In this document: positions 1 to 64,000 of the stretch, in pieces | Position numbering within the stretch: the first letter of the stretch is position 1 | Layout: the number at the start of each line of letters is the position of its first letter | Source of the DNA: Patescibacteria group bacterium | Lineage (GTDB): Bacteria > Patescibacteriota > Microgenomatia > JAMCZE01 | DNA length: 64,000 nucleotides | NCBI GenBank assembly: GCA_023485845.1 | Contig: JAMCZE010000010.1 | Span: 20,160 to 84,159 of the forward strand | Direction: 5' to 3' | Program-made: the position numbers and the translations under genes | The notes under the pieces: model-generated | What the model saw: only the letters and a program-made list of their open reading frames with translations | The model's database searches: none | What the model was told of the DNA's origin: nothing

Positions 1-2
1 AC

Positions 3-155
3 CCCAATGTCTATAAAGCGGCTGGCATTGACCCAAGAGGGTGGACCGGGTTTGCTTTCGGCATGGGCCTTTCCCGCCTGGCCCTTCTTAAAAACCAAAT
101 TGATGACTTACGGGTTTTAACCAACTCGGATTTGAGAATTCTTAAACAGTTCTAA
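3..155 (+). CDS. pheS: phenylalanine--tRNA ligase alpha subunit, C-terminal fragment (5' partial)
   Basis: Frame-3 translation ...[43 protein letters not shown] matches the conserved PheS C-terminus; pheT follows immediately downstream. Confidence 0.7.
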
Positions 156-250
156 TTCAAAACTCAAAAATCAAAATGCAAAATTGCAATTCAAAATTAA
201 TAATTTTAACTTGGACTTTTAACTTTTAAATTTTGATTTTTAAATTACTA
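153..250. repeat. AT-rich degenerate heptamer array (TCAAAAN units) in the pheS-pheT spacer; bases 153-197 are an exact 45-bp duplicate of 459-503
   Basis: Read directly: taattcaaaactcaaaaatcaaaatgcaaaattgcaattcaaaat occurs at 153-197 and again inside pheT; 205-250 nearly matches 52690-52735. Confidence 0.8.
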
Positions 251-252
251 TC

Positions 253-2220
253 ATGTTAATTCCATTAAGCTGGTTAAAAGAATACGTTGACATCAAAATC
301 CCGTTTAAGGATTTAGCGGAACGGTTGTCGGAAGTTGGCCTGACGGTCGAAACCTGGCACGAGCAGGACGGAGATATTATTTTTGACCCTGAGGTCACCC
401 CGAACCGACCGGATTGGATGAGCGTTTATGGGATTGCCAGGGAAATAGCCGCGGTCACTAATTCAAAACTCAAAAATCAAAATGCAAAATTGCAATTCAA
501 AATAAATAAATCTTTAAAAATTGATATTAAACAAAACTATGACTTAATCTCCCGGATGACGTCGGTAATCATCAAAGACGTCAAGGTGAAACAATCACCA
601 GAATGGCTGCAGAAGCGGATAAAACAAATCGGGTTACGACCGATTAATAATTTGGTGGATATCACCAACTATGTGTTGTGGGTTTATGGCAGTCCGTTGC
701 ATGTTTTTGATTATGACAAAATCCGCGGCCACCAGCTGATTGTGGAAAAATCGGCCGGCGGCGAAGCTTTCCGCAGTCTGGACGGCATTGATTATCATCT
801 GCCCAATGGCGCCATCATTATTAAAGATCTCGGCCGAATTGTCGATTTGCCACCGATTAAAGGCGGGCAGAACACGGCTGTCTCGACGGAAACGAAAACC
901 GTGTTGTTACACTCGGTGGTTTGCAATCCAATTCTTTCCCGGCGGGCATCCCAAGCCCTGGGGGTGCGCAGTGACTCGTCAGCCGTTTCCGAACGGGGAG
1001 TGGATCCAAACGGGACAGTGGCCGCCGTTGATCTTGCCCTGTCCTTAGTCTTAGAACTAGCCGGCGGGCAAGTGGCCAGTGAAATTATGGATCACAAAAC
1101 GCAAGAGTTTGCCCCCTGGACCGTGGAAATGTCTCATGACCGGCTGGAGAAAATCTTAGGGATCAAAATTTCTTCGCGGGAAGTTAAGGACATTCTAACT
1201 CGGCTGGGCTTAGAAGTGGCGGGGGAATATAAGGTGACGGTGCCAACCTTTCGGGACGACCTCCACATTGAAGAAGATTTGATCGAAGAGGTGGGGCGGA
1301 TCCATGGTTATAACAATTTCCCCAAAACTCTGCCGGCCGGGCCGGTGTCCACCGCCCCGGTGGCCTACGCCCGCGACTTTGATTTAGAATTTCGCGTCAA
1401 GAGTCTGCTTAAAGGCGACGGCTACAGCGAAATTTACACTTATTCGCTGGTGGGGGAAAGACAACTGGTTGATCTTGGCATTGATCCGGGCAAAACCCTG
1501 CGCGTGGACAACCCCATCTCCCGCGATTTTGAATATCTGCGGCCGCGGATGATCGGCAATCTTCTGGAAGCGATGAAACTTAACCAAGCAAATTTTTCCG
1601 ACATCCGCCTTTATGAATTAGGTAAACACTACACCGGACCGACGATTGGCAAAGCCAAAGAAGAGTATTGGCTTAGCGGCGCCCAGACTGGAGAGAAATT
1701 TTATGAAGTGAAGGGAATAATCGAGACACTGCTAATCCAATTTGGCGTGCCTTACGAAATTAAACCGGACAACACTTCTGCCCAGGGCCACCCGGGGCGC
1801 AGCGCGGTGATTTCATCCGGGGATAAACTTTTGGGCTATCTGGGAGAAATGCACCCGGCGCTGCTCGCGCGGTTTGGAATTAAGGGCCATGTCAGCGGCT
1901 TTACAATTAATTACGATACATTCACATCTCTGGTTAATTTAAATAAAAAATACCGCCCTATTTCCAAGTTTCCGGCGGTGGTGCAGGATGTGTCGTTAAT
2001 TATTCCAGAAAAAGTCCTTTATGGCGACGTGCTGGAAGCAATTTGGTCAACTAGCAAATTAATTGCCGACGTCCAGTTACTCGATAAACATGAGCAAAGC
2101 ACCACGTTGCGAATCACGTTTCAGGACACGACAAAAAATCTGACTGACAGAGAAGTTAACGAGCTTCGGGCAAAAATTTTAAAGAAATTAGCGGAATTAG
2201 GAGTTAAGAACAAGGACTAG
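253..2220 (+). CDS. pheT: phenylalanine--tRNA ligase beta subunit
   Basis: 655-aa ORF; the N-terminus MLIPLSWLKEYVDI... and overall organization are typical of PheT; it directly follows pheS. Confidence 0.85.
   Translation: MLIPLSWLKEYVDIKIPFKDLAERLSEVGLTVETWHEQDGDIIFDPEVTPNRPDWMSVYGIAREIAAVTNSKLKNQNAKLQFKINKSLKIDIKQNYDLISRMTSVIIKDVKVKQSPEWLQKRIKQIGLRPINNLVDITNYVLWVYGSPLHVFDYDKIRGHQLIVEKSAGGEAFRSLDGIDYHLPNGAIIIKDLGRIVDLPPIKGGQNTAVSTETKTVLLHSVVCNPILSRRASQALGVRSDSSAVSERGVDPNGTVAAVDLALSLVLELAGGQVASEIMDHKTQEFAPWTVEMSHDRLEKILGIKISSREVKDILTRLGLEVAGEYKVTVPTFRDDLHIEEDLIEEVGRIHGYNNFPKTLPAGPVSTAPVAYARDFDLEFRVKSLLKGDGYSEIYTYSLVGERQLVDLGIDPGKTLRVDNPISRDFEYLRPRMIGNLLEAMKLNQANFSDIRLYELGKHYTGPTIGKAKEEYWLSGAQTGEKFYEVKGIIETLLIQFGVPYEIKPDNTSAQGHPGRSAVISSGDKLLGYLGEMHPALLARFGIKGHVSGFTINYDTFTSLVNLNKKYRPISKFPAVVQDVSLIIPEKVLYGDVLEAIWSTSKLIADVQLLDKHEQSTTLRITFQDTTKNLTDREVNELRAKILKKLAELGVKNKD
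459..503. repeat. 45-bp exact copy of the upstream intergenic repeat, inserted in-frame in pheT (encodes [15 protein letters not shown])
   Basis: Identical string to 153-197; the translation is low-complexity K/N/Q-rich. Confidence 0.8.
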
Positions 2221-4777
2221 CTGACCCAGAGGCGGCCGGGGAGTTCCAGTCGGCATTAACCCCAATGGTGATGTTTGTTTCTCCGGTATTGCCGGCCGAG
2301 TCAGTGCCTTTAACCTTGACTGTGTGGGAACTATTTGACAGACAAATCGTCTCATCAAGATTATCGGTGGACTTGCTCACTTTTTGGTTGCCGTCAATAA
2401 AAAGGGTCATGTTGACAATGTCATGAGTGGAAAAAGCCCGGGCTTTAAACTCCACATTGTTATTTGTTAGATTCTGGTGATCCTGCGGCGTGTCAATCAG
2501 GGTGCTCACGGAATCGCTGTTGGCGGTGGAGGTGTCCGTTGGTGGATGATAGCGGGAGTCACCGGCTTGGTTAGCAGCAATCCAATCATCAATGGCTTGC
2601 TGCCAACGGTTGGTTCCGGACGCACTCACCGGATCGTCTTCGGCAATAACAATGAACTCTTTGGAGTCATATTGGCCGGTTTTAACCTGTAAATCATTGG
2701 CCAGTTTCCCATCCGCCTTGGCGATTTTCAGGGTTTTATAGATCGGGCTGACGGCTGTCGGCTCTGTTCCCTTAATAAAATACTCTGCCCGGGTGGGATC
2801 GCTGCCATGGGGCAGGCCGCCGCCTAAAGCATCAACGGTGACCGCCACCACGTCATCCGGTTTTTGGAATGGTTGGTCGGGCTTGCCGGCCAGGGCGGCT
2901 TTCATTATTCGGTTCCAAATTGGAGACGCGCCGGTCACCCCGGAGGCAATTGCCTGGTTCATGACCGTGTTGTCGTTGTTGCCCACCCAAACACCAACCA
3001 CCAGCGAAGGGGTGTAGCCCACCGTCCAGTTGTCACGCTTCAAATCAGTGGTTCCTGTTTTCACCGCCACCGTGTGGCCGGGAATCTGGAGCAAATTAAC
3101 CGGCCCAAAAACCGTTTCCCGCGCGTTATTGTCCGACAGAATATGGGAAATTAAAAAACTTACGCCGGTGGAAAACACCCGCCGGCCAGTGACCTGGTGA
3201 TAGTCATAAAGCACATTGCCTTTACTATCCGTCACTTTGAGAATGGCTACGGGGTCATTCCTCACTCCGCCGGTGGCAAAAACGCCATAAGCGCTGGTCA
3301 GATCCAACAGGCGCACCTCACGGCCCCCCAAAGCCAGGGACAAGCCGACGTTGCTCATGTTGGCCGTTGTCGGCTCCCAAGTGGAAATGCCGGCATTGTA
3401 GCCATTAGTCATAATGTCCTTTAGCCCTGCCAGGGCGGTGAGCTTGACGGCAATGGTGTTAATGGAATTGCCAAGGGCAAAGCGTAGCTGCATCAGCCCG
3501 CGATATTTGCCGTCATAGTTTTCCGGGGTGTAAAGCGCGTTAGGATTAGCCGGGTCACCAGACGGGTAGGAAGTTTTGACGTCCATGAGCATCGTGGCTG
3601 GCGTATAGCCCTTAGTAAAGGCAGTGGCATAAATAAAGGGCTTGCCGGAAGAACCCGGCTGGCGCAGGGCGGTCGCGACATTATAGGAACCGTAGTCCTT
3701 GTCGAAATAATCATAGGACCCGTCCATCGCCAGAATTTCTCCGGTTTGGGGATTAATCGCCACCGCCGCTCCGTTGGTGGCATGGAGATATTTAATTTTG
3801 TTGACCTCCTGGTTAACAATTTGCTCCACTTGTTGCTCTAAATCCAGGTCCAAAGTGGTGGTCACCCGCAAACCGCCGGACTCTACCATCTGTTCCCCAA
3901 AGCGCGCCACCAGCTGGTCCCGGACATAAAAGACAAAATGGGGAGCGTTAATGGTGCCGGAAATCGTGGCAAATTTAACATTTGGCAGCTGCTTATCCGC
4001 ATCCGATTCCTGCTGGGCGGAAATGTAGCCGTCTTCGCGCATCCGGCGCAGCACGTCGCGGGTTCGGTCCACATAGGCCGTCGAGTGTTCACCAAGCGGC
4101 GAGTAGTAGCTGGGGGATTGCGGCAGACCGGCAAGAATTGCCGACTCCACCAGATCCAAATCCTTAGCATCTTTGCCGAAATAAGTTTTAGCTGCCGATT
4201 CAATGCCATAGGCCGAACCGCCATAGGGGATCTCGTTTAAATACATCTGCAGGATTTGGTCTTTAGAAAACTTTTTCTCGATTTCGTTGGCCAGAATAAT
4301 TTCTCTAACCTTGCGCAAAATTGTTTGTTCCGGAGACAAAAGAACATTTTTAACTAATTGCTGGGTGATAGTGGACCCGCCGGACAGACCTTGCAGGGTG
4401 ACAATGTCGAAAGCCGCCCGGGCGATGCCGGTGACGCTGAAGCCACCGTGCTGGTAAAAATTTTTGTCTTCAATAGAGACGGTGGCTTCCTGGACATATT
4501 TAGGAATGTCGGACAATTGCAATGGGATGCGGTTTTCGCCGTTATAAAGATCGTAAAGGACTTTGCCGTTGCGGTCGTAAATCACCGTGGAGAAGCCCTG
4601 CTGACGCACGATTTTGTTCGGGTCGGGCAATCCAAAGGAAAAAACGGTGAAGACCAGGGTGGTCACCAGGAACAAGCCAATGACCCCCAAGAAGGCTCCG
4701 ACCGAGGCCATTTTCAACAATTTCACCCGTCCCACGGGCGAATACCACATCCGTCTGTACCTTGCAAACATACGCAC
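2204..4777 (-). CDS. class A penicillin-binding protein (transglycosylase + transpeptidase), with a C-terminal extension
   Basis: 857 aa; N-terminal TM segment, GT51-like region (EDKNFYQHGGFS, TITQQLVKN), then a transpeptidase region; the C-terminal ~150 aa are Ser/Thr-rich and Ig-like. Confidence 0.85.
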   Translation of the reverse strand: MRMFARYRRMWYSPVGRVKLLKMASVGAFLGVIGLFLVTTLVFTVFSFGLPDPNKIVRQQGFSTVIYDRNGKVLYDLYNGENRIPLQLSDIPKYVQEATVSIEDKNFYQHGGFSVTGIARAAFDIVTLQGLSGGSTITQQLVKNVLLSPEQTILRKVREIILANEIEKKFSKDQILQMYLNEIPYGGSAYGIESAAKTYFGKDAKDLDLVESAILAGLPQSPSYYSPLGEHSTAYVDRTRDVLRRMREDGYISAQQESDADKQLPNVKFATISGTINAPHFVFYVRDQLVARFGEQMVESGGLRVTTTLDLDLEQQVEQIVNQEVNKIKYLHATNGAAVAINPQTGEILAMDGSYDYFDKDYGSYNVATALRQPGSSGKPFIYATAFTKGYTPATMLMDVKTSYPSGDPANPNALYTPENYDGKYRGLMQLRFALGNSINTIAVKLTALAGLKDIMTNGYNAGISTWEPTTANMSNVGLSLALGGREVRLLDLTSAYGVFATGGVRNDPVAILKVTDSKGNVLYDYHQVTGRRVFSTGVSFLISHILSDNNARETVFGPVNLLQIPGHTVAVKTGTTDLKRDNWTVGYTPSLVVGVWVGNNDNTVMNQAIASGVTGASPIWNRIMKAALAGKPDQPFQKPDDVVAVTVDALGGGLPHGSDPTRAEYFIKGTEPTAVSPIYKTLKIAKADGKLANDLQVKTGQYDSKEFIVIAEDDPVSASGTNRWQQAIDDWIAANQAGDSRYHPPTDTSTANSDSVSTLIDTPQDHQNLTNNNVEFKARAFSTHDIVNMTLFIDGNQKVSKSTDNLDETICLSNSSHTVKVKGTDSAGNTGETNITIGVNADWNSPAASGSASPCS

Positions 4778-4799
4778 TCTAGTTTACCATATATTAACA

Positions 4800-5126
4800 A
4801 TGACCAAGAAACAGCAACCACCCAGCCTAGCCGATATCAGAAAATTATTCCAAGATAATAACAAAAGCCTTTTTAGTTTTATTGAGGAGCGGCTTAGGGC
4901 TAATGACCAAATCATTCTAGCGGCTTTCGACCGGGATATTCGATTGCTGGAAGGGAGACTAAATAGTTTAGAGACAAAAGTAGATAAGGGATTTGACGAA
5001 GTCAACAGGCGTTTTGACATCAACGACGACACTCATCAAGAAATCCTTCAAGTGGTCAGCGAGATGACGGACAAAAAAATTAAAGATCACGAGCGCCAAA
5101 AGCACATATTTTCGACTGTCAATTGA
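4800..5126 (+). CDS. small coiled-coil protein, paralog family member 1
   Basis: ATG at 4800 after the PBP start; shares the motif LE.KVDKGF.EVNRRFD with the ORF at 16442. Confidence 0.45.
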   Translation: MTKKQQPPSLADIRKLFQDNNKSLFSFIEERLRANDQIILAAFDRDIRLLEGRLNSLETKVDKGFDEVNRRFDINDDTHQEILQVVSEMTDKKIKDHERQKHIFSTVN

Positions 5127-5150
5127 CAACGAGAATTTTTCTGATAAAAT
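5123..5150 (+). promoter_or_regulatory. sigma70-like promoter (TTGACA, 16 nt spacer, TAAAAT) for the T-box leader
   Basis: Read directly from the sequence upstream of the leader. Confidence 0.4.
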
Positions 5151-5156
5151 AGGCAG

Positions 5157-5480
5157 ACAAGTTAATATTTAAAGGCTTTGATGGAGAAGCAGTAGAAACT
5201 TTAAGGTGACACCAGAGAAGAGGCGGTTGCTGCAAGACCTCTCGCACTTAAAGAATCGAATTACTCTCCGGAGCTGAAAGACTGAAATCACAGTAAGTTT
5301 TTCCGGGTAAGCCCGTGATAGCAGAAAAGCTGTGTCATTGAAAGATAGAGCAGTTTGAGGCTAATGGACGATCCCGCCTCAGCGGGATTTTTTAGTGCTT
5401 TAGTAAAGTAAGGTGGTACCGCGAGAAACCTCGCCCTTACCAATCGACCATGTTCATGGTTGGTGAGGGTGAGGTTTTTT
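5157..5480 (+). promoter_or_regulatory. T-box riboswitch leader (Tyr-specific inferred), with Stem III, antiterminator and intrinsic terminator
   Basis: T-box motif AAGGUGGUACCGCG at 5410-5423. Antiterminator: AAGG pairs with CCUU and GCGAG with CUCGC, flanking a UGGUACC bulge. A 13-bp terminator stem (5429-5441 with 5462-5474) is followed by T6 (5475-5480). Stem III hairpin cccgcctcagcggg at about 5372-5386. Candidate UAC specifier at 5262-5264. Confidence 0.7.
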
Positions 5481-5487
5481 GTGTTTT

Positions 5488-5574
5488 ACACGGGTGGCAG
5501 AGTGGTCAATTGCAACTCTCTGTAAAAGAGTCGCCCTAACAGGCTGCGAGGGTTCGAACCCCTCCCCGTGTACC
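5488..5574 (+). tRNA. tRNA-Tyr (anticodon GUA), long variable arm
   Basis: Hand-folded cloverleaf: 7-bp acceptor stem ACACGGG/CCCGTGT, D-arm with GG, anticodon stem ACTCT/AGAGT with loop CUGUAAA (GUA), a 16-nt variable arm, T-arm GAGGG-TTCGAAC-CCCTC, discriminator A, then CC (the terminal A of CCA is not encoded). Confidence 0.85.
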
Positions 5575-5587
5575 TATGAAGAAAGAT

Positions 5588-6505
5588 ATGGATACACTCA
5601 ATCATTCACAAACAATGAGCCACGAAGTGAAACGACTGTTTCCCGACACCAGGGAGCCAGAAAAGTTCGGTCAACTTTTTGGCATCACAGAACTGGGAAT
5701 GGGGCTAAGTTGCTCGCCGGAAACGATTAGGCGAGTCGGGTGGTGGTGGCTAGAGATAATGAAGTTAGGAATTAGCAATATGAAGACAAACGAAATAAAG
5801 CATGCCATTCGTAAAACCGCTTTGCTTGCCACCGAATCGGGCCAGTCCGTAGAATTTATTTCCACTCGCAGTCCCGATTTCATTCTTCATTTTACCGAGC
5901 ACCGTGAAGGACAACCAGAGCTTGGGCAGCGATCAATAGTGGCTCTCAATAAGCTTACCGAGATTAAACAAATATCAGAAAGATTTATACCAACCAAAGC
6001 AACGGTTTTTCTGGCCGATATTGCGCTGGCAAACGCTGATGATCCCCAGAACGGAATTCCAAGTAATTTCGCCGATGACTTATTAGATAGCAATTTGAAA
6101 GCGCTGCAATTGGCTTCTGCTAAAATTGACCCGTCGCTGGGCATCTCAAGACTGGGAGATATTGTCCACCCGTCCGGGAAGACCCGGAGAGACATTGTCG
6201 GGGTTGATGGGAATGGCAGTGCCTTCCGACAACTTACAGCCGATGCTTTTACGCATATTCGGGCGGTGGTCAAGGAAAGCTTGGAATTTCATCAAAAACT
6301 CGGTTGGTCTGAACGAGATGTTGAGGAACGAACAACGAAATTGGCAAAAGTTATGGCTACTGCTGGCCAAGCGTTTCATGCACAAAGGCCACGACCAATC
6401 ATGCTCTTTATGGAATCGTTTGTTAAAAGGGCTGCTTTTAATAACCTTCTAATTGACAGACGGGATCCACTTCCAATAATCTGCTTTAACGATCTGCGAC
6501 GATAG
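5588..6505 (+). CDS. hypothetical protein (no recognizable domain) located between tRNA-Tyr and tyrS
   Basis: 309-aa ORF in the tool frame; I chose the ATG at 5588, preceded by purine-rich GAAGAAAG, because the ATG at 5576 abuts the tRNA 3' end. Confidence 0.5.
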   Translation: MDTLNHSQTMSHEVKRLFPDTREPEKFGQLFGITELGMGLSCSPETIRRVGWWWLEIMKLGISNMKTNEIKHAIRKTALLATESGQSVEFISTRSPDFILHFTEHREGQPELGQRSIVALNKLTEIKQISERFIPTKATVFLADIALANADDPQNGIPSNFADDLLDSNLKALQLASAKIDPSLGISRLGDIVHPSGKTRRDIVGVDGNGSAFRQLTADAFTHIRAVVKESLEFHQKLGWSERDVEERTTKLAKVMATAGQAFHAQRPRPIMLFMESFVKRAAFNNLLIDRRDPLPIICFNDLRR

Positions 6506-6522
6506 CATATAATAGTGGTGTC

Positions 6523-7668
6523 ATGGATAAGATTGACGAATTGCTAGCCAGGGGGGTGGACAAAATTTATCCTTCAAAAGAGGCCCTGGAAAAGGTTCTG
6601 CGATCAGGGAAAAAACTTAGACTTTACCAAGGGTTTGATCCTACGGGGACCCAACTTCACATTGGTCATCTTGTTGGTTTCCGCAAATTACGACAATGGC
6701 AAGATCTTGGACACCATGTGATTTTTCTGATTGGTGACGGCACCGGCCAGGCCGGTGACCCTTCTGGCAAGAGAGGAGCCAGAGAAAAATTCATGGAGAG
6801 AGATGAATTACGGGCAAACGCCAAGGACTACCTTATGCAGGTTGCCAAGATCGTTAATTTCGAGGGATCTAATCCGGTGGAAATCTTATACAATAGCGAC
6901 TGGCTTAATGAGTTAAAATTGGTTGATATTCTTCACATCGCCCAGAATTTCTCCGTTCAACAATTGATCGAACGGGATATGTATCAGGAACGTCTCAAAA
7001 GGGGAGAGCAAATTAATTTACGGGAGTTCCTCTATCCGCTTCTTCAAGGCTATGACTCTGTCGCAATGGACGTTGACTTGGAGCAGGGGGGGACTGATCA
7101 AACCTTTAATATGTTGGCCGGGCGGACGCTGGTTAAAAATATGCTCGGAAAGGAAAAGTTTGTTATGACCACACCCTTGTTGACAGACGCTGAGGGAAAC
7201 AAAATTGGGAAAAGCGAAGGAAATGTTATTGGAGTAACTGACCCACCAAGCGAACTTTTTGCTAAAATTATGTCCCTAAAAGATAGTGCTATTATAAATT
7301 GCTTCACCTTAATTACTGCATTGCCTCTCAATAGTGTCGCGCAGAAAGAAAATCGGCTAAAAGATGGTGAGAACCCAATCAATCTTAAAAAAGAATTAGC
7401 CGCACAGATTGTTTCTGAAGTGCATTCGCCGGCGGCGGCGAAGAAGGCGCAGGAGGAATTTGAAAAGACGTTTCAGAAAAGGGAAGTGGCGGCGGATTTG
7501 ATTGAAGAGGTTTCGGCGGCGCCGGGAAAGATCACTGACCGGTTGGTGGAGGCGGGGATTGTGGCCAGCAAATCCGAGGCCAAACGGCTGGAAGACCAGG
7601 GGGCAATTGAAGAAATTGAACCAAATCTATATCGGATCGGAAAAAGGAAATTCATCAGATTCAAATGA
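6523..7668 (+). CDS. tyrS: tyrosine--tRNA ligase
   Basis: GFDPTGTQLHIGH (HIGH motif), KIGKS (KMSKS-type motif), C-terminal S4-like domain. Confidence 0.9.
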   Translation: MDKIDELLARGVDKIYPSKEALEKVLRSGKKLRLYQGFDPTGTQLHIGHLVGFRKLRQWQDLGHHVIFLIGDGTGQAGDPSGKRGAREKFMERDELRANAKDYLMQVAKIVNFEGSNPVEILYNSDWLNELKLVDILHIAQNFSVQQLIERDMYQERLKRGEQINLREFLYPLLQGYDSVAMDVDLEQGGTDQTFNMLAGRTLVKNMLGKEKFVMTTPLLTDAEGNKIGKSEGNVIGVTDPPSELFAKIMSLKDSAIINCFTLITALPLNSVAQKENRLKDGENPINLKKELAAQIVSEVHSPAAAKKAQEEFEKTFQKREVAADLIEEVSAAPGKITDRLVEAGIVASKSEAKRLEDQGAIEEIEPNLYRIGKRKFIRFK

Positions 7669-7962
7669 ACTTTTTTAGAAAACATTAGCGGCTCACCAAG
7701 GTGATTATTGCCATCGCCTCCTTAGGCTTGATTGCCTCCGCCTTTCTGCCATATATTGTTTCTCTACGCTGAGTTAAAATAATTGAGTGAAAGTTTGCAT
7801 TGACCAATCGGGAAAAATTGAAAGCACTTCCAAAAATGAAATTACGCTGGCCGAACTTCTCGAGGCAATAAAAAAGACCGAGGTCGGTAAACGACTGAAG
7901 GATACTTAAGCCAGGACTGGTTACCTGTGGGTCGGTATCCACTCGGCCGAATTTATTTTATC

Positions 7963-9846
7963 ATGCAAAGTCAAGTTGGTCAATTGCCATCGAAGATACC
8001 ATTTGTTGGACCGGTTTTTGCCAAGCGGTTGGAAAAATTAGGAATCTATAGCGCTGACGATCTACTGCACCATCTGCCCTTTCGCTATGACAACTTTGCC
8101 CAGGTGGCCAAAATTGCCTCTTTGCAGGAGGGGGAGACCGTCACCGTTCAGGGGAAAATTCTAGAAATTAAAAACCAATACACCCGCCGCGGTTTTGTTC
8201 TCCAGCAGGCAAAAATGGCTGACGACAGCGGCACTCTGGACGTTATTTGGTTTAACCAACCGTTTTTGACCCGAATCTTGCACACCAATGATCCGACCAG
8301 TTTGTCCGGTAAAATTGAAAAAAAAGGAAATAAGCTAATTTTGAAGTCTCCAAAGTACGAACATCTAGCTTCAAGAGAGGTGGTCTCGCGAAGCTACGAG
8401 ACCACCTCTCAGGAAATGATCCACACCGGCCGATTGGTCCCGGTCTACCCGGAGACGCAAGGTATCTCCAGCAAATGGCTGCGAAATAAGATTCATCATC
8501 TGCTGGCAACAAATCTGGACCAACGGCTCCACCAGGTTCATTTTCCTGACAGCCTGGAGCAGGCCGAGCAAGCCAGAGAGCAACTGGCTTTTGAAGAGCT
8601 GCAGGCCGCTTTTGAGAAGGCCCGAAAGCGAAAAGAAGAATGGCAGCAAAAAGCTGTCGGCCGGAAATTTAAAATTGTAGAAATCCGTGACCAACTGACA
8701 ACATTTGTTAAAAACCTTCCCTTCTCTTTAACCGGGGCCCAGAAACGAGTGATTAACGAGATTTACAAAGATCTGGCCAGGGAAGTGCCTATGAACCGGC
8801 TGCTTCAGGGTGATGTCGGCTCCGGCAAAACAGTGGTGGCCGCCCTGGCAATGCTGGCCGCCCACCTTAACGGTTTTCAATCGGCGCTGATGGCCCCCAC
8901 CGAAATTCTCGCCCAGCAGCACTACCAAACATTAACCACGCTCTTGGCACCGCTGAAAATCGGTGTCGGCCTAGCGACTGGCGCTTCTAAGGACTATGTA
9001 AATTATGACGTAATTGTCGGCACCCATGCTTTAATCGCCGACCAGTTAAAATTTAAAAACCTTGGCCTGGCGGTGATTGACGAACAACACCGCTTCGGCG
9101 TGGAGCAGCGGGGAAAGCTGGCTGCTAAGGGGAAAAATCCCCACGTTCTGACGATGACGGCCACTCCCATTCCCCGAACAGTGGCGTTAACCCTCTACGG
9201 TGACCAGGATATGTCCGTTTTGGACGAAATGCCGCCGGGACGAAAACTGGTCAAAACCTGGTTAGTTCCTCCCGGCAAACGAGACGCGGCTTACCAGTGG
9301 ATTAAGGATCAACATTCCCAAGCTTTTATTATTTGTCCGCTTATTGAGGACTCAGAAACCCTGGCCGATGTCAAAGCCGTTAAATCGGAGTATGCGCGCT
9401 TACAAAAAGAGATTTTTCCAAATCTGAAATTGGGTCTGCTTCATGGCCAAGTTAAGGACAAAGATAAAATTATCGACAGTTTTCGCCGAAAGAAGACCGA
9501 TATTCTTGTGGCCACTCCGGTCGTGGAAGTTGGGCTGGACATTCCTGACGCCACCATTATGCTCATTGAGGCGGCGGACCGTTTTGGTTTGGCCCAGTTG
9601 CATCAACTGCGCGGCCGGGTGGGGCGCGCCGGCCAACAGGCTTATTGCCTCCTATTCAGCGATAATTCCGCCGCCAGCCAACGGCTAAAGTGTTTGGAAA
9701 AAGTTAATAACGGATTGGAACTGGCGGAAATTGACTTAAAACTGCGTGGTCCAGGGCAGCGTTTCGGGGCCAGTCAGCACGGCCAATGGGAGCTAAAAAT
9801 TGCCACCCTTGCAGATTTGCAAAAATTCAGTACAATTAAAGCATGA
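7963..9846 (+). CDS. recG: ATP-dependent DNA helicase RecG
   Basis: Walker A GDVGSGKT, VIDEQHRFGV, and a helicase C-terminal region; I chose the ATG at 7963 within the tool ORF. Confidence 0.9.
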   Translation: MQSQVGQLPSKIPFVGPVFAKRLEKLGIYSADDLLHHLPFRYDNFAQVAKIASLQEGETVTVQGKILEIKNQYTRRGFVLQQAKMADDSGTLDVIWFNQPFLTRILHTNDPTSLSGKIEKKGNKLILKSPKYEHLASREVVSRSYETTSQEMIHTGRLVPVYPETQGISSKWLRNKIHHLLATNLDQRLHQVHFPDSLEQAEQAREQLAFEELQAAFEKARKRKEEWQQKAVGRKFKIVEIRDQLTTFVKNLPFSLTGAQKRVINEIYKDLAREVPMNRLLQGDVGSGKTVVAALAMLAAHLNGFQSALMAPTEILAQQHYQTLTTLLAPLKIGVGLATGASKDYVNYDVIVGTHALIADQLKFKNLGLAVIDEQHRFGVEQRGKLAAKGKNPHVLTMTATPIPRTVALTLYGDQDMSVLDEMPPGRKLVKTWLVPPGKRDAAYQWIKDQHSQAFIICPLIEDSETLADVKAVKSEYARLQKEIFPNLKLGLLHGQVKDKDKIIDSFRRKKTDILVATPVVEVGLDIPDATIMLIEAADRFGLAQLHQLRGRVGRAGQQAYCLLFSDNSAASQRLKCLEKVNNGLELAEIDLKLRGPGQRFGASQHGQWELKIATLADLQKFSTIKA

Positions 9847-10013
9847 CACCGTTACCAAAGCGAAAGCTATCGACCAGGCGGCAAGGTGACCGGCGATCGC
9901 ATTTCCGGCTAAAGTTGCCCGGATTATCTTTGTGCTCTAATTGCCACAAGCCAATTATCTCGCACCGGGCCTGTCCGCACTGTGGTTTCTATCACGGGAG
10001 AAAAGTCCGATGA
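9843..10013 (+). CDS. rpmF: 50S ribosomal protein L32
   Basis: 56 aa, MTPLPKRKLSTRRQGDRRSHFRLKLPGLSLCSNCHKPIISHRACPHCGFYHGRKVR; the Zn-ribbon CxxC...CxxC is typical of L32. Missed by the ORF track (<60 aa). Confidence 0.8.
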   Translation: MTPLPKRKLSTRRQGDRRSHFRLKLPGLSLCSNCHKPIISHRACPHCGFYHGRKVR

Positions 10014-10594
10014 AAACACCGCTTGATCCCAGACACCTGCGCCGGCGAAAGCAAGTTCAGGAGTTATTCGCTTGGGAGGCGCAATCAAAAGTCAAAAATC
10101 AAAAGTCAAAAATCAAAAGTCACGACGACGGGGTTGAAAGAACCATAAATTCGTTAGAATTAATCGACAAAATAATCAGCGAGGCGGCGCCGGAGTGGGA
10201 GATTGCCAAAATTAACCAGATTGACTTGGCCATCCTGCGGCTGGCTGTTTTTGAACTGGTGGTGGAGGCAACCGAACCGCCAAAAGTGATTATTGATGAG
10301 GCCATTGAACTGGCCAAAGAATTTGGTAACGAAGCCTCGCCTAGCTTTATCAATGGAGCGCTGGCTAAAGTGCTGGTCAGTCGGCGCCGGGCGCTGGCCA
10401 TTATCGCCAACAAACTCGGGGTGGAGACGGCAAAGCTGACTCCGGAGGCAAATTTTAAACAAGACCTAAACATCACCGACCTGGAATTGGCGGATTTGAA
10501 AAGCACCTTAGAACGTCAATTCGCCGTCTCTTTTGAAAAGGCGCCGAAGATTCAAACCGTTAATGACCTTTTGGAAATTATTGAAGAAGAATGA
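10010..10594 (+). CDS. nusB: NusB antitermination factor fused to a C-terminal acyl-carrier-protein-like domain (degenerate; Ser replaced by Asp)
   Basis: N-terminal HLRRRKQVQELFAWEAQ... is NusB-like. The C-terminal ~65 aa, LGVETAKLTPEANFKQDLNITDLELADLKSTLERQF, align to the ACP helix II region (DLGADSLDTVEL) but show TDL instead of DSL. The ORF is continuous. ATGA start overlap with rpmF. Confidence 0.65.
   Translation: MKTPLDPRHLRRRKQVQELFAWEAQSKVKNQKSKIKSHDDGVERTINSLELIDKIISEAAPEWEIAKINQIDLAILRLAVFELVVEATEPPKVIIDEAIELAKEFGNEASPSFINGALAKVLVSRRRALAIIANKLGVETAKLTPEANFKQDLNITDLELADLKSTLERQFAVSFEKAPKIQTVNDLLEIIEEE
10085..10120. repeat. TCAAAAG/TCAAAAA heptamer x5, in-frame in nusB (encodes SKVKNQKSKIKS)
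   Basis: Read directly. Confidence 0.8.
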
Positions 10595-11238
10595 TTACGA
10601 TTCCATTTAAGGACCCGCGCCTTTTGGACCAAGCTCTGACCCACCGATCATTTTTAAATGAAGACTCCAAAACCACCGTTTCCAATGAACGGCTGGAATT
10701 TTTGGGCGACAGTGTTTTGTCCCTAATCGTCTCCACCGAACTATTTGCCCGCTTTCCCAACTATCCGGAGGGGAAACTAACTTCGCTGCGCTCCGCCTTG
10801 GTGCGAACAAAAACCCTGGCAAAGCTGGCCAAAGCCTTAAACTACGGCGATGCCCTGAAAATGAGCCGGGGAGAGGAGAAAACCGGCGGGCGGGAAAATG
10901 AATCGCTCTTGGCCGACACCTTTGAAGCAGTGTTGGGCGCCATTTATCTGGACCAGGGTCTGGAAGCCGCCCGGAAGTTTTTGCAAACCCATCTCTTCCC
11001 TTTAATTGACGGGCAAACCATTTTTGACTATAAAAGCAAGCTGCAGGAAGTCACCCAACAACAGAAAAAAGTCTCCCCGATTTATAGAGTGCTGTCGGAA
11101 ACCGGCCCGGACCACGATAAGGTTTTTGTCGTGGGTGTTTATCTTTCTAGCAAGCTTTTGGCCCAAGGATCGGGCAAAAGCAAACAGGAGGCCCAACAGG
11201 AAGCCGCCCATCTTGCGCTGGAAGGACAAAAAGGATAA
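10591..11238 (+). CDS. rnc: ribonuclease III
   Basis: ERLEFLGDSVL signature and a C-terminal dsRBD. Confidence 0.9.
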   Translation: MITIPFKDPRLLDQALTHRSFLNEDSKTTVSNERLEFLGDSVLSLIVSTELFARFPNYPEGKLTSLRSALVRTKTLAKLAKALNYGDALKMSRGEEKTGGRENESLLADTFEAVLGAIYLDQGLEAARKFLQTHLFPLIDGQTIFDYKSKLQEVTQQQKKVSPIYRVLSETGPDHDKVFVVGVYLSSKLLAQGSGKSKQEAQQEAAHLALEGQKG

Positions 11239-11247
11239 AATACCCCC

Positions 11248-11481
11248 ATGGCGGTGAAATTAAGACTCACCAGAATCGGAAAAACCGGCAACGCCCAATA
11301 CCGGCTGATTGCGATTGATGAACACAAGCGGCGCGGCGGCCGGGCCATTGAAGTGCTTGGCTCTTACAACCCCCATCAGAAAGTTAAAAGTCAAAAGTTA
11401 AAAGTCAAAAGTGAAAGAATTAAATATTGGTTGTCGGTCGGGGCAAAACCTACCGAAACCGTTGCCCAGCTTCTCAAATGA
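11248..11481 (+). CDS. rpsP: 30S ribosomal protein S16
   Basis: MAVKLRLTRIGKTGNAQYRLIAIDEHKRRGGRAIEVLGSYNP; carries a heptamer-repeat insertion. Confidence 0.85.
   Translation: MAVKLRLTRIGKTGNAQYRLIAIDEHKRRGGRAIEVLGSYNPHQKVKSQKLKVKSERIKYWLSVGAKPTETVAQLLK
11384..11418. repeat. TTAAAAG/TCAAAAG heptamer array, in-frame in rpsP (QKVKSQKLKVKSE)
   Basis: Read directly. Confidence 0.8.
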
Positions 11482-11711
11482 AAAGCTTTTTAGAATATCT
11501 CGTTCAAAACATCGTTGATAAGCCAGAAGCGGTGCACGTTTCGGAAGAATCTCAGGCGGGGATGACAGTGTTAAAACTGTCTGTTGACGGCGCCGACATG
11601 GGCAAAGTGATTGGCAAAAGCGGCCGGATCATTAAAGCCATCCGCGATTTGACCCGAATTTTAGCCGTGAAGCAAAACGCCCGCGTTAACGTTGTGGTGT
11701 CGGAAGAGTAA
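11478..11711 (+). CDS. KH-domain RNA-binding protein (YlqC/UPF0109-like)
   Basis: GKVIGKSGRIIKAIRDL KH motif; its position after rpsP matches rpsP-ylqC synteny in other bacteria. Confidence 0.7.
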   Translation: MKSFLEYLVQNIVDKPEAVHVSEESQAGMTVLKLSVDGADMGKVIGKSGRIIKAIRDLTRILAVKQNARVNVVVSEE

Positions 11712-12339
11712 ATAGATCTACCGAACTAAAGGTCCCCAGCAGTTTTTTGTCTGCCTCACTGATTGTTGGCATTGATTGCCAACTGGTGACACCGTTTTGG
11801 GGAGGAAGATAATAAACAATTAGGCTCACCGTTCCCCCGGCCGGATTGTCCGCCAAATTATAGTTTAAGTCAGTTGCCCCCAGCAGTTGGGTGGCCGTCT
11901 GCACCCGGGAGACAAAATCCGTCAGACTAGTCAACTCTCCCGAAACCGACAGGCCCACCGGGATCGCCTTCACTCCCGAACCAACATCAATGTCTCCGCT
12001 GGAACTGGCAATTAGTCCCGGAGAGAAATTAATGTCCTTAAGAATCACTCCGGAAGCGGCCGCCAGATCGTTAAGGCCGGTCACCAGTCCGGAAGTCTTT
12101 TTCTCATCAGGCAAAACCGCTGTCACTCGGTCAACCTGACCCGCCAGAATCTTTTCGTCAAGCGAGTTTAAATACGTCGTGGCTTGTTTTAGCCCGGCAA
12201 CATCCTTGGCAGTCGTGGTCAGTTCTTCGTTCATTGCCAAAATGCTATTGACCTTACCGGGGAAAACAACAACGGCCGCGACCAGTTCGCTGGCGATCAG
12301 ACTACCGAGGAGCATGTTAATTATTAAATTTCGGTTCAT
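11686..12339 (-). CDS. pilO: type IV pilus assembly protein PilO-like
   Basis: N-terminal TM segment, coiled coil, and a position downstream of pilM-pilN. Confidence 0.55.
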   Translation of the reverse strand: MNRNLIINMLLGSLIASELVAAVVVFPGKVNSILAMNEELTTTAKDVAGLKQATTYLNSLDEKILAGQVDRVTAVLPDEKKTSGLVTGLNDLAAASGVILKDINFSPGLIASSSGDIDVGSGVKAIPVGLSVSGELTSLTDFVSRVQTATQLLGATDLNYNLADNPAGGTVSLIVYYLPPQNGVTSWQSMPTISEADKKLLGTFSSVDLFTLPTPQR

Positions 12340-12887
12340 AGTTTGCTTTTATCAAATTGGCCTGTTAGATCAAAATTAAAAGTGCCATCAGCGTTTAGGG
12401 TCATTGCTGTTAGCGTAACATTATTGAAAAATTTCGCGGTGGTCGGACTGGTGATTTGGTCGACATAAGCATTAAAGGCCGACTGATCCTGGCAATTCAC
12501 CTTAATGCTGACGTTGCCGTTAACACTAACCTCTTCCAGGGCATAAGTCACCCCACCGATGCTGCGAAAATCGGTTAGCTTTTTTAAGATGGCCGTAATA
12601 TCCGGCCGAGTGGTTTGCACCATCCGGATCCCCATTAGTTTGTTCTTTAATTTCACCAGTTGAGCAGCTTTGGCGGCATCGGCGGAAAATTGAGCCGCCA
12701 ATTGCTGCTTTTGGACCGATATATCAGTCAGGCGCCGATCCCAATAACTTTCAATCACCAGCAGGCTGGCCAAGGTTACCAAAAAAATTATTGACACGGA
12801 GATTGCCCCCGTCACCAACCGGCGGCGCAGAGCCGCCTCTTTTTTCGATAAAAGATTCTTAGGGGGGAGCAGATTTATTTCAATCAT
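12336..12887 (-). CDS. pilN: type IV pilus assembly protein PilN
   Basis: MIEINLLPP start, a single TM segment, coiled coil; overlaps pilM and pilO by 4 nt. Confidence 0.7.
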   Translation of the reverse strand: MIEINLLPPKNLLSKKEAALRRRLVTGAISVSIIFLVTLASLLVIESYWDRRLTDISVQKQQLAAQFSADAAKAAQLVKLKNKLMGIRMVQTTRPDITAILKKLTDFRSIGGVTYALEEVSVNGNVSIKVNCQDQSAFNAYVDQITSPTTAKFFNNVTLTAMTLNADGTFNFDLTGQFDKSKL

Positions 12888-13894
12888 GTTTGTTTTTGGG
12901 CAAGACCAACCGCCACCGTAAAAACTGCACCGCTCTCGCCAATGTCTTTTTTTTGCATATCTGTTAATCCCACACTAGCAAACGGGTTGCCAATTTGCAC
13001 CTCCATGCCCAGCGCAATGGCGGCATATTGCACCAAACCCGACAGCTGGGCCAGGCCACCGGAAAGAACGACTCTTTTAACAGGATCATTGACTTGTTTG
13101 CTTTCATAAAAGGCGAGAGCGCGTTTAATTTCGCCAATAATTAAATCAACCACCGGTTTAATGGCCGTGGCAACTTTTCCTTCGAGTTTAGTTTCATCCA
13201 AACCATAGGAACGCATATACTCCTGCGCTTGCAGTTGTTCCATCTTCAAATTTCCCGCCAAGGCGCGGGCCACCCCCGTGCCGCCGTAGCCGATTGACTG
13301 GGTCAAAACCAGGTTGCCTTGCCGGGCCACCGCAATAGTCGAGGTCTCTGCACCTAAATGCACCACCAAACTGGTGGGGGCGTTAGGATCTGACAAAAGG
13401 GACCTAATCACGGCCAGAATTTCCGTTTCCACCGCCAGAACGTCTAAGCCCGCCTGAGAAAAAATCTGCAAATAACGGTTCATCACTTCATTGGGAACCG
13501 CCACTAAGAGCACGCTCATTTTTGCGCCCGGCACGCCTGGCTCCGGTTCACTTAACACCTGGTGTTTCAAAATCACATCGTCCAGAGGCACGGGAATATA
13601 TTGTTCCGCTTGAAAGGCAATAGTGGAAGTCAGCTCCGGCTCCACCAATTGCGGCATCTCCACCACTCGGGTGTAGACCAAGGATTCCGGCAAACTGAAA
13701 ATAACCGTTTTAACCGTCGTCTTAATTTGAGCCAGCAATTTTTTAATCGCTGCCACCCGGGCGGGGTCATCCTGACCAGCAGCTGCCTGGCCCAAAGCCG
13801 CTAATTGAAATTTTCCTAACCCGACCGAAGACAATTGCACCAGCTTGATAGCAGTGGAACCAACGTCTACGCCGATGTGATTTTCCCACTTCAT
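12884..13894 (-). CDS. pilM: type IV pilus assembly protein PilM (actin-like ATPase fold)
   Basis: IGVDVGSTAIKLV N-terminus, 336 aa. Confidence 0.8.
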   Translation of the reverse strand: MKWENHIGVDVGSTAIKLVQLSSVGLGKFQLAALGQAAAGQDDPARVAAIKKLLAQIKTTVKTVIFSLPESLVYTRVVEMPQLVEPELTSTIAFQAEQYIPVPLDDVILKHQVLSEPEPGVPGAKMSVLLVAVPNEVMNRYLQIFSQAGLDVLAVETEILAVIRSLLSDPNAPTSLVVHLGAETSTIAVARQGNLVLTQSIGYGGTGVARALAGNLKMEQLQAQEYMRSYGLDETKLEGKVATAIKPVVDLIIGEIKRALAFYESKQVNDPVKRVVLSGGLAQLSGLVQYAAIALGMEVQIGNPFASVGLTDMQKKDIGESGAVFTVAVGLAQKQT

Positions 13895-13897
13895 AGT

Positions 13898-14713
13898 TTA
13901 GTAGCCAAGGTTGCCGCCGTTGAAAATAACGCTGTCAAAAACCGTCGGCAGAGTCCCGGAAATCAAAGTGGACTGCACTTTTTTGGTGACACCCCCGGAA
14001 GTGGTGGCAATAGCCGTCACTTGGTAGTTTTGCAATGACAAACCAACGGCGCTATTTCCTGAAGCAAAGCCGCAAACGGCCACGTCGGAACTGGCATACA
14101 GCGGCTTCACCCGCAAAAGCTGGTCACCATTATTAAAAGGAATTTCCGCCACTCCGGTGCAACTGCCATTATTAAACGAGTTGTCAGCACAGCCGGACGA
14201 AACACAGGCGGAACCGGGCATGGGGGTAGCAAAATTGTTCGCCGGATTGGAATTATCGGGACTGCGGTCATAAATGTAACGCGTCAGCACGTTGTTTTTG
14301 TCTATTTTAATAATTTCCAGCGCCGCGTTCGGGTTTTTCCAAAGAACCGCCAGCGATTTAACATTGGGCTGCAAGCCGGATAGATCAATCTGGTAAACAT
14401 CGTCCTGGGCCACCGCTGGCATCAAGCCATAGGAAGAGGTGTCCGCGCAAACCGTATATTGAACGCCTTTAATTCCGTTAAGCGACAGCCCGCTGGCCGC
14501 CAGGGGCGTGCAGGAATTGGAACCTTGGCTAAGTTGATTTAAACCATATTGAATCCCGGCCTCCGCCGCCGCCAGCGCTTTTGTCCCTTGGTCCACCACT
14601 GTCACTTGTTTTAGATCCGACAGGGACCGGCTGGCCACCGAAAGGCTGATTGTTAAACCCACCAACCCTAAAAGAATAGCTAAAATGGCAATTTGTCCCC
14701 GCTTTGGTTTCAT
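13898..14713 (-). CDS. hypothetical membrane-anchored secreted protein in the T4P operon (possible minor pilin/PilX-like)
   Basis: N-terminal hydrophobic anchor with no canonical prepilin cleavage motif; operon context only. Confidence 0.4.
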   Translation of the reverse strand: MKPKRGQIAILAILLGLVGLTISLSVASRSLSDLKQVTVVDQGTKALAAAEAGIQYGLNQLSQGSNSCTPLAASGLSLNGIKGVQYTVCADTSSYGLMPAVAQDDVYQIDLSGLQPNVKSLAVLWKNPNAALEIIKIDKNNVLTRYIYDRSPDNSNPANNFATPMPGSACVSSGCADNSFNNGSCTGVAEIPFNNGDQLLRVKPLYASSDVAVCGFASGNSAVGLSLQNYQVTAIATTSGGVTKKVQSTLISGTLPTVFDSVIFNGGNLGY

Positions 14714-14725
14714 ATATTCATCATA

Positions 14726-15280
14726 TCATTTTGTCCGCAATGTGATCGAGTCGGATAATTTGACTGAGGCACAAAAATCTGAGCGGACAAGACCAGGCAA
14801 CTGCTGGGCCCAAACACTGACGGTCACCGGCACGTCATCCGGCACCTTGCCGGCCGGGGAAATCACTAAACCGGGCTGGCAGCTGCTGCCCGTGCCGCCG
14901 CAAGCCGCCGTCCCACCAGCGGAACAATCCAAGATGGCCGTGTTAGCAGAATTAAGCACCCCCACCCCTGATTTTGTCACCACCCCATTGCCATCCTGCG
15001 AGTAGGTCACCGTGTTGCCGTTAGAGCACGTGGCATCAACGGCATCATCGGAAATTTGCAGCAAGGTGGCGGTGGAATAAACACATTTGGCCTGGCGAAT
15101 TTGGGCTGCCACGTCCTGCAAAATCAAACTAGCGTTCTCCCGGACATCATTTTCAATTGTTGCCTGGTTGGCATTACGCACTGTTTGAATGAGAAAATCG
15201 GAGCCGCCAACCATGATGACCCCAAGAATTGCCATGGTGATCATAATCTCGATTAAAGTGAACCCTCGATTTTTTTTCAT
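14726..15280 (-). CDS. prepilin-type N-terminal cleavage/methylation domain protein (pseudopilin/minor pilin)
   Basis: KNRGFTLIEIMITMAILGVI prepilin motif; internal start chosen at MKKNRG. Confidence 0.7.
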   Translation of the reverse strand: MKKNRGFTLIEIMITMAILGVIMVGGSDFLIQTVRNANQATIENDVRENASLILQDVAAQIRQAKCVYSTATLLQISDDAVDATCSNGNTVTYSQDGNGVVTKSGVGVLNSANTAILDCSAGGTAACGGTGSSCQPGLVISPAGKVPDDVPVTVSVWAQQLPGLVRSDFCASVKLSDSITLRTK

Positions 15281-15741
15281 TAATACGAATAAAAACTGCT
15301 GTCCAACTCCTGCACCCGGCAAATGCCGCCAACATCCGGCCAATTAACAAACACCTGGGCCAACACTGCTCCGCTATTAATCGTTAGCTTAATATAGCGG
15401 GACAAAGTTAAATTTCCCGTCACCGGTTGGCCGGAAACGCAAGCGGGGGATTGGGGAGAGGAAATTGGGCAGCCGCCGCCCAGGACCGTTAATGTCAATC
15501 CGTCGTCGGCAAAATAGTAGCATTTGTTATTGGCCTTGTTATAAAGCGTTTGGAAACCGTTAACCTGATAGTAATTGCGCAGCTGTTCCATGGCTTGCTG
15601 GGCAGCTGCCACTGACTGGTTTTTTAGCTTGGCGGAGCCGTTAAGGGAAATCACCGCCAGCATTAAGGAGATCACGGCCGCCGTGATTATAGCCAAAATC
15701 ATTATGGCCACCATGGTTTCGATAATAGTAAAGGCGCGCAT
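15280..15741 (-). CDS. prepilin-type N-terminal cleavage/methylation domain protein (pseudopilin/minor pilin)
   Basis: MRAFTIIETMVAIMIL motif. Confidence 0.7.
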   Translation of the reverse strand: MRAFTIIETMVAIMILAIITAAVISLMLAVISLNGSAKLKNQSVAAAQQAMEQLRNYYQVNGFQTLYNKANNKCYYFADDGLTLTVLGGGCPISSPQSPACVSGQPVTGNLTLSRYIKLTINSGAVLAQVFVNWPDVGGICRVQELDSSFYSY

Positions 15742-16412
15742 AGGGCAGCAAGAACAACACCGGCAACCAAAAATGGTCCCAAAGCTATTGTGTCAGAAAA
15801 ACGAACTTTCTTCAACACCAAGAGCGCCAAGGCCCAGGCCCCGCCCAAAACAAAAGCGATCCAAAAGGCAATCAAGGTTTGCGGCCAACCCATCACCCAG
15901 CCGATGAGAAAAGCCAAATAGATGTCTCCTTCACCCATGCCTTTACCACGGGTAATCCTGACGATAAACCAAAAAATCAGCCCGGAAAGTATTCCAGTCA
16001 ATAAATTTGGTACTAAATTTAAAATTAGGGCAAGGAACGAGCCCATGACGATCATTTCCATCGGGATTAGTCCATAAATTAAATCGGAGAAGAAAATGAC
16101 AATAAACACCGCGGCTAAACCAAGTAGGGCCGGCTGGAAACCAATAACGGCAAAAGATGCCGCCGTAACTAGCTCCACCACCGGATATTGCCAGCTAATT
16201 TTTTTATGACAATACCGGCAGTTGCCCTTTAACAGTAAAAACGAGAGGAGGGGAACATTATCAGTCCAGGAAAGCTGGTGTCGGCAGCGCGGACAAAAAC
16301 TTCTCCCTTGCCACCACTTCGGTGCCTTCGGCGTATTCAGCCGGTAGATTAAAACGTTCAAAAAGCTGCCAATGATTAGCCCCAGGAAAAATAAAAAAAT
16401 CACAACTTGCAT
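15702..16412 (-). CDS. pilD: prepilin peptidase (A24 family)
   Basis: N-terminal CPRC...CRYC zinc-binding motif plus a polytopic membrane domain. Confidence 0.8.
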   Translation of the reverse strand: MQVVIFLFFLGLIIGSFLNVLIYRLNTPKAPKWWQGRSFCPRCRHQLSWTDNVPLLSFLLLKGNCRYCHKKISWQYPVVELVTAASFAVIGFQPALLGLAAVFIVIFFSDLIYGLIPMEMIVMGSFLALILNLVPNLLTGILSGLIFWFIVRITRGKGMGEGDIYLAFLIGWVMGWPQTLIAFWIAFVLGGAWALALLVLKKVRFSDTIALGPFLVAGVVLAALCAPLLLSKPWWP

Positions 16413-16441
16413 TTGTAATTAATTCAACCAATAATTATTGT

Positions 16442-16609
16442 ATGTCAGACACAAAAATTTTGCAGGCGATTTTAAACGGACAAGCAGCAATCCGGGAAGT
16501 GATTGAAAAACTAGAGAAAAGGGTCGATGCCGGATTCCAAAGAGTCGATGAGCGGTTTGACAAAATGGAGAAGAGAATAGCCTCGCTGGGAGAGACCCTG
16601 CGAGCCTAA
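16442..16609 (+). CDS. small coiled-coil protein, paralog family member 2 (55 aa)
   Basis: MSDTKILQAILNGQAAIREVIEKLEKRVDAGFQRVDERFDKMEKRIASLGETLRA; shares the VD.GF..V.ERFD motif with 4800-5126. Missed by the ORF track. Confidence 0.35.
   Translation: MSDTKILQAILNGQAAIREVIEKLEKRVDAGFQRVDERFDKMEKRIASLGETLRA
16581..16603. repeat. 23-bp direct repeat, copy 1 (cctcgctgggagagaccctgcga), at the 3' end of the small ORF
   Basis: 22/23 identical to 17226-17248; the pair brackets def. Confidence 0.7.
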
Positions 16610-17178
16610 GAAAACAGCGGTCTATCCCTTAAAACTTCTTTTAACGGATCGTCAGTAACAATTTCCAGACTTCCCGGCTGTGCAACGTCAATGTTTAGTT
16701 CACCGTGCAAGTGGCGTTCTTCATGCTGCCAGAGTCTTGCCAGAAAACCATCAACTTCTTTGGTTATCAGATTTCCCTTAAAATCAGTCCACTTCATGGT
16801 TATTCGCTCCGGCCGCCTGACATCACCCCAAATGATTCCGGAGCTTAGGCATAATTCCCGATAGTAGTTATACGTGTCGGATGAGGCGGTGATTCCAGGG
16901 TTAATGTAGCCTTGTACTTCATCATCAAGAAAAGTAACGAATACCGATTTACTTATGCCAATTTGCGGGGCAGCCAGGCCACGGCCGTAGCCCACCAGCT
17001 TGCGGTAGTGAACCAAAACATCACCAAGATTTCGACCGATTTCCACCCCCTCGGCTAAAGTTGCTTCTTGCGTCTCCTGCCGCAGGATCGGATCGCCGGC
17101 ATAGCGAAACTGTGGAAACTCCTTAAAAACTCTTTGAAAGTTTTGGATTGTTCTATCGATCGATTCAGCGCGCGTCAT
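16606..17178 (-). CDS. def: peptide deformylase
   Basis: GLAAPQIG (motif I), ELCLS (motif II, Cys ligand), QHEERHLHG (HExxH motif III). Confidence 0.7.
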   Translation of the reverse strand: MTRAESIDRTIQNFQRVFKEFPQFRYAGDPILRQETQEATLAEGVEIGRNLGDVLVHYRKLVGYGRGLAAPQIGISKSVFVTFLDDEVQGYINPGITASSDTYNYYRELCLSSGIIWGDVRRPERITMKWTDFKGNLITKEVDGFLARLWQHEERHLHGELNIDVAQPGSLEIVTDDPLKEVLRDRPLFS

Positions 17179-17225
17179 TAGACTTATTTTACCATAGGAA
17201 TCATAGTTTAGCACTCGTCTTGTAG

Positions 17226-17248
17226 CCTCACTGGGAGAGACCCTGCGA
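17226..17248. repeat. 23-bp direct repeat, copy 2 (cctcactgggagagaccctgcga)
   Basis: Continues in frame as ...SLGETLRSSK*, a duplicated 3' end of the small ORF at 16442-16609. Confidence 0.7.
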
Positions 17249-17306
17249 AGCAGCAAATGAGCAAATGGGTTTTTACGCCCGGCAGGTTGTCTGGTAAACT
17301 TATAGG

Positions 17307-19154
17307 GTGTTAGACTTTCTCAAAAATTTTTTGATCTTAACGCCGGATTTTGGGAGGAGCGATGTTTGGCACTTCGACTTCGCCTTGAAATTTTTTCTCT
17401 CAGAAGCGCTGAAGAACGGCTACCTGCCGTTTTGGTCCAAAAATATCGGCACCGGGTTTCCCCTTTTTGCCGAGGGCCAAATCGGAATGCTGATGCCCGT
17501 CAATCTTTTTCTTTTTAAATTTTTCGACGCGGTCACCGCCTTCAATCTTGGACTCATCTCTATCTTTCTTACGGTTTTTATCGGCTCGTACCTGTTCGGA
17601 AAGGCTAGGGGACTGGCAAAACTTTCCGGTCTCTTTCTGGCCGTTATTTTCAGTTTCTCCGGGGTGTTTGTGACCCAAATGACCCATTTTAATCTGATCC
17701 AAGCCGCGGCCTTTTTGCCCTGGGAATTCTTCGCCGCCGAGGAATTTATAAAAAGCAACAAACTTCGTTATTTATCACTTTTTGGTACGGTGTTAGCCCT
17801 GCAACTTTATGCCGGCTTTCCCCAGGCGGCAATGATTTCCCTGATCGGGGTGGGGCTTTATGTTTTTTGGCGAAAACCCCGGGCCATTATCGGCATCGGC
17901 GCGGCAACAATGCTGGGGGCGGCGCTGGCTGCCCCGCAACTGCTTGCCTCCTGGCAGATTGCCCAGCTGTCGTTTCGCTCCAGCATTCCCGTGGCGGAAA
18001 TGGCCCGGTTTCCCTTTAATCCCAAAAGTTTTTTGACCTTCCTTAATCCCTATCTTTTAGGCGATCCAAGAATCGGGACCTATCCGCCGTTTTCCGCTGA
18101 CTGGGGAATTTTCTGGGAATCCACCGGCTATTTTGGCATTTTGCCACTGTTGCTGATTCCCCTTGCTTTCAAAAAAACACCAGACAAATCGATCTTAGCA
18201 ATTCTTGTCACTGCTTTTATTTTAATGCTGGGCCGCTTCACCCCGCTCTTTTTTGTTTTCCAGCTGCCGACGCTGGATTTTTTCCGCGTTCCGGCCCGTT
18301 TTATTCTTCTCTTTGTCTGGGCGCTGGCTGTCCTGGCCGCCAGCGGGTTTAATCACCTAAAAAATAAGGGATTACAAATTTTTATTCTGCTATTTTCCGC
18401 GGTCAATTTGGCTTTTTTTGCCGGCACCTATCACGGCGTCACATTGGCCGCCCAAAGTTGGCTGGCGCCGCCGGCCAATGTCCAAACCCTCTCCCGGGAT
18501 CATTCCTGGTTTCGCATCTACAGCATTGGGGCCGCTGACCCTTGGAACCAGGTTTTTTATAAAAGCGGCTGGAAAGACGTTGCCGCCTACAAACCGTTTC
18601 GCAATTTTCTGGACCCGAACCAAAACCTTTATTGGGATGTCCCTTCGGCCCAGTTCTACACCGCCGTCGCCAGCCGACGCCAAACACTGTTTGATGCCTT
18701 GATGGCTGCCGGCCCGTCGACCAAACTGCTTTCCCTGGCCGGAGTAAAATATTTTATTAAACCGGATTCGATCGCCACCTTATCAGCCAAACCCCATGCC
18801 TATTTAACCAGCCACTATGAGGTGGTTTCCGACCTGGAAAGCCTGGTGCAAAGACTAACCGACGCTTCCGACAGCGCCGCGATTGTGGAAGAGAAAGTCC
18901 CGGTCACGCCGTCAATCGCCGATTGCGGCCAGGCCCAAGTGATTAAAAACGAAGATTTGGAAGTGGATATTAAAATCTTTGCCAGCCGAGACTGTCTATT
19001 AATTTTATCGGACAGCTATTATCCCGGCTGGGAAGCCCGAATTGACGGCCGGCCAACAAAAATCTACCCCGCCAATCTTAACCAACGCGCAATTCTGGTT
19101 ATGTCTGGAAGTCATCTGGTTATCTTCTCGTTTAATCCTTTAAAAATCCTTTAG
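17307..19154 (+). CDS. YfhO-family polytopic membrane protein (GT-C-like glycosyltransferase)
   Basis: 615 aa; the N-terminal polytopic region is YfhO-like and is followed by a C-terminal soluble domain. Confidence 0.6.
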   Translation: MLDFLKNFLILTPDFGRSDVWHFDFALKFFLSEALKNGYLPFWSKNIGTGFPLFAEGQIGMLMPVNLFLFKFFDAVTAFNLGLISIFLTVFIGSYLFGKARGLAKLSGLFLAVIFSFSGVFVTQMTHFNLIQAAAFLPWEFFAAEEFIKSNKLRYLSLFGTVLALQLYAGFPQAAMISLIGVGLYVFWRKPRAIIGIGAATMLGAALAAPQLLASWQIAQLSFRSSIPVAEMARFPFNPKSFLTFLNPYLLGDPRIGTYPPFSADWGIFWESTGYFGILPLLLIPLAFKKTPDKSILAILVTAFILMLGRFTPLFFVFQLPTLDFFRVPARFILLFVWALAVLAASGFNHLKNKGLQIFILLFSAVNLAFFAGTYHGVTLAAQSWLAPPANVQTLSRDHSWFRIYSIGAADPWNQVFYKSGWKDVAAYKPFRNFLDPNQNLYWDVPSAQFYTAVASRRQTLFDALMAAGPSTKLLSLAGVKYFIKPDSIATLSAKPHAYLTSHYEVVSDLESLVQRLTDASDSAAIVEEKVPVTPSIADCGQAQVIKNEDLEVDIKIFASRDCLLILSDSYYPGWEARIDGRPTKIYPANLNQRAILVMSGSHLVIFSFNPLKIL

Positions 19155-20720
19155 GCTGGTTTTCGGGGCGGGGGAGGGGGAAACGGCCGGGTTGGGAGCG
19201 CCGTAGCCATAGCCATAGAAAAGCAGCGCCTGATCGGCTAAGGTCAGGTGAGCGGGCAGGCCGGATGGCGAGCCGGCAGAAAGCTCACCCCCGGGGAAGC
19301 CGGTCACGCCGGCATAAGCGATGGGCACCCTGTCAAGATTAGCCTCGAGAAAACCGGCAATCGAAGCGGTTTTGGGCAAAGAAATGTCCAATTGAGGCCG
19401 GACAGATTTAAGATAGCGAAATCGGTTGTCTGGCCCGATCATGTTGGGCATAATCAACTCCACATCCGGCCGAAAATGGTCCACATAGCGGGCATAGAAC
19501 GTGGCAAAAGTCAGGGTGTCTCCCTGGAGAAAAATCACCGCGTTTTTCGGCGCCGAGCGCAGCAGGTTTGCTCCCAAATTTAGAGCCAAGAAATTGCCGC
19601 TTTGGTTGACCAGCGGATAATGGTTAATAATTAATAGAACGACGTACCAGCCGGCGATAATTACCAAAAGCGGGGGGCGCAGCAGCTTCAGGCCAAAGGC
19701 AATAAAGACCGCCCAGAAAATGTTGGGCAAAAGATAAAACCGTTCGGTCACCGCCAGACCCATGATGCTGTAGTCATAAAGCGGGAAATTCGCGTAGGAA
19801 AGGAAAAAGATTCCGCTGGTAATAAAACCCAGTAGGAGAAAAATTGCCAGCCGGCGCTGTCTTAACAAGAGCCAAATCACCCCCAGTGCTCCCAAAAATA
19901 TTCCCAGCCAGAGGAAATCGTCGACCAAAAAACGAAAGTAGGTCGTCACCTGGGCGACTTTGTCGGAAAGAAGGGCCAGGGCCGGGTCCTGCCCGACGGT
20001 CGGGGAAAAACTGCCGTAGTCCGCCCGAAACATCAGCCGCGCCAGCGAGTCCAGATTGTCCGGAAAACTCCACATCAGCGGCCCGACCCGGGTTTTGGCC
20101 ACCACTACCACATATAGATAAGGAATAAGGCCCACCAGGGCAGCCGGAACAAACTTCCATTGCCACTTTCTTTGTTGCCACCACCAATAAAGCAAGGCCG
20201 GCACCAATAAGATAATCGTCAGATGGTGGAAGAAACCAAAACCAAAGAAAAGCGCCGCCCACACCCATTGCCGGCGCAACGCGAAATAAATAATCAGCAG
20301 GGCAAATAAATCGTTAAGGGCAAAAACTTCGGCCACCAAGCCATAAAGCCAAAAAGTGTAGGAAAACGCCAGAATCAGACTGCCGGCCAGGGCAGTTAGT
20401 CGGTTCTTGGTTAATTGGAAAATTAATAAGAAAAGGACGCTGACGGCGGCAGCTTGGGTCAGGGCGGAAAAAAGATTCACTCGCCAAGCCACCGAACCCC
20501 ATGGTAAGAGGGTAAAAAAATGCGCCACAAAAGTGTAGAGAGGATAGCCGGGAGGGTGGGGGATGCCCAGAGTATAAGCGGCAGTCACCAATTCTCCCGA
20601 GTCAGCCTGTGGCGCCACCGACGGGGCGATCATGAGGAAATAAACCAGCAGCGTGGCCAGTCCAACGCAAACTGCCCAAATTAATGGGCAGTTTAAAGAA
20701 AAGCTCTTCCTCTTAATCAT
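19140..20720 (-). CDS. DUF2723/TMEM260-like polytopic membrane protein (GT-C fold; putative protein glycosyltransferase)
   Basis: N-terminal SVAPQADSGELVTAAYTLGIPHPPGYPLY motif characteristic of DUF2723. Confidence 0.6.
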   Translation of the reverse strand: MIKRKSFSLNCPLIWAVCVGLATLLVYFLMIAPSVAPQADSGELVTAAYTLGIPHPPGYPLYTFVAHFFTLLPWGSVAWRVNLFSALTQAAAVSVLFLLIFQLTKNRLTALAGSLILAFSYTFWLYGLVAEVFALNDLFALLIIYFALRRQWVWAALFFGFGFFHHLTIILLVPALLYWWWQQRKWQWKFVPAALVGLIPYLYVVVVAKTRVGPLMWSFPDNLDSLARLMFRADYGSFSPTVGQDPALALLSDKVAQVTTYFRFLVDDFLWLGIFLGALGVIWLLLRQRRLAIFLLLGFITSGIFFLSYANFPLYDYSIMGLAVTERFYLLPNIFWAVFIAFGLKLLRPPLLVIIAGWYVVLLIINHYPLVNQSGNFLALNLGANLLRSAPKNAVIFLQGDTLTFATFYARYVDHFRPDVELIMPNMIGPDNRFRYLKSVRPQLDISLPKTASIAGFLEANLDRVPIAYAGVTGFPGGELSAGSPSGLPAHLTLADQALLFYGYGYGAPNPAVSPSPAPKTSLKDF

Positions 20721-20734
20721 GAGATTCTCTCTTG

Positions 20735-21178
20735 TTATTGCGGACTCGCAAACACGGCTGATCCGCCACCTTCCTTATACACAACCACTGAGTATCCTGT
20801 CTTCACACTGGAATATGAATAACTCGGCAGAGTGCCGGCACCACATGGCCACCATTGTGAGGCGCTGAAGGCACCTTGGGTTGTAAAGGTCTTCTGACCT
20901 GTTCCACAACCTGGATCTACCATTGACGATAGATAATTCCCAGTTGTTAGAGAGACATACATATCAGAAAAATTACCCCCGGAATTCGGATAGCCATTAT
21001 TATCTCCGTTATATCTCTCTAAGGATGCACGCACCGCGTTGGCCATCTGTTCCCGCTGGGTGTCCCGAGCGGACTTCTGGGCGCTGGTGAGACCAAACAA
21101 GGAGATGGTTGCTAAAATCGCGATCACGGCGATCACGATCATAAGTTCAATCAATGTAAAACCTCTATTTCTTTTCAT
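20735..21178 (-). CDS. pilA: type IV pilin (major pilin candidate)
   Basis: MKRNRGFTLIELMIVIAVIAILA prepilin leader plus hydrophobic helix; 147 aa. Confidence 0.75.
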   Translation of the reverse strand: MKRNRGFTLIELMIVIAVIAILATISLFGLTSAQKSARDTQREQMANAVRASLERYNGDNNGYPNSGGNFSDMYVSLTTGNYLSSMVDPGCGTGQKTFTTQGAFSASQWWPCGAGTLPSYSYSSVKTGYSVVVYKEGGGSAVFASPQ

Positions 21179-21245
21179 TTTTCACCTCCTTTTCAGAATT
21201 CTTTCTCATAATTAGCTTGACGGATTTTTTCACCCCTGTCAAGCC

Positions 21246-22457
21246 CTATTTAATCACGTTCACCAGATTAAACATCGGTAGTAAAACGGCGATGGCCAGA
21301 CCGCCAACCGAGAGGCCCATCACCAGAATAATGATCGGTTCCATGGCGGAGGTCACGGTTTTAACCCGCCGCTCCGCCGCCTCCTGATAGAACTTGGCCA
21401 AGCGGGCCAGGCTTTGGTCTAAAGTGCCGGTTTGCTCACCAATGGCCGCCAGCTGAGCCATCATCAACGGGAATTGGGGATAACGGTGCAGCGTTTGGGA
21501 CAACGGCAACCCTTTTTCCACCGCTTTAGCGCAGGCTTCGATCCCAGAACGGAAATGGTCGTTAACCATCGTTGCTGCCACAATATTGAGGGCGTCCAAA
21601 ATAGCCACTCCGGAAGAAAGCAGGGTGGCAAGCGTCCGGTTAAGAATCGTTAATACCGTGTCGTTTTCCAGTGGACCGAAAATCGGCACCCGGTAGCGCA
21701 GATTATTAAGCCAATAGTCCGACACTTTATTGTTGCGTAAAATTCGGTAGCCAACGGCCAGCAGGGCAATGGCAGCCAACACCAACACCAGATAGTTTCG
21801 AATGATCATGGAGATGCCGATTAAAATTTTGGTCGGCAGCGGCAGCTCGGCGTTAAATTGAGAATAAATAGTCGAAATTTGGGGGATAATCGTTGTCACC
21901 ATAAAAGCCCCGATGCCCCCCATCGCCGTGACAATAATCGCCGGGTAAATGAGCGCCCCCCGAACTTTAGACTTAAACTCCAGATCGGCCTCCAGGGTGT
22001 CGGCAAAATCCTCCATCGTTTCGCCCACTTTTCCCGATGCCTCGCCGGCTTTCACCAGATTAACGTAAAGATTATTAAAGATCTCCGGGTAACGGCTCAT
22101 GGAGGCAGAGAGCGAGTCGCCGGACTGGATGTCGTTTTGGATCGAACGGATCACTTGCGAAAAATAGCTGCTGCCAAACTGGTTGGCCAAGTTGGCCAGG
22201 GCATCGGACAGCGGCAAACCGGTTTGGATCATGGTGGCTAACAATCGGGTGAAAACAGCCACATCCCGGGCGGAAACCTTATTGCCGGTTTTCGGAAACA
22301 AATTAGTTAGGGAAAACTCTTTTTTTTGGGTCAGGGAAACCACCACCAGACCCCGTTCCTGCAGAATCTTGATGGCGTGCTTTTCATCCAGGCTTTCAAT
22401 TGTGCCGGAAACTTTCTTGCCGGTTTTGTCAATAACTTTATATTGGAACTGTTTCAT
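21246..22457 (-). CDS. pilC: type IV pilus inner-membrane platform protein PilC (GspF family)
   Basis: 403 aa with the duplicated GspF domain architecture. Confidence 0.85.
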   Translation of the reverse strand: MKQFQYKVIDKTGKKVSGTIESLDEKHAIKILQERGLVVVSLTQKKEFSLTNLFPKTGNKVSARDVAVFTRLLATMIQTGLPLSDALANLANQFGSSYFSQVIRSIQNDIQSGDSLSASMSRYPEIFNNLYVNLVKAGEASGKVGETMEDFADTLEADLEFKSKVRGALIYPAIIVTAMGGIGAFMVTTIIPQISTIYSQFNAELPLPTKILIGISMIIRNYLVLVLAAIALLAVGYRILRNNKVSDYWLNNLRYRVPIFGPLENDTVLTILNRTLATLLSSGVAILDALNIVAATMVNDHFRSGIEACAKAVEKGLPLSQTLHRYPQFPLMMAQLAAIGEQTGTLDQSLARLAKFYQEAAERRVKTVTSAMEPIIILVMGLSVGGLAIAVLLPMFNLVNVIK

Positions 22458-23506
22458 CCTTTTTGCACCAAGGAGCGCATTTCCTGCGCATTAGTCGCAT
22501 AGGCGGCCGCCATGTCAAAATCAATTTTGCCGGTGGCCACTAACCGGGCCAGGGCCAGATCGGCCGTCATCATCCCGGCGTCACCGGAGGTTTGAACAAT
22601 GTTGTCAATAAGATGGGTTTTGCCTTCCCGAATCACGGAGCGCACCGCCGGGGTGGCAGTTAAAATTTCCACCGCCGGCACCCGGCCGCCACCAATGGCG
22701 GGCAGCAACCGTTGGGAAATGATCGCCTCTAGCGAGTTGGACAATTGGAGGCGCACCTGAGCCTGCTGATTATCCGGAAAGACATCGACAATCCGGTCCA
22801 CCGTTTGGGCCGCTGAATTGGTGTGCAAAGTGGCAAAAACCAAGTGGCCGGTCTCAGCGATGGTGAGGGCGGCGGCAATGGTTTCGTAGTCGCGCATTTC
22901 TCCCACCAGCACCACGTTGGGATCTTCCCGAAGCGCCGCCCGCAGCGCTTGGCCCCAAGAATAGGTGTCAGAACCAATTTCCCGCTGAGAGACCAAGCCT
23001 TTGGCCGGGCTATAAAGATATTCTATCGGATCCTCAATGGTGAGAATGTGGCCGCCGCGTTTTTGATTAATTTCCTCAATAATCGCGGCGATGGTGGTTG
23101 ATTTTCCGTGCCCGGTCGGCCCGGTCACCAAAACAAACCCTTGGGGGAGGGTGGCAAAATTATGACAAATCGAAGGGAGGTTTAGCTCTTCCACTGATTT
23201 AATCCGCAGGGGAATAAGCCGAAAAGCCACCGAGGGAAGCCCTTTTTGAAAGTAGGCATTGACCCGAAATCGGCCCTCGCCAAAACTGTAACCAAAATCC
23301 AATTCGTGATTGGCCTTAAAAGTTTCCTGCTGCTCCGACGACAACAAAGGGGAAAGCAGGGCAGTGATCTGCTGCCCGGAAAGCGTGGGATAATCCACAT
23401 TGGAGAGTTGGCCGTCAACCCGAATCACCGGCCCATAGCCAGCCACCAGATGCAGATCGGACGCCTTCCGATTAATCGTCAGCTGCAATAAATCTTGGAT
23501 AACCAT
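22454..23506 (-). CDS. pilT: twitching motility ATPase PilT
   Basis: GPTGHGKSTT Walker A plus the Asp/His boxes. The tool ORF starts at a TTG at 23515; I prefer the ATG at 23506. Confidence 0.85.
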   Translation of the reverse strand: MVIQDLLQLTINRKASDLHLVAGYGPVIRVDGQLSNVDYPTLSGQQITALLSPLLSSEQQETFKANHELDFGYSFGEGRFRVNAYFQKGLPSVAFRLIPLRIKSVEELNLPSICHNFATLPQGFVLVTGPTGHGKSTTIAAIIEEINQKRGGHILTIEDPIEYLYSPAKGLVSQREIGSDTYSWGQALRAALREDPNVVLVGEMRDYETIAAALTIAETGHLVFATLHTNSAAQTVDRIVDVFPDNQQAQVRLQLSNSLEAIISQRLLPAIGGGRVPAVEILTATPAVRSVIREGKTHLIDNIVQTSGDAGMMTADLALARLVATGKIDFDMAAAYATNAQEMRSLVQKG

Positions 23507-23578
23507 AAAAAACAATTTAAAATTTACAATTTGAAATTTGAACTAAAACTTTTCAATTTGAAATATTTAATTTTCAAT
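23507..23578. repeat. ATTTGAA-type heptamer array, the left arm of a hairpin element flanking the four-helix-bundle ORF
   Basis: aaatttacaatttgaaatttgaactaaaa here is the inverse complement of a segment in 23943-23992. Confidence 0.7.
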
Positions 23579-23942
23579 CAGATTTTGTTGAATAAGCAAT
23601 TTTCCCAAATATCAGCACGAATTCCTGGGCCTCCTGATAAAGCTGTCGACACTCACCTTTAAGCTTCTCGTCATCGAGCGAGCCGCCAATCAACCTCAAC
23701 CAGTATACCGTTTCTTTTGCCTCTTTCTTACTAATAAAAATTTTATTTTGAAAATCCTTTTTACTTGAGGCTCCGTTTGCCTCCCGATAGTTGGCCCCGA
23801 TACTCGTTCCCGATCTGACCGCCTGATCAACTAATGGAATAGTTATCGAATTTTTAAGAATTCTCTTCAAAAACTCAATTAATTTCTCCGAAAATCTCGC
23901 GGTTCTTTCTTCCAAGTCGTAATTGTTTGATGATTGAGCCAT
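23574..23942 (-). CDS. four-helix-bundle protein (the family found inside 23S rRNA intervening sequences)
   Basis: 122 aa; ...VRSGTSIGANYREA... and ...KEAKETVYWLRL... are hallmarks of this family. Confidence 0.7.
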   Translation of the reverse strand: MAQSSNNYDLEERTARFSEKLIEFLKRILKNSITIPLVDQAVRSGTSIGANYREANGASSKKDFQNKIFISKKEAKETVYWLRLIGGSLDDEKLKGECRQLYQEAQEFVLIFGKIAYSTKSD

Positions 23943-23992
23943 TTCAAATTTTATATTTAGTTCAAATTGTAAATTTCAAATTTCAAATTAAT
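23943..23992. repeat. TTCAAAT-type heptamer array (right arm, inverse of the left arm)
   Basis: Read directly. Confidence 0.7.
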
Positions 23993-25688
23993 CCTGGGCG
24001 ACTCTAAGGACTTCCTCAATTGTGGTGACGCCTTCCAGGGCTTTTAGGTAACCATCTTGTTTCATGGTGATCATCCCTTCTTCCACTGCTAGCTTGGCCA
24101 CCGAGCCGGCGTCGGCATGGGACAAAATCAGTTTAGCAATTTTGTCCGACACCGGCAAAACTTCAAAAATTCCCACCCGGCCTAAAAATCCGGAATCGGC
24201 GCATTCCTTGCAGCCTTTGCCCCGATAGAGAGTGACTTTGTCCCCGTGATACATGTCTCCCAAAACGTTTTTAATATCTGCCGTCATAATTTCCGGTGGG
24301 GAATATTCTTCCTTGCAGTGCGGGCAAATCTTGCGCAAAATCCGTTGGCCCACCACGGCATTTAAAGAACTGGCTAAAAGAAACGGTTCGGCGCCCAAAT
24401 CCAAAAGGCGGGGAATGGCCCCGGCACTGTCGCTAGTGTGCAGGGTGGAAAAAACGAGATGGCCAGTGAGGGCCGCCTGAATAGCTAAATCGGTGGTTTC
24501 CTTGTCCCGGATTTCTCCCACCAGAATCACGTTGGGGTCCTGGCGCAAAAAAGAACGCAGTCCGGTGGCAAAGGTCAGCCCCGCCGCCGGATTAATCTGA
24601 ACCTGGTTGACGCCAGCGATTTGGTATTCCACCGGGTCCTCGATTGTCACGGTGTTCACCTTGGTGGAATTAATTTTAGACAGGACCGCGTAAAGGGTGG
24701 TGGTTTTACCCGACCCGGTCGGGCCGCAAACAATAATAATCCCGTGGGGGCGCAAAATGGAAATCTCCAAATTTTTCAGGGCCACACCGCGAAGGCCTAA
24801 CTCATCCAGCGTCGGCACGCCGCCGCTTTTGGGCAGAAGGCGCAAGACCACTTTCTCGCCATAAACCGTGGGCAAGGTGGACACCCGGACGTCCACTTCA
24901 CTGTCACCGGATTTATAGTTAAACCGGCCGTCCTGCGGCATCCGTCGTTCGTCAATTTTTAAATTAGACATGATTTTAATTCGGGAAACCAGAGCGTCAT
25001 GAATCCGCTTAGGCAATTCCAGCTTCTCGTAAAGAATGCCGTCGATCCGGTAGCGCACCCGGGTGTGGTCTTCCAGCGGCTCAATGTGAATGTCCGAGGC
25101 CCGGGACTTAATGGCAAAATCAAAAAGGGACGAGGCAATTTTGGCCACCGGGGCGTCGCGGATAATGTCCTCTTTGGCCGGACTACTGGTTGTCAATGAT
25201 GATTCGGGCTCTTTTTTTTCTTCTTCCAGGGCAGCTGACACCTCGGTGGTGAGCACCTGGCTGTATTTATCAGTGATGGCATTTTTAATCTCTGCGGCCG
25301 GGGCAATAAAGGGCCGCACCTTTTTGCCGGTCTTTTTTTCTAAAAAGGAGATAACCACCAAATCCAGCGGGTCGGCCATCGCCACTGAGAGACTATCAGC
25401 CGTCTTATCCAGCTCGAACGGGAGCACGTTATAGCGCTCCGCCACCGGCCGGGTGACCAAATTCAAAACTTCCAGCAAAATCACTTTATTAGCCAGATCG
25501 ATATAGGGGATGCCGTAAAGCTTGGACCGGGCCTGGGCAATCTGCATATCGGTGGCAAAGCCATGGTCAGAGAGAATCTGATCCACGGTTTTGCCGGAGT
25601 TCACCGCTTCCAGCTTCACTAAACCAAGCTGATCCGCCGTGATCACTTTGTCGGCTGCCAGAATGTCTTCCAGGGCAGTGGCATTCAT
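23988..25688 (-). CDS. pilB: type IV pilus assembly ATPase PilB (GspE family)
   Basis: 566 aa; GPTGSGKTTT Walker A, CxxC tetracysteine motif, N-terminal GspII domain. Confidence 0.85.
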   Translation of the reverse strand: MNATALEDILAADKVITADQLGLVKLEAVNSGKTVDQILSDHGFATDMQIAQARSKLYGIPYIDLANKVILLEVLNLVTRPVAERYNVLPFELDKTADSLSVAMADPLDLVVISFLEKKTGKKVRPFIAPAAEIKNAITDKYSQVLTTEVSAALEEEKKEPESSLTTSSPAKEDIIRDAPVAKIASSLFDFAIKSRASDIHIEPLEDHTRVRYRIDGILYEKLELPKRIHDALVSRIKIMSNLKIDERRMPQDGRFNYKSGDSEVDVRVSTLPTVYGEKVVLRLLPKSGGVPTLDELGLRGVALKNLEISILRPHGIIIVCGPTGSGKTTTLYAVLSKINSTKVNTVTIEDPVEYQIAGVNQVQINPAAGLTFATGLRSFLRQDPNVILVGEIRDKETTDLAIQAALTGHLVFSTLHTSDSAGAIPRLLDLGAEPFLLASSLNAVVGQRILRKICPHCKEEYSPPEIMTADIKNVLGDMYHGDKVTLYRGKGCKECADSGFLGRVGIFEVLPVSDKIAKLILSHADAGSVAKLAVEEGMITMKQDGYLKALEGVTTIEEVLRVAQD

Positions 25689-25710
25689 ACCACTTCAGGT
25701 TACACCATCT

Positions 25711-26892
25711 TTACTGCGGTTTCAACGAAGTAAATTTAGCTCTTTGTTTATCCCAAAACTTTCCCCGGCGGCAAAGTTTTGCCGCGTCGGTTTTATTGGC
25801 CAGGCACATTTCTACTGCCGCTTCCAAGAAGATGGTGTTTTGCGAACCCTTAAATAAGACGACATCGCCAGGTTGAATAAAAGTTTGGAGAAATTTTCCG
25901 GCTTGGAAGGAATTATCAAATTGCGCTTTTAACTTTGGGTTTTGCGGGAAGAATTGTCGACACAACGGCCCCACAGTGATCACGGCATCAGCAACTTGAT
26001 ATGCCTTTTTCGCCACTTCACGATGATATTTTGGTGCCAGATCACCAAGTTCTCTCATGTCTCCAAGAACGGCAATTTTTCGGGATAGTTCCTTCTTGAC
26101 CGTGTCAGGGTTGTCAGGGTGGAACCCTGACAGATCGTGCAGGGCATTCAAAACAGGCACGGGGGAGGCGTTATAACTGGAGTCGATTATTGTGCTGTTG
26201 TGAATGCCCTTAAAAATGCTGTTTCGTCCCGGTGGCGGAGAGAAGCGAGTGGCTAGTTGCTGGTGGCTAGTGGCCAGGGAAACGTCAAAAAGCCTGCCGA
26301 CAGCCCTGGCGGCGGAGAGGGAATCGCCGGAAAAATAAACGGTCTTGGCCCGGGTTTGAATATGAGTGCGCGGATCGTTTTTATTAACAACGGCCGTCCC
26401 GTCGGCGGGAAGAGTGGCGATCAGTTTGCCCTTTTCGGCGGCAATATTATCCACCGATTTCATCTGCATCGTGTGGGCGGGCAAAACGTTAAGAAAAACA
26501 CCGATCTTGGGTTGGACAATGGAAAGCAGATAGTCCATATTCTTGGGCCAAACCAGCTCATCAATGCCCATCTCGCACACTAAAATGTCAAATGAGCAAT
26601 GGGCAATGAGCAATGAGAATGGCGCCAAAAGAAGCACACGAATCCAGTCAAGAGGAGAGTAGTCTTCCATCTTTAGACCAAGAACAGACAGGGGGAGGCC
26701 GGATTCGGAGTTGGACGTGCCGGTGGTCCTAACCTGATATTTTGTTTTTAGAATCACTTCGATAGCCGCCACACAAGTGGATTTTCCGGCGGAGCCGGTG
26801 ACCCCAATAATAATCGGCTTAACCTGTTCCAGGCTGCGCCTAGCCCAAAAACGAAGGTAGTAAAGAACAGTCAGGGACAGCAACTTTTTCAT
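25711..26892 (-). CDS. murF: Mur ligase family protein, MurF-like (UDP-MurNAc-tripeptide--D-Ala-D-Ala ligase)
   Basis: IIGVTGSAGKST P-loop and Mur ligase middle and C-terminal regions; start chosen at MKKLLSL to avoid overlap with rpmG. Confidence 0.6.
   Translation of the reverse strand: MKKLLSLTVLYYLRFWARRSLEQVKPIIIGVTGSAGKSTCVAAIEVILKTKYQVRTTGTSNSESGLPLSVLGLKMEDYSPLDWIRVLLLAPFSLLIAHCSFDILVCEMGIDELVWPKNMDYLLSIVQPKIGVFLNVLPAHTMQMKSVDNIAAEKGKLIATLPADGTAVVNKNDPRTHIQTRAKTVYFSGDSLSAARAVGRLFDVSLATSHQQLATRFSPPPGRNSIFKGIHNSTIIDSSYNASPVPVLNALHDLSGFHPDNPDTVKKELSRKIAVLGDMRELGDLAPKYHREVAKKAYQVADAVITVGPLCRQFFPQNPKLKAQFDNSFQAGKFLQTFIQPGDVVLFKGSQNTIFLEAAVEMCLANKTDAAKLCRRGKFWDKQRAKFTSLKPQ
26587..26622. 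repeat. CAATGAG heptamer array, in-frame in murF
   Basis: Read directly: gtcaaatgagcaatgggcaatgagcaatgagaatgg. Confidence 0.75.
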
Positions 26893-26897
26893 TGGTG

Positions 26898-27074
26898 CTA
26901 TTTCCCCAGTTTTTCGTTTTCCTTGTGCTCTGTGTGTTTGCGGCAGTGGCGGCAATATTTGGAGAGGGTTATCTTCTCCTTGTTTTCCAGCTTATTCTTG
27001 GAAGTCACGTAATTGCGGCTCCCACAAACGGAGCAAACTAAACCAAACCTGATAACCGCACCTGCTTTTGCCAT
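26898..27074 (-). CDS. rpmG: 50S ribosomal protein L33
   Basis: [52 protein letters not shown], with the CxxC...CxxC zinc ribbon of L33. Confidence 0.8.
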
Positions 27075-27095
27075 AATCAGATTATAGCGGAAATT

Positions 27096-27114
27096 CTTGT
27101 CTAAGACAAGAACT
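27096..27114. promoter_or_regulatory. perfect 9-1-9 palindrome ttcttgtct-a-agacaagaa in the divergent rpmG/mntA promoter region (operator candidate)
   Basis: Read directly. Confidence 0.3.
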
Positions 27115-27164
27115 CCTTGTCCTTGTCTTGGCAATTGTGATATGCTTTAATATATAAGAAATAT

Positions 27165-27461
27165 ATGTCCAAAAATCTGCAGCAAATAAAAAAAACCATT
27201 GGCGATAACATTTCTCCGCTGCGAGACCAATTTGGTGTCCAAAAATTGGGAGTCTTCGGCTCCTTCACCCGCAATGAGCAAACTGACCTTAGCGACGTCG
27301 ACATTCTCGTAGAATTTTCCCGGACCCCAAGCCTGTTTAGATTCATTGATTTGGAACAAACTTTAACGAGCTTGGTTGGGCGGAAAGTTGATCTAGTGAC
27401 CAAAAATGCGCTAAAGCCTTCAATTAAAAATGACATCTTAAACGAGGTTGTTTATGTCTAA
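27165..27461 (+). CDS. mntA: MntA-type minimal nucleotidyltransferase (antitoxin of the HepT/MntA pair)
   Basis: GVFGSFTRNEQTDLSDVDILVEF (GS...DxD) motif; 8-nt overlap with the downstream HEPN gene. Confidence 0.75.
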   Translation: MSKNLQQIKKTIGDNISPLRDQFGVQKLGVFGSFTRNEQTDLSDVDILVEFSRTPSLFRFIDLEQTLTSLVGRKVDLVTKNALKPSIKNDILNEVVYV

Positions 27462-27807
27462 ACGAGACCCAAAACTTTACCTTCAGGATATTTCCGACGC
27501 TATTTCGAAAATTGAGGCCTTTACATCGGGCGTGTCCTACGATAACTTCGTTCGCGACGAAGAAAAAATGGATGCTATCATTCGAAACCTGGAGGTAATT
27601 GGCGAAGCAGCTAAAAATGTCCCCCCGGAAATAAGAGAAAAATATCCGGAAATTCCTTGGGAAAAAATGACCAGCACTAGGAATAAAGTTCTGCACGAGT
27701 ATTTTGGCATTGACATGGAGATTCTTTGGGAGACAATTCAAGAGGACATCCCATCCCTAAAAGTAAAACTTGATAACATTCCCGGATTAGCCAGGAAACT
27801 AATTTAA
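27454..27807 (+). CDS. hepT: HepT (DUF86 HEPN) toxin
   Basis: Rx4HxY motif RNKVLHEY near the C-terminus. Confidence 0.75.
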   Translation: MSKRDPKLYLQDISDAISKIEAFTSGVSYDNFVRDEEKMDAIIRNLEVIGEAAKNVPPEIREKYPEIPWEKMTSTRNKVLHEYFGIDMEILWETIQEDIPSLKVKLDNIPGLARKLI

Positions 27808-27837
27808 TCCCACTACTTTTAATTAAGTTTTAATGAA

Positions 27838-28206
27838 AAAAGATGGCGCTTTTATTGTTCTCTTTAAGGATAATACCCGGCAGGAAGTTTTTTTGGTTCG
27901 CCGGTCAGACATTCCCATCCCCGTATGACTTATTTATTCGAGGGTAGGGTTGTCTCCGGAAAGTTCCGCCCAGAATTTCCCGGCTGTCTGGGAAAGTGGT
28001 TTTCTATAGCCAGCCTCCCCGCCGACATCGTCCCACGAACTAAGACCAAAATCTTTGATGTTATCAATCATCGTTCAAGCGCTCCGTTCCAAAAAACAAT
28101 TCAGGAAACCAGTTTCGCCTTAAACTTTCATATTTTCCTTCGCCATCCCCACCAAGCAAGCAAGTTTCTTCTCTCCTGTTGGCTAAAATCCCACCTTACT
28201 GGATAA
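27838..28206 (+). pseudogene. possible degenerate/frameshifted NUDIX hydrolase remnant
   Basis: The first frame gives MKKDGAFIVLFKDNTRQEVFLVRRSDIPIPV* (NUDIX N-terminus-like); the next frame has PEFPGCLGKW, resembling WEFPGGKVE; no intact REx2EE box. Confidence 0.3.
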
Positions 28207-28224
28207 GTGAAGAAAAGCAGTCGG

Positions 28225-28260
28225 GTTGGGGAGCTTCAAACGCCACAAAAGTGATATAAT
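28225..28260 (+). promoter_or_regulatory. extended -10 promoter (TGaTATAAT) for the NTase-NDK operon
   Basis: gtgatataat at 28251-28260, 12 nt upstream of the ATG at 28273. Confidence 0.4.
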
Positions 28261-28272
28261 GAGCTATAGGAT

Positions 28273-29514
28273 ATGGCCCTACGCAATCAAGAACTCTTTA
28301 ATTTTGATAGTGACATCCAAAAAACTAGTGATTTTGTCGCAATAGCTGCGGAGACATCTGGAACAATTGCCATTCTTAAAGGTGGTGCCGTCCGTGATCA
28401 ACTATGGAACTACTATCACGGAACAGATTTCAGACCGAAAGACCTAGACTTTTTTGTCGTCTCGAATATCCACTTGGTTCATCGCCAACTGCAAGACAAG
28501 GGCTTTAACCTGGTCGAAAGAAGAAAACGGAAGGGCACCCCAGTTTTCAAATACAAAAGTCCTTTATCTGGAACGGACTTTGAATTAGGGACGCTCATTG
28601 GCAGACCAAAAAAATATAGCCAAAGGGATTCATTACAAGATTTATTGTACATTGACGCAGAAAGCACAGATCTAACAATTGACGCACTATCGTTAACGTT
28701 AAGACCCAGCAAATATTCTTGGGACGAGAGCGAAGTAAATGACCCAATCGGAGCAATGCGGGATATTAAAAATGGTGAAATAAAAACACCCCATCCGGCT
28801 ACATTTTTTAGGGCACCCGACGCAATGTTAAAAGCGGTGCGGCTTGCTTCCCAATTGGATGCAACATTACCAATTGAGACATTGGCTAGATTATCAGAAG
28901 CATGCAGCTTAGTTCCGAAAGTACCTTTTAAGCTTATTTATAAAGAGGCACATAGAATTGTAGAATTTGGGGGAACTGACATTTCCCAAGAGGTGCTCCA
29001 TGGCACAGGAATAGTTGACGCCCTGTTTCCGGGCCGAACGCTTGATGCCGCCGATTTATTTAAGCAATGGTTTATAACTGATGCCCCAGACTACACGATT
29101 GTGATGCTAAAACCGGACGGAGTTGAGAAACAGTTGCAAATTGAGGTCATCAAGGGGCTGCAAGAGTTAGGACTAACATTGGCAGCAAGAAAAAGATTAA
29201 AACTGGAGGTTCCGGACATAGATAAAATCTACACAAATGTTAGAAATGAATGGCTCATACCGAAAATCCAGGCGCATCTTACATCGGGCGAGAGCGAGGC
29301 AATGATTTTTTTGGGAGATGGCTCGATACAAATAGCCAGAAAATTTATTGGAGCTACGGCGTTAGGTGAAAGACAAGCAGGTGGGCTGCGTGGTAAATAC
29401 TCCAATGATTTTATTAAAAATATCGCGCACTCCCCGGACAGTCAGGAAGAACTAAACAGAACGGCAAAGGTCTTATTCCCAACTTTACCAATAGCAAACC
29501 AAGATGCCGAATGA
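28273..29514 (+). CDS. fusion protein: class II CCA/poly(A) polymerase-type nucleotidyltransferase head domain + C-terminal nucleoside-diphosphate kinase domain
   Basis: N-terminal GGAVRDQLW...KDLDFFVV (GGxVRD...DxD) and RDSLQDLL...DLTIDAL (RRD-FTINAL-like motif B). C-terminal TIVMLKPDGVE... and NIAHSPDS (the NDK catalytic His in the NxxHxSD context). Confidence 0.7.
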   Translation: MALRNQELFNFDSDIQKTSDFVAIAAETSGTIAILKGGAVRDQLWNYYHGTDFRPKDLDFFVVSNIHLVHRQLQDKGFNLVERRKRKGTPVFKYKSPLSGTDFELGTLIGRPKKYSQRDSLQDLLYIDAESTDLTIDALSLTLRPSKYSWDESEVNDPIGAMRDIKNGEIKTPHPATFFRAPDAMLKAVRLASQLDATLPIETLARLSEACSLVPKVPFKLIYKEAHRIVEFGGTDISQEVLHGTGIVDALFPGRTLDAADLFKQWFITDAPDYTIVMLKPDGVEKQLQIEVIKGLQELGLTLAARKRLKLEVPDIDKIYTNVRNEWLIPKIQAHLTSGESEAMIFLGDGSIQIARKFIGATALGERQAGGLRGKYSNDFIKNIAHSPDSQEELNRTAKVLFPTLPIANQDAE

Positions 29515-30445
29515 AGTAGTTACTATTTTAATAGTAACCAGCAATTCTCTCCCTTATCTAGAGTTAACTGTTAGATCAATCGGGGAAAATACAAAAATTC
29601 CCTACAAATTACTTGTTGTCGACAATGGATCAGCTTCTGATACAAAGTTGTATTTGCAAAAAAATAATATTCCCTATCTAAGAAACCCCAAAAATGTTGG
29701 CTACATCAAAGCGCAGTGGCAAGGATTCAGAAAAATAACAACCAAATATGTTTGTTCGTGTAATGATGATATCATCGTCACTGAAAATTGGCTAACTAAA
29801 TTACTAGAAATTATTAAGACAGACAAAAGAGTAAAAATCGTTGCCCCGATAAAATGGAGCTCTCGAATGATCTATCCCTATGACAAGAGACGCAACTGCC
29901 GACAGGTTTGGGAAGAGATAAAATTGAAGTCCGATGGTAAAGACCTAAATAAATTAATCGATAAATTTACTTTGGGAAAGAGGCTTGAGATTTTTTCCGA
30001 AGACCTAAAACGAATTAATGGACTTCGGAACGTTTTTGTAGAATCACCTCCGGATTTTGTCCCGGGATTTTGTTTTCTGACGGAGAAAAAATTTTGGGAT
30101 AGGCACGGCGGGTTTGTTAATACAGATTTTAAAATATATGGGACAGAGGATGCTGAACGGTGTTGGCGTTTAGGAATCCTGGGGTACAAGATAATCAAAA
30201 CCCCCAGTGTTTACGTTCACCATTTTGAAGGAGGGTCTGTTGGATTAAACAAAGTACCTACAAACAAAGTATTAATCTATAATAATAGGATTCTGCTTAA
30301 AAAGATGGGGAAATACTTCTGGAATTGGCTGGAAAAGGAACAAACAATAAAACCACTTGGGGAAATCATAAAAGACCACTGGTTCGTTGGTGAATTGCTT
30401 AAGAATTCAGGGCATGATAACATACCTTATGAGCCCAGTAATTAA
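29504..30445 (+). CDS. family 2 glycosyltransferase
   Basis: ILIVTSNSLPYL...LLVVDNGSASD and a downstream DDD-type acidic motif; overlaps the previous gene by 11 nt. Confidence 0.8.
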   Translation: MPNEVVTILIVTSNSLPYLELTVRSIGENTKIPYKLLVVDNGSASDTKLYLQKNNIPYLRNPKNVGYIKAQWQGFRKITTKYVCSCNDDIIVTENWLTKLLEIIKTDKRVKIVAPIKWSSRMIYPYDKRRNCRQVWEEIKLKSDGKDLNKLIDKFTLGKRLEIFSEDLKRINGLRNVFVESPPDFVPGFCFLTEKKFWDRHGGFVNTDFKIYGTEDAERCWRLGILGYKIIKTPSVYVHHFEGGSVGLNKVPTNKVLIYNNRILLKKMGKYFWNWLEKEQTIKPLGEIIKDHWFVGELLKNSGHDNIPYEPSN

Positions 30446-31082
30446 AAAGTGCTTACCAATATTGGATAAAGCCTTCAGGGAATCGAACGAGTTGGCAGGT
30501 GGCATGAACTATCGCTATCTCCATGGTCTAAGAACAATGCTTGCCTGTGAACAGATTATTAATTCCCCAGAACTTCGAAACAAAAAAATAGACAGGGAGT
30601 CACTGTTTATTGCTGCACTATTTCATGATATTGGCAAGGTAATTCATATCGAACAGGATGGGACGCTTCAGGGAGACAGATCAGGTGATGCTATTTCTCA
30701 CGAGGAAATGGGCGCAAGGATTCTTAAAGATTACATAGGAAATCTGCTGTCGGAAAAGCAGGTCGAGAAGATCGCAAACATGATTCGTAACCAGCATGAT
30801 CCCAAACCGGATGATTATGAGATTAAAGTCCTCAGTGATGCCGACATATTGGATTCAATCGGATTAATAAATGTCTGGCGGATGTTCACTTACTCCGGTA
30901 AAAAGTCCCGATCACTTGAGGAAACCCTGGACTATTATAAGAGTACAAGTGGGGATAAAACCCGCCAAGAGAAAATTTATTTTTCTTTTACTAAGAGGGT
31001 CGCCAACGACCGGAGAAGTCGTTTGAAAAAGTTTATCAAAGAGTTTATAAAAGAGTATAAATCTAAAGACCTAGGGGTATGA
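30429..31082 (+). CDS. HD-domain phosphohydrolase
   Basis: LFHDIGK (the H...HD motif) and downstream D...D; 17-nt overlap with the GT2 gene. Confidence 0.75.
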   Translation: MSPVIKKCLPILDKAFRESNELAGGMNYRYLHGLRTMLACEQIINSPELRNKKIDRESLFIAALFHDIGKVIHIEQDGTLQGDRSGDAISHEEMGARILKDYIGNLLSEKQVEKIANMIRNQHDPKPDDYEIKVLSDADILDSIGLINVWRMFTYSGKKSRSLEETLDYYKSTSGDKTRQEKIYFSFTKRVANDRRSRLKKFIKEFIKEYKSKDLGV

Positions 31083-32260
31083 AAGTTGTCCTTCTTCTGT
31101 TTAACATGCCCCTATCAAAACCCTGTGGAAGTGCCCGTTTCACAGTCCAAGTTGCAAATAAATTAACAGACTTGGGCCATGACGTGACGGTGATAGCTAA
31201 CACAGACGCCGACAACACAAAATATGATTTCCGGTATGTGCAGGTCAATACTCCACCATACGGAAGCTGGAAAAGCTGCCTGACGAATCCAGACAGTTTT
31301 CTGGAAACGACGCATAAATACGCCCAGACCTTGTTTGACCTGCAGGTTAAATATGGGTTTGACATTTTGCATGTCCAACACCTCCTGTTCTCAACACTTG
31401 TAGCAACAATATATAAAGACATACATTGCAGGCCGTTTGTCGCTACCTGTCATGGAACAGAAACTTTCGAGACGGGAAATAATACTAAGATGAAAGGCTA
31501 CTTTCGCTATGCAGCTAACGCCGACTTCATTACTGCCGACAGCAACTCAATCGTTGGTGACGTTAGAAAGTTCGTAAAATACCCGGCTTCAAAAATCGCA
31601 GTCATTAACACGGCTGTGGATGTTAACAAATTTAAATTTATTAAATCGACTAGGCGCGCAATTCGCAATAGGCTGGGGTTTAGCACAAATGACAAAGTAA
31701 TTCTATTTGCCGGAAGGTTAGTTAAAGAAAAGGGGGTTCTCGAAATTCCAATTATCTTTAAAGAATTAATAAAACCAAACAAGAACATAAAATTGCTAAT
31801 TGTCGGTGATGGGCCAGAAAAGAAACAGCTGCTTAGTAATCTCCACGGGCTCAAGGTGCCACACTCTTTGTTTAGGCTAACCGGTTTCATTTCTCAGGAT
31901 TTAATGCCTGATTATTATATGGCCGGAGACATCTTTTTGATGCCATCCCTTTGGAATGAACCGTTTGCAACTAGCGCACTGGAAGCAATGGCTTGCAAGT
32001 GCCCGGTCATCGCTTATGACAATGGCGGAATTGCGCATGCCCTAAAAGATAACGGGTATAAATGGCTTGTATGCAGACGGGGAAATAAAGCAGAGCTTAT
32101 TAACAAAACAACACAGCTATTAACAGACAAAGGGAGACTAAGCGGTTATCAAAAATCATTAAGAGCTTTTGTCCAAAATAATTACACCTGGGATATAAGC
32201 GTTGCTAAGCTAATTAAAATCTACGAGGAATGCATAGCTAAAACCAAACATGAATATTAA
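31079..32260 (+). CDS. family 4 (GT-B fold) glycosyltransferase
   Basis: GT4 architecture, with the EPFATSALEAMACKCPVIA motif (the E-x7-E region). Confidence 0.8.
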   Translation: MKVVLLLFNMPLSKPCGSARFTVQVANKLTDLGHDVTVIANTDADNTKYDFRYVQVNTPPYGSWKSCLTNPDSFLETTHKYAQTLFDLQVKYGFDILHVQHLLFSTLVATIYKDIHCRPFVATCHGTETFETGNNTKMKGYFRYAANADFITADSNSIVGDVRKFVKYPASKIAVINTAVDVNKFKFIKSTRRAIRNRLGFSTNDKVILFAGRLVKEKGVLEIPIIFKELIKPNKNIKLLIVGDGPEKKQLLSNLHGLKVPHSLFRLTGFISQDLMPDYYMAGDIFLMPSLWNEPFATSALEAMACKCPVIAYDNGGIAHALKDNGYKWLVCRRGNKAELINKTTQLLTDKGRLSGYQKSLRAFVQNNYTWDISVAKLIKIYEECIAKTKHEY

Positions 32261-33179
32261 ATATAAAATTCAGTCATGCGAAAGAATAATCTCATTTCAA
32301 ACGCATGATAATGATGTTATCAATTATTTGTCCAACGACCCACTGCCATTAAATCATATTCCATGCTATAAAATTTCGCTGGGAAAATCCGCAAGTGATT
32401 TTTCTTTCGTCCATAAATTTGGTGATAAATCCAGTCTGGTGTGTAATCTTCAAAAATCGGAGGTTGTGCTGACGGCTGCAAATAAAATTCCCGGAGGGCA
32501 ATTTGTGTTTGCATTTTTGCCAATTTTTGAACGGCTATATGAGTCAAGAGGGCTATATGGTCTCCATGCGGGATTAGTAATCCTAAATGGATGTGCCGTA
32601 TTTCTTATAGGAGACACAAAAGCTGGTAAGTCGATAATTTCGGCAAAGCTACATTACGATTTTGGCGCGGATTTCGTGACTGACGAGAGAAGTATTATCA
32701 GTACTGCAGACAGTCAAATTTTCGCCGGCTCAAAAATCCTCTCCCTAAGAGAGAGTGCCATTAAAGCTGCTGATATTAAAGACATTGAAAAGTATCGGCT
32801 TTCAGACAGCAACAGCACAAGTAAAAACTACTACAAGCCTAAATCCAATCTTAGTCTCCCAATAAAGATTGAAGGGGCCCTGTTTATCTTCCCCCATTTT
32901 GGAAATACCGAGCTGACAACCGAGATACCGAGCGATTTTGTTCTAACTTATATGCTGTACGAGAACATTACCGCTACTATACGTTCATGCATATCAATAT
33001 TTGTGCCTGAATCAGTAGGAATGCCGTCAATGGACAATGATGCCCTTTCTACAAGACGAGCTCATGACATAAACAAACTCCTATCTAGGATTCCACATAA
33101 ATGTTTCGACATCACTGGTAGTCTAGACGCAATATGCAGCAAGATTTACAAAGAGGCAAATTTACAAAATTTTTCTTGA
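32250..33179 (+). CDS. HPr kinase/phosphorylase C-terminal-domain-like P-loop protein (HprK-related kinase)
   Basis: GLHAGLVILNGCAVFLIGDTKAGKSIISAKLHYDFGADFVTDE resembles the HprK C-domain P-loop (GvLi.G.sG.GKSe.aL.L...G..lv.DD). Confidence 0.55.
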   Translation: MNIKYKIQSCERIISFQTHDNDVINYLSNDPLPLNHIPCYKISLGKSASDFSFVHKFGDKSSLVCNLQKSEVVLTAANKIPGGQFVFAFLPIFERLYESRGLYGLHAGLVILNGCAVFLIGDTKAGKSIISAKLHYDFGADFVTDERSIISTADSQIFAGSKILSLRESAIKAADIKDIEKYRLSDSNSTSKNYYKPKSNLSLPIKIEGALFIFPHFGNTELTTEIPSDFVLTYMLYENITATIRSCISIFVPESVGMPSMDNDALSTRRAHDINKLLSRIPHKCFDITGSLDAICSKIYKEANLQNFS

Positions 33180-33195
33180 CAATCCGGACCCAATA

Positions 33196-33300
33196 ATGAA
33201 CGACACGATTGCCCCTGCCAATCTCATTCTCGCCGTGACTGTTGCCTTCATTGGTCTTATTGTCAACCGAAATATTGAAGCACAAAAAAGAACTCTCTAG
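33196..33300 (+). CDS. small single-TM peptide (34 aa) distal in the operon
   Basis: MNDTIAPANLILAVTVAFIGLIVNRNIEAQKRTL; it lies between the HprK-like gene and the terminator. Missed by the ORF track. Confidence 0.3.
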   Translation: MNDTIAPANLILAVTVAFIGLIVNRNIEAQKRTL

Positions 33301-33365
33301 CAAATATTGCCTTTCTCGACACCCCCCCTTCCTGATATACTTTGTTCCGGCGAACGGGGGGGTTA

Positions 33366-33396
33366 CCCCGGGTTTATCTCGGGGCGGGGATTTTTA
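33366..33396 (+). terminator. intrinsic terminator candidate (GC hairpin ccccg/cgggg followed by a T5 tract)
   Basis: Read directly; it is preceded by a C7...G7 hairpin at 33322-33362. Confidence 0.35.
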
Positions 33397-33420
33397 GTTT
33401 TTTTGTGATATAATTTCTCC

Positions 33421-33819
33421 ATGGACCAGAAAACAGTCGTAAAGAATTGGCTTGATGGTGCAAATGAGGCTTGGAAGGCAATATCGAAATTTGCCGGTTC
33501 CAAAGAGGGACATCTTGCCTTGTTTTTTCTTCATTTATCATTAGAAAAAACCCTAAAAGGGTTGTATTTAGCGAAATTTAATGAACCGGCGCCTTTTACA
33601 CACGATCTGTTACAATTGACCGACAAGATTGGACTTAAAACAACGGACGTTGAGAAGAAACAATTAGCAGAAATTTCCACTTTTAACATTGCTGCCAGAT
33701 ATGACGATTACAAGTATCGCCTCCAAGAAAGGGCGACTTTTGAATTCGTCAAAGAGTGGACGGCAATCGGTGAAAATTTGAGAAACAAGTTTATAAAAGA
33801 AATGGAAAAATATGAATGA
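33421..33819 (+). CDS. HEPN-domain protein (PF05168-like)
   Basis: HLSLEKTLKGLYLAK...FTHDLLQL...IAARY pattern; 8-nt overlap with the downstream NTase gene. Confidence 0.7.
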   Translation: MDQKTVVKNWLDGANEAWKAISKFAGSKEGHLALFFLHLSLEKTLKGLYLAKFNEPAPFTHDLLQLTDKIGLKTTDVEKKQLAEISTFNIAARYDDYKYRLQERATFEFVKEWTAIGENLRNKFIKEMEKYE

Positions 33820-34120
33820 CGCTTTAAACAAAGCCAAAAAATTTGTTGTCCAGTTAAGAAATGATGGGGTGGAAGTTGACTCTGCTTTTTTGTTTGGTTC
33901 TTATGCCAAGGGAACACAGCACAAGGACAGTGATATTGATGTTTGCATTGTTTCTCAAAGATTTGGGAAGGATTATATCGAAGAAATGGTGGACTTGCGG
34001 ATGAAAGCTTTAAAAATTGATATTCGTATTGAACCAATTCCGTTAACCCCGAGGGATCTGGCTGACCCCTACAGTTCGCTTTCAACAGAAATCCGCAATA
34101 CCGGTTTGGCCATTACCTAA
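33812..34120 (+). CDS. minimal nucleotidyltransferase (the MNT partner of the HEPN protein)
   Basis: LFGSYAKGTQHKDSDIDVCIV motif. Confidence 0.75.
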   Translation: MNDALNKAKKFVVQLRNDGVEVDSAFLFGSYAKGTQHKDSDIDVCIVSQRFGKDYIEEMVDLRMKALKIDIRIEPIPLTPRDLADPYSSLSTEIRNTGLAIT

Positions 34121-34191
34121 GAAATCCCCAGCCAGAGGAAAGCTTGTCTGTGATAACCAAGCGCAAAAAAGAGCTCCCCAATAAATTTTTC

Positions 34192-34221
34192 TTGACAATC
34201 CCAACCTAATCTTGATATACT
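34192..34221 (+). promoter_or_regulatory. sigma70-like promoter (TTGACA, 18 nt spacer, TATACT); a copy of the module tttttcttgacaatcc...gatatactttg
   Basis: The same 16-18-bp strings occur at 33168-33185 and 33331-33343. Confidence 0.45.
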
Positions 34222-34239
34222 TTGAGGCAGTAGCAAATT

Positions 34240-34530
34240 ATGCCTGCGGCAGAATATCACATCAAACCATTGGCCCAAGATCTGCGAGAAATTGTTAGCG
34301 GAATCCTGTTTATAACGCTGCCTGGGCTGCTTGCTGTTACCTGGGCAATTTCTCATCAGCCCGTTAAAATTTCTCAACAGCCGCTGGCGATTCAATCCGG
34401 ACCGATTTGTGGTCAGATCCAAGGAGAACCACCGGGAAAATTCCTGAAAACCGTGGAAATCCAAAGTGATGGCACATCCCGAACCACTCTCACCGAGCTC
34501 CATGAACCCTGCTCGGCAAATCCGCACTAA
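34240..34530 (+). CDS. hypothetical protein
   Basis: 96-aa ORF directly downstream of the promoter above; the overlapping antisense ORF at 34117-34644 was judged spurious. Confidence 0.35.
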   Translation: MPAAEYHIKPLAQDLREIVSGILFITLPGLLAVTWAISHQPVKISQQPLAIQSGPICGQIQGEPPGKFLKTVEIQSDGTSRTTLTELHEPCSANPH

Positions 34531-34586
34531 TTTTGACCTGTGTGAGATAATAAAACTGTTAATTGACAAAGGGAAAATAAAACTAT

Positions 34587-35399
34587 ATGCTGAAAACCGA
34601 AATGGCAGATTCAAGTCAGCAGGAACAACAAGGAAATGGCCCAATTACCCAGCCAGAAAATCTTGGAATATCAAGAAGGGGATTTATCAAGGATATGGCT
34701 GCTTTGGGCGCATTGGTGGGAATGGGAGCAGTGGCCGGAACAAAAATTGCAGAAGCCCAATCTGATCAAACCTCGAATACCATAGTGAAAAAACCTGAGA
34801 CTGGGCCAACTGGAGGCGGGGAAGTAATTAATTTTGATGTTTCAGCTCGTGAAGGTGGCCAACTAGATTTCTCCGGAGCTAACGCCGGTGATGTTATGCA
34901 AACCGGATTGGGAACTCTTTTGGAACCAATTAACGCCCGCGAAGGAAAATACAAAATAAAACCGTGTTCTGATGCTCTACTGGAGGCAGCAGTTTCAAAG
35001 GCTTTACGTTTCTCAATAGCACCAGTTTCTGATAATGTCCAGGTGATAGTTGTTGACTCTATTAAAAAATCAAGACAAGTTAACGGAAATGAAGAAGTTA
35101 CAGCGGAAGGGAATCATGTCATAGTGACACAAAATAGCGGCCAGGGTTGGGCAATTACCGAATCAGAACCCTGGGTAAATCTTCCTTCTTCCAAAAACGA
35201 TCAATTAAAAAAGGAGGGCTATATGCCAGTTGATGGCCCAACCAGCACTATTGACCTGATAAGAGCCAATAAAAATAACCCAACTCTTATTGGGTTTAAA
35301 ACTGCATTTATTCCTAGTACTCCCGATGGATCTATCAGGTTTTCAACCACACTAATGACCCTTAATTCTAGTACACATCAGCTCGAAGCCGCCCCGTAA
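34587..35399 (+). CDS. Tat-signal secreted hypothetical protein
   Basis: ISRRGFIKDMAALGALVGMGAVAG, a twin-arginine signal. Confidence 0.55.
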   Translation: MLKTEMADSSQQEQQGNGPITQPENLGISRRGFIKDMAALGALVGMGAVAGTKIAEAQSDQTSNTIVKKPETGPTGGGEVINFDVSAREGGQLDFSGANAGDVMQTGLGTLLEPINAREGKYKIKPCSDALLEAAVSKALRFSIAPVSDNVQVIVVDSIKKSRQVNGNEEVTAEGNHVIVTQNSGQGWAITESEPWVNLPSSKNDQLKKEGYMPVDGPTSTIDLIRANKNNPTLIGFKTAFIPSTPDGSIRFSTTLMTLNSSTHQLEAAP

Positions 35400-35441
35400 C
35401 TCGCTTGACTCCTTAGCCTTCTTTCGTTTAAGCTATATGTC

Positions 35442-37559
35442 GTGAAGCAATTACTTCTTTGGATAGCGTTTACTTCGTTTACCCTGTTAGGGTTAACATT
35501 CACTAACCCTAAGATTATCTTGGCTGGTTGCGCCTGGAAAATGACTGGTGATCCTCACTGCGAAAACTGTGCAAATGGGACAACAGGTGGCTTTTGTACC
35601 GTTAATGGCAGTACCGCCTTTGTGGGAGCTTATTGTGTGGGAGGTAATCCTTATAACTCTTGCTATTGGGGAGAATTCGACTGTAGCTCTCAGACTGAGG
35701 CCCAATCCCAATGTAATGCTGGAGGGGGAGGGACAACTGGGCCATCTTGTCCTGGTGCCTCGCCGGTATCCTGTGATAACAGCACCTGTGCCACAACGGG
35801 GGGGTGTAATTGTAACGACTACGACACTCAAGCATCCTGCCTAGGACAGCCGCCTTATTCCTGGCACAGCACCTGCCAATGGAACGGCAGTATCTGCACC
35901 GGAAAATACTGTTGCGTGGAACATCCAGATGTGGGCAACGGTGCCGGGCAGGGGTGCGGGTATTATAATCAGGTTCGGGCCACCTGCGTTGGGGCTGGTT
36001 GTCACTGGACTCCGGCGCCAAATTCCTGCGCGCCGGGATCATCCTGCGCCGGCGGCAGTTGCACCACCGAGTGCGGGGACACCGCTTCCTGCACTGTCAC
36101 CCCTTACACACCCATTTACCCTTTCGGCACCATTTCCGAGCTTAATCCCACTTTCACCTGGAACGTGGTAGTGCCGGCAGACTATAACGGCACGAACTAC
36201 TACACCAATTTAGCTGTCTATGCCGGCAGCAATTGCCCCGGGAGTCCGATCTTTTTTAACCAACCGGCCATGTCCGACACGTCAAAAAGTTGGTCCGTGA
36301 TTTCACCAAACCAATATCTTTCACCAAATACGCAATACTCCTGGAACTTATACGAAGGCTATAACGGTGTTGGACATCCTGAAAGCACTTCGGCATGTTT
36401 GAATTTCCAGACAGCAGCCTCCTGCACGGTATCTCTCTCTGCCAGCCCCACCACGATTGTTAACAGCGGCACAGCTACGGCCACCGTTTATCCCACCGGC
36501 AACGCCACTGTCACCGCTGTCAATTGGAATTTTAATCCCACCGGGGTGGTGAGCACCCCCGCTCCCAGCACCACCCCCACCGGCAGCAGTGTGCCGGCTT
36601 CGTTTAGTCCCAACTCCGGCGGCGATCTTCTCTCCGGCCTGGTTGCTTATTGGAAACTGGACGGCGGCAACGTGGGGGACAACAGCGTTCCCGCTCAGAA
36701 CTCCGTTTCCGGAACATACGGCCCGGCTAGCGGAACCACCGTCATCGGGCCTTCGTCCAGCCCAGCCAGCAAGATCGGCAATGCCCGGTCTTTTAACGGC
36801 ACCAGCGACATTATCACCGCTGCCAACCCCCAAGCGTTATCCGGATCCCGCACAATTGCTGCCTGGGTCTATCCCACTAACACCAGTAGCAAGGCCAACC
36901 CGGTGCTTGTTGGCGGCACTGCCAGCTTAAATAATGGCGATCTATTTGGTGTCTCCGGCTCCGGGGCGGTGGGCTGTGCCGGAGCCGGAAAAGTTTATTT
37001 TGATCATTGGGGCTACACCTGCAATTTATCCACCGGCACGGTGCCACTTAACACCTGGAGCCTCATCATGATGACCTTTGACAACACCACCAAAAACATT
37101 AATTTCTATATTAATAATCAACCGGCCGGGACAATTCTCGGCTCCACCGGCGCTGCCACTTACAACGCCAACCAAATATGGCTTGGTGGCAACCCCTACA
37201 GTGGCAGCAGCACCACCGGTTTATCCTTCGCCGGCAGCATTGATGAAATAGGAATTTGGAACCGAGTATTGTCCAGCGGAGAAATCCAGGACCTCTACCA
37301 CGGCGGGGCGGGCAACACCTACCAGCCGGCAGCCACGGTTTGGACGGCCAGCTCAACGTTGACAAACCAAAACAGCGGCACGACCACCACCAGTTTCACC
37401 GCCACGGCCACCCTGGACACCGGCGGCAGCTGCACCTCCAGCCCGGTTGCCCTTAGCACTGTCGGCACCTTTTTTCAGACCTACGGGGGAGACGTGATTG
37501 GTAAGGGAACCGTTAACGACAGCCACTTGCCATCCGGTGCTTACATTTCGGGAAATTAA
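35442..37559 (+). CDS. secreted Cys-rich protein with a C-terminal LamG/concanavalin-like lectin domain
   Basis: Signal peptide; more than 40 Cys in the first 270 aa; C-terminal LVAYWKLDG...NARSFNG...IAAWVYP...SIDEIGIWNRVLSSGEI (LamG-like). Confidence 0.7.
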   Translation: MKQLLLWIAFTSFTLLGLTFTNPKIILAGCAWKMTGDPHCENCANGTTGGFCTVNGSTAFVGAYCVGGNPYNSCYWGEFDCSSQTEAQSQCNAGGGGTTGPSCPGASPVSCDNSTCATTGGCNCNDYDTQASCLGQPPYSWHSTCQWNGSICTGKYCCVEHPDVGNGAGQGCGYYNQVRATCVGAGCHWTPAPNSCAPGSSCAGGSCTTECGDTASCTVTPYTPIYPFGTISELNPTFTWNVVVPADYNGTNYYTNLAVYAGSNCPGSPIFFNQPAMSDTSKSWSVISPNQYLSPNTQYSWNLYEGYNGVGHPESTSACLNFQTAASCTVSLSASPTTIVNSGTATATVYPTGNATVTAVNWNFNPTGVVSTPAPSTTPTGSSVPASFSPNSGGDLLSGLVAYWKLDGGNVGDNSVPAQNSVSGTYGPASGTTVIGPSSSPASKIGNARSFNGTSDIITAANPQALSGSRTIAAWVYPTNTSSKANPVLVGGTASLNNGDLFGVSGSGAVGCAGAGKVYFDHWGYTCNLSTGTVPLNTWSLIMMTFDNTTKNINFYINNQPAGTILGSTGAATYNANQIWLGGNPYSGSSTTGLSFAGSIDEIGIWNRVLSSGEIQDLYHGGAGNTYQPAATVWTASSTLTNQNSGTTTTSFTATATLDTGGSCTSSPVALSTVGTFFQTYGGDVIGKGTVNDSHLPSGAYISGN

Positions 37560-37560
37560 T

Positions 37561-38130
37561 ATGACAAATTTTCAAAAAGGACTTATTTTCGGAACAGTGA
37601 TACTCCTCGTCCTGGCCGCTGCCAGCGGGGGATGGTTGTTAACACGAAACCGGGTGGCTGGCCCAATTCAAAAACCAATGGTTCCAATCACCGTCACCGC
37701 CTGGAAAACCTATTTTAATAGAGATTTCAGTTTTCAATATCCCGCCGACTGGCAAATTGCCACCAGTGAAGCCAAAATTTCAGCTGATTCTGCACCTATG
37801 AAGATTGAGACTGTCTCCAATGCCGTTTTGTCAGGAAACACTCCACCGGAGGGGGAAACTGTCACTATTCAGCAAATTTCCCTCACTGATGTACAGTTTC
37901 CACCGACGATGTTTAATCAGGCTGCTAAAATTAAACTAGGGGGACAGGAGATTCAAACCTACGCCACCAAGAATAACGGTGCCTCCACCAACTATCTCCG
38001 GTTTATCTATAAAGGCACCAGCAAAAACAACTATCTGTTTTCATTTGACTATTATAATGGCCAGCACCCTAACCGGGATTATCCCAAATTGTCTGATCAG
38101 ATTATTAAATCTTTTGTCGCCAGGCCATGA
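37561..38130 (+). CDS. membrane-anchored hypothetical protein
   Basis: MTNFQKGLIFGTVILLVLAAASGGW signal anchor; ATG at 37561, immediately after the upstream stop. Confidence 0.5.
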   Translation: MTNFQKGLIFGTVILLVLAAASGGWLLTRNRVAGPIQKPMVPITVTAWKTYFNRDFSFQYPADWQIATSEAKISADSAPMKIETVSNAVLSGNTPPEGETVTIQQISLTDVQFPPTMFNQAAKIKLGGQEIQTYATKNNGASTNYLRFIYKGTSKNNYLFSFDYYNGQHPNRDYPKLSDQIIKSFVARP

Positions 38131-41100
38131 GAAATAAATTAATCAAGTCGGTTATTTTCAGTGCTACCTTAATAGGGCTACTCACAGTCATAAGACCCCA
38201 ACCTGTTCGGGCCGCCTGTCCGGCCGGCAACCTGGCTTGCGGTAAGACCGTTTACACTGCCTCTCAATGGCATTGGCCCCAATATCTTAACGACGGTGAC
38301 TACACCACAATTGAGGGCACCACTACCAGCAACGGTCTTATACAAATTGCCCTTGGAGCAAACTATCCCATTAATAAGATCCACATGCTTCCTAACGTCA
38401 CCTCAATCGGGGCTCATGGCTCAGGCGGTGTTGACTATCACATGGAAGTGTGGGTAACCCCCAACAGCATTGATTGCGGCTTTTACTGGTCCAACGCTTG
38501 GACAACCATTATAGACATCACCGCCAATCCGCTGGTAGCTAACCAATGGTATGACATTAACGTCCCCAATGTCTCCGGCTCTTGCATCACCATTCAATTT
38601 CTAGATACCTATGGTATGGGTCAGCAGTGGTATGAGGTTGAAGCTTATTGCGCCGGAACCACTGCCATTACCGGAAGTGTTAGCGGCGTGTCTAATCCGG
38701 TGGCTGTCTGCACCGCCGGGGGGGTGTGCCAAAATACCCAAAGTTCTTATTCTCTGTCGGTTTCTAATCCGTCTTCTAATTTCGTCTATGCTCCCTCTCT
38801 GATGAATTACTCTCTGGGTCCACCGCCAACCAACGTCACCGCCGGCCAGTGCGTGGCCAGCGTCGCCGGACCCAACTTCACTTATAGCGCCAGCGGCGCT
38901 TGTTCGCCGCCAACCGCCCTCTCTAACTGGTGGAAAATGGAAGATTCCGGCAGCACTATTACCGATGCGATCGGCGGGGCCAATGGGACGGTGTCCACTG
39001 CCCCAGTCTGCGGTTTTCCTGCTAGCAATCCCGGCTCTTCGGGTTTAGTTTCCTATTGGAAAATGGATGAAACCAGCGGGCCAATGGTGCCTGACGCGCT
39101 CAATATTAATAACGGCACTACCTCATCCTCTATTTCCTGCACTTTCCCTAACAATAACCCCAGTAGTTCTGGTCTAATCTCTTACTGGAAGATGAATGAG
39201 GCCAGCGGCCAGACAGCTAGCGATTCTGCAGGCATAAATAACGGAACGGCCACAGGCACCACGATTACAACCGGTAAGCCCGGCCTTGGCAATGCCAGAA
39301 ATTTCAATGGAAGCACCGATTATGTTGCTGTTACTAATGAATCAAACTTTGATTTTGAATACACCCAGTCATTTTCCTTATCTGTCTGGGTAAAATACAA
39401 TGGAAGCGGTGTTTACAGAAACATCTTCAGTAAGGCTCTTTCTACCTCCCCCTACACTGGATACACCCTAAGGATTGACCAGGATAACGGCTTTGGTCTG
39501 GTTTTGATTCGCCAAGATTCCAACTATATCTGGGCCCACAGCACCAGCTCGTTCAATGATGGTAACTGGCACTTTATTACGGCAACATATAATGGTAATG
39601 GTCAGGCGGGTGGTGTTAATCTATATTTGGATGGCCAACCGAAGACCGTTCTAAACTATAGTGCTGGAACCATTGGCAGCATTCTTAATAATGTTAACTT
39701 AACAATTGGTGGAGCAGGAGCAGGCGCCCCAGCCTTCTCGGGGTCAATAGATGAAGCTGCCGTCTGGAACCGGGCCCTCTCCACCAGCGAGATCCAGGCC
39801 TTATATAACGGCACCGGAGGCGGGGCGGGGGAGACTCCATCATGTAACGCGATATACCCTGCTGTGATCGCCGGTAAACCCGGCCTTGGCAATGCCAGAA
39901 ATTTCAACGGCAGCACTGATTCTATCCGTGCAACAGACAGCAGCCTCCCAACAGGAAACAACCCAATGTCACTCACCACATGGTTTAAAACCTCAACTTC
40001 ACTTAGTCCCAACAGTTATGCGATAGCTGCAAGCTATGGAACGGCCAGCAGTGCTCAATCTATATATTTTGGCCTGGGAAATGATGCTAGCACTGGTCCT
40101 AACCATCTCTATGTGGGCCCTTATGGGAATGCTGTTGGAACCACCACTTCCCCCAATGATGGGCAGTGGCACTTCGGAGTGGCTACTTTTGACGGCACCA
40201 CCTGGAGGCTTTATCTGGACGGTCAACTCAATAATTCTAAAGCTATGAGTGACAACATTATTAAGAATGGGACCTTATATATCGGTAGCAGTAATATCGG
40301 CTACCCCTGGAACGGCTCACTTGATGAAGTTAGTGTTTGGAACAAAGCCTTATCGCTAAGTGAGGTCCAAGCCTTATATAATGGTCCAGAGACTTATTCC
40401 TGCGCCAGTCCCAGCTCGTCCTCCACCAACGGAAGAATCGGCCAAGCTAGAAACTTCTCCTCCGGTGCTTATGTCGGCATACCCAACACTGCCTCTATCA
40501 ATGTCGGCAACATCAAAACCGTTGGTGCCTGGGTGAAAACAAACCCAATAGCCGGGAACCAAATAGTCTTTAGCACTTGGGACAATTCTAACGGCTATCT
40601 ACTTTATATTAACTCCGCCGGTAAGGCGGTAGTTTCCAACGGCACGGCTACCGCCGTCTCCAGTGCCACCGCGGCCGACGGCAGTTGGCATTACGTCGCC
40701 GGAGTTTGGGACGGAACAAACGGCAAAATCTATGTGGACAGCAACGCGGCTGTCTCCACGGCAATGACCATTAATTCCAGCACCGGCACCAACCAAATCG
40801 GCACCAGTTTTTCCGGCGCTATTGATGAAGTGCGGCTCTATAACCGAGCACTGTCCGCCACCGACCTTGCTGCCGAAGCGGGGCCGGGCGTTGTGCCCTC
40901 GCCAGTCTCCAGCAGCTGCGGCACCTGTGGGGGAGGCACGTCTTGCGGTGCCGGCAGTCAGACGTGTTACGACGCATACTGTCAATCATTCTCACAATCG
41001 TGCATCATCGGCGGGGGTGGTCTAACGATCAGCGGCTCGATCATGAATGCACCGGCAGCAATCACGATCAACACTAATCCGGGAAATTATAGCGCCACCG

Positions 41101-42008
41101 GACAGCATAGTTATTCACTCATTGTCCCCGGCAACACCACCTATACCCTTTCGGCCCCAAGCGGCTACACCCCGGTTAACCCCCAAGTGGCTGTGGCGTG
41201 CGACAATGTCACCGGCCCGACTTTTTGGAACTCGATTGGTGATGCTGGCGTGGTTGGCTCTTCGGGAACGATTAATTATGGCAGCGGCGGTATCTCTCAA
41301 GCCGGTTCTCAAATCCCTGGCTATAATCTGCAAAACTATAATAACCAAGCGCCCACCGATCAAATCACTTATAATGCTCTCCTTGGTAGCGTTTTAACCA
41401 ATGCGGCGGTGGCCCTAAGTGATCTGAACAGCGCCTGCACCGCCAATCCCAGCACCGGAACCGTCGTGGGCCACGGCATTGACTTTTATTGTTACGGTTC
41501 AAACTTGGACAGCCTGTTAACCTCGGTTCTGGGCGGCAGCGACAACAATAAAATCATCTTTTACCCCTCACCGGGCTATGGCGACGGACCGCAAACAATC
41601 GGCACCCACAGTGCCAACGGGAAAGATGCCATTGTCTTTGTCAACGGTAACTTAACGGTGGCCGGAAATATCATCGTGGATCATGCCAGCCAAACTGCCG
41701 GCATCGTGTTTATCCTTCAAGATAATCCTATCAGCAACCTGTCGATTAACTCCACAGTGACAAACCTATCGGGTATCTATATTTTTAAAGGAAGTTTTAA
41801 TGACAATGCCGACAACGGCAGTGTCACCAGCCAACTGTCCGGTTACGGCTCACTGATTAACACCGGTTCTGTCACACTCACTCCCGGGCGCGCCCCCACG
41901 GGAGGGGCTGCCGGCTGGAGTTGGACCTATGAACCGAAATATCTCACCTTATTCAGGAACGTGTTGACCGTTACCCAATACACTTGGACCGAGTTGCCGC
42001 CGCAATGA
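38127..42008 (+). CDS. giant (1293 aa) secreted surface protein with at least three LamG-like domains
   Basis: Signal peptide; motifs SYWKMxE...GxARNFNGSTD...SxDEAAVWNRALSxSEIQALYNG recur three times; internal 47-bp near-identical DNA repeat (39274-39320 and 39874-39920). Confidence 0.75.
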   Translation: MRNKLIKSVIFSATLIGLLTVIRPQPVRAACPAGNLACGKTVYTASQWHWPQYLNDGDYTTIEGTTTSNGLIQIALGANYPINKIHMLPNVTSIGAHGSGGVDYHMEVWVTPNSIDCGFYWSNAWTTIIDITANPLVANQWYDINVPNVSGSCITIQFLDTYGMGQQWYEVEAYCAGTTAITGSVSGVSNPVAVCTAGGVCQNTQSSYSLSVSNPSSNFVYAPSLMNYSLGPPPTNVTAGQCVASVAGPNFTYSASGACSPPTALSNWWKMEDSGSTITDAIGGANGTVSTAPVCGFPASNPGSSGLVSYWKMDETSGPMVPDALNINNGTTSSSISCTFPNNNPSSSGLISYWKMNEASGQTASDSAGINNGTATGTTITTGKPGLGNARNFNGSTDYVAVTNESNFDFEYTQSFSLSVWVKYNGSGVYRNIFSKALSTSPYTGYTLRIDQDNGFGLVLIRQDSNYIWAHSTSSFNDGNWHFITATYNGNGQAGGVNLYLDGQPKTVLNYSAGTIGSILNNVNLTIGGAGAGAPAFSGSIDEAAVWNRALSTSEIQALYNGTGGGAGETPSCNAIYPAVIAGKPGLGNARNFNGSTDSIRATDSSLPTGNNPMSLTTWFKTSTSLSPNSYAIAASYGTASSAQSIYFGLGNDASTGPNHLYVGPYGNAVGTTTSPNDGQWHFGVATFDGTTWRLYLDGQLNNSKAMSDNIIKNGTLYIGSSNIGYPWNGSLDEVSVWNKALSLSEVQALYNGPETYSCASPSSSSTNGRIGQARNFSSGAYVGIPNTASINVGNIKTVGAWVKTNPIAGNQIVFSTWDNSNGYLLYINSAGKAVVSNGTATAVSSATAADGSWHYVAGVWDGTNGKIYVDSNAAVSTAMTINSSTGTNQIGTSFSGAIDEVRLYNRALSATDLAAEAGPGVVPSPVSSSCGTCGGGTSCGAGSQTCYDAYCQSFSQSCIIGGGGLTISGSIMNAPAAITINTNPGNYSATGQHSYSLIVPGNTTYTLSAPSGYTPVNPQVAVACDNVTGPTFWNSIGDAGVVGSSGTINYGSGGISQAGSQIPGYNLQNYNNQAPTDQITYNALLGSVLTNAAVALSDLNSACTANPSTGTVVGHGIDFYCYGSNLDSLLTSVLGGSDNNKIIFYPSPGYGDGPQTIGTHSANGKDAIVFVNGNLTVAGNIIVDHASQTAGIVFILQDNPISNLSINSTVTNLSGIYIFKGSFNDNADNGSVTSQLSGYGSLINTGSVTLTPGRAPTGGAAGWSWTYEPKYLTLFRNVLTVTQYTWTELPPQ

Positions 42009-42583
42009 GTTATCTTAATAGTATTTTGATTGTTGGACAAATAAAAGATCTTTTCCCCGATAATCCTAACAAAATTATTATTGAACCGGAGGCAGTGACA
42101 ATTGGCATCGAGCAGATCCGGCAGCTGAAGAAAGCATTAATTATCAGGCCAACCAACAATCAACCGTTGGTCGCCATTATCTCTCAGGCAGAAAAACTAA
42201 CCGAGGAAGCGCAAAATGCCCTGCTCAAAACCCTAGAAGAACCACCGGAAAATGTGTTCATTGTGCTGTGCACTCCCGACGAAGACCTGCTTCTTCCCAC
42301 TGTCGTTTCTCGTTGTCAAGTGATTTCCAACTTAAGTAACCTAAGTGGCTTAGGTAACTTAAGTGACTTAAAAAAAGTTCTCCTCTGGATGGAGCAGGGG
42401 AGCATTAAAGAAGGTTTTGCCTGGGCCGCCGGCAAAGATCGTCAGGAAGGGCTAAAAATAATTGACCAGTTATTGACGCTCAAACCTTATCGACAGGCGA
42501 GAAAACTATTGGCCGCCAAAAAACAACTTTTGGCCAACACCAATGTCCGTTTGGCCCTGGAAAATCTCTTCTTAAATTGCTAA
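42005..42583 (+). CDS. holB: DNA polymerase III delta-prime-like subunit (short form, no P-loop)
   Basis: LLKTLEEPPENVFIVLCT...SRCQ motif; carries a 9-bp tandem repeat. Confidence 0.6.
   Translation: MSYLNSILIVGQIKDLFPDNPNKIIIEPEAVTIGIEQIRQLKKALIIRPTNNQPLVAIISQAEKLTEEAQNALLKTLEEPPENVFIVLCTPDEDLLLPTVVSRCQVISNLSNLSGLGNLSDLKKVLLWMEQGSIKEGFAWAAGKDRQEGLKIIDQLLTLKPYRQARKLLAAKKQLLANTNVRLALENLFLNC
42330..42368. repeat. 9-bp tandem repeat cttaagt(a/g)ac x4, in-frame in holB (SNLSNLSGLGNLSDL)
   Basis: Read directly. Confidence 0.75.
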
Positions 42584-42588
42584 AATAA

Positions 42589-46526
<3,938 letters not shown>

Positions 46527-46534
46527 TCAACTAA

Positions 46535-46771
46535 ATGGCAGGTAAAGAAATAAAACTTCGTCTCGCAAAAATAGTGTCAGATGACAGAGTAATCGCCGCA
46601 AGACGCTCACTTATTGACCTTAATGCTGCCATGCAAAAAGATTCCAAAAAGAAAGTTGTGCGGCGGCGAACCAGGCGACTTCTTACAGCCACCGAAGTCT
46701 TAGTAAATAGGGCAGAAACTGGCACTGAAAAAACCAAAAATTTATTGTTAGAATCTATTCGTTTTGTCTGA
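46535..46771 (+). CDS. hypothetical small basic protein
   Basis: ORF only; an antisense alternative exists. Confidence 0.25.
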
Positions 46772-46829
46772 CCTGCTTTGTCCTCTTTGTTTCCATTGAC
46801 AAAAAACTCTAATAGGGTAGAGTAAGTGC

Positions 46830-47114
46830 ATGAAGAAAAATCTTAAAAAGACGGCAACATTGGGAGATGTGATTGTGGCCGTCAACGGAATCAAACATGA
46901 TATCCAGTTTCTTCGCGACGATTCTGCCGACATGGAAGACCACATTGGCGAAAAAATTAAACAATCGGAGTTGAGGCTTTCGGGACAAATGGCCAACAAT
47001 CAAGAACAATTGATGGCCAAACTCGAGGAAATCTCCGGACAAGTGGGCGACCACACGTCCCGCATTAAAAAACTGGAAAAATTTAGCCTCGAATTTGGCC
47101 ATTTACCTCTTTAA
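46830..47114 (+). CDS. small coiled-coil protein, paralog family member 3
   Basis: Preceded by TTGACA-17nt-TAGAGT; its coiled-coil pattern is similar to the ORFs at 4800 and 16442. Confidence 0.4.
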   Translation: MKKNLKKTATLGDVIVAVNGIKHDIQFLRDDSADMEDHIGEKIKQSELRLSGQMANNQEQLMAKLEEISGQVGDHTSRIKKLEKFSLEFGHLPL

Positions 47115-47144
47115 TTTCCTCCAAAAACATAGTACAATTTAGGC

Positions 47145-49589
47145 ATGGAAATTGGGAAGGTTTTGCCCACGGAAATCTCCGGCGCGATGGAGTCCGCCTA
47201 CATCGACTATGCAATGTCGGTGATCACCGCCCGGGCCCTGCCGGACGTTCGCGACGGGCTAAAACCGGTGCACCGGCGCATCATTTACGCGATGCACAAA
47301 ATGGGACTGCACCACACTGCTAAGCATGCCAAATGTGCTGCGGTCATTGGGGAAGTTCTAAAAACTTATCACCCCCATGGTGATGTCCCCGTGTACGACG
47401 CTCTTGTTCGGATGGCCCAGGATTTCTCTCTGCGTTACCCATTAATTGATGGTCAAGGAAACTTCGGCTCAATGGATGGCGACCCGCCAGCTCACTACCG
47501 CTACACCGAATCGAGAATGGCCGCCATTGCCGATAGTATGCTCCTGGATATCGACAAAGAGACGGTTGATTTTGTTCCTAACTATTCCAACACTGATACT
47601 GAACCTAGTTCTCTTCCGGCCTTGCTGCCCAATCTTCTTTTGATGGGCGCTGAAGGAATTGCCGTGGGGATGGCCACTAAAATCCCGCCGCATAATTTAG
47701 CCGAGGTAGTCGATGCCATTTGCCTCTTGATTGATAAAGGTGAAGATAACGTCAGCGTCGAACAGCTGGCGGAAATCATCAAGGGGCCGGACTTTCCCAC
47801 CGGGGGAATTATCTATGATCACCAGGAGGTTTTGGCCGCCTACGCCACCGGCAAGGGAAAGATTGTCATTCGGGCTAAGACGGAAATTGAGGAACAAGCC
47901 AACGGAAAGTCTGCCATTATTGTTTCCGAAATGCCATACCAAATTAACAAAGCGGATTTGGTGGCCCGGATTGCCGACCTGGTCAAAGAAAAAAAGATTG
48001 AAGGCATCGCCGATTTGCGCGACGAATCGGACCGCCGGGGAGTGCGGGTTTACATCGAATTAAAACGCGACGCCCGGCCGCAGGCCGTGTTAAACAACCT
48101 GTTTAAACACACCGAGCTGCAAACTTCCTTTCCGGTGAACATGGTGGCGCTGGTGGACAACACCCCGCAGACTTTAACCCTAAAAATGATTTTGTCGGAA
48201 TACCTCAAACACCGCCGGAGTGTCATCACCCGGCGCAGCCAGTTTGAACTGCGGGAGGCCACCGCCCGGGCCCACATTCTGGAAGGGCTAAAGATCGCCG
48301 TGGACCACATTGACGAAGTGATTGCCATCATTAAAAAAGCCGAGTCCGCCGATGCCGCGAAAATTAAACTGATGGACCGGTTTAAGTTAACGGACATCCA
48401 GGCCACCGCCATTTTGGATATGCAGCTGCGCCGACTGGCCGCCCTGGAACGGCAAAAAATTGAGGATGAGTTGGCGATGGTCCGGGAGACGATTGCCTAC
48501 TTGGAAGACTTGCTGGCCCACCCGGAAAAAATTATGAAAGTGGTTAAAGACGAACTTCTAAAAGTTAAAGAACGGTTTGAAGACCCCCGCCGGACTAAGG
48601 TGATCAAGGGCAAGGTCGGGGAATTTTCCGATGAGGATCTGATCCCTAACGAGTCGATGGTCGTCACCGTCACCAAAACCGGTTATGTCAAACGGCTTAG
48701 TCCCAGTGCCTACCGGGCTCAGGGCCGCGGCGGCAAAGGAGTGACGGGAATGACCACTAAAGAGGAGGATGAAATTGAACATCTCACCTCCGCCAGTGCC
48801 CACGACAACATTCTTTTCTTCACCAACCGCGGCAAAGTTTATCAGACAAAAGTTTATGAACTGCCGGAAGGCAGTCGCACCGCCAAAGGCCAGGCGATTG
48901 TTAACATCATTAACGTGGACCAAGGGGAAAGTGTCCAATCAGTCCTGGCGTATGAAAGTAAGAAAGCAGGTGAGCAGGTAAGTAATCAATTTATCTTTTT
49001 GGCGACCAGAAACGGCACGGTTAAAAAAACCGCCATTGCCGACTTTGCTAACATCCGCAGAAACGGCTTGACAGCCATTAAGCTAGAAACGGGTGATGAA
49101 TTAGTTTGGGCGCGGTTAACTGCCGGGACTGATGATATTCTTTTAGTAACTAACCAGGGGAAGTCCATCCGGTTTTCGGAAAAAGAGGCCCGATCGCAAG
49201 GCCGGGACACCATCGGCGTCCGGGGCATTAAACTGGCCAAAAACGATTTCGTCGTCGGTATGGAAGTGGTTGGCCAGGGACAAAATATTCTTACGGTTTC
49301 CCAGAAGGGAATTGGCAAGCAAACACAGGTTACTAACTTCCCCCGACAAAAGCGCGGCGGACAAGGAGTCAAAGCTATGCAACTAACCGCCAAAACCGGC
49401 ACCCTCGTCACTGCCCGAGCTGTTGGCAACCAAGTGGACCAGATTATTCTCACCAGTGCTAAAGGGATTGTTATTAAACTGCCACTCTCCAGCATTCCGA
49501 TTTTATCCCGCGCCACCCAAGGAGTAATCTTAATGCGCTTCTCGGAGAAAGACGACCACCTCGCCGCCGTTGCCACCTTAGAAAAATAG
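47145..49589 (+). CDS. gyrA: DNA gyrase subunit A
   Basis: [23 protein letters not shown], active-site Tyr region HPHGD, C-terminal beta-pinwheel repeats. Confidence 0.95.
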
Positions 49590-49604
49590 TGGCATAATAT
49601 TTTT

Positions 49605-50336
49605 ATGAAATCTTTTGTTGGGGCAATTTTACTTTTTTTTATTTTCCTCTTTTTCTATTCAAGATTTGGGCCGGGTTTTCCGTTATCAGTAAATCAGATC
49701 ACCACCACCAAAAATGATCTCTTCACCGTGACGGGGGAAGGGAAAGTGACAGCGGCGCCGGACACGGCCCAGGTCAATTTAGGATTCACTGCCAGTGCCG
49801 CCAACGTGACGGACGTGCAAAATCAAGCTAACCAAATTATCAAAAAAATTTCTGACGACATTAAGAAGTTGGGGATAGGGGAGTCGGATATCCAAACAAC
49901 GGCCTATAGTCTTCAGCCAAACTATAGTCCCAATCAAAGAATCACCGGCTACAGCGCCACCGTTAATTTGACCGTTAAAGTTCGTGATTTTAATAAAATT
50001 AACCAAATTATCGACACCGCCACTGCCGACGGCGCTAATCAGGTCGGGGGGCTTGCCTTTACATTAGACGACGCGACCCAAACAAAGCTACAATCCCAGG
50101 CCCGTAAAATAGCCATTGACCAGGCCAAAGCCAAAGCGGCGGAAATTGCGGCCGATGCGGGAATTAGTTTAGGTCGAATCGTCGGCGTTTCTGAGAACCA
50201 ACCAAACCCAATCCGACCGCTTTATGCCGCCGGCGCCATTAAAACCGATGCCGCGACTCCCCCCGTGCCGACACAAATCGAACCCGGCTCCGCCGAAATC
50301 ACCATCGACGTAACCCTCTCCTACGAAACAAGATAA
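49605..50336 (+). CDS. SIMPL (DUF541) domain secreted protein
   Basis: Signal anchor plus the pattern typical of the 26-kDa periplasmic immunogenic protein family. Confidence 0.65.
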   Translation: MKSFVGAILLFFIFLFFYSRFGPGFPLSVNQITTTKNDLFTVTGEGKVTAAPDTAQVNLGFTASAANVTDVQNQANQIIKKISDDIKKLGIGESDIQTTAYSLQPNYSPNQRITGYSATVNLTVKVRDFNKINQIIDTATADGANQVGGLAFTLDDATQTKLQSQARKIAIDQAKAKAAEIAADAGISLGRIVGVSENQPNPIRPLYAAGAIKTDAATPPVPTQIEPGSAEITIDVTLSYETR

Positions 50337-50343
50337 GAATTAT

Positions 50344-51234
50344 TTACTTACTGTGATATTTCTCGAATATCTCCCGGAGATGGGCGTTGGTTACATGAGT
50401 ATATATTTGCGTCGTGGCCACGTTCTTATGACCGAGAATCTCCTGAACTGACCGAAGATCAGCCCCGTTCATAAGTAAATCCGTAGCCGTCGAATGCCGG
50501 ATCGTATGTGGTGTGGCGGCAACCGGCAGGCGGGCTTTCTTAACATATTTTGTCACCATCCGTTCAACACTGCGGGCGGAAAGACGCCTATTTTCATCCA
50601 TCTTGCCACTATAGCGAATAAAAAGCGGTCGAGCCTGATCAAGGCGCGTTGTAAGGTACCTAGAAAGGGCGTCTTTTGCCCGGGTGGAGATAAACACCAC
50701 CCGGCCGCGGCCGCCTTTGCCGATGATGCCAAATTCCCGGGTCTCCAGATTAATTTTGTCCCGGTCCAGTTTCACCAGTTCCGCCACCCGCAGTCCTGTC
50801 GAAAACAATAATTCCAAAATAGCTCGATCACGCAAGCCTTCGTCTTTTGAAGTGTCCGGGGCGGCAATTAAACGTTCCAGCTGCTCATGGGCCAGGAATT
50901 TAATTTGCCGGTCCCGATTTTTGCCCAGTTCAATTTGGTCCGGCGCCAGGGTTTTAATGCCTTTCTTATTCAAAAACCGCAGCATCGCCCTGATGGCAAT
51001 TAGAAAATAGCCTTGGGTAGACTTAGCCAGCGGCCCCTTAACCGGGTTCACATAGCGGCTTAAATATAAGCGATACTCCCGGATCGTGTCCTCGGTGATG
51101 GCCCGGTCACCCAACCAGCCGGCAAAAGTGGCGAGATAATAGCCGTACATTTTGACCGTGAGCGGACTTAAATTGCGGTCTAGTTCGCAATATTCCAGAA
51201 AATCGGTGATTTGCTTATTAAGTGATTGCCCCAT
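50344..51234 (-). CDS. xerC: tyrosine site-specific recombinase, XerC/XerD-like
   Basis: C-terminal HTIRHSTATDLLMNGADLRSVQEILGHKNVATTQIYTHV (R..H.R..Y catalytic residues). Confidence 0.8.
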   Translation of the reverse strand: MGQSLNKQITDFLEYCELDRNLSPLTVKMYGYYLATFAGWLGDRAITEDTIREYRLYLSRYVNPVKGPLAKSTQGYFLIAIRAMLRFLNKKGIKTLAPDQIELGKNRDRQIKFLAHEQLERLIAAPDTSKDEGLRDRAILELLFSTGLRVAELVKLDRDKINLETREFGIIGKGGRGRVVFISTRAKDALSRYLTTRLDQARPLFIRYSGKMDENRRLSARSVERMVTKYVKKARLPVAATPHTIRHSTATDLLMNGADLRSVQEILGHKNVATTQIYTHVTNAHLREIFEKYHSK

Positions 51235-51239
51235 CTTTA

Positions 51240-51850
51240 ACCTATAGTAGGCAATAAGTCGTATCTAACTGACTGGGTGACAGTTAAGATAACATTCTCT
51301 CCCCGCAGTCAAATCATAAAACAATTAACGTCCATTTATGACGAAAGCCCTAAAAACGCCTCCTTCTCCCTAATAGGCTGCCTAGCGTCGTTAAAGATAC
51401 AATTTACGACATAATCAATTCTATCCTCCCGACTGCCAGGGTGTCAATAAGCAACCATATTTGGGGGACCTCGAGCTTGAGAGAGAATGGTAACGATAAT
51501 GGTCTCAAGCCCTCGGTGTTCTTCGGGGATAAATAACAATTAATTAACTAATTAATCAACGAGCATTAGTAAAACAATGCATTAATATTTTGAGAGAGGG
51601 TTCCAAGCCCTACTCTATTTTGGAGCGTAACATCAATCCAAATAATAAATTTCGAGCGCGGAATATTTATTATCTAATTAATACATAACTCCCATTTTGG
51701 AGCGTAGCAAGGCCCTATGACTTTAGAAGTGAAGCTGGGTTTTCGGGTTTTTTATGACTCCACCGGCTGGTGGGATGATATAGTTTGATATTCGTGAAAA
51801 ACTATCCCCAAACTATGAGCTTAAACTATGGGCTTGCAGTTTTCTCCCAC
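51240..51850. other. 600-bp AT-rich non-coding region with internal direct repeats and hairpins (candidate ncRNA, dif-like site, or element remnant)
   Basis: attttggagcgta(a/g)ca occurs twice about 76 bp apart; gg(t)ytc(c)aagccct hairpins occur twice; aaactatg(a/g)gctt occurs twice; no ORF. Confidence 0.3.
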
Positions 51851-51854
51851 TTCC

Positions 51855-52667
51855 CTACACCCCCCATTGGGTCGTTATTAAAGTTAGAAGAAATAAAATT
51901 ATGGCGACAATAATAAATTCGTTGGCGATTCGCTGGTTCAATTTCTCACCAATTTCAAACTGGATGATGCCCACCAGCTCGTAGAAGATGCCGGTGAGAA
52001 AAAGCGCAAAGATAGAGACGGTGACCGGCCAAAAAGACAAAATCCAGGCGATTTCTCCCAAAATCACGGCGGCGGCCAGCGAGTAGTTTCGCACTTGCCC
52101 ACTGATCCTCTCCTCTAGGTTGACACTCCAAATTGCCTGAAAGGACAACGGCAAAGAGATAATAAAAACTAAAAGAAAATTGTAAAAACTTGGCAGGTGC
52201 AAAGAGGAAACGACAATAAACAGCAGCAGCCCGGCGGCCACCGTGACAAGGAAACCAATGGAATGAGCCACCCGCAGCAGTTGGATGGTGCGAATTGCCG
52301 CGATGTTATAGATGTTGGCTGTCAGCAGCGCCGCGTAATACCCCACCACAAATACCCCCAAAAAAGCCAGCCGCAGGGCCATGGCCAACAACTGGCCGGA
52401 ATCGCCGCTGCCGATAATTGTCGGCAAGAGCGGCAACACCAAAAGTGACCCCAGGGAAAACATCGCCGGCAAAATCGGCAGGGTCAACCATTCAATCCCG
52501 TTAAAGTCCTGATCGTGCAGGGCAAGGATGCTGGCCACCAGTGAAGCTGCGGCAAAGATCACCACCCGGAAGCGCCACTGAAGAAAACTGCCCAACCCCG
52601 CCCGGGAAACAATAATTCCCGCAAGAAGAACCAAGGTGGCGATGACAAACTTCTGACGCTTGGACAT
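51855..52667 (-). CDS. polytopic membrane protein, hypothetical
   Basis: 270 aa with about 8 TM helices. Confidence 0.5.
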   Translation of the reverse strand: MSKRQKFVIATLVLLAGIIVSRAGLGSFLQWRFRVVIFAAASLVASILALHDQDFNGIEWLTLPILPAMFSLGSLLVLPLLPTIIGSGDSGQLLAMALRLAFLGVFVVGYYAALLTANIYNIAAIRTIQLLRVAHSIGFLVTVAAGLLLFIVVSSLHLPSFYNFLLVFIISLPLSFQAIWSVNLEERISGQVRNYSLAAAVILGEIAWILSFWPVTVSIFALFLTGIFYELVGIIQFEIGEKLNQRIANEFIIVAIILFLLTLITTQWGV

Positions 52668-52735
52668 CTAATTTAAAATTAAAAATTTAAACTTGGACTT
52701 TTAACTTTTAAATTTTGACTTTTGAATTAGTCTTG
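52668..52735. repeat. AT-rich heptamer array; bases 52690-52735 nearly match 205-250; it also supplies the last codons of ruvC
   Basis: acttggacttttaacttttaaattttga(t/c)ttt is shared with the pheS-pheT spacer. Confidence 0.75.
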
Positions 52736-53211
52736 ATATAGTGTGTGATGGCGATGGCTAGGCCGTCAGCGGCATCATCGGGTTTGATGATTTTTTTCAT
52801 CCCAAGATATTTTCGCACACTTTCCTGAATTTCTTTTTTCTTGGCCCGGCCAAAACCGGTGAGAGCAAATTTCACCGACAGGCCCTGGTATTCAAAGACG
52901 GGCACATGGTAGCGGGCCGACTCTGCCAACACCACTCCCCTCGCCTGGCCAACGGCAATGGCCGTCTTGGCGTTGATGCCAAAAAAAAGCCGCTCAATAG
53001 CTAAAACATCGGGCTTACGTTTGGCTAAAATCTTGCCGATTTCCGTTTGCAGGTATAAAAGCCGCTCGGGCATCGCTGTTTCTAAAACCGTTTCCAGACA
53101 CCCGGCGTCAACAAATTTGACATTATTCTTGACTTTTGACTTTTGACTTTTGACTTCGATTAAGCCGTAGCCTAATCGAGCCGTTCCCGGATCAATGCCT
53201 AAAATTAACAT
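52708..53211 (-). CDS. ruvC: Holliday junction resolvase RuvC
   Basis: MLILGIDPGTARLGYG N-terminus; carries a heptamer insertion encoding KSQKSKVKNNVK. Confidence 0.85.
   Translation of the reverse strand: MLILGIDPGTARLGYGLIEVKSQKSKVKNNVKFVDAGCLETVLETAMPERLLYLQTEIGKILAKRKPDVLAIERLFFGINAKTAIAVGQARGVVLAESARYHVPVFEYQGLSVKFALTGFGRAKKKEIQESVRKYLGMKKIIKPDDAADGLAIAITHYIKTNSKVKI
53128..53158. repeat. GACTTTT (inverse complement of AAAAGTC) heptamer x4, in-frame in ruvC
   Basis: Read directly. Confidence 0.8.
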
Positions 53212-53213
53212 AC

Positions 53214-53459
53214 TTAATCAGCTACTTTACCTCCACATTTTTCGCATGTCACCCGACCGGTAACCTTGACCCAATGGCCATTGGCAAAAATCCTAACCGG
53301 CACCATTATTTTTTCTCCGCATGTATCACATGGTCGCAATTCACATTCTGCTTTTGGTTTTTCCTGGGCCCAGCTTCTCTCTGTCTGTCGCGGTCCTTCA
53401 CCGAGAGATCTAACATAAAAACCATATCCTCTTGTCTCTTTTTTCCTAGCGCTTTCCAT
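53214..53459 (-). CDS. zinc-ribbon small protein
   Basis: CDTCGEK...CEKCGGK; lies between yebC and ruvC. Confidence 0.4.
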   Translation of the reverse strand: MESARKKETRGYGFYVRSLGEGPRQTERSWAQEKPKAECELRPCDTCGEKIMVPVRIFANGHWVKVTGRVTCEKCGGKVAD

Positions 53460-53460
53460 A

Positions 53461-54111
53461 TCAGTTTATATTCTCGTAAACATTTTGGACATCGTCGAGA
53501 TCGTCAATGGCACTGAGAAATTCGTGGACTTTTCCTTCCTGGGCGGGACCAGTCAAGGTGACCATCGTCTCTTTATTAGGCCGGAACACCAGATTCCCGG
53601 TCAGGTTTAAAGTTTGGCTGATTTTATGCAAATCCTCTGGATTTGTATAAATAATCCCGTCTTCAAAATCTAAAGCGCCCACCTCCACTGCCTTCTCCAA
53701 GGTCCCCCCCTCAATCTCCCCCACTCGACTAAACATATAGGCCACACAGCCCGGCGTCCCCAAACTGCCGCCATGTTTTTCAAATAAACTGCGAAGTTCG
53801 CTAGCCGTTCGATTTTTATTATCGGTGATAACTTCCACCATCACCGCCACCCCAAATGGGCCAAAGCCTTCATAAACGGCGTGCTCCAAAGCCGGTCCGC
53901 CACCGGTCCCTTTGCCCCGGTCAATGGCACGCTGAATGTTGTCCTTGGGCATGTCCGCTGCTTTGGCCCGGGCAACAGCATTTTCCACTCCTGCTCCCTG
54001 GCGAACAGCAATGGTGATCGCATTACCTAATTTTGTAAAAACGGCGCCCCGTTTGGCGTCGGCAGTGCCTTTTTGCCGTTTAATCGTTGACCATTTCGAG
54101 TGTCCGCTCAT
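53461..54111 (-). CDS. yebC: YebC/PmpR family transcriptional regulator
   Basis: MSGHSKWSTIKRQKGTADAKRG N-terminus. Confidence 0.85.
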   Translation of the reverse strand: MSGHSKWSTIKRQKGTADAKRGAVFTKLGNAITIAVRQGAGVENAVARAKAADMPKDNIQRAIDRGKGTGGGPALEHAVYEGFGPFGVAVMVEVITDNKNRTASELRSLFEKHGGSLGTPGCVAYMFSRVGEIEGGTLEKAVEVGALDFEDGIIYTNPEDLHKISQTLNLTGNLVFRPNKETMVTLTGPAQEGKVHEFLSAIDDLDDVQNVYENIN

Positions 54112-54150
54112 CTTGTTTTTTTATTTTACTCCTGCTAGACTCTAACCTCA

Positions 54151-54909
54151 ATGCCGGATACCAACGACATCAATCTTGCCATCTCTGCTGCTCTCTCCTG
54201 CGATTGGCATAAAGCTTGCCTCCTCAACAAAAAACTCCTCACACAAAACCCCAGAGACGTTGATTGCCTCAACCGCCTTGGTAAGGCTTATCTGGAATTA
54301 GGCGACAAAAAACAGGCGATTGCCATTTTTCAAAAAGTTCTTCGGCTAAGCCGATATGATCCGATTGCCCAGAAAAACCTGGCCCGGGCAATGATAAGCA
54401 AGGCCGGAAATAAAACTGCCCCATCGCCAATTATTTCCAAACCGCAGCGGAATAATTTTTTGGAGGAACCGGGGAAAACAAAATTGGTCAACCTAGTCAA
54501 TGTTGCTCCGACGACTTCTCTTTTGAAGCTCGACTATGGTGACAAAATCAAACTTGCCCCCCGACGCCACACGGTGGCGGTGTGCGATGAGAACAATAAC
54601 TACGTCGGCGCCCTCCCCGACGATTTGGGTCACCGGCTCTCCCTTTTGATTAAGGGTGGCAACACCTATGACGGTCTGATTAAATCGGCCTCAAAAAACA
54701 CCGTGGTCGTTTTCCTGCGCGAACTTACCCGGGCAAAACGCTTTGCCAACACGCCGTCATTCTCCGCTTCCGGCACTGACTATTTCACCTTTGTCCGGGA
54801 AGAAACCACTCCCGAACATGAACCGGCTAAACCGGAAGCCGATGAAGAGTCCGATGACGAATCACCGGCTAGCCATTTGCACGACGATGAGGAGACGGAA
54901 GGTGAATAA
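54151..54909 (+). CDS. TPR-repeat protein with an acidic C-terminal tail
   Basis: TPR-like helices (LGKAYLELGDKKQAIAIFQKVLRL); C-terminal EESDDESPASHLHDDEETEGE. Confidence 0.55.
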   Translation: MPDTNDINLAISAALSCDWHKACLLNKKLLTQNPRDVDCLNRLGKAYLELGDKKQAIAIFQKVLRLSRYDPIAQKNLARAMISKAGNKTAPSPIISKPQRNNFLEEPGKTKLVNLVNVAPTTSLLKLDYGDKIKLAPRRHTVAVCDENNNYVGALPDDLGHRLSLLIKGGNTYDGLIKSASKNTVVVFLRELTRAKRFANTPSFSASGTDYFTFVREETTPEHEPAKPEADEESDDESPASHLHDDEETEGE

Positions 54910-55022
54910 CCCCCGAAAGCGTCCGGCGAACTTTTTTCTCAAATCGGGGCACAAAATTTTCCGGGGCCTTTAGGTCCCGCAGTGACCAGGCCGCCCAGAG
55001 GGCAGAAAGAATCAGGATAAAA

Positions 55023-55877
55023 CTAAAAATTGCTAGCATAATCTTCCCCTAAGGTTAGCACCACGTCCGCCCGACCCGCGCCCTTAGACATAATTTGGCA
55101 ATGAAAAATCGCCGCGATACGATTAACTGTGACTGTGTTTTTTTGTTTGGGGTCCACCAGAAGCTGGCAACCGGGCAGGGCAATGTCGGAATTGTCCACG
55201 CTCACCACTGACACCCCAATGTTAGAAAGCAACCGGGCAGCGCGGTTTCCCAGGCCGGTGACATTAGTGGAGTTAATTACTGCTACCCGCAGGTTTTCTG
55301 TTCGAATCCGATCCTCAACAAACAGTCCGGAGAGGGCGTTATCCAGAGCGTCCTGGTCAATTGAGGTTGCCTGTGATCCGTCAACCAAAACCAGCGGGCT
55401 AGCAAGGCTGGCCAGATTAACAACGTTGACTTTGTCTGCCCGGGTGGTGAACATTGCCAGCAGCACCCTGGCCCGGTCCATGAGGTTTAGATCCGAGGGA
55501 CTGGCTCTAAGGGCATCATTGCCCAAAACATAACCATCCACCGGCACCCCGAGATAGTCAGACACGGTGGCCGCCACCGTTTCCCCTCCCCGACGGTCCA
55601 ATTGGCCGACCGCGTAAATTTTCCCCACCTCAAACGGTCCATAACCATGAGCCAATTGGGGAATATAGAGATCATTCGGAAAGGAGATAATATCAATGTT
55701 TTTTGCCGCCACGTTCACAGAAACCAGTTTGACCGGCGACCCGACAAACACCACGTTAAACCGGTCAAAACGGTCAAATCGGCTGCCTTGATATAAAACC
55801 AACAAGCCAGCTGCCGCCAAGAATATCGGAATCAGCGCCAGAAGCGACAAAAGATTGCTACCACGACGTTTTCTCAT
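55023..55877 (-). CDS. LytR-CpsA-Psr (LCP) family protein with a LytR_C-like C-terminal domain
   Basis: TM anchor, then an LCP-like core (IISFPNDLYIP...), 284 aa. Confidence 0.6.
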   Translation of the reverse strand: MRKRRGSNLLSLLALIPIFLAAAGLLVLYQGSRFDRFDRFNVVFVGSPVKLVSVNVAAKNIDIISFPNDLYIPQLAHGYGPFEVGKIYAVGQLDRRGGETVAATVSDYLGVPVDGYVLGNDALRASPSDLNLMDRARVLLAMFTTRADKVNVVNLASLASPLVLVDGSQATSIDQDALDNALSGLFVEDRIRTENLRVAVINSTNVTGLGNRAARLLSNIGVSVVSVDNSDIALPGCQLLVDPKQKNTVTVNRIAAIFHCQIMSKGAGRADVVLTLGEDYASNF

Positions 55878-56013
55878 CCTTCTTCCCTTTCTTAATAACC
55901 TGGGGGGCAGGCGCGGACCAGGAGGAAGAAGGAACCCGAGCTGCCTTACGCGCCAACTCCTCTTTGGACAATTTTTTCTTGTTTTTATTATAAAAATCTC
56001 CGTAACCCGCCAT
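55858..56013 (-). CDS. small Lys-rich ORF (51 aa) filling the tgt-LCP spacer
   Basis: MAGYGDFYNKNKKKLSKEELARKAARVPSSSWSAPAPQVIKKGKKDEKTSW; ORF evidence only. Confidence 0.2.
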   Translation of the reverse strand: MAGYGDFYNKNKKKLSKEELARKAARVPSSSWSAPAPQVIKKGKKDEKTSW

Positions 56014-56016
56014 ATC

Positions 56017-57153
56017 TTATTTTACCCATTTTTGTTTTAATTTTGCAAATCGTTTTTCCATAATCGATTGGCGGATGTCGGCCATCAGGTTCATCATAAA
56101 CTTAACGTTGTGGATGGTGGCCAGACGATAAGCCAGCAGTTCCCGCGCCCGGAACAAATGATGAAGATAGGCAAACTTCGGATCATCTTTATAAACCGCC
56201 TTAGTCACGTCAATGTTTGGCAGCAACAGTCCCGCTCGGGCCAGTCGGGTGGGCGTGACGCAATCAAAGATGTCCACCCCCCGCTCCACCGCTTCAAAAA
56301 TATCATCAATGGCGCCAATGCCTAATAGATGCCGCGGTTTAGCCGGATCCAGGTGCGGGCCGATCCAGTCCAAAATCTCACGCATTATTTTTTTATTCAC
56401 CAGCGCCCCGCCAATCCCCACCCCAAAAAAATCACCCTCGCTGACAAATTTTGCTGAGGCCACTCTTAAATCTTTAAACGGACCACCCTGAATGACCCCG
56501 AACATATTCTTATCCCGAGCGGCCAAGAGGGATCGCATCTCCCATCGGTGGGAGCGCTCCATAGAAACTTTTGTGTAGTCATAATCATGAAGCGGTGAGG
56601 TGCACTCGTCCAAAGCCACGATAAAATCCGCGCCCAGCTTAATTTGCGTGGCCACGCTTTTTTCGGGGGGGAAAAAATGGACCGATCCGTCCAGGTGTGA
56701 CTGAAATGTCGGCCCTTCTTCCTCCACCTTGCACAGCTTGGTCCGAACCGCAAGGGTTGAACCCTGGTCGCCACCGGGGTTCAACCCTCCGGAAATTTCG
56801 CCGGAAAATAACTTCGTCATCTTCCCCACTTCATGTTCAATGCCAAAACCCAGGGAAAAAACCTGAAAACCGCCGGAGTCAGTGAGAATCGGGCCGTCCC
56901 AGCCCATGAATTTGTGCAGTCCACCCAACTTGGCAATCGTGTCCGCTCCGGGACGAAGATAGAGGTGGTAGGTGTTAGAAAGGATCATTCCCACCCCGGC
57001 TTCATGGAGATCCCGGGTGTCCAGCGCCTTAACGCTCGCTTGGGTGGCCACCGGCAAAAACGCCGGCGTCTCCACCGCTCCATGTGGGCTCATCAGTTTC
57101 CCTACCCGCGCCTTTTTATCCTGGGCAACAACTTCAAACTTAAAACTCTTCAT
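56017..57153 (-). CDS. tgt: queuine tRNA-ribosyltransferase
   Basis: FKFEVVAQDKKARVGKL...AVETPAFLPVAT N-terminus, zinc site CxCxxC...H; start chosen at MKSFKFEV. Confidence 0.85.
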   Translation of the reverse strand: MKSFKFEVVAQDKKARVGKLMSPHGAVETPAFLPVATQASVKALDTRDLHEAGVGMILSNTYHLYLRPGADTIAKLGGLHKFMGWDGPILTDSGGFQVFSLGFGIEHEVGKMTKLFSGEISGGLNPGGDQGSTLAVRTKLCKVEEEGPTFQSHLDGSVHFFPPEKSVATQIKLGADFIVALDECTSPLHDYDYTKVSMERSHRWEMRSLLAARDKNMFGVIQGGPFKDLRVASAKFVSEGDFFGVGIGGALVNKKIMREILDWIGPHLDPAKPRHLLGIGAIDDIFEAVERGVDIFDCVTPTRLARAGLLLPNIDVTKAVYKDDPKFAYLHHLFRARELLAYRLATIHNVKFMMNLMADIRQSIMEKRFAKLKQKWVK

Positions 57154-57373
57154 CATTACCAACCCACTTTGCTCCTTGAATGATAACCTGGACACCACAA
57201 TGTGAGCTCATAACTGACACTCGTTCGTGAGCACCAATGTATGTGCTCACTCGTCTCACACCATCTTTGATAACGTCACCATCTTCAACTCGCACGCTGC
57301 CACCGTCACTCCCCTTGATCGTTGCCAACCTGATTGTTTGATAGACGACTCCGCTTTGATCTCTTACTTCCAA
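57140..57373 (-). CDS. hypothetical small protein
   Basis: ORF evidence only. Confidence 0.2.
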   Translation of the reverse strand: MEVRDQSGVVYQTIRLATIKGSDGGSVRVEDGDVIKDGVRRVSTYIGAHERVSVMSSHCGVQVIIQGAKWVGNDEEF

Positions 57374-57525
57374 CGTATCTTCCTCGCTAGTTGCCTCTCC
57401 AATGATTCTTTGCTTGTCGGTAATAGTTATATTTAATCTATTATGAACTTCCCCTTTTTTATCTGGATCAATAATCTCTCACCTAAAGCTTAATGGCATA
57501 ATCTCACCTCCTCAGGGCAGAAAAA

Positions 57526-57714
57526 TTAAACTTCTTTCTCTTTATTACTGGCTGTAGCCCCGTTATTTTCTACTTTCCCACCACGGGCTTTCAAGATCTC
57601 CACGCAAATTCTATAACCCTCAATTCCCCTACGTATATGATCCCCGAGAACATAACCTAGCACCGAGATTAAACCTATCCCGGAGACAACGATTGCAATG
57701 TTACGTCCATCCAC
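57526..57714 (-). CDS. small membrane protein, hypothetical
   Basis: One TM helix; ORF evidence only. Confidence 0.25.
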   Translation of the reverse strand: MDGRNIAIVVSGIGLISVLGYVLGDHIRRGIEGYRICVEILKARGGKVENNGATASNKEKEV

Positions 57715-57731
57715 TAAAAATCACCTCCCAT

Positions 57732-58049
57732 TCATTTTATCGGTAACCCCGAAAGTTTTACTAATTCTTCTTCACTATCATCTGCTGCAACACGATTATA
57801 TCTCTCAAAACCGCATTTGCAACACTTATGGGTTAAAACATATTCCCCAGTGCGCCGGGTGGCCACGGCGATGGGTTCCATTAGACCCTGGCAGGGATTA
57901 GACCGGTCGCCTGGAACGGGGCCGTCAACGTGTTTGCTCCACAAACAAAACGGGCAGTGGTTGCGGTAGCTGCCACCATACATAATCGGCGCCACCTGCT
58001 TGTGACAATGTTCACAAATAAATGGATCGTTATGGGCGATGAACTTCAC
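57732..58049 (-). CDS. RNHCP-domain zinc-binding protein
   Basis: YRNHCPFC plus additional CxxC pairs. Confidence 0.6.
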   Translation of the reverse strand: MKFIAHNDPFICEHCHKQVAPIMYGGSYRNHCPFCLWSKHVDGPVPGDRSNPCQGLMEPIAVATRRTGEYVLTHKCCKCGFERYNRVAADDSEEELVKLSGLPIK

Positions 58050-59691
58050 GTTTCAGTTCTCCTAACTTTCTTTCCCGATCTTTGGCCAATTCCGAAAGAT
58101 TATCCTGGTAATCATAAATTAATCGGCTGATACTGACCCCCTCCAAGGCCAGCGGTAAAGACACATGATGGGCGCCCCGCTGGTAAAGCGTCACCGCTTC
58201 GGCGGCATCGGCGGCAGTGATAATCACCACTGCTTTTGACTGAGCCTTCTCCACTCCGTCCAAAAGGGCCAGATTATCTTCTAAGTCCCGGACAGTGGAC
58301 ACGATTAATTTTGCTTCCTTTAAATTTAACCGCTCCTGAATCTCCACATCGGCAATGTCCCCATAGACACAGGCCACATAGTGATTTTTTAACTCTTCAA
58401 TCACGTCCGGGTTGAAATCCAGCACCAAAAGATTTTCGCCGAAGGTCTTGCGCAGCCGGGCCAAAACAATCTGGCCGCTGCGGTGGCAGCCAATCAGGAT
58501 CGCGTGGTCAGAAAAAGTTTTTTCCGCCGGGACAAAGTCCAGGCTCAATAGGTTTTTGCGTTCCGCCCGTTTAAGGACTGACCGCAGCCGACCGTAGAGG
58601 ACGTGGCTGTGAGTGATTAAAAGCGAGGAGAAAACAAAAGACAAAATGGTCGCCAAAACCACCGGCGCCACCAAGGCCGCGGGGATAATGCCCGAGCGCT
58701 GAGCCAAATAAACAGTGATCAGAGAAAATTCGGAGATGGAAGACATCAGCACCGCCGCCCGAAAAGCGGTGTGGGCTCGAAAACGCTGAACAATAAAGAT
58801 AAAATAAAAAATCGTTGGTTTAAGAACCACTGCATAAATAATCAGGGCCAGCACCAACCAGGCGGCGCCGGCCAGGGCGGACAGGGACAAACCCGCTCCC
58901 AAGTCAATAAAGAAAATCATCACGAAGAAATCCCGCAGGGGCTTGATCCGGCTGGAAACCTGGGTGCGATAAACCGACTGGGCCAGGCAGACCCCGGCCA
59001 AAAAAGCCCCAATGGCCAGCGAGATCCCCAGAAAAAGTGCTAAGGAGACAAAAAGCAAACACCAGCCGATGGCGGTTAGGAAAAGCAGTTCCGAATTGTC
59101 GGCGGCAACGCGAAAAAGTCGCGGTAACAGCCGCCGACCAGCAAAAAGGGCCAGCCAGATTAAAAGAGCCGCTTTAAGAAAAACTACCAAAACCGACCCG
59201 ACGCCAATGCCGCTTAGTCCCAGTAACATGAGTAAGATAACGGCCAGCATGTCTTCGGTTAAAAGCACGCCCACGGCCAGCTTGCCTTGCAATGAGACCA
59301 GGTCCCGCCCTTCCAAAAGCAATTTCACTACCAAAATGGTGCTGGAGAAAGAAACAGCAATGCCCACCACCGGGTTGCCAAATACCAAGGTCATCAAAAT
59401 TGCCCCGACGGCCACTTGCCCTAGTGCCGCCAAGAGAATGCTGCGGCCAAGATTTTTAAATTCATTCAGGTCCAACTCCATTCCCACCAAAAACAGCAAA
59501 AAGGCTAAACCAATGTCCGGCAGCAGCTGGACGGATTGAAGAAAAGTGGTGTTAACCACCCCGAAGAGGGACAAAATTGCTCCCGCCACCAGATAGGAAA
59601 CCACCAGTGGCTGTTTGGCCCGCCGGACCAAAATGGCCAACCCCGCCGCCAAACAAACCACCAACGCCAAAAAATATATCCCGGTCATCAA
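58030..59691 (-). CDS. monovalent cation:proton antiporter (CPA2/Kef-type) with a C-terminal TrkA-N (KTN) domain
   Basis: About 12 TM helices followed by a Rossmann-like ILIGCHRSGQIV domain. Confidence 0.75.
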   Translation of the reverse strand: MMTGIYFLALVVCLAAGLAILVRRAKQPLVVSYLVAGAILSLFGVVNTTFLQSVQLLPDIGLAFLLFLVGMELDLNEFKNLGRSILLAALGQVAVGAILMTLVFGNPVVGIAVSFSSTILVVKLLLEGRDLVSLQGKLAVGVLLTEDMLAVILLMLLGLSGIGVGSVLVVFLKAALLIWLALFAGRRLLPRLFRVAADNSELLFLTAIGWCLLFVSLALFLGISLAIGAFLAGVCLAQSVYRTQVSSRIKPLRDFFVMIFFIDLGAGLSLSALAGAAWLVLALIIYAVVLKPTIFYFIFIVQRFRAHTAFRAAVLMSSISEFSLITVYLAQRSGIIPAALVAPVVLATILSFVFSSLLITHSHVLYGRLRSVLKRAERKNLLSLDFVPAEKTFSDHAILIGCHRSGQIVLARLRKTFGENLLVLDFNPDVIEELKNHYVACVYGDIADVEIQERLNLKEAKLIVSTVRDLEDNLALLDGVEKAQSKAVVIITAADAAEAVTLYQRGAHHVSLPLALEGVSISRLIYDYQDNLSELAKDRERKLGELKREVHRP

Positions 59692-59694
59692 TGA

Positions 59695-60357
59695 TTATTG
59701 TAGCCCATCCAGAACTTTTCGCAAATCGACCGGAAGAGGGCTGTCGAATTTTAGGATTTCGCCGGTTTGGGGGTGAGCAATTTCCAGATGGGTGGCATGG
59801 AGAAAGAGGCGCGGGCAAAACCTTTTGTCCGCCTGAAGGTTTTTCCGGCCGCCGTAGATGGGGTCAGCCACAATGGGATAACCGAGATATTTCAGGTGGA
59901 CTCTAATTTGATGCGTCCGACCCGTGTGGGGGATTAATTCCAACAATGAAAAATTTGAAATTTGAAATTTGAAATTTGAAATTGTTTTGTAATCCGTCGT
60001 GGCTTCACGGCCACCGGGAAACACCCCAAAATGCATTCGGTTAAACGGGCTTCGGGCAATCGGGGCATTGATGCTTCCCTGCTGTGGGCTGACTTTTCCA
60101 TGAACCAGCGCCAGATATTTCTTGACAGTCGTCCGGCTTTTAAACTGGGCCTGGAGATTTTCCAGCGCCACCGGAGTCTTAGCGATAATTAATAGGCCCG
60201 AGGTGTCTTTATCCAGCCGGTGAACAATAAACTTGCCGGCGGCCCAATCTTCCATGGTTTCCGTCCCCGCCGCCGTCTCCGACTTGTTGACCACCAACCC
60301 CGAGGGCTTATCAACAACCAACAAATAGTCATCCTCAAAAATTACCTTGATATCCAT
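59695..60357 (-). CDS. RluA-family pseudouridine synthase
   Basis: HRLDKDTSGLLIIAKT catalytic Asp motif; carries an ATTTGAA repeat insertion. Confidence 0.8.
   Translation of the reverse strand: MDIKVIFEDDYLLVVDKPSGLVVNKSETAAGTETMEDWAAGKFIVHRLDKDTSGLLIIAKTPVALENLQAQFKSRTTVKKYLALVHGKVSPQQGSINAPIARSPFNRMHFGVFPGGREATTDYKTISNFKFQISNFSLLELIPHTGRTHQIRVHLKYLGYPIVADPIYGGRKNLQADKRFCPRLFLHATHLEIAHPQTGEILKFDSPLPVDLRKVLDGLQ
59950..59984. repeat. ATTTGAA heptamer x5, in-frame in the rluA-like gene
   Basis: Read directly. Confidence 0.8.
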
Positions 60358-60436
60358 AATTAATTTGAAATTTACAATTTAAAATTTGAATTGATTGAAA
60401 CATTTAGTTCAAATTTCGAATTTCAAATTGAAAATT
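60358..60436. repeat. palindromic heptamer element (ATTTGAA arm + TTCAAAT arm), a cargo-less counterpart of the element at 23507-23992
   Basis: aatttgaaatttacaatttaaaatttgaa...ttagttcaaatttcgaatttcaaattgaaaatt. Confidence 0.65.
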
Positions 60437-60470
60437 CGAGACAGCGGAAGAAAACAGAAAAACAGGCAGA

Positions 60471-60830
60471 TTACTTCTCCCGTTTCTTTTCACAGGTCAA
60501 ACACAGTGTGGCCGTTGGCATGGCCGCCAGTCGATCCGTGTCAATCATTTTGCCGCAAGACTCGCAGATGCCATATTTGCCGACCTTAATCTTGGTCATC
60601 GCCTTGCGGGTTTGCACCAGCATCAGATCTAATTGCTTGCGCAGGGCTTCTGTTCGTTCGTGGCCCGCTTTATTCTGGGCATCGGAATCTTCCGCCGCCC
60701 GATCCAACAGTCGGGATTTGTCCTCAAAAGGATCCTCCTTCTTCAGTTTTGCCATGTGACTCTCCAAGTCTTCCCTTCTTGTTTCCAAATGCTTATTAAT
60801 TTGTCTTAAAAGATCTTTTGGGAATTGCAT
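60471..60830 (-). CDS. DksA/TraR-family C4 zinc-finger protein
   Basis: C-terminal CESCGKMI...CLTCE plus an N-terminal coiled coil. Confidence 0.65.
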   Translation of the reverse strand: MQFPKDLLRQINKHLETRREDLESHMAKLKKEDPFEDKSRLLDRAAEDSDAQNKAGHERTEALRKQLDLMLVQTRKAMTKIKVGKYGICESCGKMIDTDRLAAMPTATLCLTCEKKREK

Positions 60831-61425
60831 AAAGCAATAACTTAAATAACCGCCAATAGCGAGCAATCAGAATTATCAAAATCACCGCTGCCGGCAACCA
60901 CATTAAAAGGGATGATAATTGAAAAATCAAGTAGCCAAGAATAAATAGGCCATAACGGCGCGAGAAATCAGCCAAAAACACATTGTGGCGCAGCTGTCGG
61001 GCCAAAAAGAACATTAGAACCGTTAAAAGTGCCGCCACCGCGGACAGGGAGTAGTTTTGTGTTCCCAAAAAACCCAGTGCCAAAACCGGGAAGCTGGCCA
61101 GACCAAAGATATCCAACATTAACAGCCAATCAAGACCAAAAGAAATTGAGGCAAGGATGGTGGCTATCCCCGCCGCGGCCACAAATGGCAGCAGTTCCCA
61201 ACCGGGATATTTGACAACTAGAATTAACCGGGACAAGTCGTTCGAGAAAATCCCCCAATGAAGATAAATGTAGCCGGCCCGGGCGGCAATTAGACCCAGC
61301 ATTGTTGCCAAAAGCAGCGTGTCCAACACCTGCTCTTGGGCCAAACCACGCGTTCTAGCCTGGTTCCACACCAGAAAAGTGAAAACAAGAAACGAAATTA
61401 CTAGTGTTAAGCCAATTGGGACCAT
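60796..61425 (-). CDS. Lgt-like (prolipoprotein diacylglyceryl transferase homolog) membrane protein, divergent
   Basis: ATMLGLIAARAGYIY and GLFILGYLIFQ resemble the Lgt G-R-x-G-Y and GYG-FR regions, but the protein is short. Confidence 0.4.
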   Translation of the reverse strand: MVPIGLTLVISFLVFTFLVWNQARTRGLAQEQVLDTLLLATMLGLIAARAGYIYLHWGIFSNDLSRLILVVKYPGWELLPFVAAAGIATILASISFGLDWLLMLDIFGLASFPVLALGFLGTQNYSLSAVAALLTVLMFFLARQLRHNVFLADFSRRYGLFILGYLIFQLSSLLMWLPAAVILIILIARYWRLFKLLLYAIPKRSFKTN

Positions 61426-62675
61426 CGCCGATAATTATACACGGCAAAGCCGGTGAGGACTAACCCCAAAAGCAGCATCACCAGGCGAACGCCAAAAACA
61501 TCGGCAATCGCCCCGGCCAAAATCACCGGGAAAAGCGAGGCCATCCCCACCACGGTGGAGATCACACCATAAACCCGGCTGCGCACCGCCTCTGGAGTGT
61601 TTTCTTGAATTAGGGTGTTAGTTGGCACGTCCAGGAAAGCATTAGCCACCCCCAAGATCAGCAACATCGCCGTGCTGGCGATTAACGTGGCTGGTAAAAA
61701 GTCAACAAAACTATAGCTGATCACCACGGCCCCGGCCACAAACAGGCCAGCGCGCACCACCGCCACCCGGGATTGGTGATGGAAAAATTGGCCCACCAAC
61801 ATTGCCCCGGCAATCATGCCCAGGGCTGCCGGGGCCATAATAAACAGGGACACGCCAGCCGCGCCAACGCCAAGAATCTTATCGGCAAAGCCCGGGGCAA
61901 TGGCACCTAACACGCCAATGGACACCTGGGACACGCCCATGATTAAGATGCCCTTACGCACAACCGGGGTTTTGTAAAGATAGTCCAGCCCCTCCATAAG
62001 ATCGGCAAAGATCAAACCCCGGCGCCAGGTTTTAAAATTAAGCCAGGAGGGCTTAAGTGACTGCCCTTGCCAGTGCCGAACCAGCCACTCCCGAATGGCA
62101 TTGCCCGGCAGTCGGGCGGTGAAAGCAGAAGCCGCCAGAAAGGCTAAAGCCACAATAAAAAAAGTGATCTTGTCTCCCAGCAGAGACAAAAACGGCCCAG
62201 CTAACACGTTGCCGATGATCACCGAACTAAAAAATGTCAAGGAAAAAAGGCTGTTGGCCGTCAGTAACATCTTTTTGTCCTTGACCACCTCATGAATGGT
62301 GGCCGCCTCGGCCGGGAAGAAAAATTGGGTAATTGTGGAAATTAAAAAGATCAACAAATAAAGCCAGCTTAAAGTTTCGGCGGAGATCAAAAAAGCCAGC
62401 ACGGCCAGCACCCGAAGAAAATGGGCAAAAAACATGACCACCTTGCGCTGCGATCGGTCCACCAGCACCCCTGCCAGAGCCCCGAAGATGACGTTGGGAA
62501 TGGTCACCAAGAGCACCACCACCGCCACGGCCGCGTTGCTGCCGGTTAGCTCATAAACCCGGATCATCAGGGAGAAAAAAAGCAGCTGGAGAAAAATCTG
62601 GGAGATCACCTGGGCCAGCCACAAATTGCGAAACGGCTCAATTTTGAGAACTTTTAAGACGGCGATGTCATTCAC
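61407..62675 (-). CDS. MFS transporter
   Basis: About 12 TM helices, 422 aa. Confidence 0.75.
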   Translation of the reverse strand: MNDIAVLKVLKIEPFRNLWLAQVISQIFLQLLFFSLMIRVYELTGSNAAVAVVVLLVTIPNVIFGALAGVLVDRSQRKVVMFFAHFLRVLAVLAFLISAETLSWLYLLIFLISTITQFFFPAEAATIHEVVKDKKMLLTANSLFSLTFFSSVIIGNVLAGPFLSLLGDKITFFIVALAFLAASAFTARLPGNAIREWLVRHWQGQSLKPSWLNFKTWRRGLIFADLMEGLDYLYKTPVVRKGILIMGVSQVSIGVLGAIAPGFADKILGVGAAGVSLFIMAPAALGMIAGAMLVGQFFHHQSRVAVVRAGLFVAGAVVISYSFVDFLPATLIASTAMLLILGVANAFLDVPTNTLIQENTPEAVRSRVYGVISTVVGMASLFPVILAGAIADVFGVRLVMLLLGLVLTGFAVYNYRRWSQLA

Positions 62676-62703
62676 AGGATTTAATGATATACTATTCGGA
62701 CTT

Positions 62704-63159
62704 ATGACCGCAACCGCTCATGCCATCGTTGGCGCCGCGATCGCCTCGAAAATCCCTAACCCCGTCATTGCCCTGCCGATTATCTTTGTTTCCCATTTCC
62801 TGGGCGACAAGCTCCCCCATTGGGATCCGATGACCGCCGCCAAAACCAAGACTAAAGCCCAAATTTTTTGGCAGACGGTGGCAGACGTGCTGCTGGGTTA
62901 TTCCCTGGTGCTGCTTTTCATCTGGTATAAAGACCTTAACCCCGTCTATATATTGCTAGGGGCGTTCACGGCCCAACTGCCGGACTGGTTGGAGTTGCCC
63001 CATATGTTCACCGACCGCAAATTCGTTTTCAGTGAAATTAACTATAAGGTTCAGAAGTGGTTCCATGACATCGGTTTCAACTCCCGAATGGCCGCCCCCT
63101 GGGGTGTGGTCCCCCAAGCCCTCGTTGCCGGCGCCTTTCTCCTGTGGGCCCTTATTTAA
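62704..63159 (+). CDS. DUF457-like membrane-bound metal-dependent hydrolase
   Basis: MTATAHAIVGAAIA N-terminus and conserved His/Asp; start chosen downstream of the divergent MFS gene. Confidence 0.4.
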   Translation: MTATAHAIVGAAIASKIPNPVIALPIIFVSHFLGDKLPHWDPMTAAKTKTKAQIFWQTVADVLLGYSLVLLFIWYKDLNPVYILLGAFTAQLPDWLELPHMFTDRKFVFSEINYKVQKWFHDIGFNSRMAAPWGVVPQALVAGAFLLWALI

Positions 63160-63727
63160 CCCGCTCGACGTAATCGCCGGTTTCGGTGTTCACCAGGACT
63201 TCCTGGCCGGTTTCCACAAACAGCGGCACTTTGATTTTGGCACCCGTTTCAATTTGGGCCTCTTTATAAATGTTAGTCACACTGTTGCCCTTAAATCCCG
63301 GCTCGGTATCAGTCACCATAAATTTCATTTTCAGGGGTAAAGCGATGGAGATAGCTTTGTCATTATAAAATTTCAGGTCCACTTCTGTTCCCTCTTTTAA
63401 AAATTTGCCGTAGTCCCCCACCAAACTGCCGTCGACCGGGAACTGTTCATAGGAAACCGGGTCCATGAACACATAGCCGGAAGCGTCTTGATATAAATAT
63501 TGCGCCTTTCGCTTTTCCAGATTAACGTCCTGCACCCGGGCACCGTTAATAAAAGCCTTTTCAATGGTGGCGCCGGAAAGAAGATTTCTTATTTTCACTT
63601 TAATCGTGGCGGTGCCCCGACCCATTTTGACATGCTCATATTTGAGCACCACCCAAGGTCCATGCCCTGAGCCTGTCGAAGGGTCCTCAAAGACAATTCC
63701 CGCCCGCAGGTCGGTGACGTTAATCAT
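63152..63727 (-). CDS. efp: elongation factor P
   Basis: KPGKG-like loop region (KMGRGTATIKVKIRNL) and three OB domains, 191 aa. Confidence 0.85.
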   Translation of the reverse strand: MINVTDLRAGIVFEDPSTGSGHGPWVVLKYEHVKMGRGTATIKVKIRNLLSGATIEKAFINGARVQDVNLEKRKAQYLYQDASGYVFMDPVSYEQFPVDGSLVGDYGKFLKEGTEVDLKFYNDKAISIALPLKMKFMVTDTEPGFKGNSVTNIYKEAQIETGAKIKVPLFVETGQEVLVNTETGDYVERVK

Positions 63728-63729
63728 AG

Positions 63730-63936
63730 TTAAATTTTACCTAATTGCCGCGCTAAACTCCAGGCCTCATTTAAATTCTTTTCAAACTCGGCAATCCCCG
63801 CTTCCCAAAATTGGCTGTCGGTGATGTCTGCCCCCATTCGCAAAAATAAATCCTGCGGCGCCCGGGACGTTCCGGCGGACAAAAAGGCGATCACTTTTTC
63901 GATAAACTCCGGATCTTGGCGGACCTTGCCTTGCAA
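63730..63936 (-). CDS. hypothetical protein, C-terminal part (the ORF may extend beyond the window)
   Basis: ORF evidence only. Confidence 0.25.
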   Translation of the reverse strand: MQGKVRQDPEFIEKVIAFLSAGTSRAPQDLFLRMGADITDSQFWEAGIAEFEKNLNEAWSLARQLGKI

Positions 63937-64000
63937 AAACTTAGAGATTAGCAGCCCAGAAGAATAGGAATAGACATAAAAATAGTATCGGAAGTGATTA

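Follow-up and report, generated by a model that had tools for sequence, protein, structure and literature searches.

Tandem heptamers in a Microgenomates genome: probable arms of palindromic elements between genes and in-frame arrays within housekeeping genes

In a 64 kb window (the whole 64,000-nucleotide stretch of DNA analysed here) from a Microgenomates (Patescibacteria) MAG, which together with 1.8 kb beyond it serves as our sample of the host genome, two distinct things probably have the 7-base motif TCAAAWN in common, namely the arms of elements in the spacers and arrays internal to genes. The explanation we favor, with a confidence somewhat above even that applies to all of its parts jointly, is that the spacer arrays are the inverted arms of two AT-rich palindromic element families, and that the gene arrays are single arms or arrays lying in the open orientation.

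A sequence-only reading of this DNA had reported pervasive heptamer arrays, and both their location and their excess over chance hold up. Tandem Repeats Finder and our own scans recovered period-7 arrays at every heptamer site named there, and a scan with the degenerate motif TCAAAWN (at least three units) gives 10 arrays in the window, compared to a mean of 0.36 and a maximum of 2 in 50 dinucleotide shuffles. Only two of the periods 4–12 show strong autocorrelation, with four runs at period 7 and a single run at period 9, against 0 such runs in 30 shuffles. The TCAAAAG-type and ATTTGAA-type units described previously are a single motif seen from opposite strands. The period-7 arrays lie as follows.

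154-243, 23512-23564, 23941-23989, 52670-52728 and 60362-60436: arrays in spacers (Tandem Repeats Finder and own scans)
460-503 (pheT), 10083-10122 (nusB), 11380-11424 (rpsP), 53129-53156 (ruvC) and 59951-59983 (rluA-like): arrays in genes

The arrays are not limited to the window: an extra one lies 1.7 kb upstream of it in a sister assembly, and 80 related Microgenomates loci hold 58, vs. 7.75 in shuffles. An opposite-strand partner at most 150 nt away accompanies 30 of 68 arrays. A fourfold TCAAAWN pattern is also present in other phyla, cyanobacteria and Bacteroidota among them, where a PF05635 gene is hardly ever close by (3 of 120 loci); the motif is therefore not specific to the palindromic elements.

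The first family is represented by a cassette between pilB-like and pilT-like genes, in which the arm AATTTGAAATTTACAATTTGAA and its inverse lie on either side of a four-helix-bundle gene, the cargo of the element.

23574-23942, minus strand: four-helix-bundle gene (PF05635, 23S rRNA intervening-sequence protein / S23p / Avd-like), 122 aa, Pfam E = 2.5e-14
23512-23573, minus strand: terminal inverted repeat at the downstream end of the cassette of family 1 (intervening-sequence type), core CAAATTGTAAATTT(C/T)AAATT
23943-23989, minus strand: terminal inverted repeat at the upstream end of this cassette (gene strand: AATTTGAAATTTGAAATTTACAATTTGAA)

The arms at 23514-23547 and 23956-23989 are inverted and 85% complementary, and in the minimum-free-energy fold of 23500-24000 the upstream repeat (23943-23989) pairs with 23512-23560 around the ORF. 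Taken alone, the arrays at 23505-23580 and 23940-23995 fold no better than shuffles, as the partner of each is the other, across the gene; the two ends pair in the minimum-free-energy folds of four cassettes. Homologs of the four-helix-bundle protein (65–83% identity, annotated as four helix bundle protein) occur in unrelated gene contexts, and the family-1 encoded protein measures 121–122 aa. ORF-bearing cassettes with conserved ends number seven (that of the window and at least six elsewhere) at six different gene junctions: pilB/pilT in the window, LamG/GalT in L211, LamG/M23 in L215, and three in a PrgI/TraC/VirB4 cluster across L212, L217, and L219. The core CAAATTGTAAATTT(C/T)AAATT stands at the 3' end of the four-helix-bundle cassettes of all five of these relatives (L211, L212, L215, L217, and L219), and the cassette ends include a non-periodic ACAATTT / GTAAATT signature. 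Rfam finds no rRNA in the window; the element lies outside any 23S or 16S rRNA gene, and the other cassettes are likewise found between protein genes.

Gene-less copies that keep both cassette ends are found in the window, L211 (rplJ/rplL spacer), L212, and L217.

60358-60436, no strand assigned: miniature family-1 element without the gene, in the spacer that precedes rluA, arm cores as in the cassette

This miniature folds at −19.1 kcal/mol (z = −3.5), and in L124, which is without such a spacer, the gene upstream of rluA overlaps rluA by 1 nt. In L217 and L219 the PrgI/TraC spacer is occupied by an ORF-bearing cassette, and in L212 by a miniature. A MITE-like trait is present, in that terminal inverted repeats are common to the miniatures and the longer ORF-bearing copy, each set existing in multiple copies. 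Like MITEs, REP/BIME, ERIC, and Correia elements, these are short, AT-rich, multicopy sequences with terminal inverted repeats located between genes, and the miniatures look like internal deletions of the longer copy, as in MITEs. Unlike in MITEs, the long copy encodes a four-helix-bundle protein and no transposase, no target-site duplication was identified, and the arms are periodic at 7 nt.

Arms of the second family begin CTAATTCAAAA, and the family is known here only as hairpins without a gene.

152-250, no strand assigned: family-2 palindromic element filling the pheS/pheT spacer, with TCAAAWN units in its left arm (152-203) and their inverse in its right arm (204-246)
52664-52740, no strand assigned: palindromic element of family 2 at the ruvC/DUF5656 junction, termini CTAATT...AATTAG

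The RNA fold of the pheS/pheT element reaches −10.5 kcal/mol (z = −2.2), and its arms, which start (C/G)TAATT(C/T)AAAA, are homologous to hairpin arms in nusB/rnc spacers of other genomes. The second element (fold z = −2.6) overlaps the final ruvC codons and the stop codon. Junctions that are filled in the window measure 2–25 nt or overlap in relatives, with pheS/pheT at 2 nt in L130 and ruvC/DUF5656 at 25 nt in L124 and 16 nt in L126. Since neither target-site duplications (the relatives being too diverged for empty-site alignment) nor a transposase or recombinase was identified, with no transposase domain found by Pfam among the scanned window ORFs, we use the word “mobile” solely on account of identical ends in differing contexts and of junctions filled or empty in distant relatives.

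As one part of the same joint explanation, the architecture of family 1 probably matches that of a 23S rRNA intervening sequence, yet it is placed between protein genes. The intervening sequence of Coxiella contains an S23p ORF and an inverted-repeat stem of 28 bp that RNase III cleaves, with tandem heptamers of strain-dependent copy number upstream of the ORF (PMC4990558), and rRNA insertions of candidate-phyla bacteria also contain 23S_rRNA_IVP ORFs (PMC11270868). In comparison with S23p intervening sequences of Leptospira, Coxiella burnetii, Brucella, and Xanthomonas, family 1 agrees in an ORF of approximately 120 aa of the same Pfam family held in a loop, in a stem of approximately 25–45 nt formed from terminal inverted repeats, in tandem heptamers between stem and start codon (strain-variable in copy number in Coxiella), and in a total size of approximately 430–480 nt. 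It differs in that it occupies the spacers of protein operons (type IV pilus, T4SS-like, LamG genes, rplJ/rplL) and not 23S helix 25/45, in that its arms are themselves heptamer arrays of another unit, in the presence of ORF-less miniatures alongside full copies, and in that RNase III processing is here presumed by analogy. If the elements are transcribed, their arms would be expected to pair into a long A-U-rich stem that RNase III could cut as it does in intervening sequences, and such cutting would make insertion within operons or rRNA tolerable. A candidate for this role is encoded in the window.

10591-11238, plus strand: rnc (RNase III) gene, putative cleaver of arm-arm stems, Pfam Ribonuclease_3 and dsrm on the identical gene in L128

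The gene-internal arrays are the following.

458-509, plus strand: heptamer array in pheT, approximately residues 68–86, linker before the B3/4 domain
10083-10122, plus strand: heptamer array in nusB that repeats perfectly with a 14-nt period across 40 nt, approximately residues 25–38 counted from the ATG at 10010
11380-11424, plus strand: heptamer array in rpsP, S16 residues 45–59
53129-53156, minus strand: perfect (AAGTCAA)x4 in ruvC, approximately residues 19–28, tip of the beta1-beta2 hairpin
59951-59985, minus strand: perfect (TCAAATT)x4.7 in the rluA-like gene, residues 125–136, beta-hairpin

All five carry TCAAAWN on the sense strand as a direct reading, and the complement (e.g., CTTTTGA or AATTTGA) has TGA in all three frames within three units. 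As only one orientation of the DNA motif is open, the K/S/Q/N-rich peptides are probably a by-product. The array inside S16 is confirmed (S16 ORF 11248-11481); the ORF called mechanically at 11427 is the downstream KH-domain gene and not S16. Mapped on solved structures and one model, the arrays are positioned in variable loops or linkers, so that the loop placement proposed from the letters stands for RuvC, S16, RluA, the PheT linker, and the variable half of NusB, though not for hppA, where the repeat lies in a transmembrane helix.

The claim that the arrays were inserted, which the letters by themselves cannot settle, holds for some of these genes and fails for others. The RuvC array loop adds 6 to 7 residues (6 aa relative to E. 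coli RuvC) at a hypervariable site whose length ranges from 0 to +24 aa among 55 relatives, and in a RuvC model it falls between strands 12–20 and 31–40 with a pLDDT of approximately 65; the ruvC array is also present in L126 (73% identity) and missing from L124 (80%). The RluA segment is 4 aa longer than in PDB homologs and 5 aa longer than in L124, whose rluA-like gene has a heptamer array at another site. The nusB array lies upstream of the conserved NusB core, in the variable region of a reduced N-terminal half, where the segment exceeds that of the closest relatives with a reduced NusB (L130, L131, and L133) by 6–8 aa. The S16 loop gains 2 aa relative to Mycobacterium S16 and 4 aa relative to most Microgenomates but 0 relative to L130, whose DNA at the loop is a decayed period-7 tract. 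The PheT array, also described as an insertion, is not one, as orthologs carry the same residues: linker length is unchanged across 45 relatives, which have the pattern K-L-K...K-[LI]-x-[FI]-K in common, the linker of PDB chain 2rhq_B aligns at comparable length, and TCAAAAN arrays stand at identical codons in L129 and L130, lineages at 67 and 56% identity. These orthologous pheT arrays vary in unit and perfection among lineages, with a perfect (TCAAAAT)x4 in L130. The comparison of sequences suggests that the gene copies are only in part insertions and that some go back a long way, standing at orthologous positions (in three lineages for pheT and two for ruvC).

This use of repeat-derived sequence brings to mind the palindromic elements of Rickettsia, which Ogata and colleagues reportedly described in 2000 as whole palindromes of 100–150 bp inserted as one unit. 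The likeness, one of architecture alone, lies in the in-frame presence of repeat-derived sequence in essential or housekeeping genes as an extra surface segment with function retained. The genes studied here differ in containing only single arms or arrays of 28–45 nt, because only one arm orientation can be open, and in that several of these replace residues. We envisage that the gene arrays are restricted to length-tolerant loops and linkers in the sole stop-free orientation, that slippage or homogenisation may renew them where they stand (for which the L130 array at pheT would be an example), and that short-patch copying may swap sequence between them and spacer elements close by.

The clearest case of such a swap would be pheT. 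Identical stretches between distant sites are non-periodic, and the longest cited here is an exact match of 46 nt between 152-197 in the spacer arm and 458-503 in the pheT array, 306 nt apart; the corresponding repeat pair of 46–52 nt differs at a single position. Another exact match, of 29 nt, connects two family-2 elements (208-236 and 52690-52718). The 46-nt identity implies that sequence was copied between the pheT array and the spacer arm, as far as the letters themselves can tell, and the direction of the copy can be argued from one signature, ATGCAAAATTGCAAT, which is found in the pheT array of the window and is missing from the orthologous arrays of L129 and L130. Three of the five gene-internal arrays have a spacer element of their own type 306–440 nt away, for which we estimate a chance probability of approximately 4e-4. 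The nusB, rpsP, and ruvC arrays have only periodic units in common with the arms and no non-periodic signature, so any connection of these three with the elements is conjectural, and slippage acting independently would be enough to produce them. The inverted pairing of spacer arrays, the two arrays flanking the 122-aa gene, and the non-periodic identities between distant sites all lie beyond what the sequence-only reading had described.

Slippage could also be proposed for every array, such that heptamers arise and expand in place by replication slippage and survive in-frame in tolerant loops with no elements and no copying. We judge this unlikely, although it does account for the preference for period 7, as reported for many bacteria, for the perfect array of lineage-specific unit at the orthologous pheT site of L130, for an unrelated heptamer repeat in murF, and for TCAAAWN arrays in many phyla. 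Plain simple-sequence expansion does not describe the spacers, where terminal inverted repeats and non-periodic signatures are kept across genomes and in differing contexts, between sites as far as 52 kb apart; nor does it provide for the obligatory inverted-pair layout of the spacer arrays, for an ORF cargo in common, or for the recurrence, within the sample, of arm cores with ACAATTT/GTAAATT at gene junctions and flanking PF05635 genes. In nusB, a period of 14 over 40 nt means steps that are not multiples of 3, with frameshifted intermediates hard to avoid. The slipped-strand length variation that had been suggested is not seen, as 2–4 same-species assemblies (a small sample) agree at every array covered, the ruvC array being identical in three.

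Among long simple-sequence repeats, those with a 7-nt unit form the most frequent class in many bacteria, according to Mrazek 2007 as summarised in PMC4679880. The arrays resemble the cyanobacterial STRR heptamers, Xanthomonas GGGAATC, and Beggiatoaceae TAACTGA (Mrazek et al., 2007) in their head-to-tail 7-nt units of 3–7 copies in strong excess over chance, in being chiefly intergenic, often adjoining start codons and sometimes in inverted pairs, and in a patchy spread across phyla, Cyanobacteria and Bacteroidota among them. They differ in the unit TCAAAWN, in conserved non-periodic signatures, fixed ends, and pairing as element arms, and in that several are in-frame in housekeeping genes at orthologous positions in diverged lineages, whereas TAACTGA repeats within ORFs are chiefly at protein ends. 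As in contingency loci, the unit is not a multiple of three and a one-unit slip within the ORF shifts the frame; unlike in contingency loci, the genes concerned are housekeeping genes (S16, PheT, RuvC, NusB, and RluA) and not surface or virulence genes, without length variants among same-species assemblies, and a frameshift in them would be deleterious rather than adaptive.

It is rather improbable, in our estimation, that the spacer arrays are cis-regulatory sites between cistrons (terminators or attenuators, promoters, or translational operators) with incidental gene copies. Their precise placement between stop and start codons, hairpin potential, recurrent TTGAC-type −35 boxes in the complement, and one weak promoter-like match within the pheS/pheT element would suit such a role, and in Beggiatoaceae heptamer repeats lie just 5' of start codons, with a translational-operator role proposed for the TAACTGA repeats. 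The stems are, however, without a G+C-rich core or regular T-tract, terminator-like sites show no enrichment, the genes next to the elements are of unrelated kinds (pheT, pilT, DUF5656, rluA, rplL, traC-like), relatives are without any spacer at these junctions, and the existence of copies with and without an ORF is left unexplained.

Diversity-generating retroelements are common in candidate-phyla bacteria, and PF05635 resembles their accessory protein Avd, so that the near-identical repeats 306 nt apart, one member being in a gene, could be read as template (spacer) and variable repeat (pheT). This is very doubtful given that no reverse-transcriptase domain was found by Pfam among 40 ORFs scanned, the Avd-like gene is 23 kb away from pheT, the single-position difference shows no adenine-specific pattern, the segment to be diversified would be a linker in an essential tRNA synthetase and not a ligand-binding fold, and the cassette at other loci has no reverse transcriptase nearby. 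Still less credible is an assembly artefact from low-complexity AT-rich tracts or mis-joined read pairs, for while the sister assembly GCA_023378825.1 has small gene-breaking inverted copies from 400–545 nt away that resemble read-pair chimeras, and the pheT/spacer, ruvC, and rluA array pairs are spaced 306–440 nt, two NCBI assemblies encode the affected proteins without any difference, records of S16 and RuvC exist in Logan assemblies as well (two independent contigs matching the ruvC region at 99.98–100%), every affected ORF is intact, arrays at orthologous positions come from samples and studies unrelated to this one, and the same element ends are found across many public assemblies.

The view that one repeat family behaves alike throughout holds for the heptamer sites but not for murF, holB, and hppA, whose arrays are real by Tandem Repeats Finder but consist of differing units with no sequence in common with the TCAAAWN family.

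26591-26621, minus strand: GCTCATT-unit heptamer repeat in the murF-like ligase gene
42329-42371, plus strand: repeat of an NLS-type 9-mer in holB, where the AAA+ domain ends
44695-44724, plus strand: perfect 9-mer x3.3 in hppA, part of a transmembrane helix

The murF repeat lies inside a lineage-specific segment approximately 24 aa longer than in PDB MurF, and the holB repeat corresponds to a net gain of 2 aa relative to PDB chain 2gno_A. The hppA 9-mer is not an insert, its helix being of unaltered length (change 0).

Tandem Repeats Finder returned period-7 arrays at every site in the window where the sequence-only reading had listed heptamers. Across the periods tested (4-12), strong periodic runs occur in the window at period 7 (n = 4) and period 9 (n = 1) and at no other, while 30 dinucleotide shuffles gave zero such runs. 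Read on the appropriate strand, every heptamer unit reduces to TCAAAWN, and arrays of at least three such units number 10 in the window against 0.36 expected. They form islands of 12-15% G+C in a window of about 49% G+C, and half of the array loci fall in non-coding DNA, yet this makes up only about 6% of the window. The arrays are not restricted to the window either, with 58 found across 80 related loci compared to 7.75 in shuffles, and an opposite-strand partner lies at most 150 nt away for 30 of 68 arrays (the 80 related loci plus the window). The heptamer array observation is real and lineage-wide. The arrays of murF, holB and hppA, which had been grouped with these, are also real but consist of other units and have no sequence in common with TCAAAWN arrays, and were therefore rejected as members of the family. 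RuvC, PheT, S16, RluA and the other checked proteins have exact matches in two NCBI Patescibacteria MAGs (one being GCA_023378825.1), and the Logan assemblies of SRR10278331 and SRR10267473 also contain some of the window's proteins; beyond these, the closest relatives belong to Microgenomates (Gottesmanbacteria and similar groups), with at most 83% identity for RuvC and 67% for PheT. The S16 gene spans 11248-11481, and the ORF called mechanically from 11427 is the gene that follows it, which encodes a KH-domain protein.

The feature that the first reading missed is that the spacer arrays are inverted pairs, three of which form local hairpins that beat shuffled sequence (z of −2.2 to −3.5). 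Distant sites also share exact sequence: 46 nt are identical between 152-197 and 458-503, 29 nt between 208-236 and 52690-52718, and the 19-nt AAATTGTAAATTTCAAATT is common to 23964-23982 and 60362-60380 in inverse orientation. Since the irregular, non-periodic units are identical between sites, independent slippage cannot be their source. Two families are distinguished by their arm cores, AATTTGAAATTTACAATTTGAA in family 1 and CTAATTCAAAA plus heptamers in family 2, and across about 12 elements the arms are too highly conserved for compensatory changes to appear. Spacer arrays of this kind should be annotated as element arms and not as plain microsatellites. A known RNA family for the arrays was rejected, as Rfam at gathering thresholds matched only a T-box and a tRNA in the window and nothing at the arrays; a viral origin of the arms was likewise rejected, since the viral contig collection contains no exact copy of the 22-nt arm core.

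Family 2, a hairpin element that carries no gene, has two copies in the window:

Family-2 hairpins, window 152-250 and 52664-52740: arms begin (C/G)TAATT(C/T)AAAA, followed by five or six TNAAAWN units.

The same arm type is found as hairpins in the nusB-rnc spacers of other Microgenomates (L166, L175, L189 and L159), and no ORF-bearing version was seen among the examined loci. Junctions filled by elements in the window are short in relatives: that of pheS and pheT is 2 nt in related locus L130, that of ruvC and the DUF5656 gene is 16-25 nt in L124 and L126, and the gene 5' of rluA overlaps rluA by 1 nt in L124, where the window has a spacer element.

Family 1 is a palindromic element whose cassette form encloses a PF05635 four-helix-bundle gene, which in the window lies in a type IV pilus cluster, flanked by pilB-like and pilT-like ATPase genes. 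We compared seven cassettes, namely the window copy and six from five further distinct genomic places (two in L217). The fetched copies sit in unrelated contexts, between genes for a LamG giant protein and GalT, between LamG and M23 peptidase genes, and at three junctions of a PrgI/TraC/VirB4 conjugation-like cluster, and all share an upstream end (AATTTGAAATTTACAATTTGAAAT..CAATTTGAAA..ATG) and a downstream end (..TTCAAATTGTAAATTTCAAATT) that pair around the ORF in minimum-free-energy folds. Cassettes start directly after a stop codon and end a few bases short of the next start codon. Gene-less copies that retain both ends occur at window 60358-60436, in the rplJ-rplL spacer of L211, and in L212 (two copies) and L217 (one copy); those of L212 and L217 look as though the ORF had been lost precisely from the middle. 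At the PrgI-TraC junction, L217 and L219 have a copy with its ORF and L212 has a miniature.

The four-helix-bundle protein has a very large number of homologs, thousands of them close, and these are unusually well conserved (65-83% identity), more so than housekeeping proteins from the same genomes. Many lie on short contigs (about 0.6-1.5 kb), which would be expected of a gene with repeats on either side. The protein P0245, on a 15,409-nt contig of GCA_023378825.1, is annotated as partial (115 of 122 aa), which is consistent with a contig ending within the cassette and with arms that break short-read assemblies. The window's own LamG/concanavalin-like genes (35442-37559, 705 aa; 38127-42008, 1293 aa) have internal DNA repeats, the direct-repeat families D6 and D8, of up to 92% identity, and LamG genes adjoin four-helix-bundle cassettes in two other genomes. 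An association of TCAAAWN with PF05635 outside Microgenomates was rejected: the gene is present at just 3 of 120 pattern-matched loci from other phyla, once within 300 nt, so the link is specific to the arm type and not to the motif. To our knowledge, PF05635 (S23p) genes have no established function beyond the role of Avd in diversity-generating retroelements.

Within genes, in-frame insertion describes some of the arrays. It fails for PheT, in which the 18-residue segment aligns without gaps to 45 relatives with a common K-L-K...K-[LI]-x-[FI]-K pattern; TCAAAAN arrays occupy the same codons in L129 (67% identity) and L130 (56%), where the array is a perfect (TCAAAAT)x4, and the linker in a Staphylococcus PheT structure is of similar length. 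By these alignments the PheT array is old and length-neutral. The window copy has the arm-type signature ATGCAAAATTGCAAT, which is present in the arms of other genomes and absent from the orthologous arrays, and for this reason we infer that short-patch conversion of a pre-existing array from the arm 306 nt upstream is the likeliest origin of its present form. Heptamer tracts within essential genes are not necessarily recent insertions. PheT as a whole (253-2220, 655 aa) is without about 115 residues after its N-terminal domain, presumably the B2 domain, as its alignment to solved PheT chains skips from query residue 41 to chain residue 157, and this short form is common to all relatives found.

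The RuvC array does add loop residues, at the tip of the beta1-beta2 hairpin (+6 aa relative to E. coli), and in the predicted structure it is coil (residues 21-30, between two strands; block pLDDT of 65). Among 55 relatives this loop varies in length from 0 to +24 aa, and L126 (73% identity) has the same array whereas L124 (80%) lacks it. The NusB segment is also longer, by 6 to 8 aa relative to the nearest reduced-NusB relatives, as is the RluA-like hairpin, by 4 to 5 aa. For S16 the proposed loop insertion holds relative to Mycobacterium (+2 aa) and most Microgenomates (+4) but not relative to L130 (0), whose loop DNA is a decayed period-7 tract; S16 relatives encode HQKEFKVKKD at the loop, with proto-units already within it. 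The perfect 9-mer of hppA is part of a transmembrane helix of unchanged length and no insertion, the holB 9-mer gives a net +2 aa at a domain boundary, both being ordinary in-frame repeats, and the murF heptamers lie within a lineage-specific segment that exceeds its counterpart in solved MurF by about 24 aa. NusB (10010-10594) has an N-terminal half that is reduced relative to solved structures and, at its C-terminus, a domain of about 65 aa similar to acyl carrier proteins (PP-binding; E values of PDB matches reach 1e-9).

Relatives have arrays of their own at other sites, which shows lineage-specific turnover of such tracts. The L124 rluA ortholog has a heptamer array elsewhere in the gene, (AATTTAA)x4.6 at L124 3181-3212, and a 9-mer array, (GGATCTTAA)x4 at 3493-3530, near the site of the window's array, and L167 and L169 have (TCATAAA)x6-7 at the contig end (about 6500-6570).

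In all five gene-internal heptamer arrays the sense strand reads TCAAAWN. A TGA (or TAA) occurs in the complement, and since 7 and 3 are coprime this stop codon reaches every reading frame within three units. Reading is therefore stop-free on one strand only, which accounts for both array orientation and the K/S/Q/N or I/S/N/F/K/Q composition without selection on the peptide. Three of the five, in pheT, ruvC and rluA, have a spacer element of matching type 306-440 nt away, for which a rough estimate of the chance is about 4 × 10−4. Taken with the 46-nt identity, this proximity suggests that sequence is copied locally between elements and genes, and is evidence that element arms and coding arrays may exchange sequence. 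For nusB and rpsP, which have no element close by and share nothing beyond the periodic units, independent slippage is possible. The rluA array (59952-59985) is 424-438 nt from the far arm of the miniature element (60410-60429), and the ruvC array (53131-53153) about 435 nt from the spacer arm (52696-52718). The two ends of ORF-bearing cassettes are 424-436 nt apart (in the window, 23514-23533 and 23963-23982), a matching spacing that may be coincidence or may be meaningful. An alternative long-range stem is conceivable in the rluA mRNA, with the internal array pairing to the upstream arm.

The notion of one expanding simple-sequence family inserting into essential genes holds only in part. 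The spacer copies have conserved non-periodic ends, pairing and a shared cargo. Pure slippage accounts for period 7 and for the perfect arrays and leaves these three features unexplained. A role as regulatory sites fits the placement of the arrays, but the downstream genes are unrelated and the spacers are absent in relatives; a reading as intrinsic terminators or promoters was rejected, consensus scans having given no terminator enrichment and one weak promoter-like match in the arrays. A diversity-generating retroelement, suggested by the Avd-like gene, is unlikely given that no reverse transcriptase turned up among the 40 ORFs scanned with Pfam and that the two members of the repeat pair differ at one position. 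Assembly artefact is excluded by the agreement of independent assemblies and by orthologous arrays in other samples.

The family-1 cassette shares the architecture of S23p intervening sequences in 23S rRNA genes, that of Coxiella among them, except that family-1 copies lie between protein-coding cistrons. The Coxiella sequence has a 28-bp inverted-repeat stem cut by RNase III, and tandem heptamers 5' of its ORF that vary in copy number among strains (PMC4990558), while rRNA insertions of candidate phyla also bear an S23p-type ORF (PMC11270868). Our tentative proposal, which we think somewhat improbable as a whole, is that intervening-sequence-like elements with heptamer-array ends, and in some copies an S23p/Avd-like gene, left rRNA genes and colonised cistron junctions across Microgenomates. 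Full and miniature copies would replace each other at one junction, the arms would be processed as double-stranded RNA, and single arms would be copied into adjoining genes a few hundred bases away, the stop-free orientation being translated into K/S/Q-rich loops in essential proteins (S16, PheT); the four-helix-bundle protein could recognise the 7-nt-periodic arms.

Intervening sequences with S23p genes and their heptamers are already published (PMC4990558), as are the over-representation of heptanucleotide repeats among bacteria and individual examples of them (STRR, GGGAATC and TAACTGA). The literature searched gave no description of S23p cassettes with heptamer-array terminal repeats between protein genes, of their miniature derivatives, or of orthologously conserved heptamer arrays in essential genes of candidate-phyla bacteria. 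If PF05635 genes travel as defined cassettes that have conserved heptamer-array ends and leave miniatures, this would offer a handle on their spread and on what the protein may bind. It would also explain why candidate-phyla assemblies break at four-helix-bundle genes, and how lysine-rich loops and tails of low complexity come to be common in candidate-phyla proteins.

No length variants were found in a small sample: every assembly of this species that covers an array locus has it unchanged, two NCBI MAGs for all compared loci and, for the ruvC region, two Logan contigs as well. Clustering at 90% identity leaves PheT, S16, RuvC, RluA, HppA and the four-helix-bundle protein with one sequence each, so this view of polymorphism spans 2-4 assemblies. 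The sister assembly GCA_023378825.1 differs from the window by indels only (44141, 44657, 46555, 48128, 53703 and 56664), with 0 mismatches over 13.6 kb. Two of these indels, with microhomology of 7-9 nt at their edges, are inverted copies of DNA that lies at distances of 400 and 545 nt, and they coincide with gyrA and hppA being absent from its gene calls; they look like read-pair chimeras, although real template-switch variants are possible.

Elsewhere in the window (5169-5574), a tRNA-Tyr(GTA) gene lies 46 nt downstream of a T-box leader (108.7 bits in Rfam), an unusual position for a T-box, and is followed by a Pfam-less ORF (5576-6505) and a class-I tRNA synthetase gene (tRNA-synt_1b; 6523-7668). 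Between 28 and 34 kb, where G+C is low (about 40%), lie glycosyltransferase genes as well as adjoining HEPN (33421-33819) and nucleotidyltransferase (33812-34120) genes with an 8-nt overlap, which is the arrangement of a HEPN/MNT toxin-antitoxin pair. The ORF at 28273-29514 (413 aa) joins a poly(A) polymerase/CCA-adding head (residues 35-170) to a nucleoside diphosphate kinase domain (274-404).

Follow-up and report, generated by a model that had tools for sequence, protein, structure and literature searches.

A tyrosine-specific T-box leader that probably controls the gene of its own ligand, tRNA-Tyr, in a CPR bacterium

We describe a locus in a Patescibacteria MAG in which a T-box leader reading the tyrosine codon UAC is followed directly by a tRNA-Tyr gene. 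In the window, by which we mean the whole 64-kb stretch of DNA that was analyzed, the order is promoter P1, T-box(UAC), terminator, tRNA-Tyr, ORF309 and tyrS, all on the + strand. The first T-box-regulated gene is a tRNA gene, and tyrS lies in the same unit. We conclude that the leader is probably a transcriptional (class I) Tyr-specific T-box of a CPR bacterium, whose first regulated gene is its own ligand tRNA-Tyr(GUA). T-boxes are the textbook RNAs that read tRNA charging to control aminoacyl-tRNA synthetase (aaRS), biosynthesis and transport genes; tRNA genes are absent as a target class from the T-box descriptions that we searched.

Results

An earlier note on this DNA had proposed a T-box with a UAC specifier at 5262-5264, and a search with the Rfam model RF00230 bears this out. 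The leader (5169-5441) matches the model with 108.7 bits (gathering score 93, E 4.3e-23) in an alignment that covers its full length, model positions 1-219 of 219. It consists of Stem I, with a K-turn, AG bulge, distal loop and specifier loop, followed by Stem II, Stem IIA/B, Stem III and the antiterminator. According to the Rfam alignment, the specifier codon UAC (Tyr) occupies 5262-5264, in the context GAA-U-UAC-U (5258-5265), and is complementary to the anticodon GUA (5522-5524) of the downstream tRNA-Tyr, with tyrS also downstream. The motif GAA[A/U]UAC is invariant among CPR relatives having a full-length Stem I. Next to the specifier, on its 3' side, stands a U in place of the usual purine, which counts against a functional T-box. 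The AG bulge and the distal loop, which form the platform for the tRNA elbow, align to the RF00230 consensus (AGAGA and GGUUGCUGCAAG) and are kept in 11 relatives, while the helices beside them covary: 19 of the 27 Stem I pairs show double compensatory changes among 11 CPR sequences, and compensatory changes are also seen in the comparison with L002, a locus of the same gene order. Further downstream, an inner Stem III hairpin followed by U6 (5370-5393, with U6 at 5388-5393) resembles an intrinsic terminator or pause site, a putative assignment. Of 18 CPR Tyr T-box leaders, 17 keep such a hairpin, with compensatory changes, and a run of five to seven U residues after it.

The near-consensus T-box motif and the antiterminator pairing that the note had read from the DNA are likewise upheld. 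The T-box sequence AAGGUGGUACCGCG lies at 5410-5423, and its bulge UGGU (5414-5417) is complementary to the tRNA ACCA end, the variable position being a U that faces the discriminator A73 at 5572. In the Rfam alignment the antiterminator helix (5410-5438) is built from AAGG (5410-5413), the bulge UGGUACC (5414-5420), GCGAG (5421-5425), an AAAC loop, CUCGC (5430-5434) and CCUU (5435-5438). When the T-box motif was combined with a tRNA T-loop in a single pattern, the expectation in 100 shuffles of the window was 0.00.

An intrinsic terminator hairpin followed by T6 (5429-5480, with T6 at 5475-5480) shares CCUCGCCCUU with the antiterminator. Since it overlaps the 3' strand of the antiterminator, and also sequesters CUCGCCCUU, the two structures are mutually exclusive. 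This exclusivity and the end of the T run at 5480 were correctly seen in the earlier note; the helix, however, has not 13 bp but about 23 pairs and one bulge. Its MFE is -42.6 kcal/mol (z = -7.69 vs shuffles), and all relatives carry equivalent terminators that differ in sequence.

Upstream of the leader lies a near-consensus promoter, P1 (5123-5150), composed of a -35 box TTGACA (5123-5128), a 16-nt spacer and an extended -10 box TGaTAAAAT (5142-5150), which scores 11/12 with the TG in a consensus promoter scan; transcription from it would begin near 5157. Promoters of the type TTGACA/TGnTAnAAT likewise precede the T-box in L002, L020, L041, L127 and L144. The same scan, a crude one limited to sigma-70-type sites, finds no promoter-like site in 5150-5826.

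Infernal (tRNA model, 55.9 bits) and ARAGORN (5488-5572/5574) both call the predicted tRNA-Tyr(GUA) gene at 5488-5574, just past the terminator and separated from T6 by 7 nt. It encodes a class II tRNA (long variable arm) with A1-U72 and the discriminator A73 (5572), followed by CC, so that the full CCA is not encoded; it is the one tRNA gene in the window.

The next gene, ORF309 (5576-6505), opens with an ATG 3 nt past the tRNA discriminator, as it does in L001-L003. The earlier note had called it a 306-aa unknown ORF. The ORF is indeed present, but it has 309 aa from this first ATG (5576) or 305 aa from a second, conserved ATG (5588), and it is a TyrRS-fold protein, from a small new family with a TyrRS/PvcA/cyclodipeptide synthase-like class-Ic fold. 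The likeness is in fold only. ORF309 has no match at E <= 0.1 in Pfam and NCBIfam, PF00579 included, and none to the Pfam CDPS and DIT1_PvcA families; its family profile has none among PDB sequences, and hhalign gives no significant match to the TyrRS encoded in the window (E 0.28). Neither HIGH nor KMSKS is present in the family alignment, and an enzymatic activity is putative. The fold nevertheless fits the tyrosine or tRNA-Tyr theme of the locus. Fusions to adenylate kinase occur in some distant members of the family. The ORFs that take the place of ORF309 in Gottesmanbacteria (356 aa in L020, 320 aa in L041) show no BLASTP or hhalign similarity to it, so that their homology is not supported.

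As the note had it, tyrS follows. It encodes a bacterial-type tyrosyl-tRNA synthetase of 381 aa (6523-7668; PF00579, E 1.7e-66; TIGR00234, E 3.9e-93), which shares 100% identity with an NCBI protein from a Patescibacteria group bacterium MAG. The gene has a promoter-like element of its own, P2 (6486-6513), with a -35 box TTAACG, a 16-nt spacer and a -10 box TATAAT (6508-6513). The -10 box ends 9 nt upstream of the ATG, so the resulting mRNA would be leaderless or near-leaderless. TATAAT is kept 7-10 nt upstream of the tyrS start in the window, L001, L002 and L003, with TAAAAT in L134, and such a -10 box is found at 10 of the 42 window ORFs vs a 3.3% background. Another promoter-like site, at 6453-6480 (TTGACA-16-AATAAT), was discarded as a coding by-product, since it lies within conserved LLxDRRDP codons and is absent from L001, whereas the TATAAT of P2 is intergenic. 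We found no convincing Shine-Dalgarno sequence among the 42 ORF starts examined in the window, and no convincing terminator after tyrS (z -1.66). Because a separate, conserved -10 box precedes tyrS, the T-box would gate the tRNA and the ORF and only supplement tyrS. The single gated transcript for tRNA and TyrRS of the earlier note thus stands for the tRNA and ORF309, but the T-box is not the only source of tyrS.

The arrangement recurs in relatives. Contigs identical to the window are present in SRR10278331 and SRR10267473. Beyond these, at least 15 further CPR loci show the order T-box(UAC), tRNA-Tyr, variable ORFs, tyrS, and their TyrRS proteins are 42-62% identical to that of the window, so the layout that had been thought unusual is confirmed, not as a one-off but as one member of a class. 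L002 has the same order, with an ORF 57% identical to ORF309 and a T-box scoring 90.1 bits (E 2.5e-20). Promoter, T-box(UAC), terminator, short gap and tRNA-Tyr also follow one another in L070 and in 12 of 14 metagenome matches, and 10 of these 12 loci also have tyrS farther along the same strand. The gap between terminator and tRNA-Tyr is 2-12 nt in about a dozen relatives (L002, L070, L127-L139), a full canonical tRNA-Tyr(GUA) of 50-59 bits is present in the window and at least 12 relatives, and the next ORF begins comparably close to the tRNA in L133, L135, L136 and L138. The T-boxes of relatives score under the Rfam gathering score, which counts against our reading; that of L020 reaches 56.5 bits and is missing both Stem II and the distal portion of Stem I, while that of L002 reaches the 90.1 bits given above.

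Other loci depart from this layout. In the Gottesmanbacteria L020 and L041, and in L144, T-box(UAC), tRNA-Tyr and tyrS occur in this order with extra elements between them. The tRNA site of L020, L041 and L017 holds a degenerate tRNA-like element made of an acceptor stem and T-arm only, with neither D-arm nor anticodon arm; that of L020 is not recognized by Rfam families (best tRNA-Sec, 16 bits, E 2.4). Repeated tRNA 5' fragments take the tRNA position in L144, and in L114 a tRNA-like element with G3.U70 lies between a T-box and alaS. The closest sampled TyrRS relative having a T-box, L145 (74% TyrRS identity), has T-box and tyrS with no tRNA after the T-box, and four other TyrRS relatives have neither T-box nor tRNA. 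Together, these five indicate that the tRNA is dispensable at this position.

T-boxes are also followed directly by their cognate tRNA genes for other amino acids. T-box(AAC) precedes one to four tRNA-Asn genes in Firmicutes-like MAGs (129-152 bits), and T-box(AGA) precedes tRNA-Arg(UCU) and other Arg tRNAs in Dojkabacteria and Saccharibacteria; in both cases only tRNA genes lie downstream of the T-box. A pattern scan of the genome collection returned at least 120 matches, most of them chance matches in high-GC coding DNA, so that it gives no measure of prevalence; among the scan matches listed, about 17 are genuine junctions of a T-box with a tRNA or tRNA-like element.

Discussion

In the mechanism that we favor, P1 would initiate transcription and the nascent leader would capture tRNA-Tyr by means of its UAC specifier and its Stem I platform. 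An uncharged tRNA would pair with the UGGU bulge by its ACCA end and stabilize the antiterminator, letting RNA polymerase pass the terminator at 5429-5480; with a charged tRNA, or none, the terminator would form. The read-through RNA would hold tRNA-Tyr, to be cut out by RNase P and 3'-end processing, and ORF309, and would continue into tyrS, whose own -10 box may provide a basal supply independent of the T-box. The net effect would be to couple tRNA-Tyr synthesis to its charged:uncharged ratio: a pool that falls short of demand, or inefficient charging, would raise the share of uncharged tRNA, and with it the output of tRNA and ORF309 and, as an addition to its basal supply, of TyrRS. That no promoter-like site intervenes and that the gap is only 2-12 nt imply that tRNA-Tyr is obtainable by read-through only. 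The feedback on tRNA-Tyr suggested in the earlier note draws support from these two features and from their occurrence in divergent CPR lineages. What speaks against such a scheme is that a default-OFF switch with a very stable terminator, placed before what is possibly the sole tRNA-Tyr gene, looks risky.

The T-box might instead serve ORF309 and tyrS, with the tRNA, or a tRNA-like remnant, acting mainly as a handle for RNA processing: cleavage by RNase P and 3'-end processing would remove the structured leader and make the mRNA 5' end, the feedback on tRNA-Tyr would be incidental, and a second tRNA-Tyr gene elsewhere would supply the cell. The degenerate elements sitting exactly at the tRNA site in L020, L041 and L017 fit such a role, as do the tRNA fragments of L144, the element before alaS in L114 and the T-box without tRNA in L145. 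So does the position of the ATG, 3 nt past the discriminator in L001-L003 as in the window, with similar spacing in L133, L135, L136 and L138: with the start codon so near the tRNA end, the processed mRNA would be almost leaderless, and the ORF starts of this organism show no sign of Shine-Dalgarno use. The absent Shine-Dalgarno at ORF309, which we had considered as proof of such an mRNA, is no such proof, as none of the 42 ORF starts has a convincing one. Against a mere handle, the window and at least 12 relatives keep a full canonical tRNA-Tyr(GUA) and no remnant, CPR genomes usually have one gene per tRNA species, and in the Asn and Arg cases there is no downstream mRNA needing processing. 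On balance, we consider this explanation unlikely.

It is highly improbable that an unrecognized promoter toward the 3' end of the leader makes tRNA-Tyr and that its adjacency to the T-box reflects mere genome compaction. A transcript starting there would begin inside the terminator, which could then not form, and the tRNA would escape T-box control. CPR genomes are compact, and our crude scan recognizes sigma-70-type sites only, but there is no promoter-like hexamer pair in 5151-5487, a region wholly taken up by conserved T-box and terminator structure, and the 2-12 nt gap, kept across lineages despite differing terminator sequences, makes such a promoter unlikely. That the leader is a decaying relic, always read through or always terminating, is hardly credible. 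The non-purine after the specifier and the reduced T-boxes of some relatives, such as that of L020, would agree with decay, but the window's leader aligns with the entire model and exceeds the gathering score, none of its specifier, AG bulge, distal loop, T-box bulge and terminator is damaged, there are extensive compensatory changes, and strong upstream promoters are conserved.

Returning to T-box control of tRNA-Tyr itself, the leader would close a regulatory loop on the sensor's own ligand, a direct way, with no transcription factor, of adjusting how much of a single tRNA species is made to how much is needed. Should the cell have no tRNA-Tyr gene besides the linked one, keeping an essential tRNA under a default-OFF switch would pose a bootstrapping problem. 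The locus also indicates that CPR bacteria use T-boxes with lineage-specific traits, namely the Stem III hairpin with its U-run and reduced versions of Stem I, and points to a small unannotated TyrRS-fold family tied genetically to tRNA-Tyr and TyrRS. We tentatively entertain, at somewhat less than even confidence, a wider proposal: that T-boxes gating their own ligand form a general, undescribed class of regulon (Tyr and Arg in CPR, Asn in Firmicutes-like MAGs), that the T-box-linked gene is the sole tRNA-Tyr gene in reduced CPR genomes, with pool size set by the charging ratio in a demand-driven homeostasis, and that ORF309 is a new enzyme, derived from a class-Ic aaRS and acting on tyrosine or Tyr-tRNA-Tyr, which is co-induced with the carrier of its substrate.

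T-boxes occur outside Firmicutes in Actinobacteria, Chloroflexi, Deinococcus-Thermus and some Deltaproteobacteria. A T-box outside Firmicutes is thus not notable as such, contrary to the earlier note; what seems unreported is the presence of T-boxes in CPR and T-box control of tRNA genes. Full-text searches, which did not include the survey of Vitreschak (2008), returned neither T-box-controlled tRNA genes nor CPR T-boxes, and TBDB, Wels (2008) and two streptococcal transcriptome papers and a staphylococcal T-box paper are silent on both. As for ORF309, it has no detectable sequence similarity to cyclodipeptide synthases, PvcA/IsnA isonitrile synthases or the catalytic domains of TyrRS and TrpRS.

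The closest known counterpart is the tyrS T-box leader of Bacillus subtilis, reportedly the founding member of the T-box family (RF00230), with which the names of Grundy and Henkin and the year 1993 are associated. Both leaders share the hallmarks of transcriptional attenuation, a UAC specifier, K-turn, AG bulge, distal loop, Stem II, Stem IIA/B, UGGU-ACCA pairing, an exclusive antiterminator and terminator, and tyrS in the regulated unit. In contrast to the B. subtilis leader, the one described here is found in a CPR/Patescibacteria host and is followed first by the cognate tRNA gene, 7 nt past the terminator, and then by a TyrRS-fold paralogue, while an additional promoter stands before its tyrS; it also has the conserved Stem III hairpin and U-run, and U or C stands 3' of the specifier in several members. 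Cotranscripts of tRNA and mRNA from which RNase P and 3'-end processing free the tRNA are familiar from the tyrU...tufB operon of E. coli and from mitochondrial 'tRNA punctuation'. As in those systems, tRNA and mRNA would share one primary transcript and tRNA processing would set the mRNA end; in those systems, however, the transcript is not gated by a riboswitch that senses the same tRNA, as it would be in the window.

A T-Box Leader and Its Terminator Immediately Precede tRNA-Tyr

When the whole 64-kb window was scanned with all Rfam families and with ARAGORN, just two Rfam hits exceeded the gathering score, a T-box leader and a tRNA. The leader, which the earlier note had claimed as a near-consensus T-box, is a full-length match at 5169-5441 on the forward strand (108.7 bits against a gathering score of 93, E 4.3e-23), and the UAC specifier predicted at 5262-5264 is confirmed by the Rfam alignment, in which the specifier loop reads GAA-U-UAC-U. 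The T-box sequence AAGGUGGUACCGCG occupies 5410-5423. Its bulge UGGU (5414-5417) complements the ACCA terminus of tRNAs whose discriminator is A, as it is in the downstream tRNA (position 5572). Upstream lies a near-consensus extended -10 promoter (TTGACA-16-TGaTAAAAT, 5123-5150). Downstream, the alternative terminator (-42.6 kcal/mol, z -7.7, 0 of 200 shuffles folding as well) closes with T6 at 5475-5480, exactly where the earlier note had ended it, but its stem is longer than the 13 bp proposed. Only 7 nt separate this T-run from tRNA-Tyr(GTA), which extends over 5488-5572 in Rfam (55.9 bits) and 5488-5574 in ARAGORN, directly after the terminator as claimed; no promoter-like sites were found between leader and tRNA-Tyr in the window. 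Every feature of T-box family membership that can be tested in sequence was found in this leader. The tRNA gene is followed by ORF309 (5576-6505), whose product is 309 aa long (305 aa if translation begins at a second conserved ATG) rather than the 306 aa first reported, and by the expected tyrS (6523-7668, forward strand; TIGR00234, E 4e-93). The first observation was correct in every essential, and the corrections are minor.

The tRNA-Tyr of the ORF309 lineage (the window and L001-L003, the contigs carrying ORF309 homologues) has A1-U72 as its first pair (5488 and 5571 in the window). The usual bacterial first pair is G1-C72, which is present in metagenome locus L134, in L020 (Gottesmanbacteria) and in the other relatives. 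In L002, position 33 of the anticodon loop is C, not U. Because the CCA is only partly encoded in the window gene, the cell must have an activity that adds it. An ORF at 28273-29514 (forward strand) fuses PF01743 (poly(A) polymerase/CCA-adding-enzyme head) to PF00334 (nucleoside diphosphate kinase); it lies within a low-GC stretch (28000-34000, GC 0.40-0.41 vs about 0.49) and is adjoined by glycosyltransferases and an HD-domain protein.

The Arrangement Is Conserved in CPR Lineages but Not Universal

On the contigs of all three divergent ORF309 homologues (57-59% identity), tRNA-Tyr lies immediately 5' and tyrS 3'. In L002, where there is sufficient upstream DNA, the same promoter and T-box (90.1 bits, E 2.5e-20, specifier UAC) are followed by a T6 terminator and, after 8 nt, by tRNA-Tyr, and its T-box helices differ from those of the window by compensatory changes; L001 shows the 3' half of the terminator and its T6, with 8 nt before the tRNA. 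The JGI metagenome collection, scanned with a pattern specific to Tyr (T-box motif ... GTAAA ... T-loop), gave 14 loci, 12 of which consist of T-box(GAA-A/U-UAC), terminator and tRNA-Tyr(GUA). The gap measures 3-12 nt, except for an artefactual value in L133. A same-strand tyrS (42-62% identical) lies 3' of the tRNA in 10 of these 12, the downstream DNA of the other two being too short, and in L134 an ORF309 homologue (34% identical) sits between tRNA and tyrS. In L020 and L041 (both Gottesmanbacteria) and L144 (a 1.23-Mb Patescibacteria genome), the order is PBP1A(-), T-box(UAC), terminator and, later, tRNA-Tyr, variable ORFs and tyrS, with a tRNA-like element or repeated tRNA 5' fragments between terminator and tRNA-Tyr. 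The window TyrRS has a 100% identical counterpart among NCBI proteins, from a 'Patescibacteria group bacterium' MAG, and the window's flanking synteny pheT - PBP1A(-) - tyrS - recG - rpmF - nusB - rnc - rpsP also occurs in Gottesmanbacteria, Saccharimonadales and other CPR genomes.

Across 11 leaders analyzed by RNAalifold, 19 of 27 pairs from Stem I to Stem IIA/B show double compensatory changes, and the S-turn, AG bulge, distal loop and GAA-N-UAC are invariant. We read the CPR Tyr T-boxes as a functional, evolving subfamily and not as a chance match. The arrangement is not universal: among six TyrRS relatives sampled by protein similarity for an upstream T-box or tRNA, four have a 38-213-nt gap 5' of tyrS with neither, one (L144) has the full module, and the closest (L145, 74%) has a T-box and terminator with no tRNA.

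Structural Peculiarities of CPR Tyr Leaders

Within Stem III, a GC-rich hairpin of 5-6 bp precedes a U5-7 run and RUGG (5370-5393 in the window, 294-317 in L002). The hairpin and U-run occur in 17 of 18 CPR Tyr T-box leaders, with compensatory stem changes; equivalent sites lie in L127-L138 (metagenome matches), L020, L041, L144, L145 and a further comparison locus, L017. This element resembles an intrinsic terminator or a pause site, situated ahead of the real antiterminator/terminator.

In L020 (about 4349-4430), L041 (about 3705-3780) and L017, all on the minus strand, the space from the T-box terminator to the next gene contains degenerate tRNA-like elements. They keep a 7-bp acceptor stem, T-arm and discriminator A, have no D-arm, and carry a long covarying hairpin instead of an anticodon arm. 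At that position L144 has instead a 5' fragment of tRNA-Tyr in two tandem copies (2700-2847, forward strand). Neither the elements nor these fragments were called as tRNAs by ARAGORN or Rfam. Strongly reduced Tyr T-boxes occur in L020 (4465-4679, minus strand; 56.5 bits), L041 and metagenome locus L129. They have lost Stem II and the distal, platform part of Stem I but keep the K-turn, specifier loop, Stem IIA/B, Stem III and antiterminator.

T-Boxes and T-Box-Like Leaders Followed by tRNA-Asn, tRNA-Arg or a tRNA-Like Element

A general pattern (T-box motif ... tRNA T-loop) was run on one genome per GTDB species, the matches listed being mostly chance occurrences in high-GC DNA. Among those listed are strong T-boxes (129-152 bits) in tRNA operons of uncultured Bacilli, Clostridia, Erysipelotrichaceae and Tenericutes MAGs. 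The listed Asn loci, from Firmicutes-like MAGs (L125 6699-7302; L011, L026, L035, L045, L060, L083), have one to four tandem tRNA-Asn(GUU) genes after the T-box and no protein gene; the specifier AAC was read in L125, and the operon order is tRNA-Ile, tRNA-Glu, T-box, then tRNA-Asn(GUU). Also among the matches listed, tRNA-Arg(UCU), often accompanied by tRNA-Arg(GCG) and tRNA-Arg(UCG), lies within a few nucleotides of the terminator of a T-box-like leader (L067 1320-1685, specifier AGA by eye; L106, L048, L077). These four leaders do not reach the Rfam gathering score; the Arg hosts are Dojkabacteria and Saccharibacteria MAGs and contigs binned as Pseudomonadales or Thermoplasmatales, the latter two probably mis-binned. 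In the alaS case among the matches listed (L114 7010-7997, Ruminococcus flavefaciens MAG RUG10802), a T-box (94.7 bits) is succeeded by a tRNA-like element and then by alaS (PF01411, E 5e-89). The element carries G3.U70, the alanine identity pair, and its anticodon arm is replaced by an insert of 38 nt; the specifier frame of the T-box is ambiguous (GCU or CUU). Together, the Tyr, Asn, Arg and alaS cases argue that a cognate tRNA or tRNA-like element directly 3' of a T-box terminator is a recurrent design.

ORF309 Is Predicted to Adopt a Class Ic aaRS Fold

Among 5.8 billion proteins, just four are close homologues of ORF309, and it has no Pfam or NCBIfam matches; a profile search of 1.84 billion representatives retrieved no more than 29 relatives (E <= 1e-3), including two adenylate kinase fusions. 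Foldseek matches belong to the TyrRS/PvcA/cyclodipeptide synthase-fold set, led by PIsnA with bound L-tyrosine (E 1.9e-3). In the family alignment P100, N173, W244, G264 and R285 are invariant, and the residue before P100, directly after the first β-strand, is Ser in close and Cys in distant members; neither a HIGH nor a KMSKS motif was found in ORF309. The two fusions, the distant relatives P0135 (470 aa) and P0145 (503 aa), consist of an ORF309-like domain at about residues 50-287 and a C-terminal adenylate kinase. ORF309 thus belongs to a small, new protein family with a predicted class-Ic aaRS fold, and its gene lies between those for tRNA-Tyr and TyrRS. Candidate activities are tyrosine-modifying, Tyr-tRNA-dependent or something else, and the adenylate kinase fusions hint at a nucleotide-dependent one.

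Elsewhere in the window (35442-42008, forward strand), two large proteins of 705 and 1293 aa with repeated Laminin_G_3/concanavalin-like lectin domains are probably surface proteins of a type frequent in episymbiotic CPR.

tyrS Most Likely Has Its Own Promoter

The genes between tRNA and tyrS vary by lineage; among their products are ORF309-type and MetE-like proteins, SAM methyltransferases, M20 peptidases, Asp/Glu racemases and PLP enzymes of Cys/Met metabolism. In the ORF309 lineage, a TATAAT is conserved in the intergenic space 5' of tyrS. It lies at 6508-6513 in the window, 9 nt 5' of the ATG and with a -35 TTAACG 16 nt further upstream, and 7-10 nt from the tyrS start in L001-L003; the L134 equivalent is TAAAAT. 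No convincing Shine-Dalgarno was seen at the starts of the 42 window ORFs of at least 200 aa, and 10 of these have a -10 box (at least 5/6 TATAAT-like) ending 4-12 nt 5' of the start codon, vs 3.3% of random positions, which suggests that leaderless transcription units are common in the window organism. Given such units and the conserved TATAAT, tyrS is most likely transcribed from a constitutive promoter of its own, and consequently the T-box would supplement tyrS expression rather than be its sole determinant. The predicted gating certainly covers tRNA-Tyr and ORF309.

A Tyr T-Box Predicted to Control Its Own Effector

The leader would act by standard T-box logic, its target gene being the peculiar part. 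Because the terminator stands 5' of the tRNA gene, the fate of each transcript would be decided by tRNA already present in the cell, the read-through product being more of the same tRNA. With translational demand and TyrRS activity fixed, shrinkage of the tRNA-Tyr pool would raise its uncharged fraction, which would open the switch; co-induced plus basal TyrRS would recharge the pool and close it. We infer that this loop is homeostatic, not runaway, and the feedback interpretation of the earlier note is supported, with refinements. RNase P and 3'-end processing would free the tRNA and leave an mRNA beginning 5'-CCUAUG, which fits the conserved position of the next ATG, 2-4 nt 3' of the discriminator in the window, L001-L003 and metagenome loci L133, L135, L136 and L138.

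On sequence evidence, we consider the T-box/tRNA-Tyr finding in the window real. What makes it interesting is a tRNA gene under predicted self-referential control, the conservation of this arrangement across CPR, the Asn and Arg parallels, and the companion protein with a TyrRS fold. In the literature covered, including TBDB and Wels et al., neither T-box-regulated tRNA genes nor CPR T-boxes are mentioned; this coverage is incomplete, and "undescribed" is provisional. The reduced leaders of L020, L041 and L129 are reminiscent of the short-Stem-I T-boxes of Actinobacteria, and the window leader differs from the known T-box family in the class of gene regulated, a tRNA gene, and in its host phylum.

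What the first reader, a model, noticed from the sequence alone, without database searches (positions are those of the whole stretch)
10010..10594. NusB fused to a vestigial acyl-carrier-protein domain with Ser replaced by Asp
The C-terminal ~65 aa align to ACP helix II (DLGADSLDxxEL) but read DLNITDLELADL, so the phosphopantetheine attachment Ser is replaced by Asp. In many bacteria acpP sits directly upstream of rnc, and rpmF heads the fab cluster. Here the order is rpmF, then nusB-ACP-like, then rnc. This looks like a relic of the fab/acpP cluster in an organism that may have lost fatty-acid synthesis, with the ACP remnant captured as a C-terminal domain of NusB, possibly as a protein-interaction module.
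Basis: partly seen in the sequence, partly recalled or inferred. Interest (0 to 1): 0.6.

Follow-up and report, generated by a model that had tools for sequence, protein, structure and literature searches.

The report
NusB fused to serine-less ACP
In this tiny-genome (Microgenomates/CPR) bacterium the transcription factor NusB carries a well-conserved copy of acyl carrier protein that has lost the serine needed to carry fatty acids. The same serine-less protein is a separate gene wedged between nusB and rnc in related genomes, so an old lipid-synthesis protein appears to have been kept for a new job beside NusB.

Summary
ORF 10010-10594 (+) encodes 194 aa. Residues 1-122 are NusB (Pfam E 8e-24). 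Residues about 125-194 are a true AcpP homologue: Pfam PP-binding is above threshold, and a family profile hits Aquifex AcpP at E 1e-20. The AF2 model superposes on solved ACPs at 1.3-2.2 Å. Asp157 lies where the phosphopantetheine-bearing Ser36 should be.

The domain is not decaying. About 80 fused homologues exist (39-63% identity). For the one informative pair, dN is 0.10 while dS is saturated. The domain stays acidic (mean pI about 4.4).

The main new result is that the same serine-less ACP-like protein ("AcpL", motif DLNAxxLEIADL) also exists as a 72-98 aa standalone gene. In all 9 distinct standalone loci examined it lies directly after nusB, and directly before rnc wherever the sequence extends that far. 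At least 4 independent fusions to NusB occurred. Other Microgenomates have recG-rpmF-nusB-rnc with no AcpL.

The gene order mirrors Bacillus fapR-plsX-fabD-fabG-acpA-rnc and E. coli rpmF-plsX-fab-acpP.

The most likely function is inferred, not shown: a cofactor-free acidic partner of NusB in rRNA antitermination or ribosome biogenesis. I found no published description.

The parts
7927..9846 (+). recG, the first gene of the conserved block recG-rpmF-nusB(-acpL)-rnc-rpsP-KH. Its stop overlaps the rpmF start (ATGA).
   Evidence: ORF. The same position is held by RecG-domain genes in L001, L002, L014, L016, L019 and L021. phmmer matches are.
9843..10013 (+). rpmF (ribosomal protein L32, 56 aa). 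Its stop TGA 10011-10013 overlaps the nusB-acpL start.
   Evidence: Pfam Ribosomal_L32p E 1.3e-19; sequence.
10010..10594 (+). nusB-acpL fusion gene (194 aa plus stop).
   Evidence: It is 100% identical to P0001, which NCBI names 'phosphopantetheine-binding protein [Patescibacteria group bacterium]'.
10010..10375 (+). NusB domain (residues 1-122).
   Evidence: PF01029 E 8.3e-24 and TIGR01951 89.4 bits, above its cut-off. The AF2 model matches NusB structures 1EYV, 1TZT and 3D3B. Mean pairwise identity of the core among fusions is 66%.
10083..10122 (+). Perfect 14-nt tandem repeat (2.9 copies) inside the poorly conserved Lys-rich insert of NusB (residues 26-47).
   Evidence: Mean pairwise identity of the insert is 21%.
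10382..10591 (+). AcpL domain (residues 125-194), a serine-less homologue of AcpP joined to the last NusB helix by about 2 residues.
   Evidence: PF00550 26.4 bits. Profile against PDB: 2EHS at E 1e-20. Foldseek matches ACP structures at rmsd 1.3-2.2 Å. BLASTP against E. coli AcpP gives E 5e-9. AF2 helices at 125-136, 157-171 and 184-193.
10463..10498 (+). Helix-II motif DLNITDLELADL (D152-L163). It is the counterpart of DLGADSLDTVEL. Asp157 (10478-10480) replaces the phosphopantetheine-bearing Ser, and Thr156 replaces Asp35.
   Evidence: Alignments; family statistics.
10591..11238 (+). rnc (RNase III, 215 aa). Its start overlaps the fusion's stop (ATGA).
   Evidence: Pfam Ribonucleas_3_3 E 3e-40 and dsrm E 5e-18.
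11248..11481 (+). rpsP (ribosomal protein S16), the next conserved gene of the block.
   Evidence: ORF. Ribosomal_S16 genes hold the same position in related loci. phmmer matches are.
11478..11711 (+). KH-domain (KhpA-like) gene, the last conserved gene of the block. The start at 11478 is my reading of the ORF that begins at 11427.
   Evidence: ORF. KH_KhpA-B genes lie at this position in L001, L002, L014, L016 and L019. The window's own copy was not scanned against Pfam.

Best explanation
What it is (shown): the C-terminal 70 residues are a direct descendant of the type-II fatty-acid-synthase acyl carrier protein AcpP. This descendant has lost the serine that carries the 4'-phosphopantetheine arm, and it has been retained in a subset of Microgenomates (CPR/Patescibacteria). 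I call it AcpL.

Where it sits (shown): its gene occupies the slot that acpA/acpP holds in ordinary bacteria, at the end of the fab cluster and just upstream of rnc. Here the fab genes are absent from that slot and nusB lies immediately upstream. In some lineages nusB and acpL are separate, overlapping genes. In others, including this window, loss of the nusB stop codon has fused them. This fusion happened several times independently.

How it most likely works (inferred): AcpL is a cofactor-free, strongly acidic small helical module that binds NusB 1:1. In this protein it is held rigidly on NusB's last helix by a 2-residue linker. It would serve as an extra subunit of the NusB-S10-BoxA rRNA antitermination and ribosome-biogenesis machinery. 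Its retained acidic helix II, the classical ACP 'recognition helix', would dock a basic partner such as S10, S4, RNA polymerase or the co-encoded RNase III. It does not carry acyl groups.
For: Homology and fold.

No modifiable residue. The Ser36 position in 80 fused members is D55, E9, N4, Q4, P3, K2, T1, S1. In 92 standalone members it is P25, K17, D10, N10, E9, S7, R5, H2. The preceding position is S/T/D/Q/G, which looks like a helix N-cap and is not an invariant hydroxyl.

Maintained by selection. About 80 fused clusters span 39-63% identity. Mean pairwise identity of the ACPL domain is 46%, against 21% for the variable NusB insert. For L007 against L008, dN is 0.10 and dS about 3; dS is saturated in all other pairs, with dN 0.29-0.57. 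Core and helix-II positions D, L, N, A, L, E, I, A, D, L are 80-100% conserved. Mean pI is 4.3-4.4.

Link to NusB. In all 9 distinct standalone loci acpL starts within a few bases of, or overlapping, the nusB stop. It is followed by rnc wherever the sequence extends. Fused and standalone families match at hhalign probability 99.9%, E 5e-33. The fusions P0080, P0111 and P0075 have standalone proteins as nearest relatives, so there were at least 4 fusion events. No AcpL-RNase III fusion appeared among the hits.

Rigid docking. The AF2 model has pLDDT 91.4 and pTM 0.85, with only 2 non-helical residues between the domains. An independent long-linker fusion still gives pTM 0.74.

Positional relic. 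This rests on B. subtilis fapR-plsX-fabD-fabG-acpA (PMC1950310), acpA-rnc-smc-ftsY (PMC4838370) and E. coli rpmF-plsX-fabHDG-acpP. The named high-scoring canonical ACPs come from Firmicutes and Chloroflexota.

Precedents. A Ppant-free ACP kept as a protein scaffold after FASII loss is known from Plasmodium mACP (PMC8547962). ACP binding to unrelated proteins such as SpoT is documented (PMC3340395, abstract).
Against: - No experiment or structure shows that AcpL touches NusB. The contact is inferred from adjacency, recurrent fusion and AF2 pTM values, and I could not inspect coordinates or PAE.
- Adjacent genes with ATGA overlaps fuse easily, so fusion alone is weaker evidence than fusion of unlinked genes would be.
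- AcpL is equally adjacent to rnc.
- Close Microgenomates relatives do without AcpL altogether (L001, L002), so it is dispensable for NusB function in some lineages.
- A few members carry Ser at the canonical position (P0327, P0051, P0188, P0206, P0231, P0266).
- Absence of a phosphopantetheinyl transferase was checked only in this 64-kb window.
Confidence: 0.6

Rival explanations
1. AcpL's working partner is RNase III, or another ribosome-biogenesis protein encoded downstream, rather than NusB. Under this view the NusB fusion is a by-product of gene order.
For: acpL abuts rnc in every locus that extends that far, often with overlapping stop and start codons. acpA-rnc co-transcription is ancient (PMC4838370). 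Adjacent overlapping genes fuse easily.
Against: Fusion was seen only with NusB, at least 4 times. No AcpL-RNase III fusion appeared among the best hits. The main fused clade has trimmed the linker to about 2 residues, and AF2 predicts a rigid two-domain body with pTM 0.85.
Confidence: 0.15
2. It is a neutral relic. The ACP remnant has no function of its own and is carried along because it lies inside a tightly packed, translationally coupled operon.
For: Some close relatives lack it entirely. The helix II-III loop and helix III region are poorly conserved, and shortened by 2 residues in the main fused clade.
Against: dN 0.10 against saturated dS. The hydrophobic core and helix-II motif are conserved across sequences that are only 29-42% identical overall. 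The acidic character is kept. The ACP fold is predicted with confidence. CPR genomes are streamlined and shed useless DNA.
Confidence: 0.1
3. It is still a carrier protein. A neighbouring hydroxyl (Thr156) or another residue would be modified, for example to shuttle scavenged fatty acids.
For: Position -1 is Thr or Ser in 90% of the fused proteins, and a few members have Ser at the canonical site. CPR bacteria must handle scavenged lipids.
Against: In standalone members position -1 is S/T in only 58%; otherwise it is D, Q, G or E. The canonical position is P, K, D, N, E and others. So no hydroxyl is conserved at either site. The residue pattern fits a helix N-cap. The protein fails every NCBIfam AcpP cut-off. 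No PPTase or acyl-ACP enzyme lies in the window. Microgenomates are reported to lack fatty-acid synthesis (PMC7143001).
Confidence: 0.05
4. It is an artefact. Under this view a sequencing or assembly frameshift joined two separate genes in this contig.
For: Split and fused forms differ by very little: in L014 the nusB stop and the acpL start are 1 nt apart. One locus (L010) does look frameshifted.
Against: About 80 independent 90%-identity clusters from NCBI, JGI, ENA and Logan assemblies show the same in-frame fusion with a shared, shortened linker. An identical protein is deposited at NCBI (P0001).
Confidence: 0.01

Closest known systems
AcpP / AcpA, the acyl carrier protein of type-II fatty-acid synthesis (PF00550, TIGR00517; e.g. 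Aquifex 2EHS, E. coli 1ACP)
   Same: Full-length sequence homology: profile E 1e-20, and 34% identity to E. coli AcpP. Same fold (rmsd 1.3-2.2 Å), acidic pI, and conserved helix-I, helix-II and helix-IV core. Same genomic slot upstream of rnc as B. subtilis acpA.
   Different: The phosphopantetheine-bearing Ser is replaced (Asp157), and that position varies across the family. Gly33 is Asn. The helix II-III loop is 2 residues shorter, and helix III is not predicted in the window's protein. Scores fall below all AcpP equivalog cut-offs. No fab genes are nearby. It is fused to NusB.
Plasmodium falciparum mitochondrial ACP (mACP), a Ppant-free ACP that stabilises Isd11-Nfs1 (Falekun et al. 2021, PMC8547962)
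   Same: An ACP that lost its modified Ser in a setting without FASII, yet is retained and acts as a protein-binding scaffold independent of the prosthetic group. This is the best functional analogy.
   Different: It is eukaryotic and organellar, with a different partner (an LYR protein in Fe-S cluster biogenesis). The loss of Ser was independent. The partner is experimentally proven there and only inferred here.
NusB (PF01029, TIGR01951), the rRNA and lambda-N antitermination factor that pairs with S10/NusE on BoxA RNA (3D3B, 3R2C)
   Same: The N-terminal 122 residues meet the NusB models and fold. It is the only nusB in a conserved ribosome-related block.
   Different: Characterised NusB proteins are single-domain (about 115-145 aa). 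None of the solved structures returned has an appended domain. Short single-domain NusB also exists in sister Microgenomates.
RsmB/Sun, a protein with a NusB-like N-terminal domain fused to another module (an rRNA methyltransferase)
   Same: It is a precedent for the NusB fold serving as the N-terminal module of a larger ribosome-biogenesis protein. Weak NCBIfam RsmB hits cover the NusB part only.
   Different: The C-terminal partner there is an enzyme (an m5C methyltransferase), not an ACP-like domain. All RsmB scores are far below cut-off (26 against 319 bits).
Mitochondrial ACP modules on ribosome-assembly intermediates (e.g. mt-ACP in trypanosome assemblies 6SGA and 7AOI; the MALSU1-L0R8F8-mtACP module)
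   Same: An ACP used as a structural subunit in ribosome biogenesis. These chains appear among the profile's PDB hits. Their functional role is from my own knowledge.
   Different: Those ACPs keep the Ser and Ppant arm, which inserts into an LYR protein. No LYR protein or NusB is involved there. This is an analogy only.

Membership tests
NusB (PF01029 / TIGR01951) | Sequence match above the curated thresholds | tested here: met
   PF01029 84.9 bits against 23.1; TIGR01951 89.4 bits against 88.35.
NusB (PF01029 / TIGR01951) | All-helical NusB fold | tested here: met
   The AF2 model (pLDDT 91.4) matches M. tuberculosis, T. maritima and E. coli NusB at TM 0.62-0.72 normalised to target.
NusB (PF01029 / TIGR01951) | Binds S10/NusE and BoxA RNA and supports antitermination | not testable with these tools
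   No biochemical data, and no rRNA leader in the window was examined.
Acyl carrier protein AcpP (PF00550 / TIGR00517) | Sequence homology to the PP-binding / AcpP family | tested here: met
   PF00550 23.3 and 26.4 bits against 20.8. Profile against PDB AcpP E 1e-20. BLASTP against E. coli AcpP E 5e-9.
Acyl carrier protein AcpP (PF00550 / TIGR00517) | Score above the NCBIfam equivalog cut-off (a functional AcpP) | tested here: not met
   TIGR00517 scores 36.7-39.9 bits against 70.45. All other AcpP models are also below cut-off.
Acyl carrier protein AcpP (PF00550 / TIGR00517) | Conserved Ser of the D-S-L motif at the N-terminus of helix II, the 4'-phosphopantetheine attachment site | tested here: not met
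   Asp157 lies opposite Ser36. The position varies across 172 family members, with Ser in 8.
Acyl carrier protein AcpP (PF00550 / TIGR00517) | Small helical-bundle ACP fold | tested here: met
   Foldseek gives rmsd 1.3-2.2 Å over 65-75 residues to many ACP structures. Helix III is not predicted in the window's protein but is predicted in P0111.
Acyl carrier protein AcpP (PF00550 / TIGR00517) | Works with a phosphopantetheinyl transferase and FASII enzymes encoded in the genome | tested here: inconclusive
   No Fab or ACPS domain was found in the 50 largest ORFs of the 64-kb window. The rest of the genome is not available. The literature reports no fatty-acid synthesis in Microgenomates (PMC7143001).
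Ppant-free scaffold ACPs (Plasmodium mACP type) | ACP homologue without the modified Ser, retained under selection | tested here: met
Ppant-free scaffold ACPs (Plasmodium mACP type) | Binds and stabilises a defined partner protein without the prosthetic group | not testable with these tools
   The partner (NusB) is inferred from conserved adjacency, at least 4 fusions and AF2 pTM 0.85 and 0.74. There is no direct binding evidence.
nusB-linked serine-less ACP-like family ('AcpL', defined here) | Helix-II motif D-[LF]-N-[AL]-x-x-[LI]-E-[IVL]-[AST]-D-L, with no conserved Ser | tested here: met
   The window has DLNITDLELADL. Fused and standalone profiles match at hhalign probability 99.9%.
nusB-linked serine-less ACP-like family ('AcpL', defined here) | Encoded immediately 3' of nusB (fused or separate) and 5' of rnc, within recG-rpmF-nusB-acpL-rnc-rpsP | tested here: met
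   Seen in the window and in 18 of the 20 other loci fetched through AcpL-related queries. L006 is a chance match, and L001 and L002 were fetched through short NusB proteins and lack acpL.

The most novel reading that the evidence does not exclude
AcpL is a previously unrecognised, ACP-derived Nus-type factor. It would be an obligate subunit of the NusB-S10 rRNA antitermination and processing complex in a large branch of Microgenomates, recruited from the fatty-acid synthase after that pathway was lost. It might take over the bridging role that other accessory factors (such as SuhB in E. coli) play elsewhere, or physically couple antitermination to RNase III cleavage of the nascent rRNA.
Probability: 0.3. 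Interest if true: 0.75.

Novelty: new variant of a known kind. Interest (0 to 1): 0.55.

Why it matters
First, it gives a bacterial example, spanning a large branch of Microgenomates, of an acyl carrier protein surviving the loss of fatty-acid synthesis by taking on a cofactor-independent job. Until now this is best documented for apicomplexan mitochondria.

Second, it points to an unexpected partner. NusB and rRNA antitermination in CPR bacteria have not been studied experimentally, and CPR ribosome biogenesis is known to be unusual.

Third, recurrent fusion of two neighbouring genes makes a simple, directly testable prediction: a 1:1 NusB-AcpL complex. It also offers a natural single-chain version for structural work.

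Fourth, there is a practical annotation issue. These proteins are currently auto-annotated as 'phosphopantetheine-binding protein' or 'acyl carrier protein'. That label could wrongly suggest lipid or polyketide capacity in metabolic reconstructions of CPR genomes.

Tried and rejected
- Exact look-up of the window's protein in the contig index found nothing on record, so context came from homologues instead.
- The word-index search with the 69-aa C-terminal domain alone returned nothing. It was replaced by an exhaustive HMMER profile search and a profile of standalone members.
- With a tighter alignment, the single pattern DLNATDLE gave only 3 genome loci and 6 metagenome loci. One of these (L006, Stieleria) is a chance match.
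- Cluster look-up gave no organism names for ten standalone members. The taxonomic spread therefore rests on a few named entries: Microgenomates group, Candidatus Microgenomates, Candidatus Beckwithbacteria, and Patescibacteria group.
- One dN/dS script timed out and was rewritten. dS is saturated for all but one pair, so only one usable omega estimate exists.
- Promoter and terminator scans around the locus showed nothing informative.
- A register shift that would place Thr156 at the Ser position was considered and rejected. It would break the L-x-x-[IV]-x-L core pattern, and position -1 is not a conserved hydroxyl in standalone members.
- Literature searches for any NusB-ACP link found nothing relevant.
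Full report
**1. What is in the sequence**

The ORF runs from ATG 10010 to TGA 10592-10594 on the + strand and encodes 194 aa. The ORF lister offers an upstream TTG at 9941. However, about 80 homologues all begin MKTxLDPRH, which fixes the start at 10010.

The gene is packed with its neighbours. The recG stop overlaps the rpmF start, the rpmF stop overlaps this gene's start, and this gene's stop overlaps the rnc start. Each overlap is an ATGA.

- Pfam places NusB (PF01029) at residues 34-121 (E 8.3e-24).
- Pfam places PP-binding (PF00550) at residues 129-187: 23.3 bits, or 26.4 bits for the domain alone, against a gathering score of 20.8.
- NCBIfam's nusB equivalog is just met (89.4 against 88.35 bits).
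- Every AcpP model scores 25-49 bits, below its cut-off of 65-106.

**2. The C-terminal domain is a real AcpP homologue without the serine**

BLASTP against E. coli AcpP (taken from NC_000913) gives 34% identity over 68 residues at E 5e-9. DLNITDLELADL lies opposite DLGADSLDTVEL.

A profile built from 44 C-terminal domains of fused homologues hits Aquifex AcpP (2EHS) at E 1e-20 across its whole length. More than 100 other ACP chains follow. The register is the same, and the helix II-III loop shows a 2-residue deletion. So Asp157 (codon 10478-10480) replaces Ser36 and Thr156 replaces Asp35.

An AlphaFold2 model built on 73 fused homologues has pLDDT 91.4 and pTM 0.85. Its N-terminal part matches NusB crystal structures. 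Its C-terminal part superposes on apo-, holo- and acyl-ACPs at 1.3-2.2 Å. No solved chain returned covers both parts.

**3. It is conserved, not decaying**

The first protein search returned about 80 clusters of 182-225 aa covering the full length at 39-63% identity. All named ones are Microgenomates or Patescibacteria. Many single-domain NusB proteins of 114-135 aa were also returned.

Mean pairwise identity among the fusions:

| Region | Identity |
|---|---|
| NusB core | 66% |
| ACP-like domain | 46% |
| Lys-rich NusB insert (residues 26-47) | 21% |

For the only pair close enough to be informative (L007 and L008), the ACP-like domain has dN 0.10 against dS about 3. In all other pairs dS is saturated while dN is 0.29-0.57.

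The domain remains strongly acidic. Mean pI is 4.4 in fused forms and 4.3 in standalone forms. Short NusB proteins average 8.4.

**4. The serine position is free to vary**

I compared 80 fused and 92 standalone members.

| Position | Fused (80) | Standalone (92) |
|---|---|---|
| Former Ser36 | D55, E9, N4, Q4, P3, K2, T1, S1 | P25, K17, D10, N10, E9, S7, R5, H2 |
| Preceding position (-1) | T/S in 90% | S40, D19, T13, Q8, G5, E4 |

The -1 spectrum is that of a helix N-cap, not of a catalytic or modified residue. By contrast D1, L2, N3, A4, L7, E8, I9, A10, D11 and L12 of the motif are 80-100% conserved. No hydroxyl is conserved at either candidate site, which argues strongly against phosphopantetheinylation. 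Asp is therefore not a specific 'phosphomimetic' replacement. It is only the commonest residue in the main fused clade.

**5.

An exhaustive HMMER search of 1.84 billion representatives with the domain profile found three kinds of hit:
- canonical AcpPs;
- tandem-ACP proteins;
- dozens of standalone 72-98 aa proteins with the same serine-less motif (DLNASPLEIADL, DLNATDLEIADL, DLNAQDLEIADL and others).

The fused and standalone sets match at hhalign probability 99.9%, E 5e-33.

I looked up nine distinct standalone loci. In every one the gene lies directly after nusB, typically overlapping it by a few bases. In L014 the gap is 1 nt. It lies directly before rnc wherever the contig extends. The invariant block is recG-rpmF-nusB-acpL-rnc-rpsP-KH. 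One of these loci is from Candidatus Beckwithbacteria.

Two other Microgenomates contigs carry recG-rpmF-nusB-rnc-rpsP-KH with nothing between nusB and rnc. Three states therefore exist: absent, split and fused.

Nearest-neighbour analysis shows one large fused clade. In addition, at least three fused proteins have standalone proteins as closest relatives: P0080 with P0277, P0111 with P0226, and P0075 with P0250. These three also have longer linkers. That makes at least four independent fusions. No fusion of the ACP-like domain to RNase III was seen among the hits.

**6. Origin**

- In B. subtilis the fatty-acid operon is fapR-plsX-fabD-fabG-acpA (PMC1950310).
- In B. subtilis acpA is also co-transcribed with rnc, smc and ftsY (PMC4838370).
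- From my own knowledge of that genome, recG lies just upstream of fapR, and rpsP and the KH gene ylqC lie a few genes downstream of ftsY.
- In E. coli rpmF heads plsX-fabH-fabD-fabG-acpP-fabF.

The Microgenomates block looks like this ancestral neighbourhood with the fab enzymes deleted and the carrier protein left behind. The named canonical ACPs that score best against the standalone profile come from Firmicutes and Chloroflexota.

Loss of fatty-acid synthesis is consistent but not proven for this genome. None of the 50 largest ORFs of the window has a Fab or PPTase domain. A complete Microgenomates genome is reported to lack the pathway, 'like most CPR bacteria' (PMC7143001).

**7. How it probably works**

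Shown:
- homology to AcpP;
- loss of the attachment site;
- purifying selection;
- retained acidity and helix-II motif;
- invariant adjacency to nusB;
- repeated fusion to NusB only;
- a confident two-domain model with a 2-residue linker (pTM 0.85);
- pTM 0.74 for an independent long-linker fusion.

Inferred: AcpL is a cofactor-free partner of NusB, and the pair acts in rRNA antitermination or ribosome biogenesis. The surrounding genes all relate to this process (L32, RNase III, S16, a KhpA-like KH protein). The acidic helix II would serve as a docking surface for a basic partner.

Precedents exist for ACP acting as a protein-binding subunit:
- Plasmodium mACP lacks the Ppant group, is essential, and stabilises Isd11-Nfs1 in a mitochondrion without FASII (PMC8547962).
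- E. coli ACP binds SpoT and other unrelated proteins (PMC3340395, abstract).
- Mitochondrial ACPs sit on ribosome-assembly intermediates. Such chains appear among the PDB hits; their role is from my own knowledge.

I put about 0.9 on the evolutionary and structural description and about 0.45 on the NusB-partner mechanism. The overall figure is 0.6.

**8. Rivals**

- **RNase III or another downstream product is the true partner (0.15).** Adjacency is equal on both sides. But fusions go only to NusB, and the linker has been trimmed to rigidity.
- **Neutral relic (0.1).** Some relatives lack it. But selection and conservation argue against this.
- **Still a carrier using Thr156 or an occasional Ser (0.05).** No conserved hydroxyl exists and no PPTase was seen.
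- **Assembly artefact (0.01).** It is excluded by about 80 independent clusters.

**9. Novelty**

The proteins are in public databases. They carry automatic names ('phosphopantetheine-binding protein', 'acyl carrier protein', 'N utilization substance protein B-like') and precomputed Pfam architectures.

Three full-text searches found no paper that describes any of the following:
- a NusB-ACP fusion;
- a serine-less ACP family in CPR bacteria;
- a link between ACP and Nus factors.

The components and the general principle (a Ppant-free ACP kept as a scaffold) are known. The partner, the lineage and the recurrent fusion are new. I rate it a new variant of a known kind, of moderate interest (0.55). 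It is surprising to specialists in CPR biology and antitermination, and it is directly testable. It is not a new kind of system.

**10. Limits**

- I could not inspect model coordinates or PAE.
- I could not search the rest of this genome.
- I could not place most sequences taxonomically, so whether AcpL occurs outside Microgenomates is unknown.
- The order of gains and losses is not resolved.

Noticed in passing
window 10083-10122: A perfect 14-nt tandem repeat (AATCAAAAGTCAAA, 2.9 copies) encodes part of a Lys-rich insert (KVKNQKSKIKS) between NusB helices 1 and 2. The insert is the least conserved part of the protein (21% identity), yet similar K-rich strings recur in some relatives (P0002, P0077, P0079). 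It may be a slippage-prone, length-variable loop.
   Followed up: partly
window 7927-11711: There is a chain of 4-nt ATGA stop/start overlaps: recG/rpmF, rpmF/nusB-acpL, nusB-acpL/rnc, and probably rpsP/KH. This suggests translational coupling through the whole block.
   Followed up: partly
window 28273-29511 (+): A 413-aa protein combines a PolyA_pol head domain (residues 35-170, like a CCA-adding or poly(A) polymerase) with a C-terminal nucleoside diphosphate kinase domain (residues 274-404). This is an unusual fusion.
   Followed up: no
window 23577-23942 (-): A gene of the '23S rRNA-intervening sequence protein' family (PF05635) sits between two T2SSE-type ATPase genes of a type IV pilus cluster. 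That cluster also includes PilM/PilO, prepilin peptidase, T2SSF and several N_methyl pilins at 11689-25688.
   Followed up: no
window 35442-42005 (+): Two large proteins (705 and 1293 aa) carry repeated Laminin_G_3 / concanavalin-like lectin domains. They are probably surface adhesins of an episymbiont.
   Followed up: no
window 33421-34120 (+): A HEPN-domain protein (132 aa) is followed by an overlapping 102-aa ORF. This may be a HEPN/nucleotidyltransferase toxin-antitoxin pair. A tyrosine recombinase/integrase lies at 50347-51234 (-).
   Followed up: no
proteins P0134, P0141, P0184, P0252, P0261 and P0149, P0155, P0166, P0240: Other ACP-like proteins without the canonical Ser turned up in the exhaustive search. 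Some are tandem arrays of 3-4 domains with the motif DLG[VI]DTVKQAE[IVM]FA (Thr in place of Ser). Others are two-domain proteins with DLGA[ND]PSD[VI]YFLM. They are unrelated to NusB.
   Followed up: no
L004 and L005 (GTDB contigs CAZRUW010000002.1 and CAZSSJ010000003.1): The record titles say 'uncultured Gammaproteobacteria bacterium', but the loci carry the Microgenomates-type recG-rpmF-nusB·acpL-rnc-rpsP block. Their proteins are 52-100% identical to Microgenomates fusion domains. The MAG labels are probably wrong.
   Followed up: no
L010 (VFSW01429155.1) 1-483: Here nusB-acpL is broken into two frames, with the ACP-like part truncated. This is either an assembly frameshift or a genuine pseudogene.
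   Followed up: no
L019/L020 4001-4240 (P0297, P0217): Some standalone AcpL proteins have diverged so far that the precomputed Pfam PP-binding hit is lost, yet they keep the nusB-acpL-rnc position. Annotation pipelines will therefore call them hypothetical proteins.
   Followed up: partly
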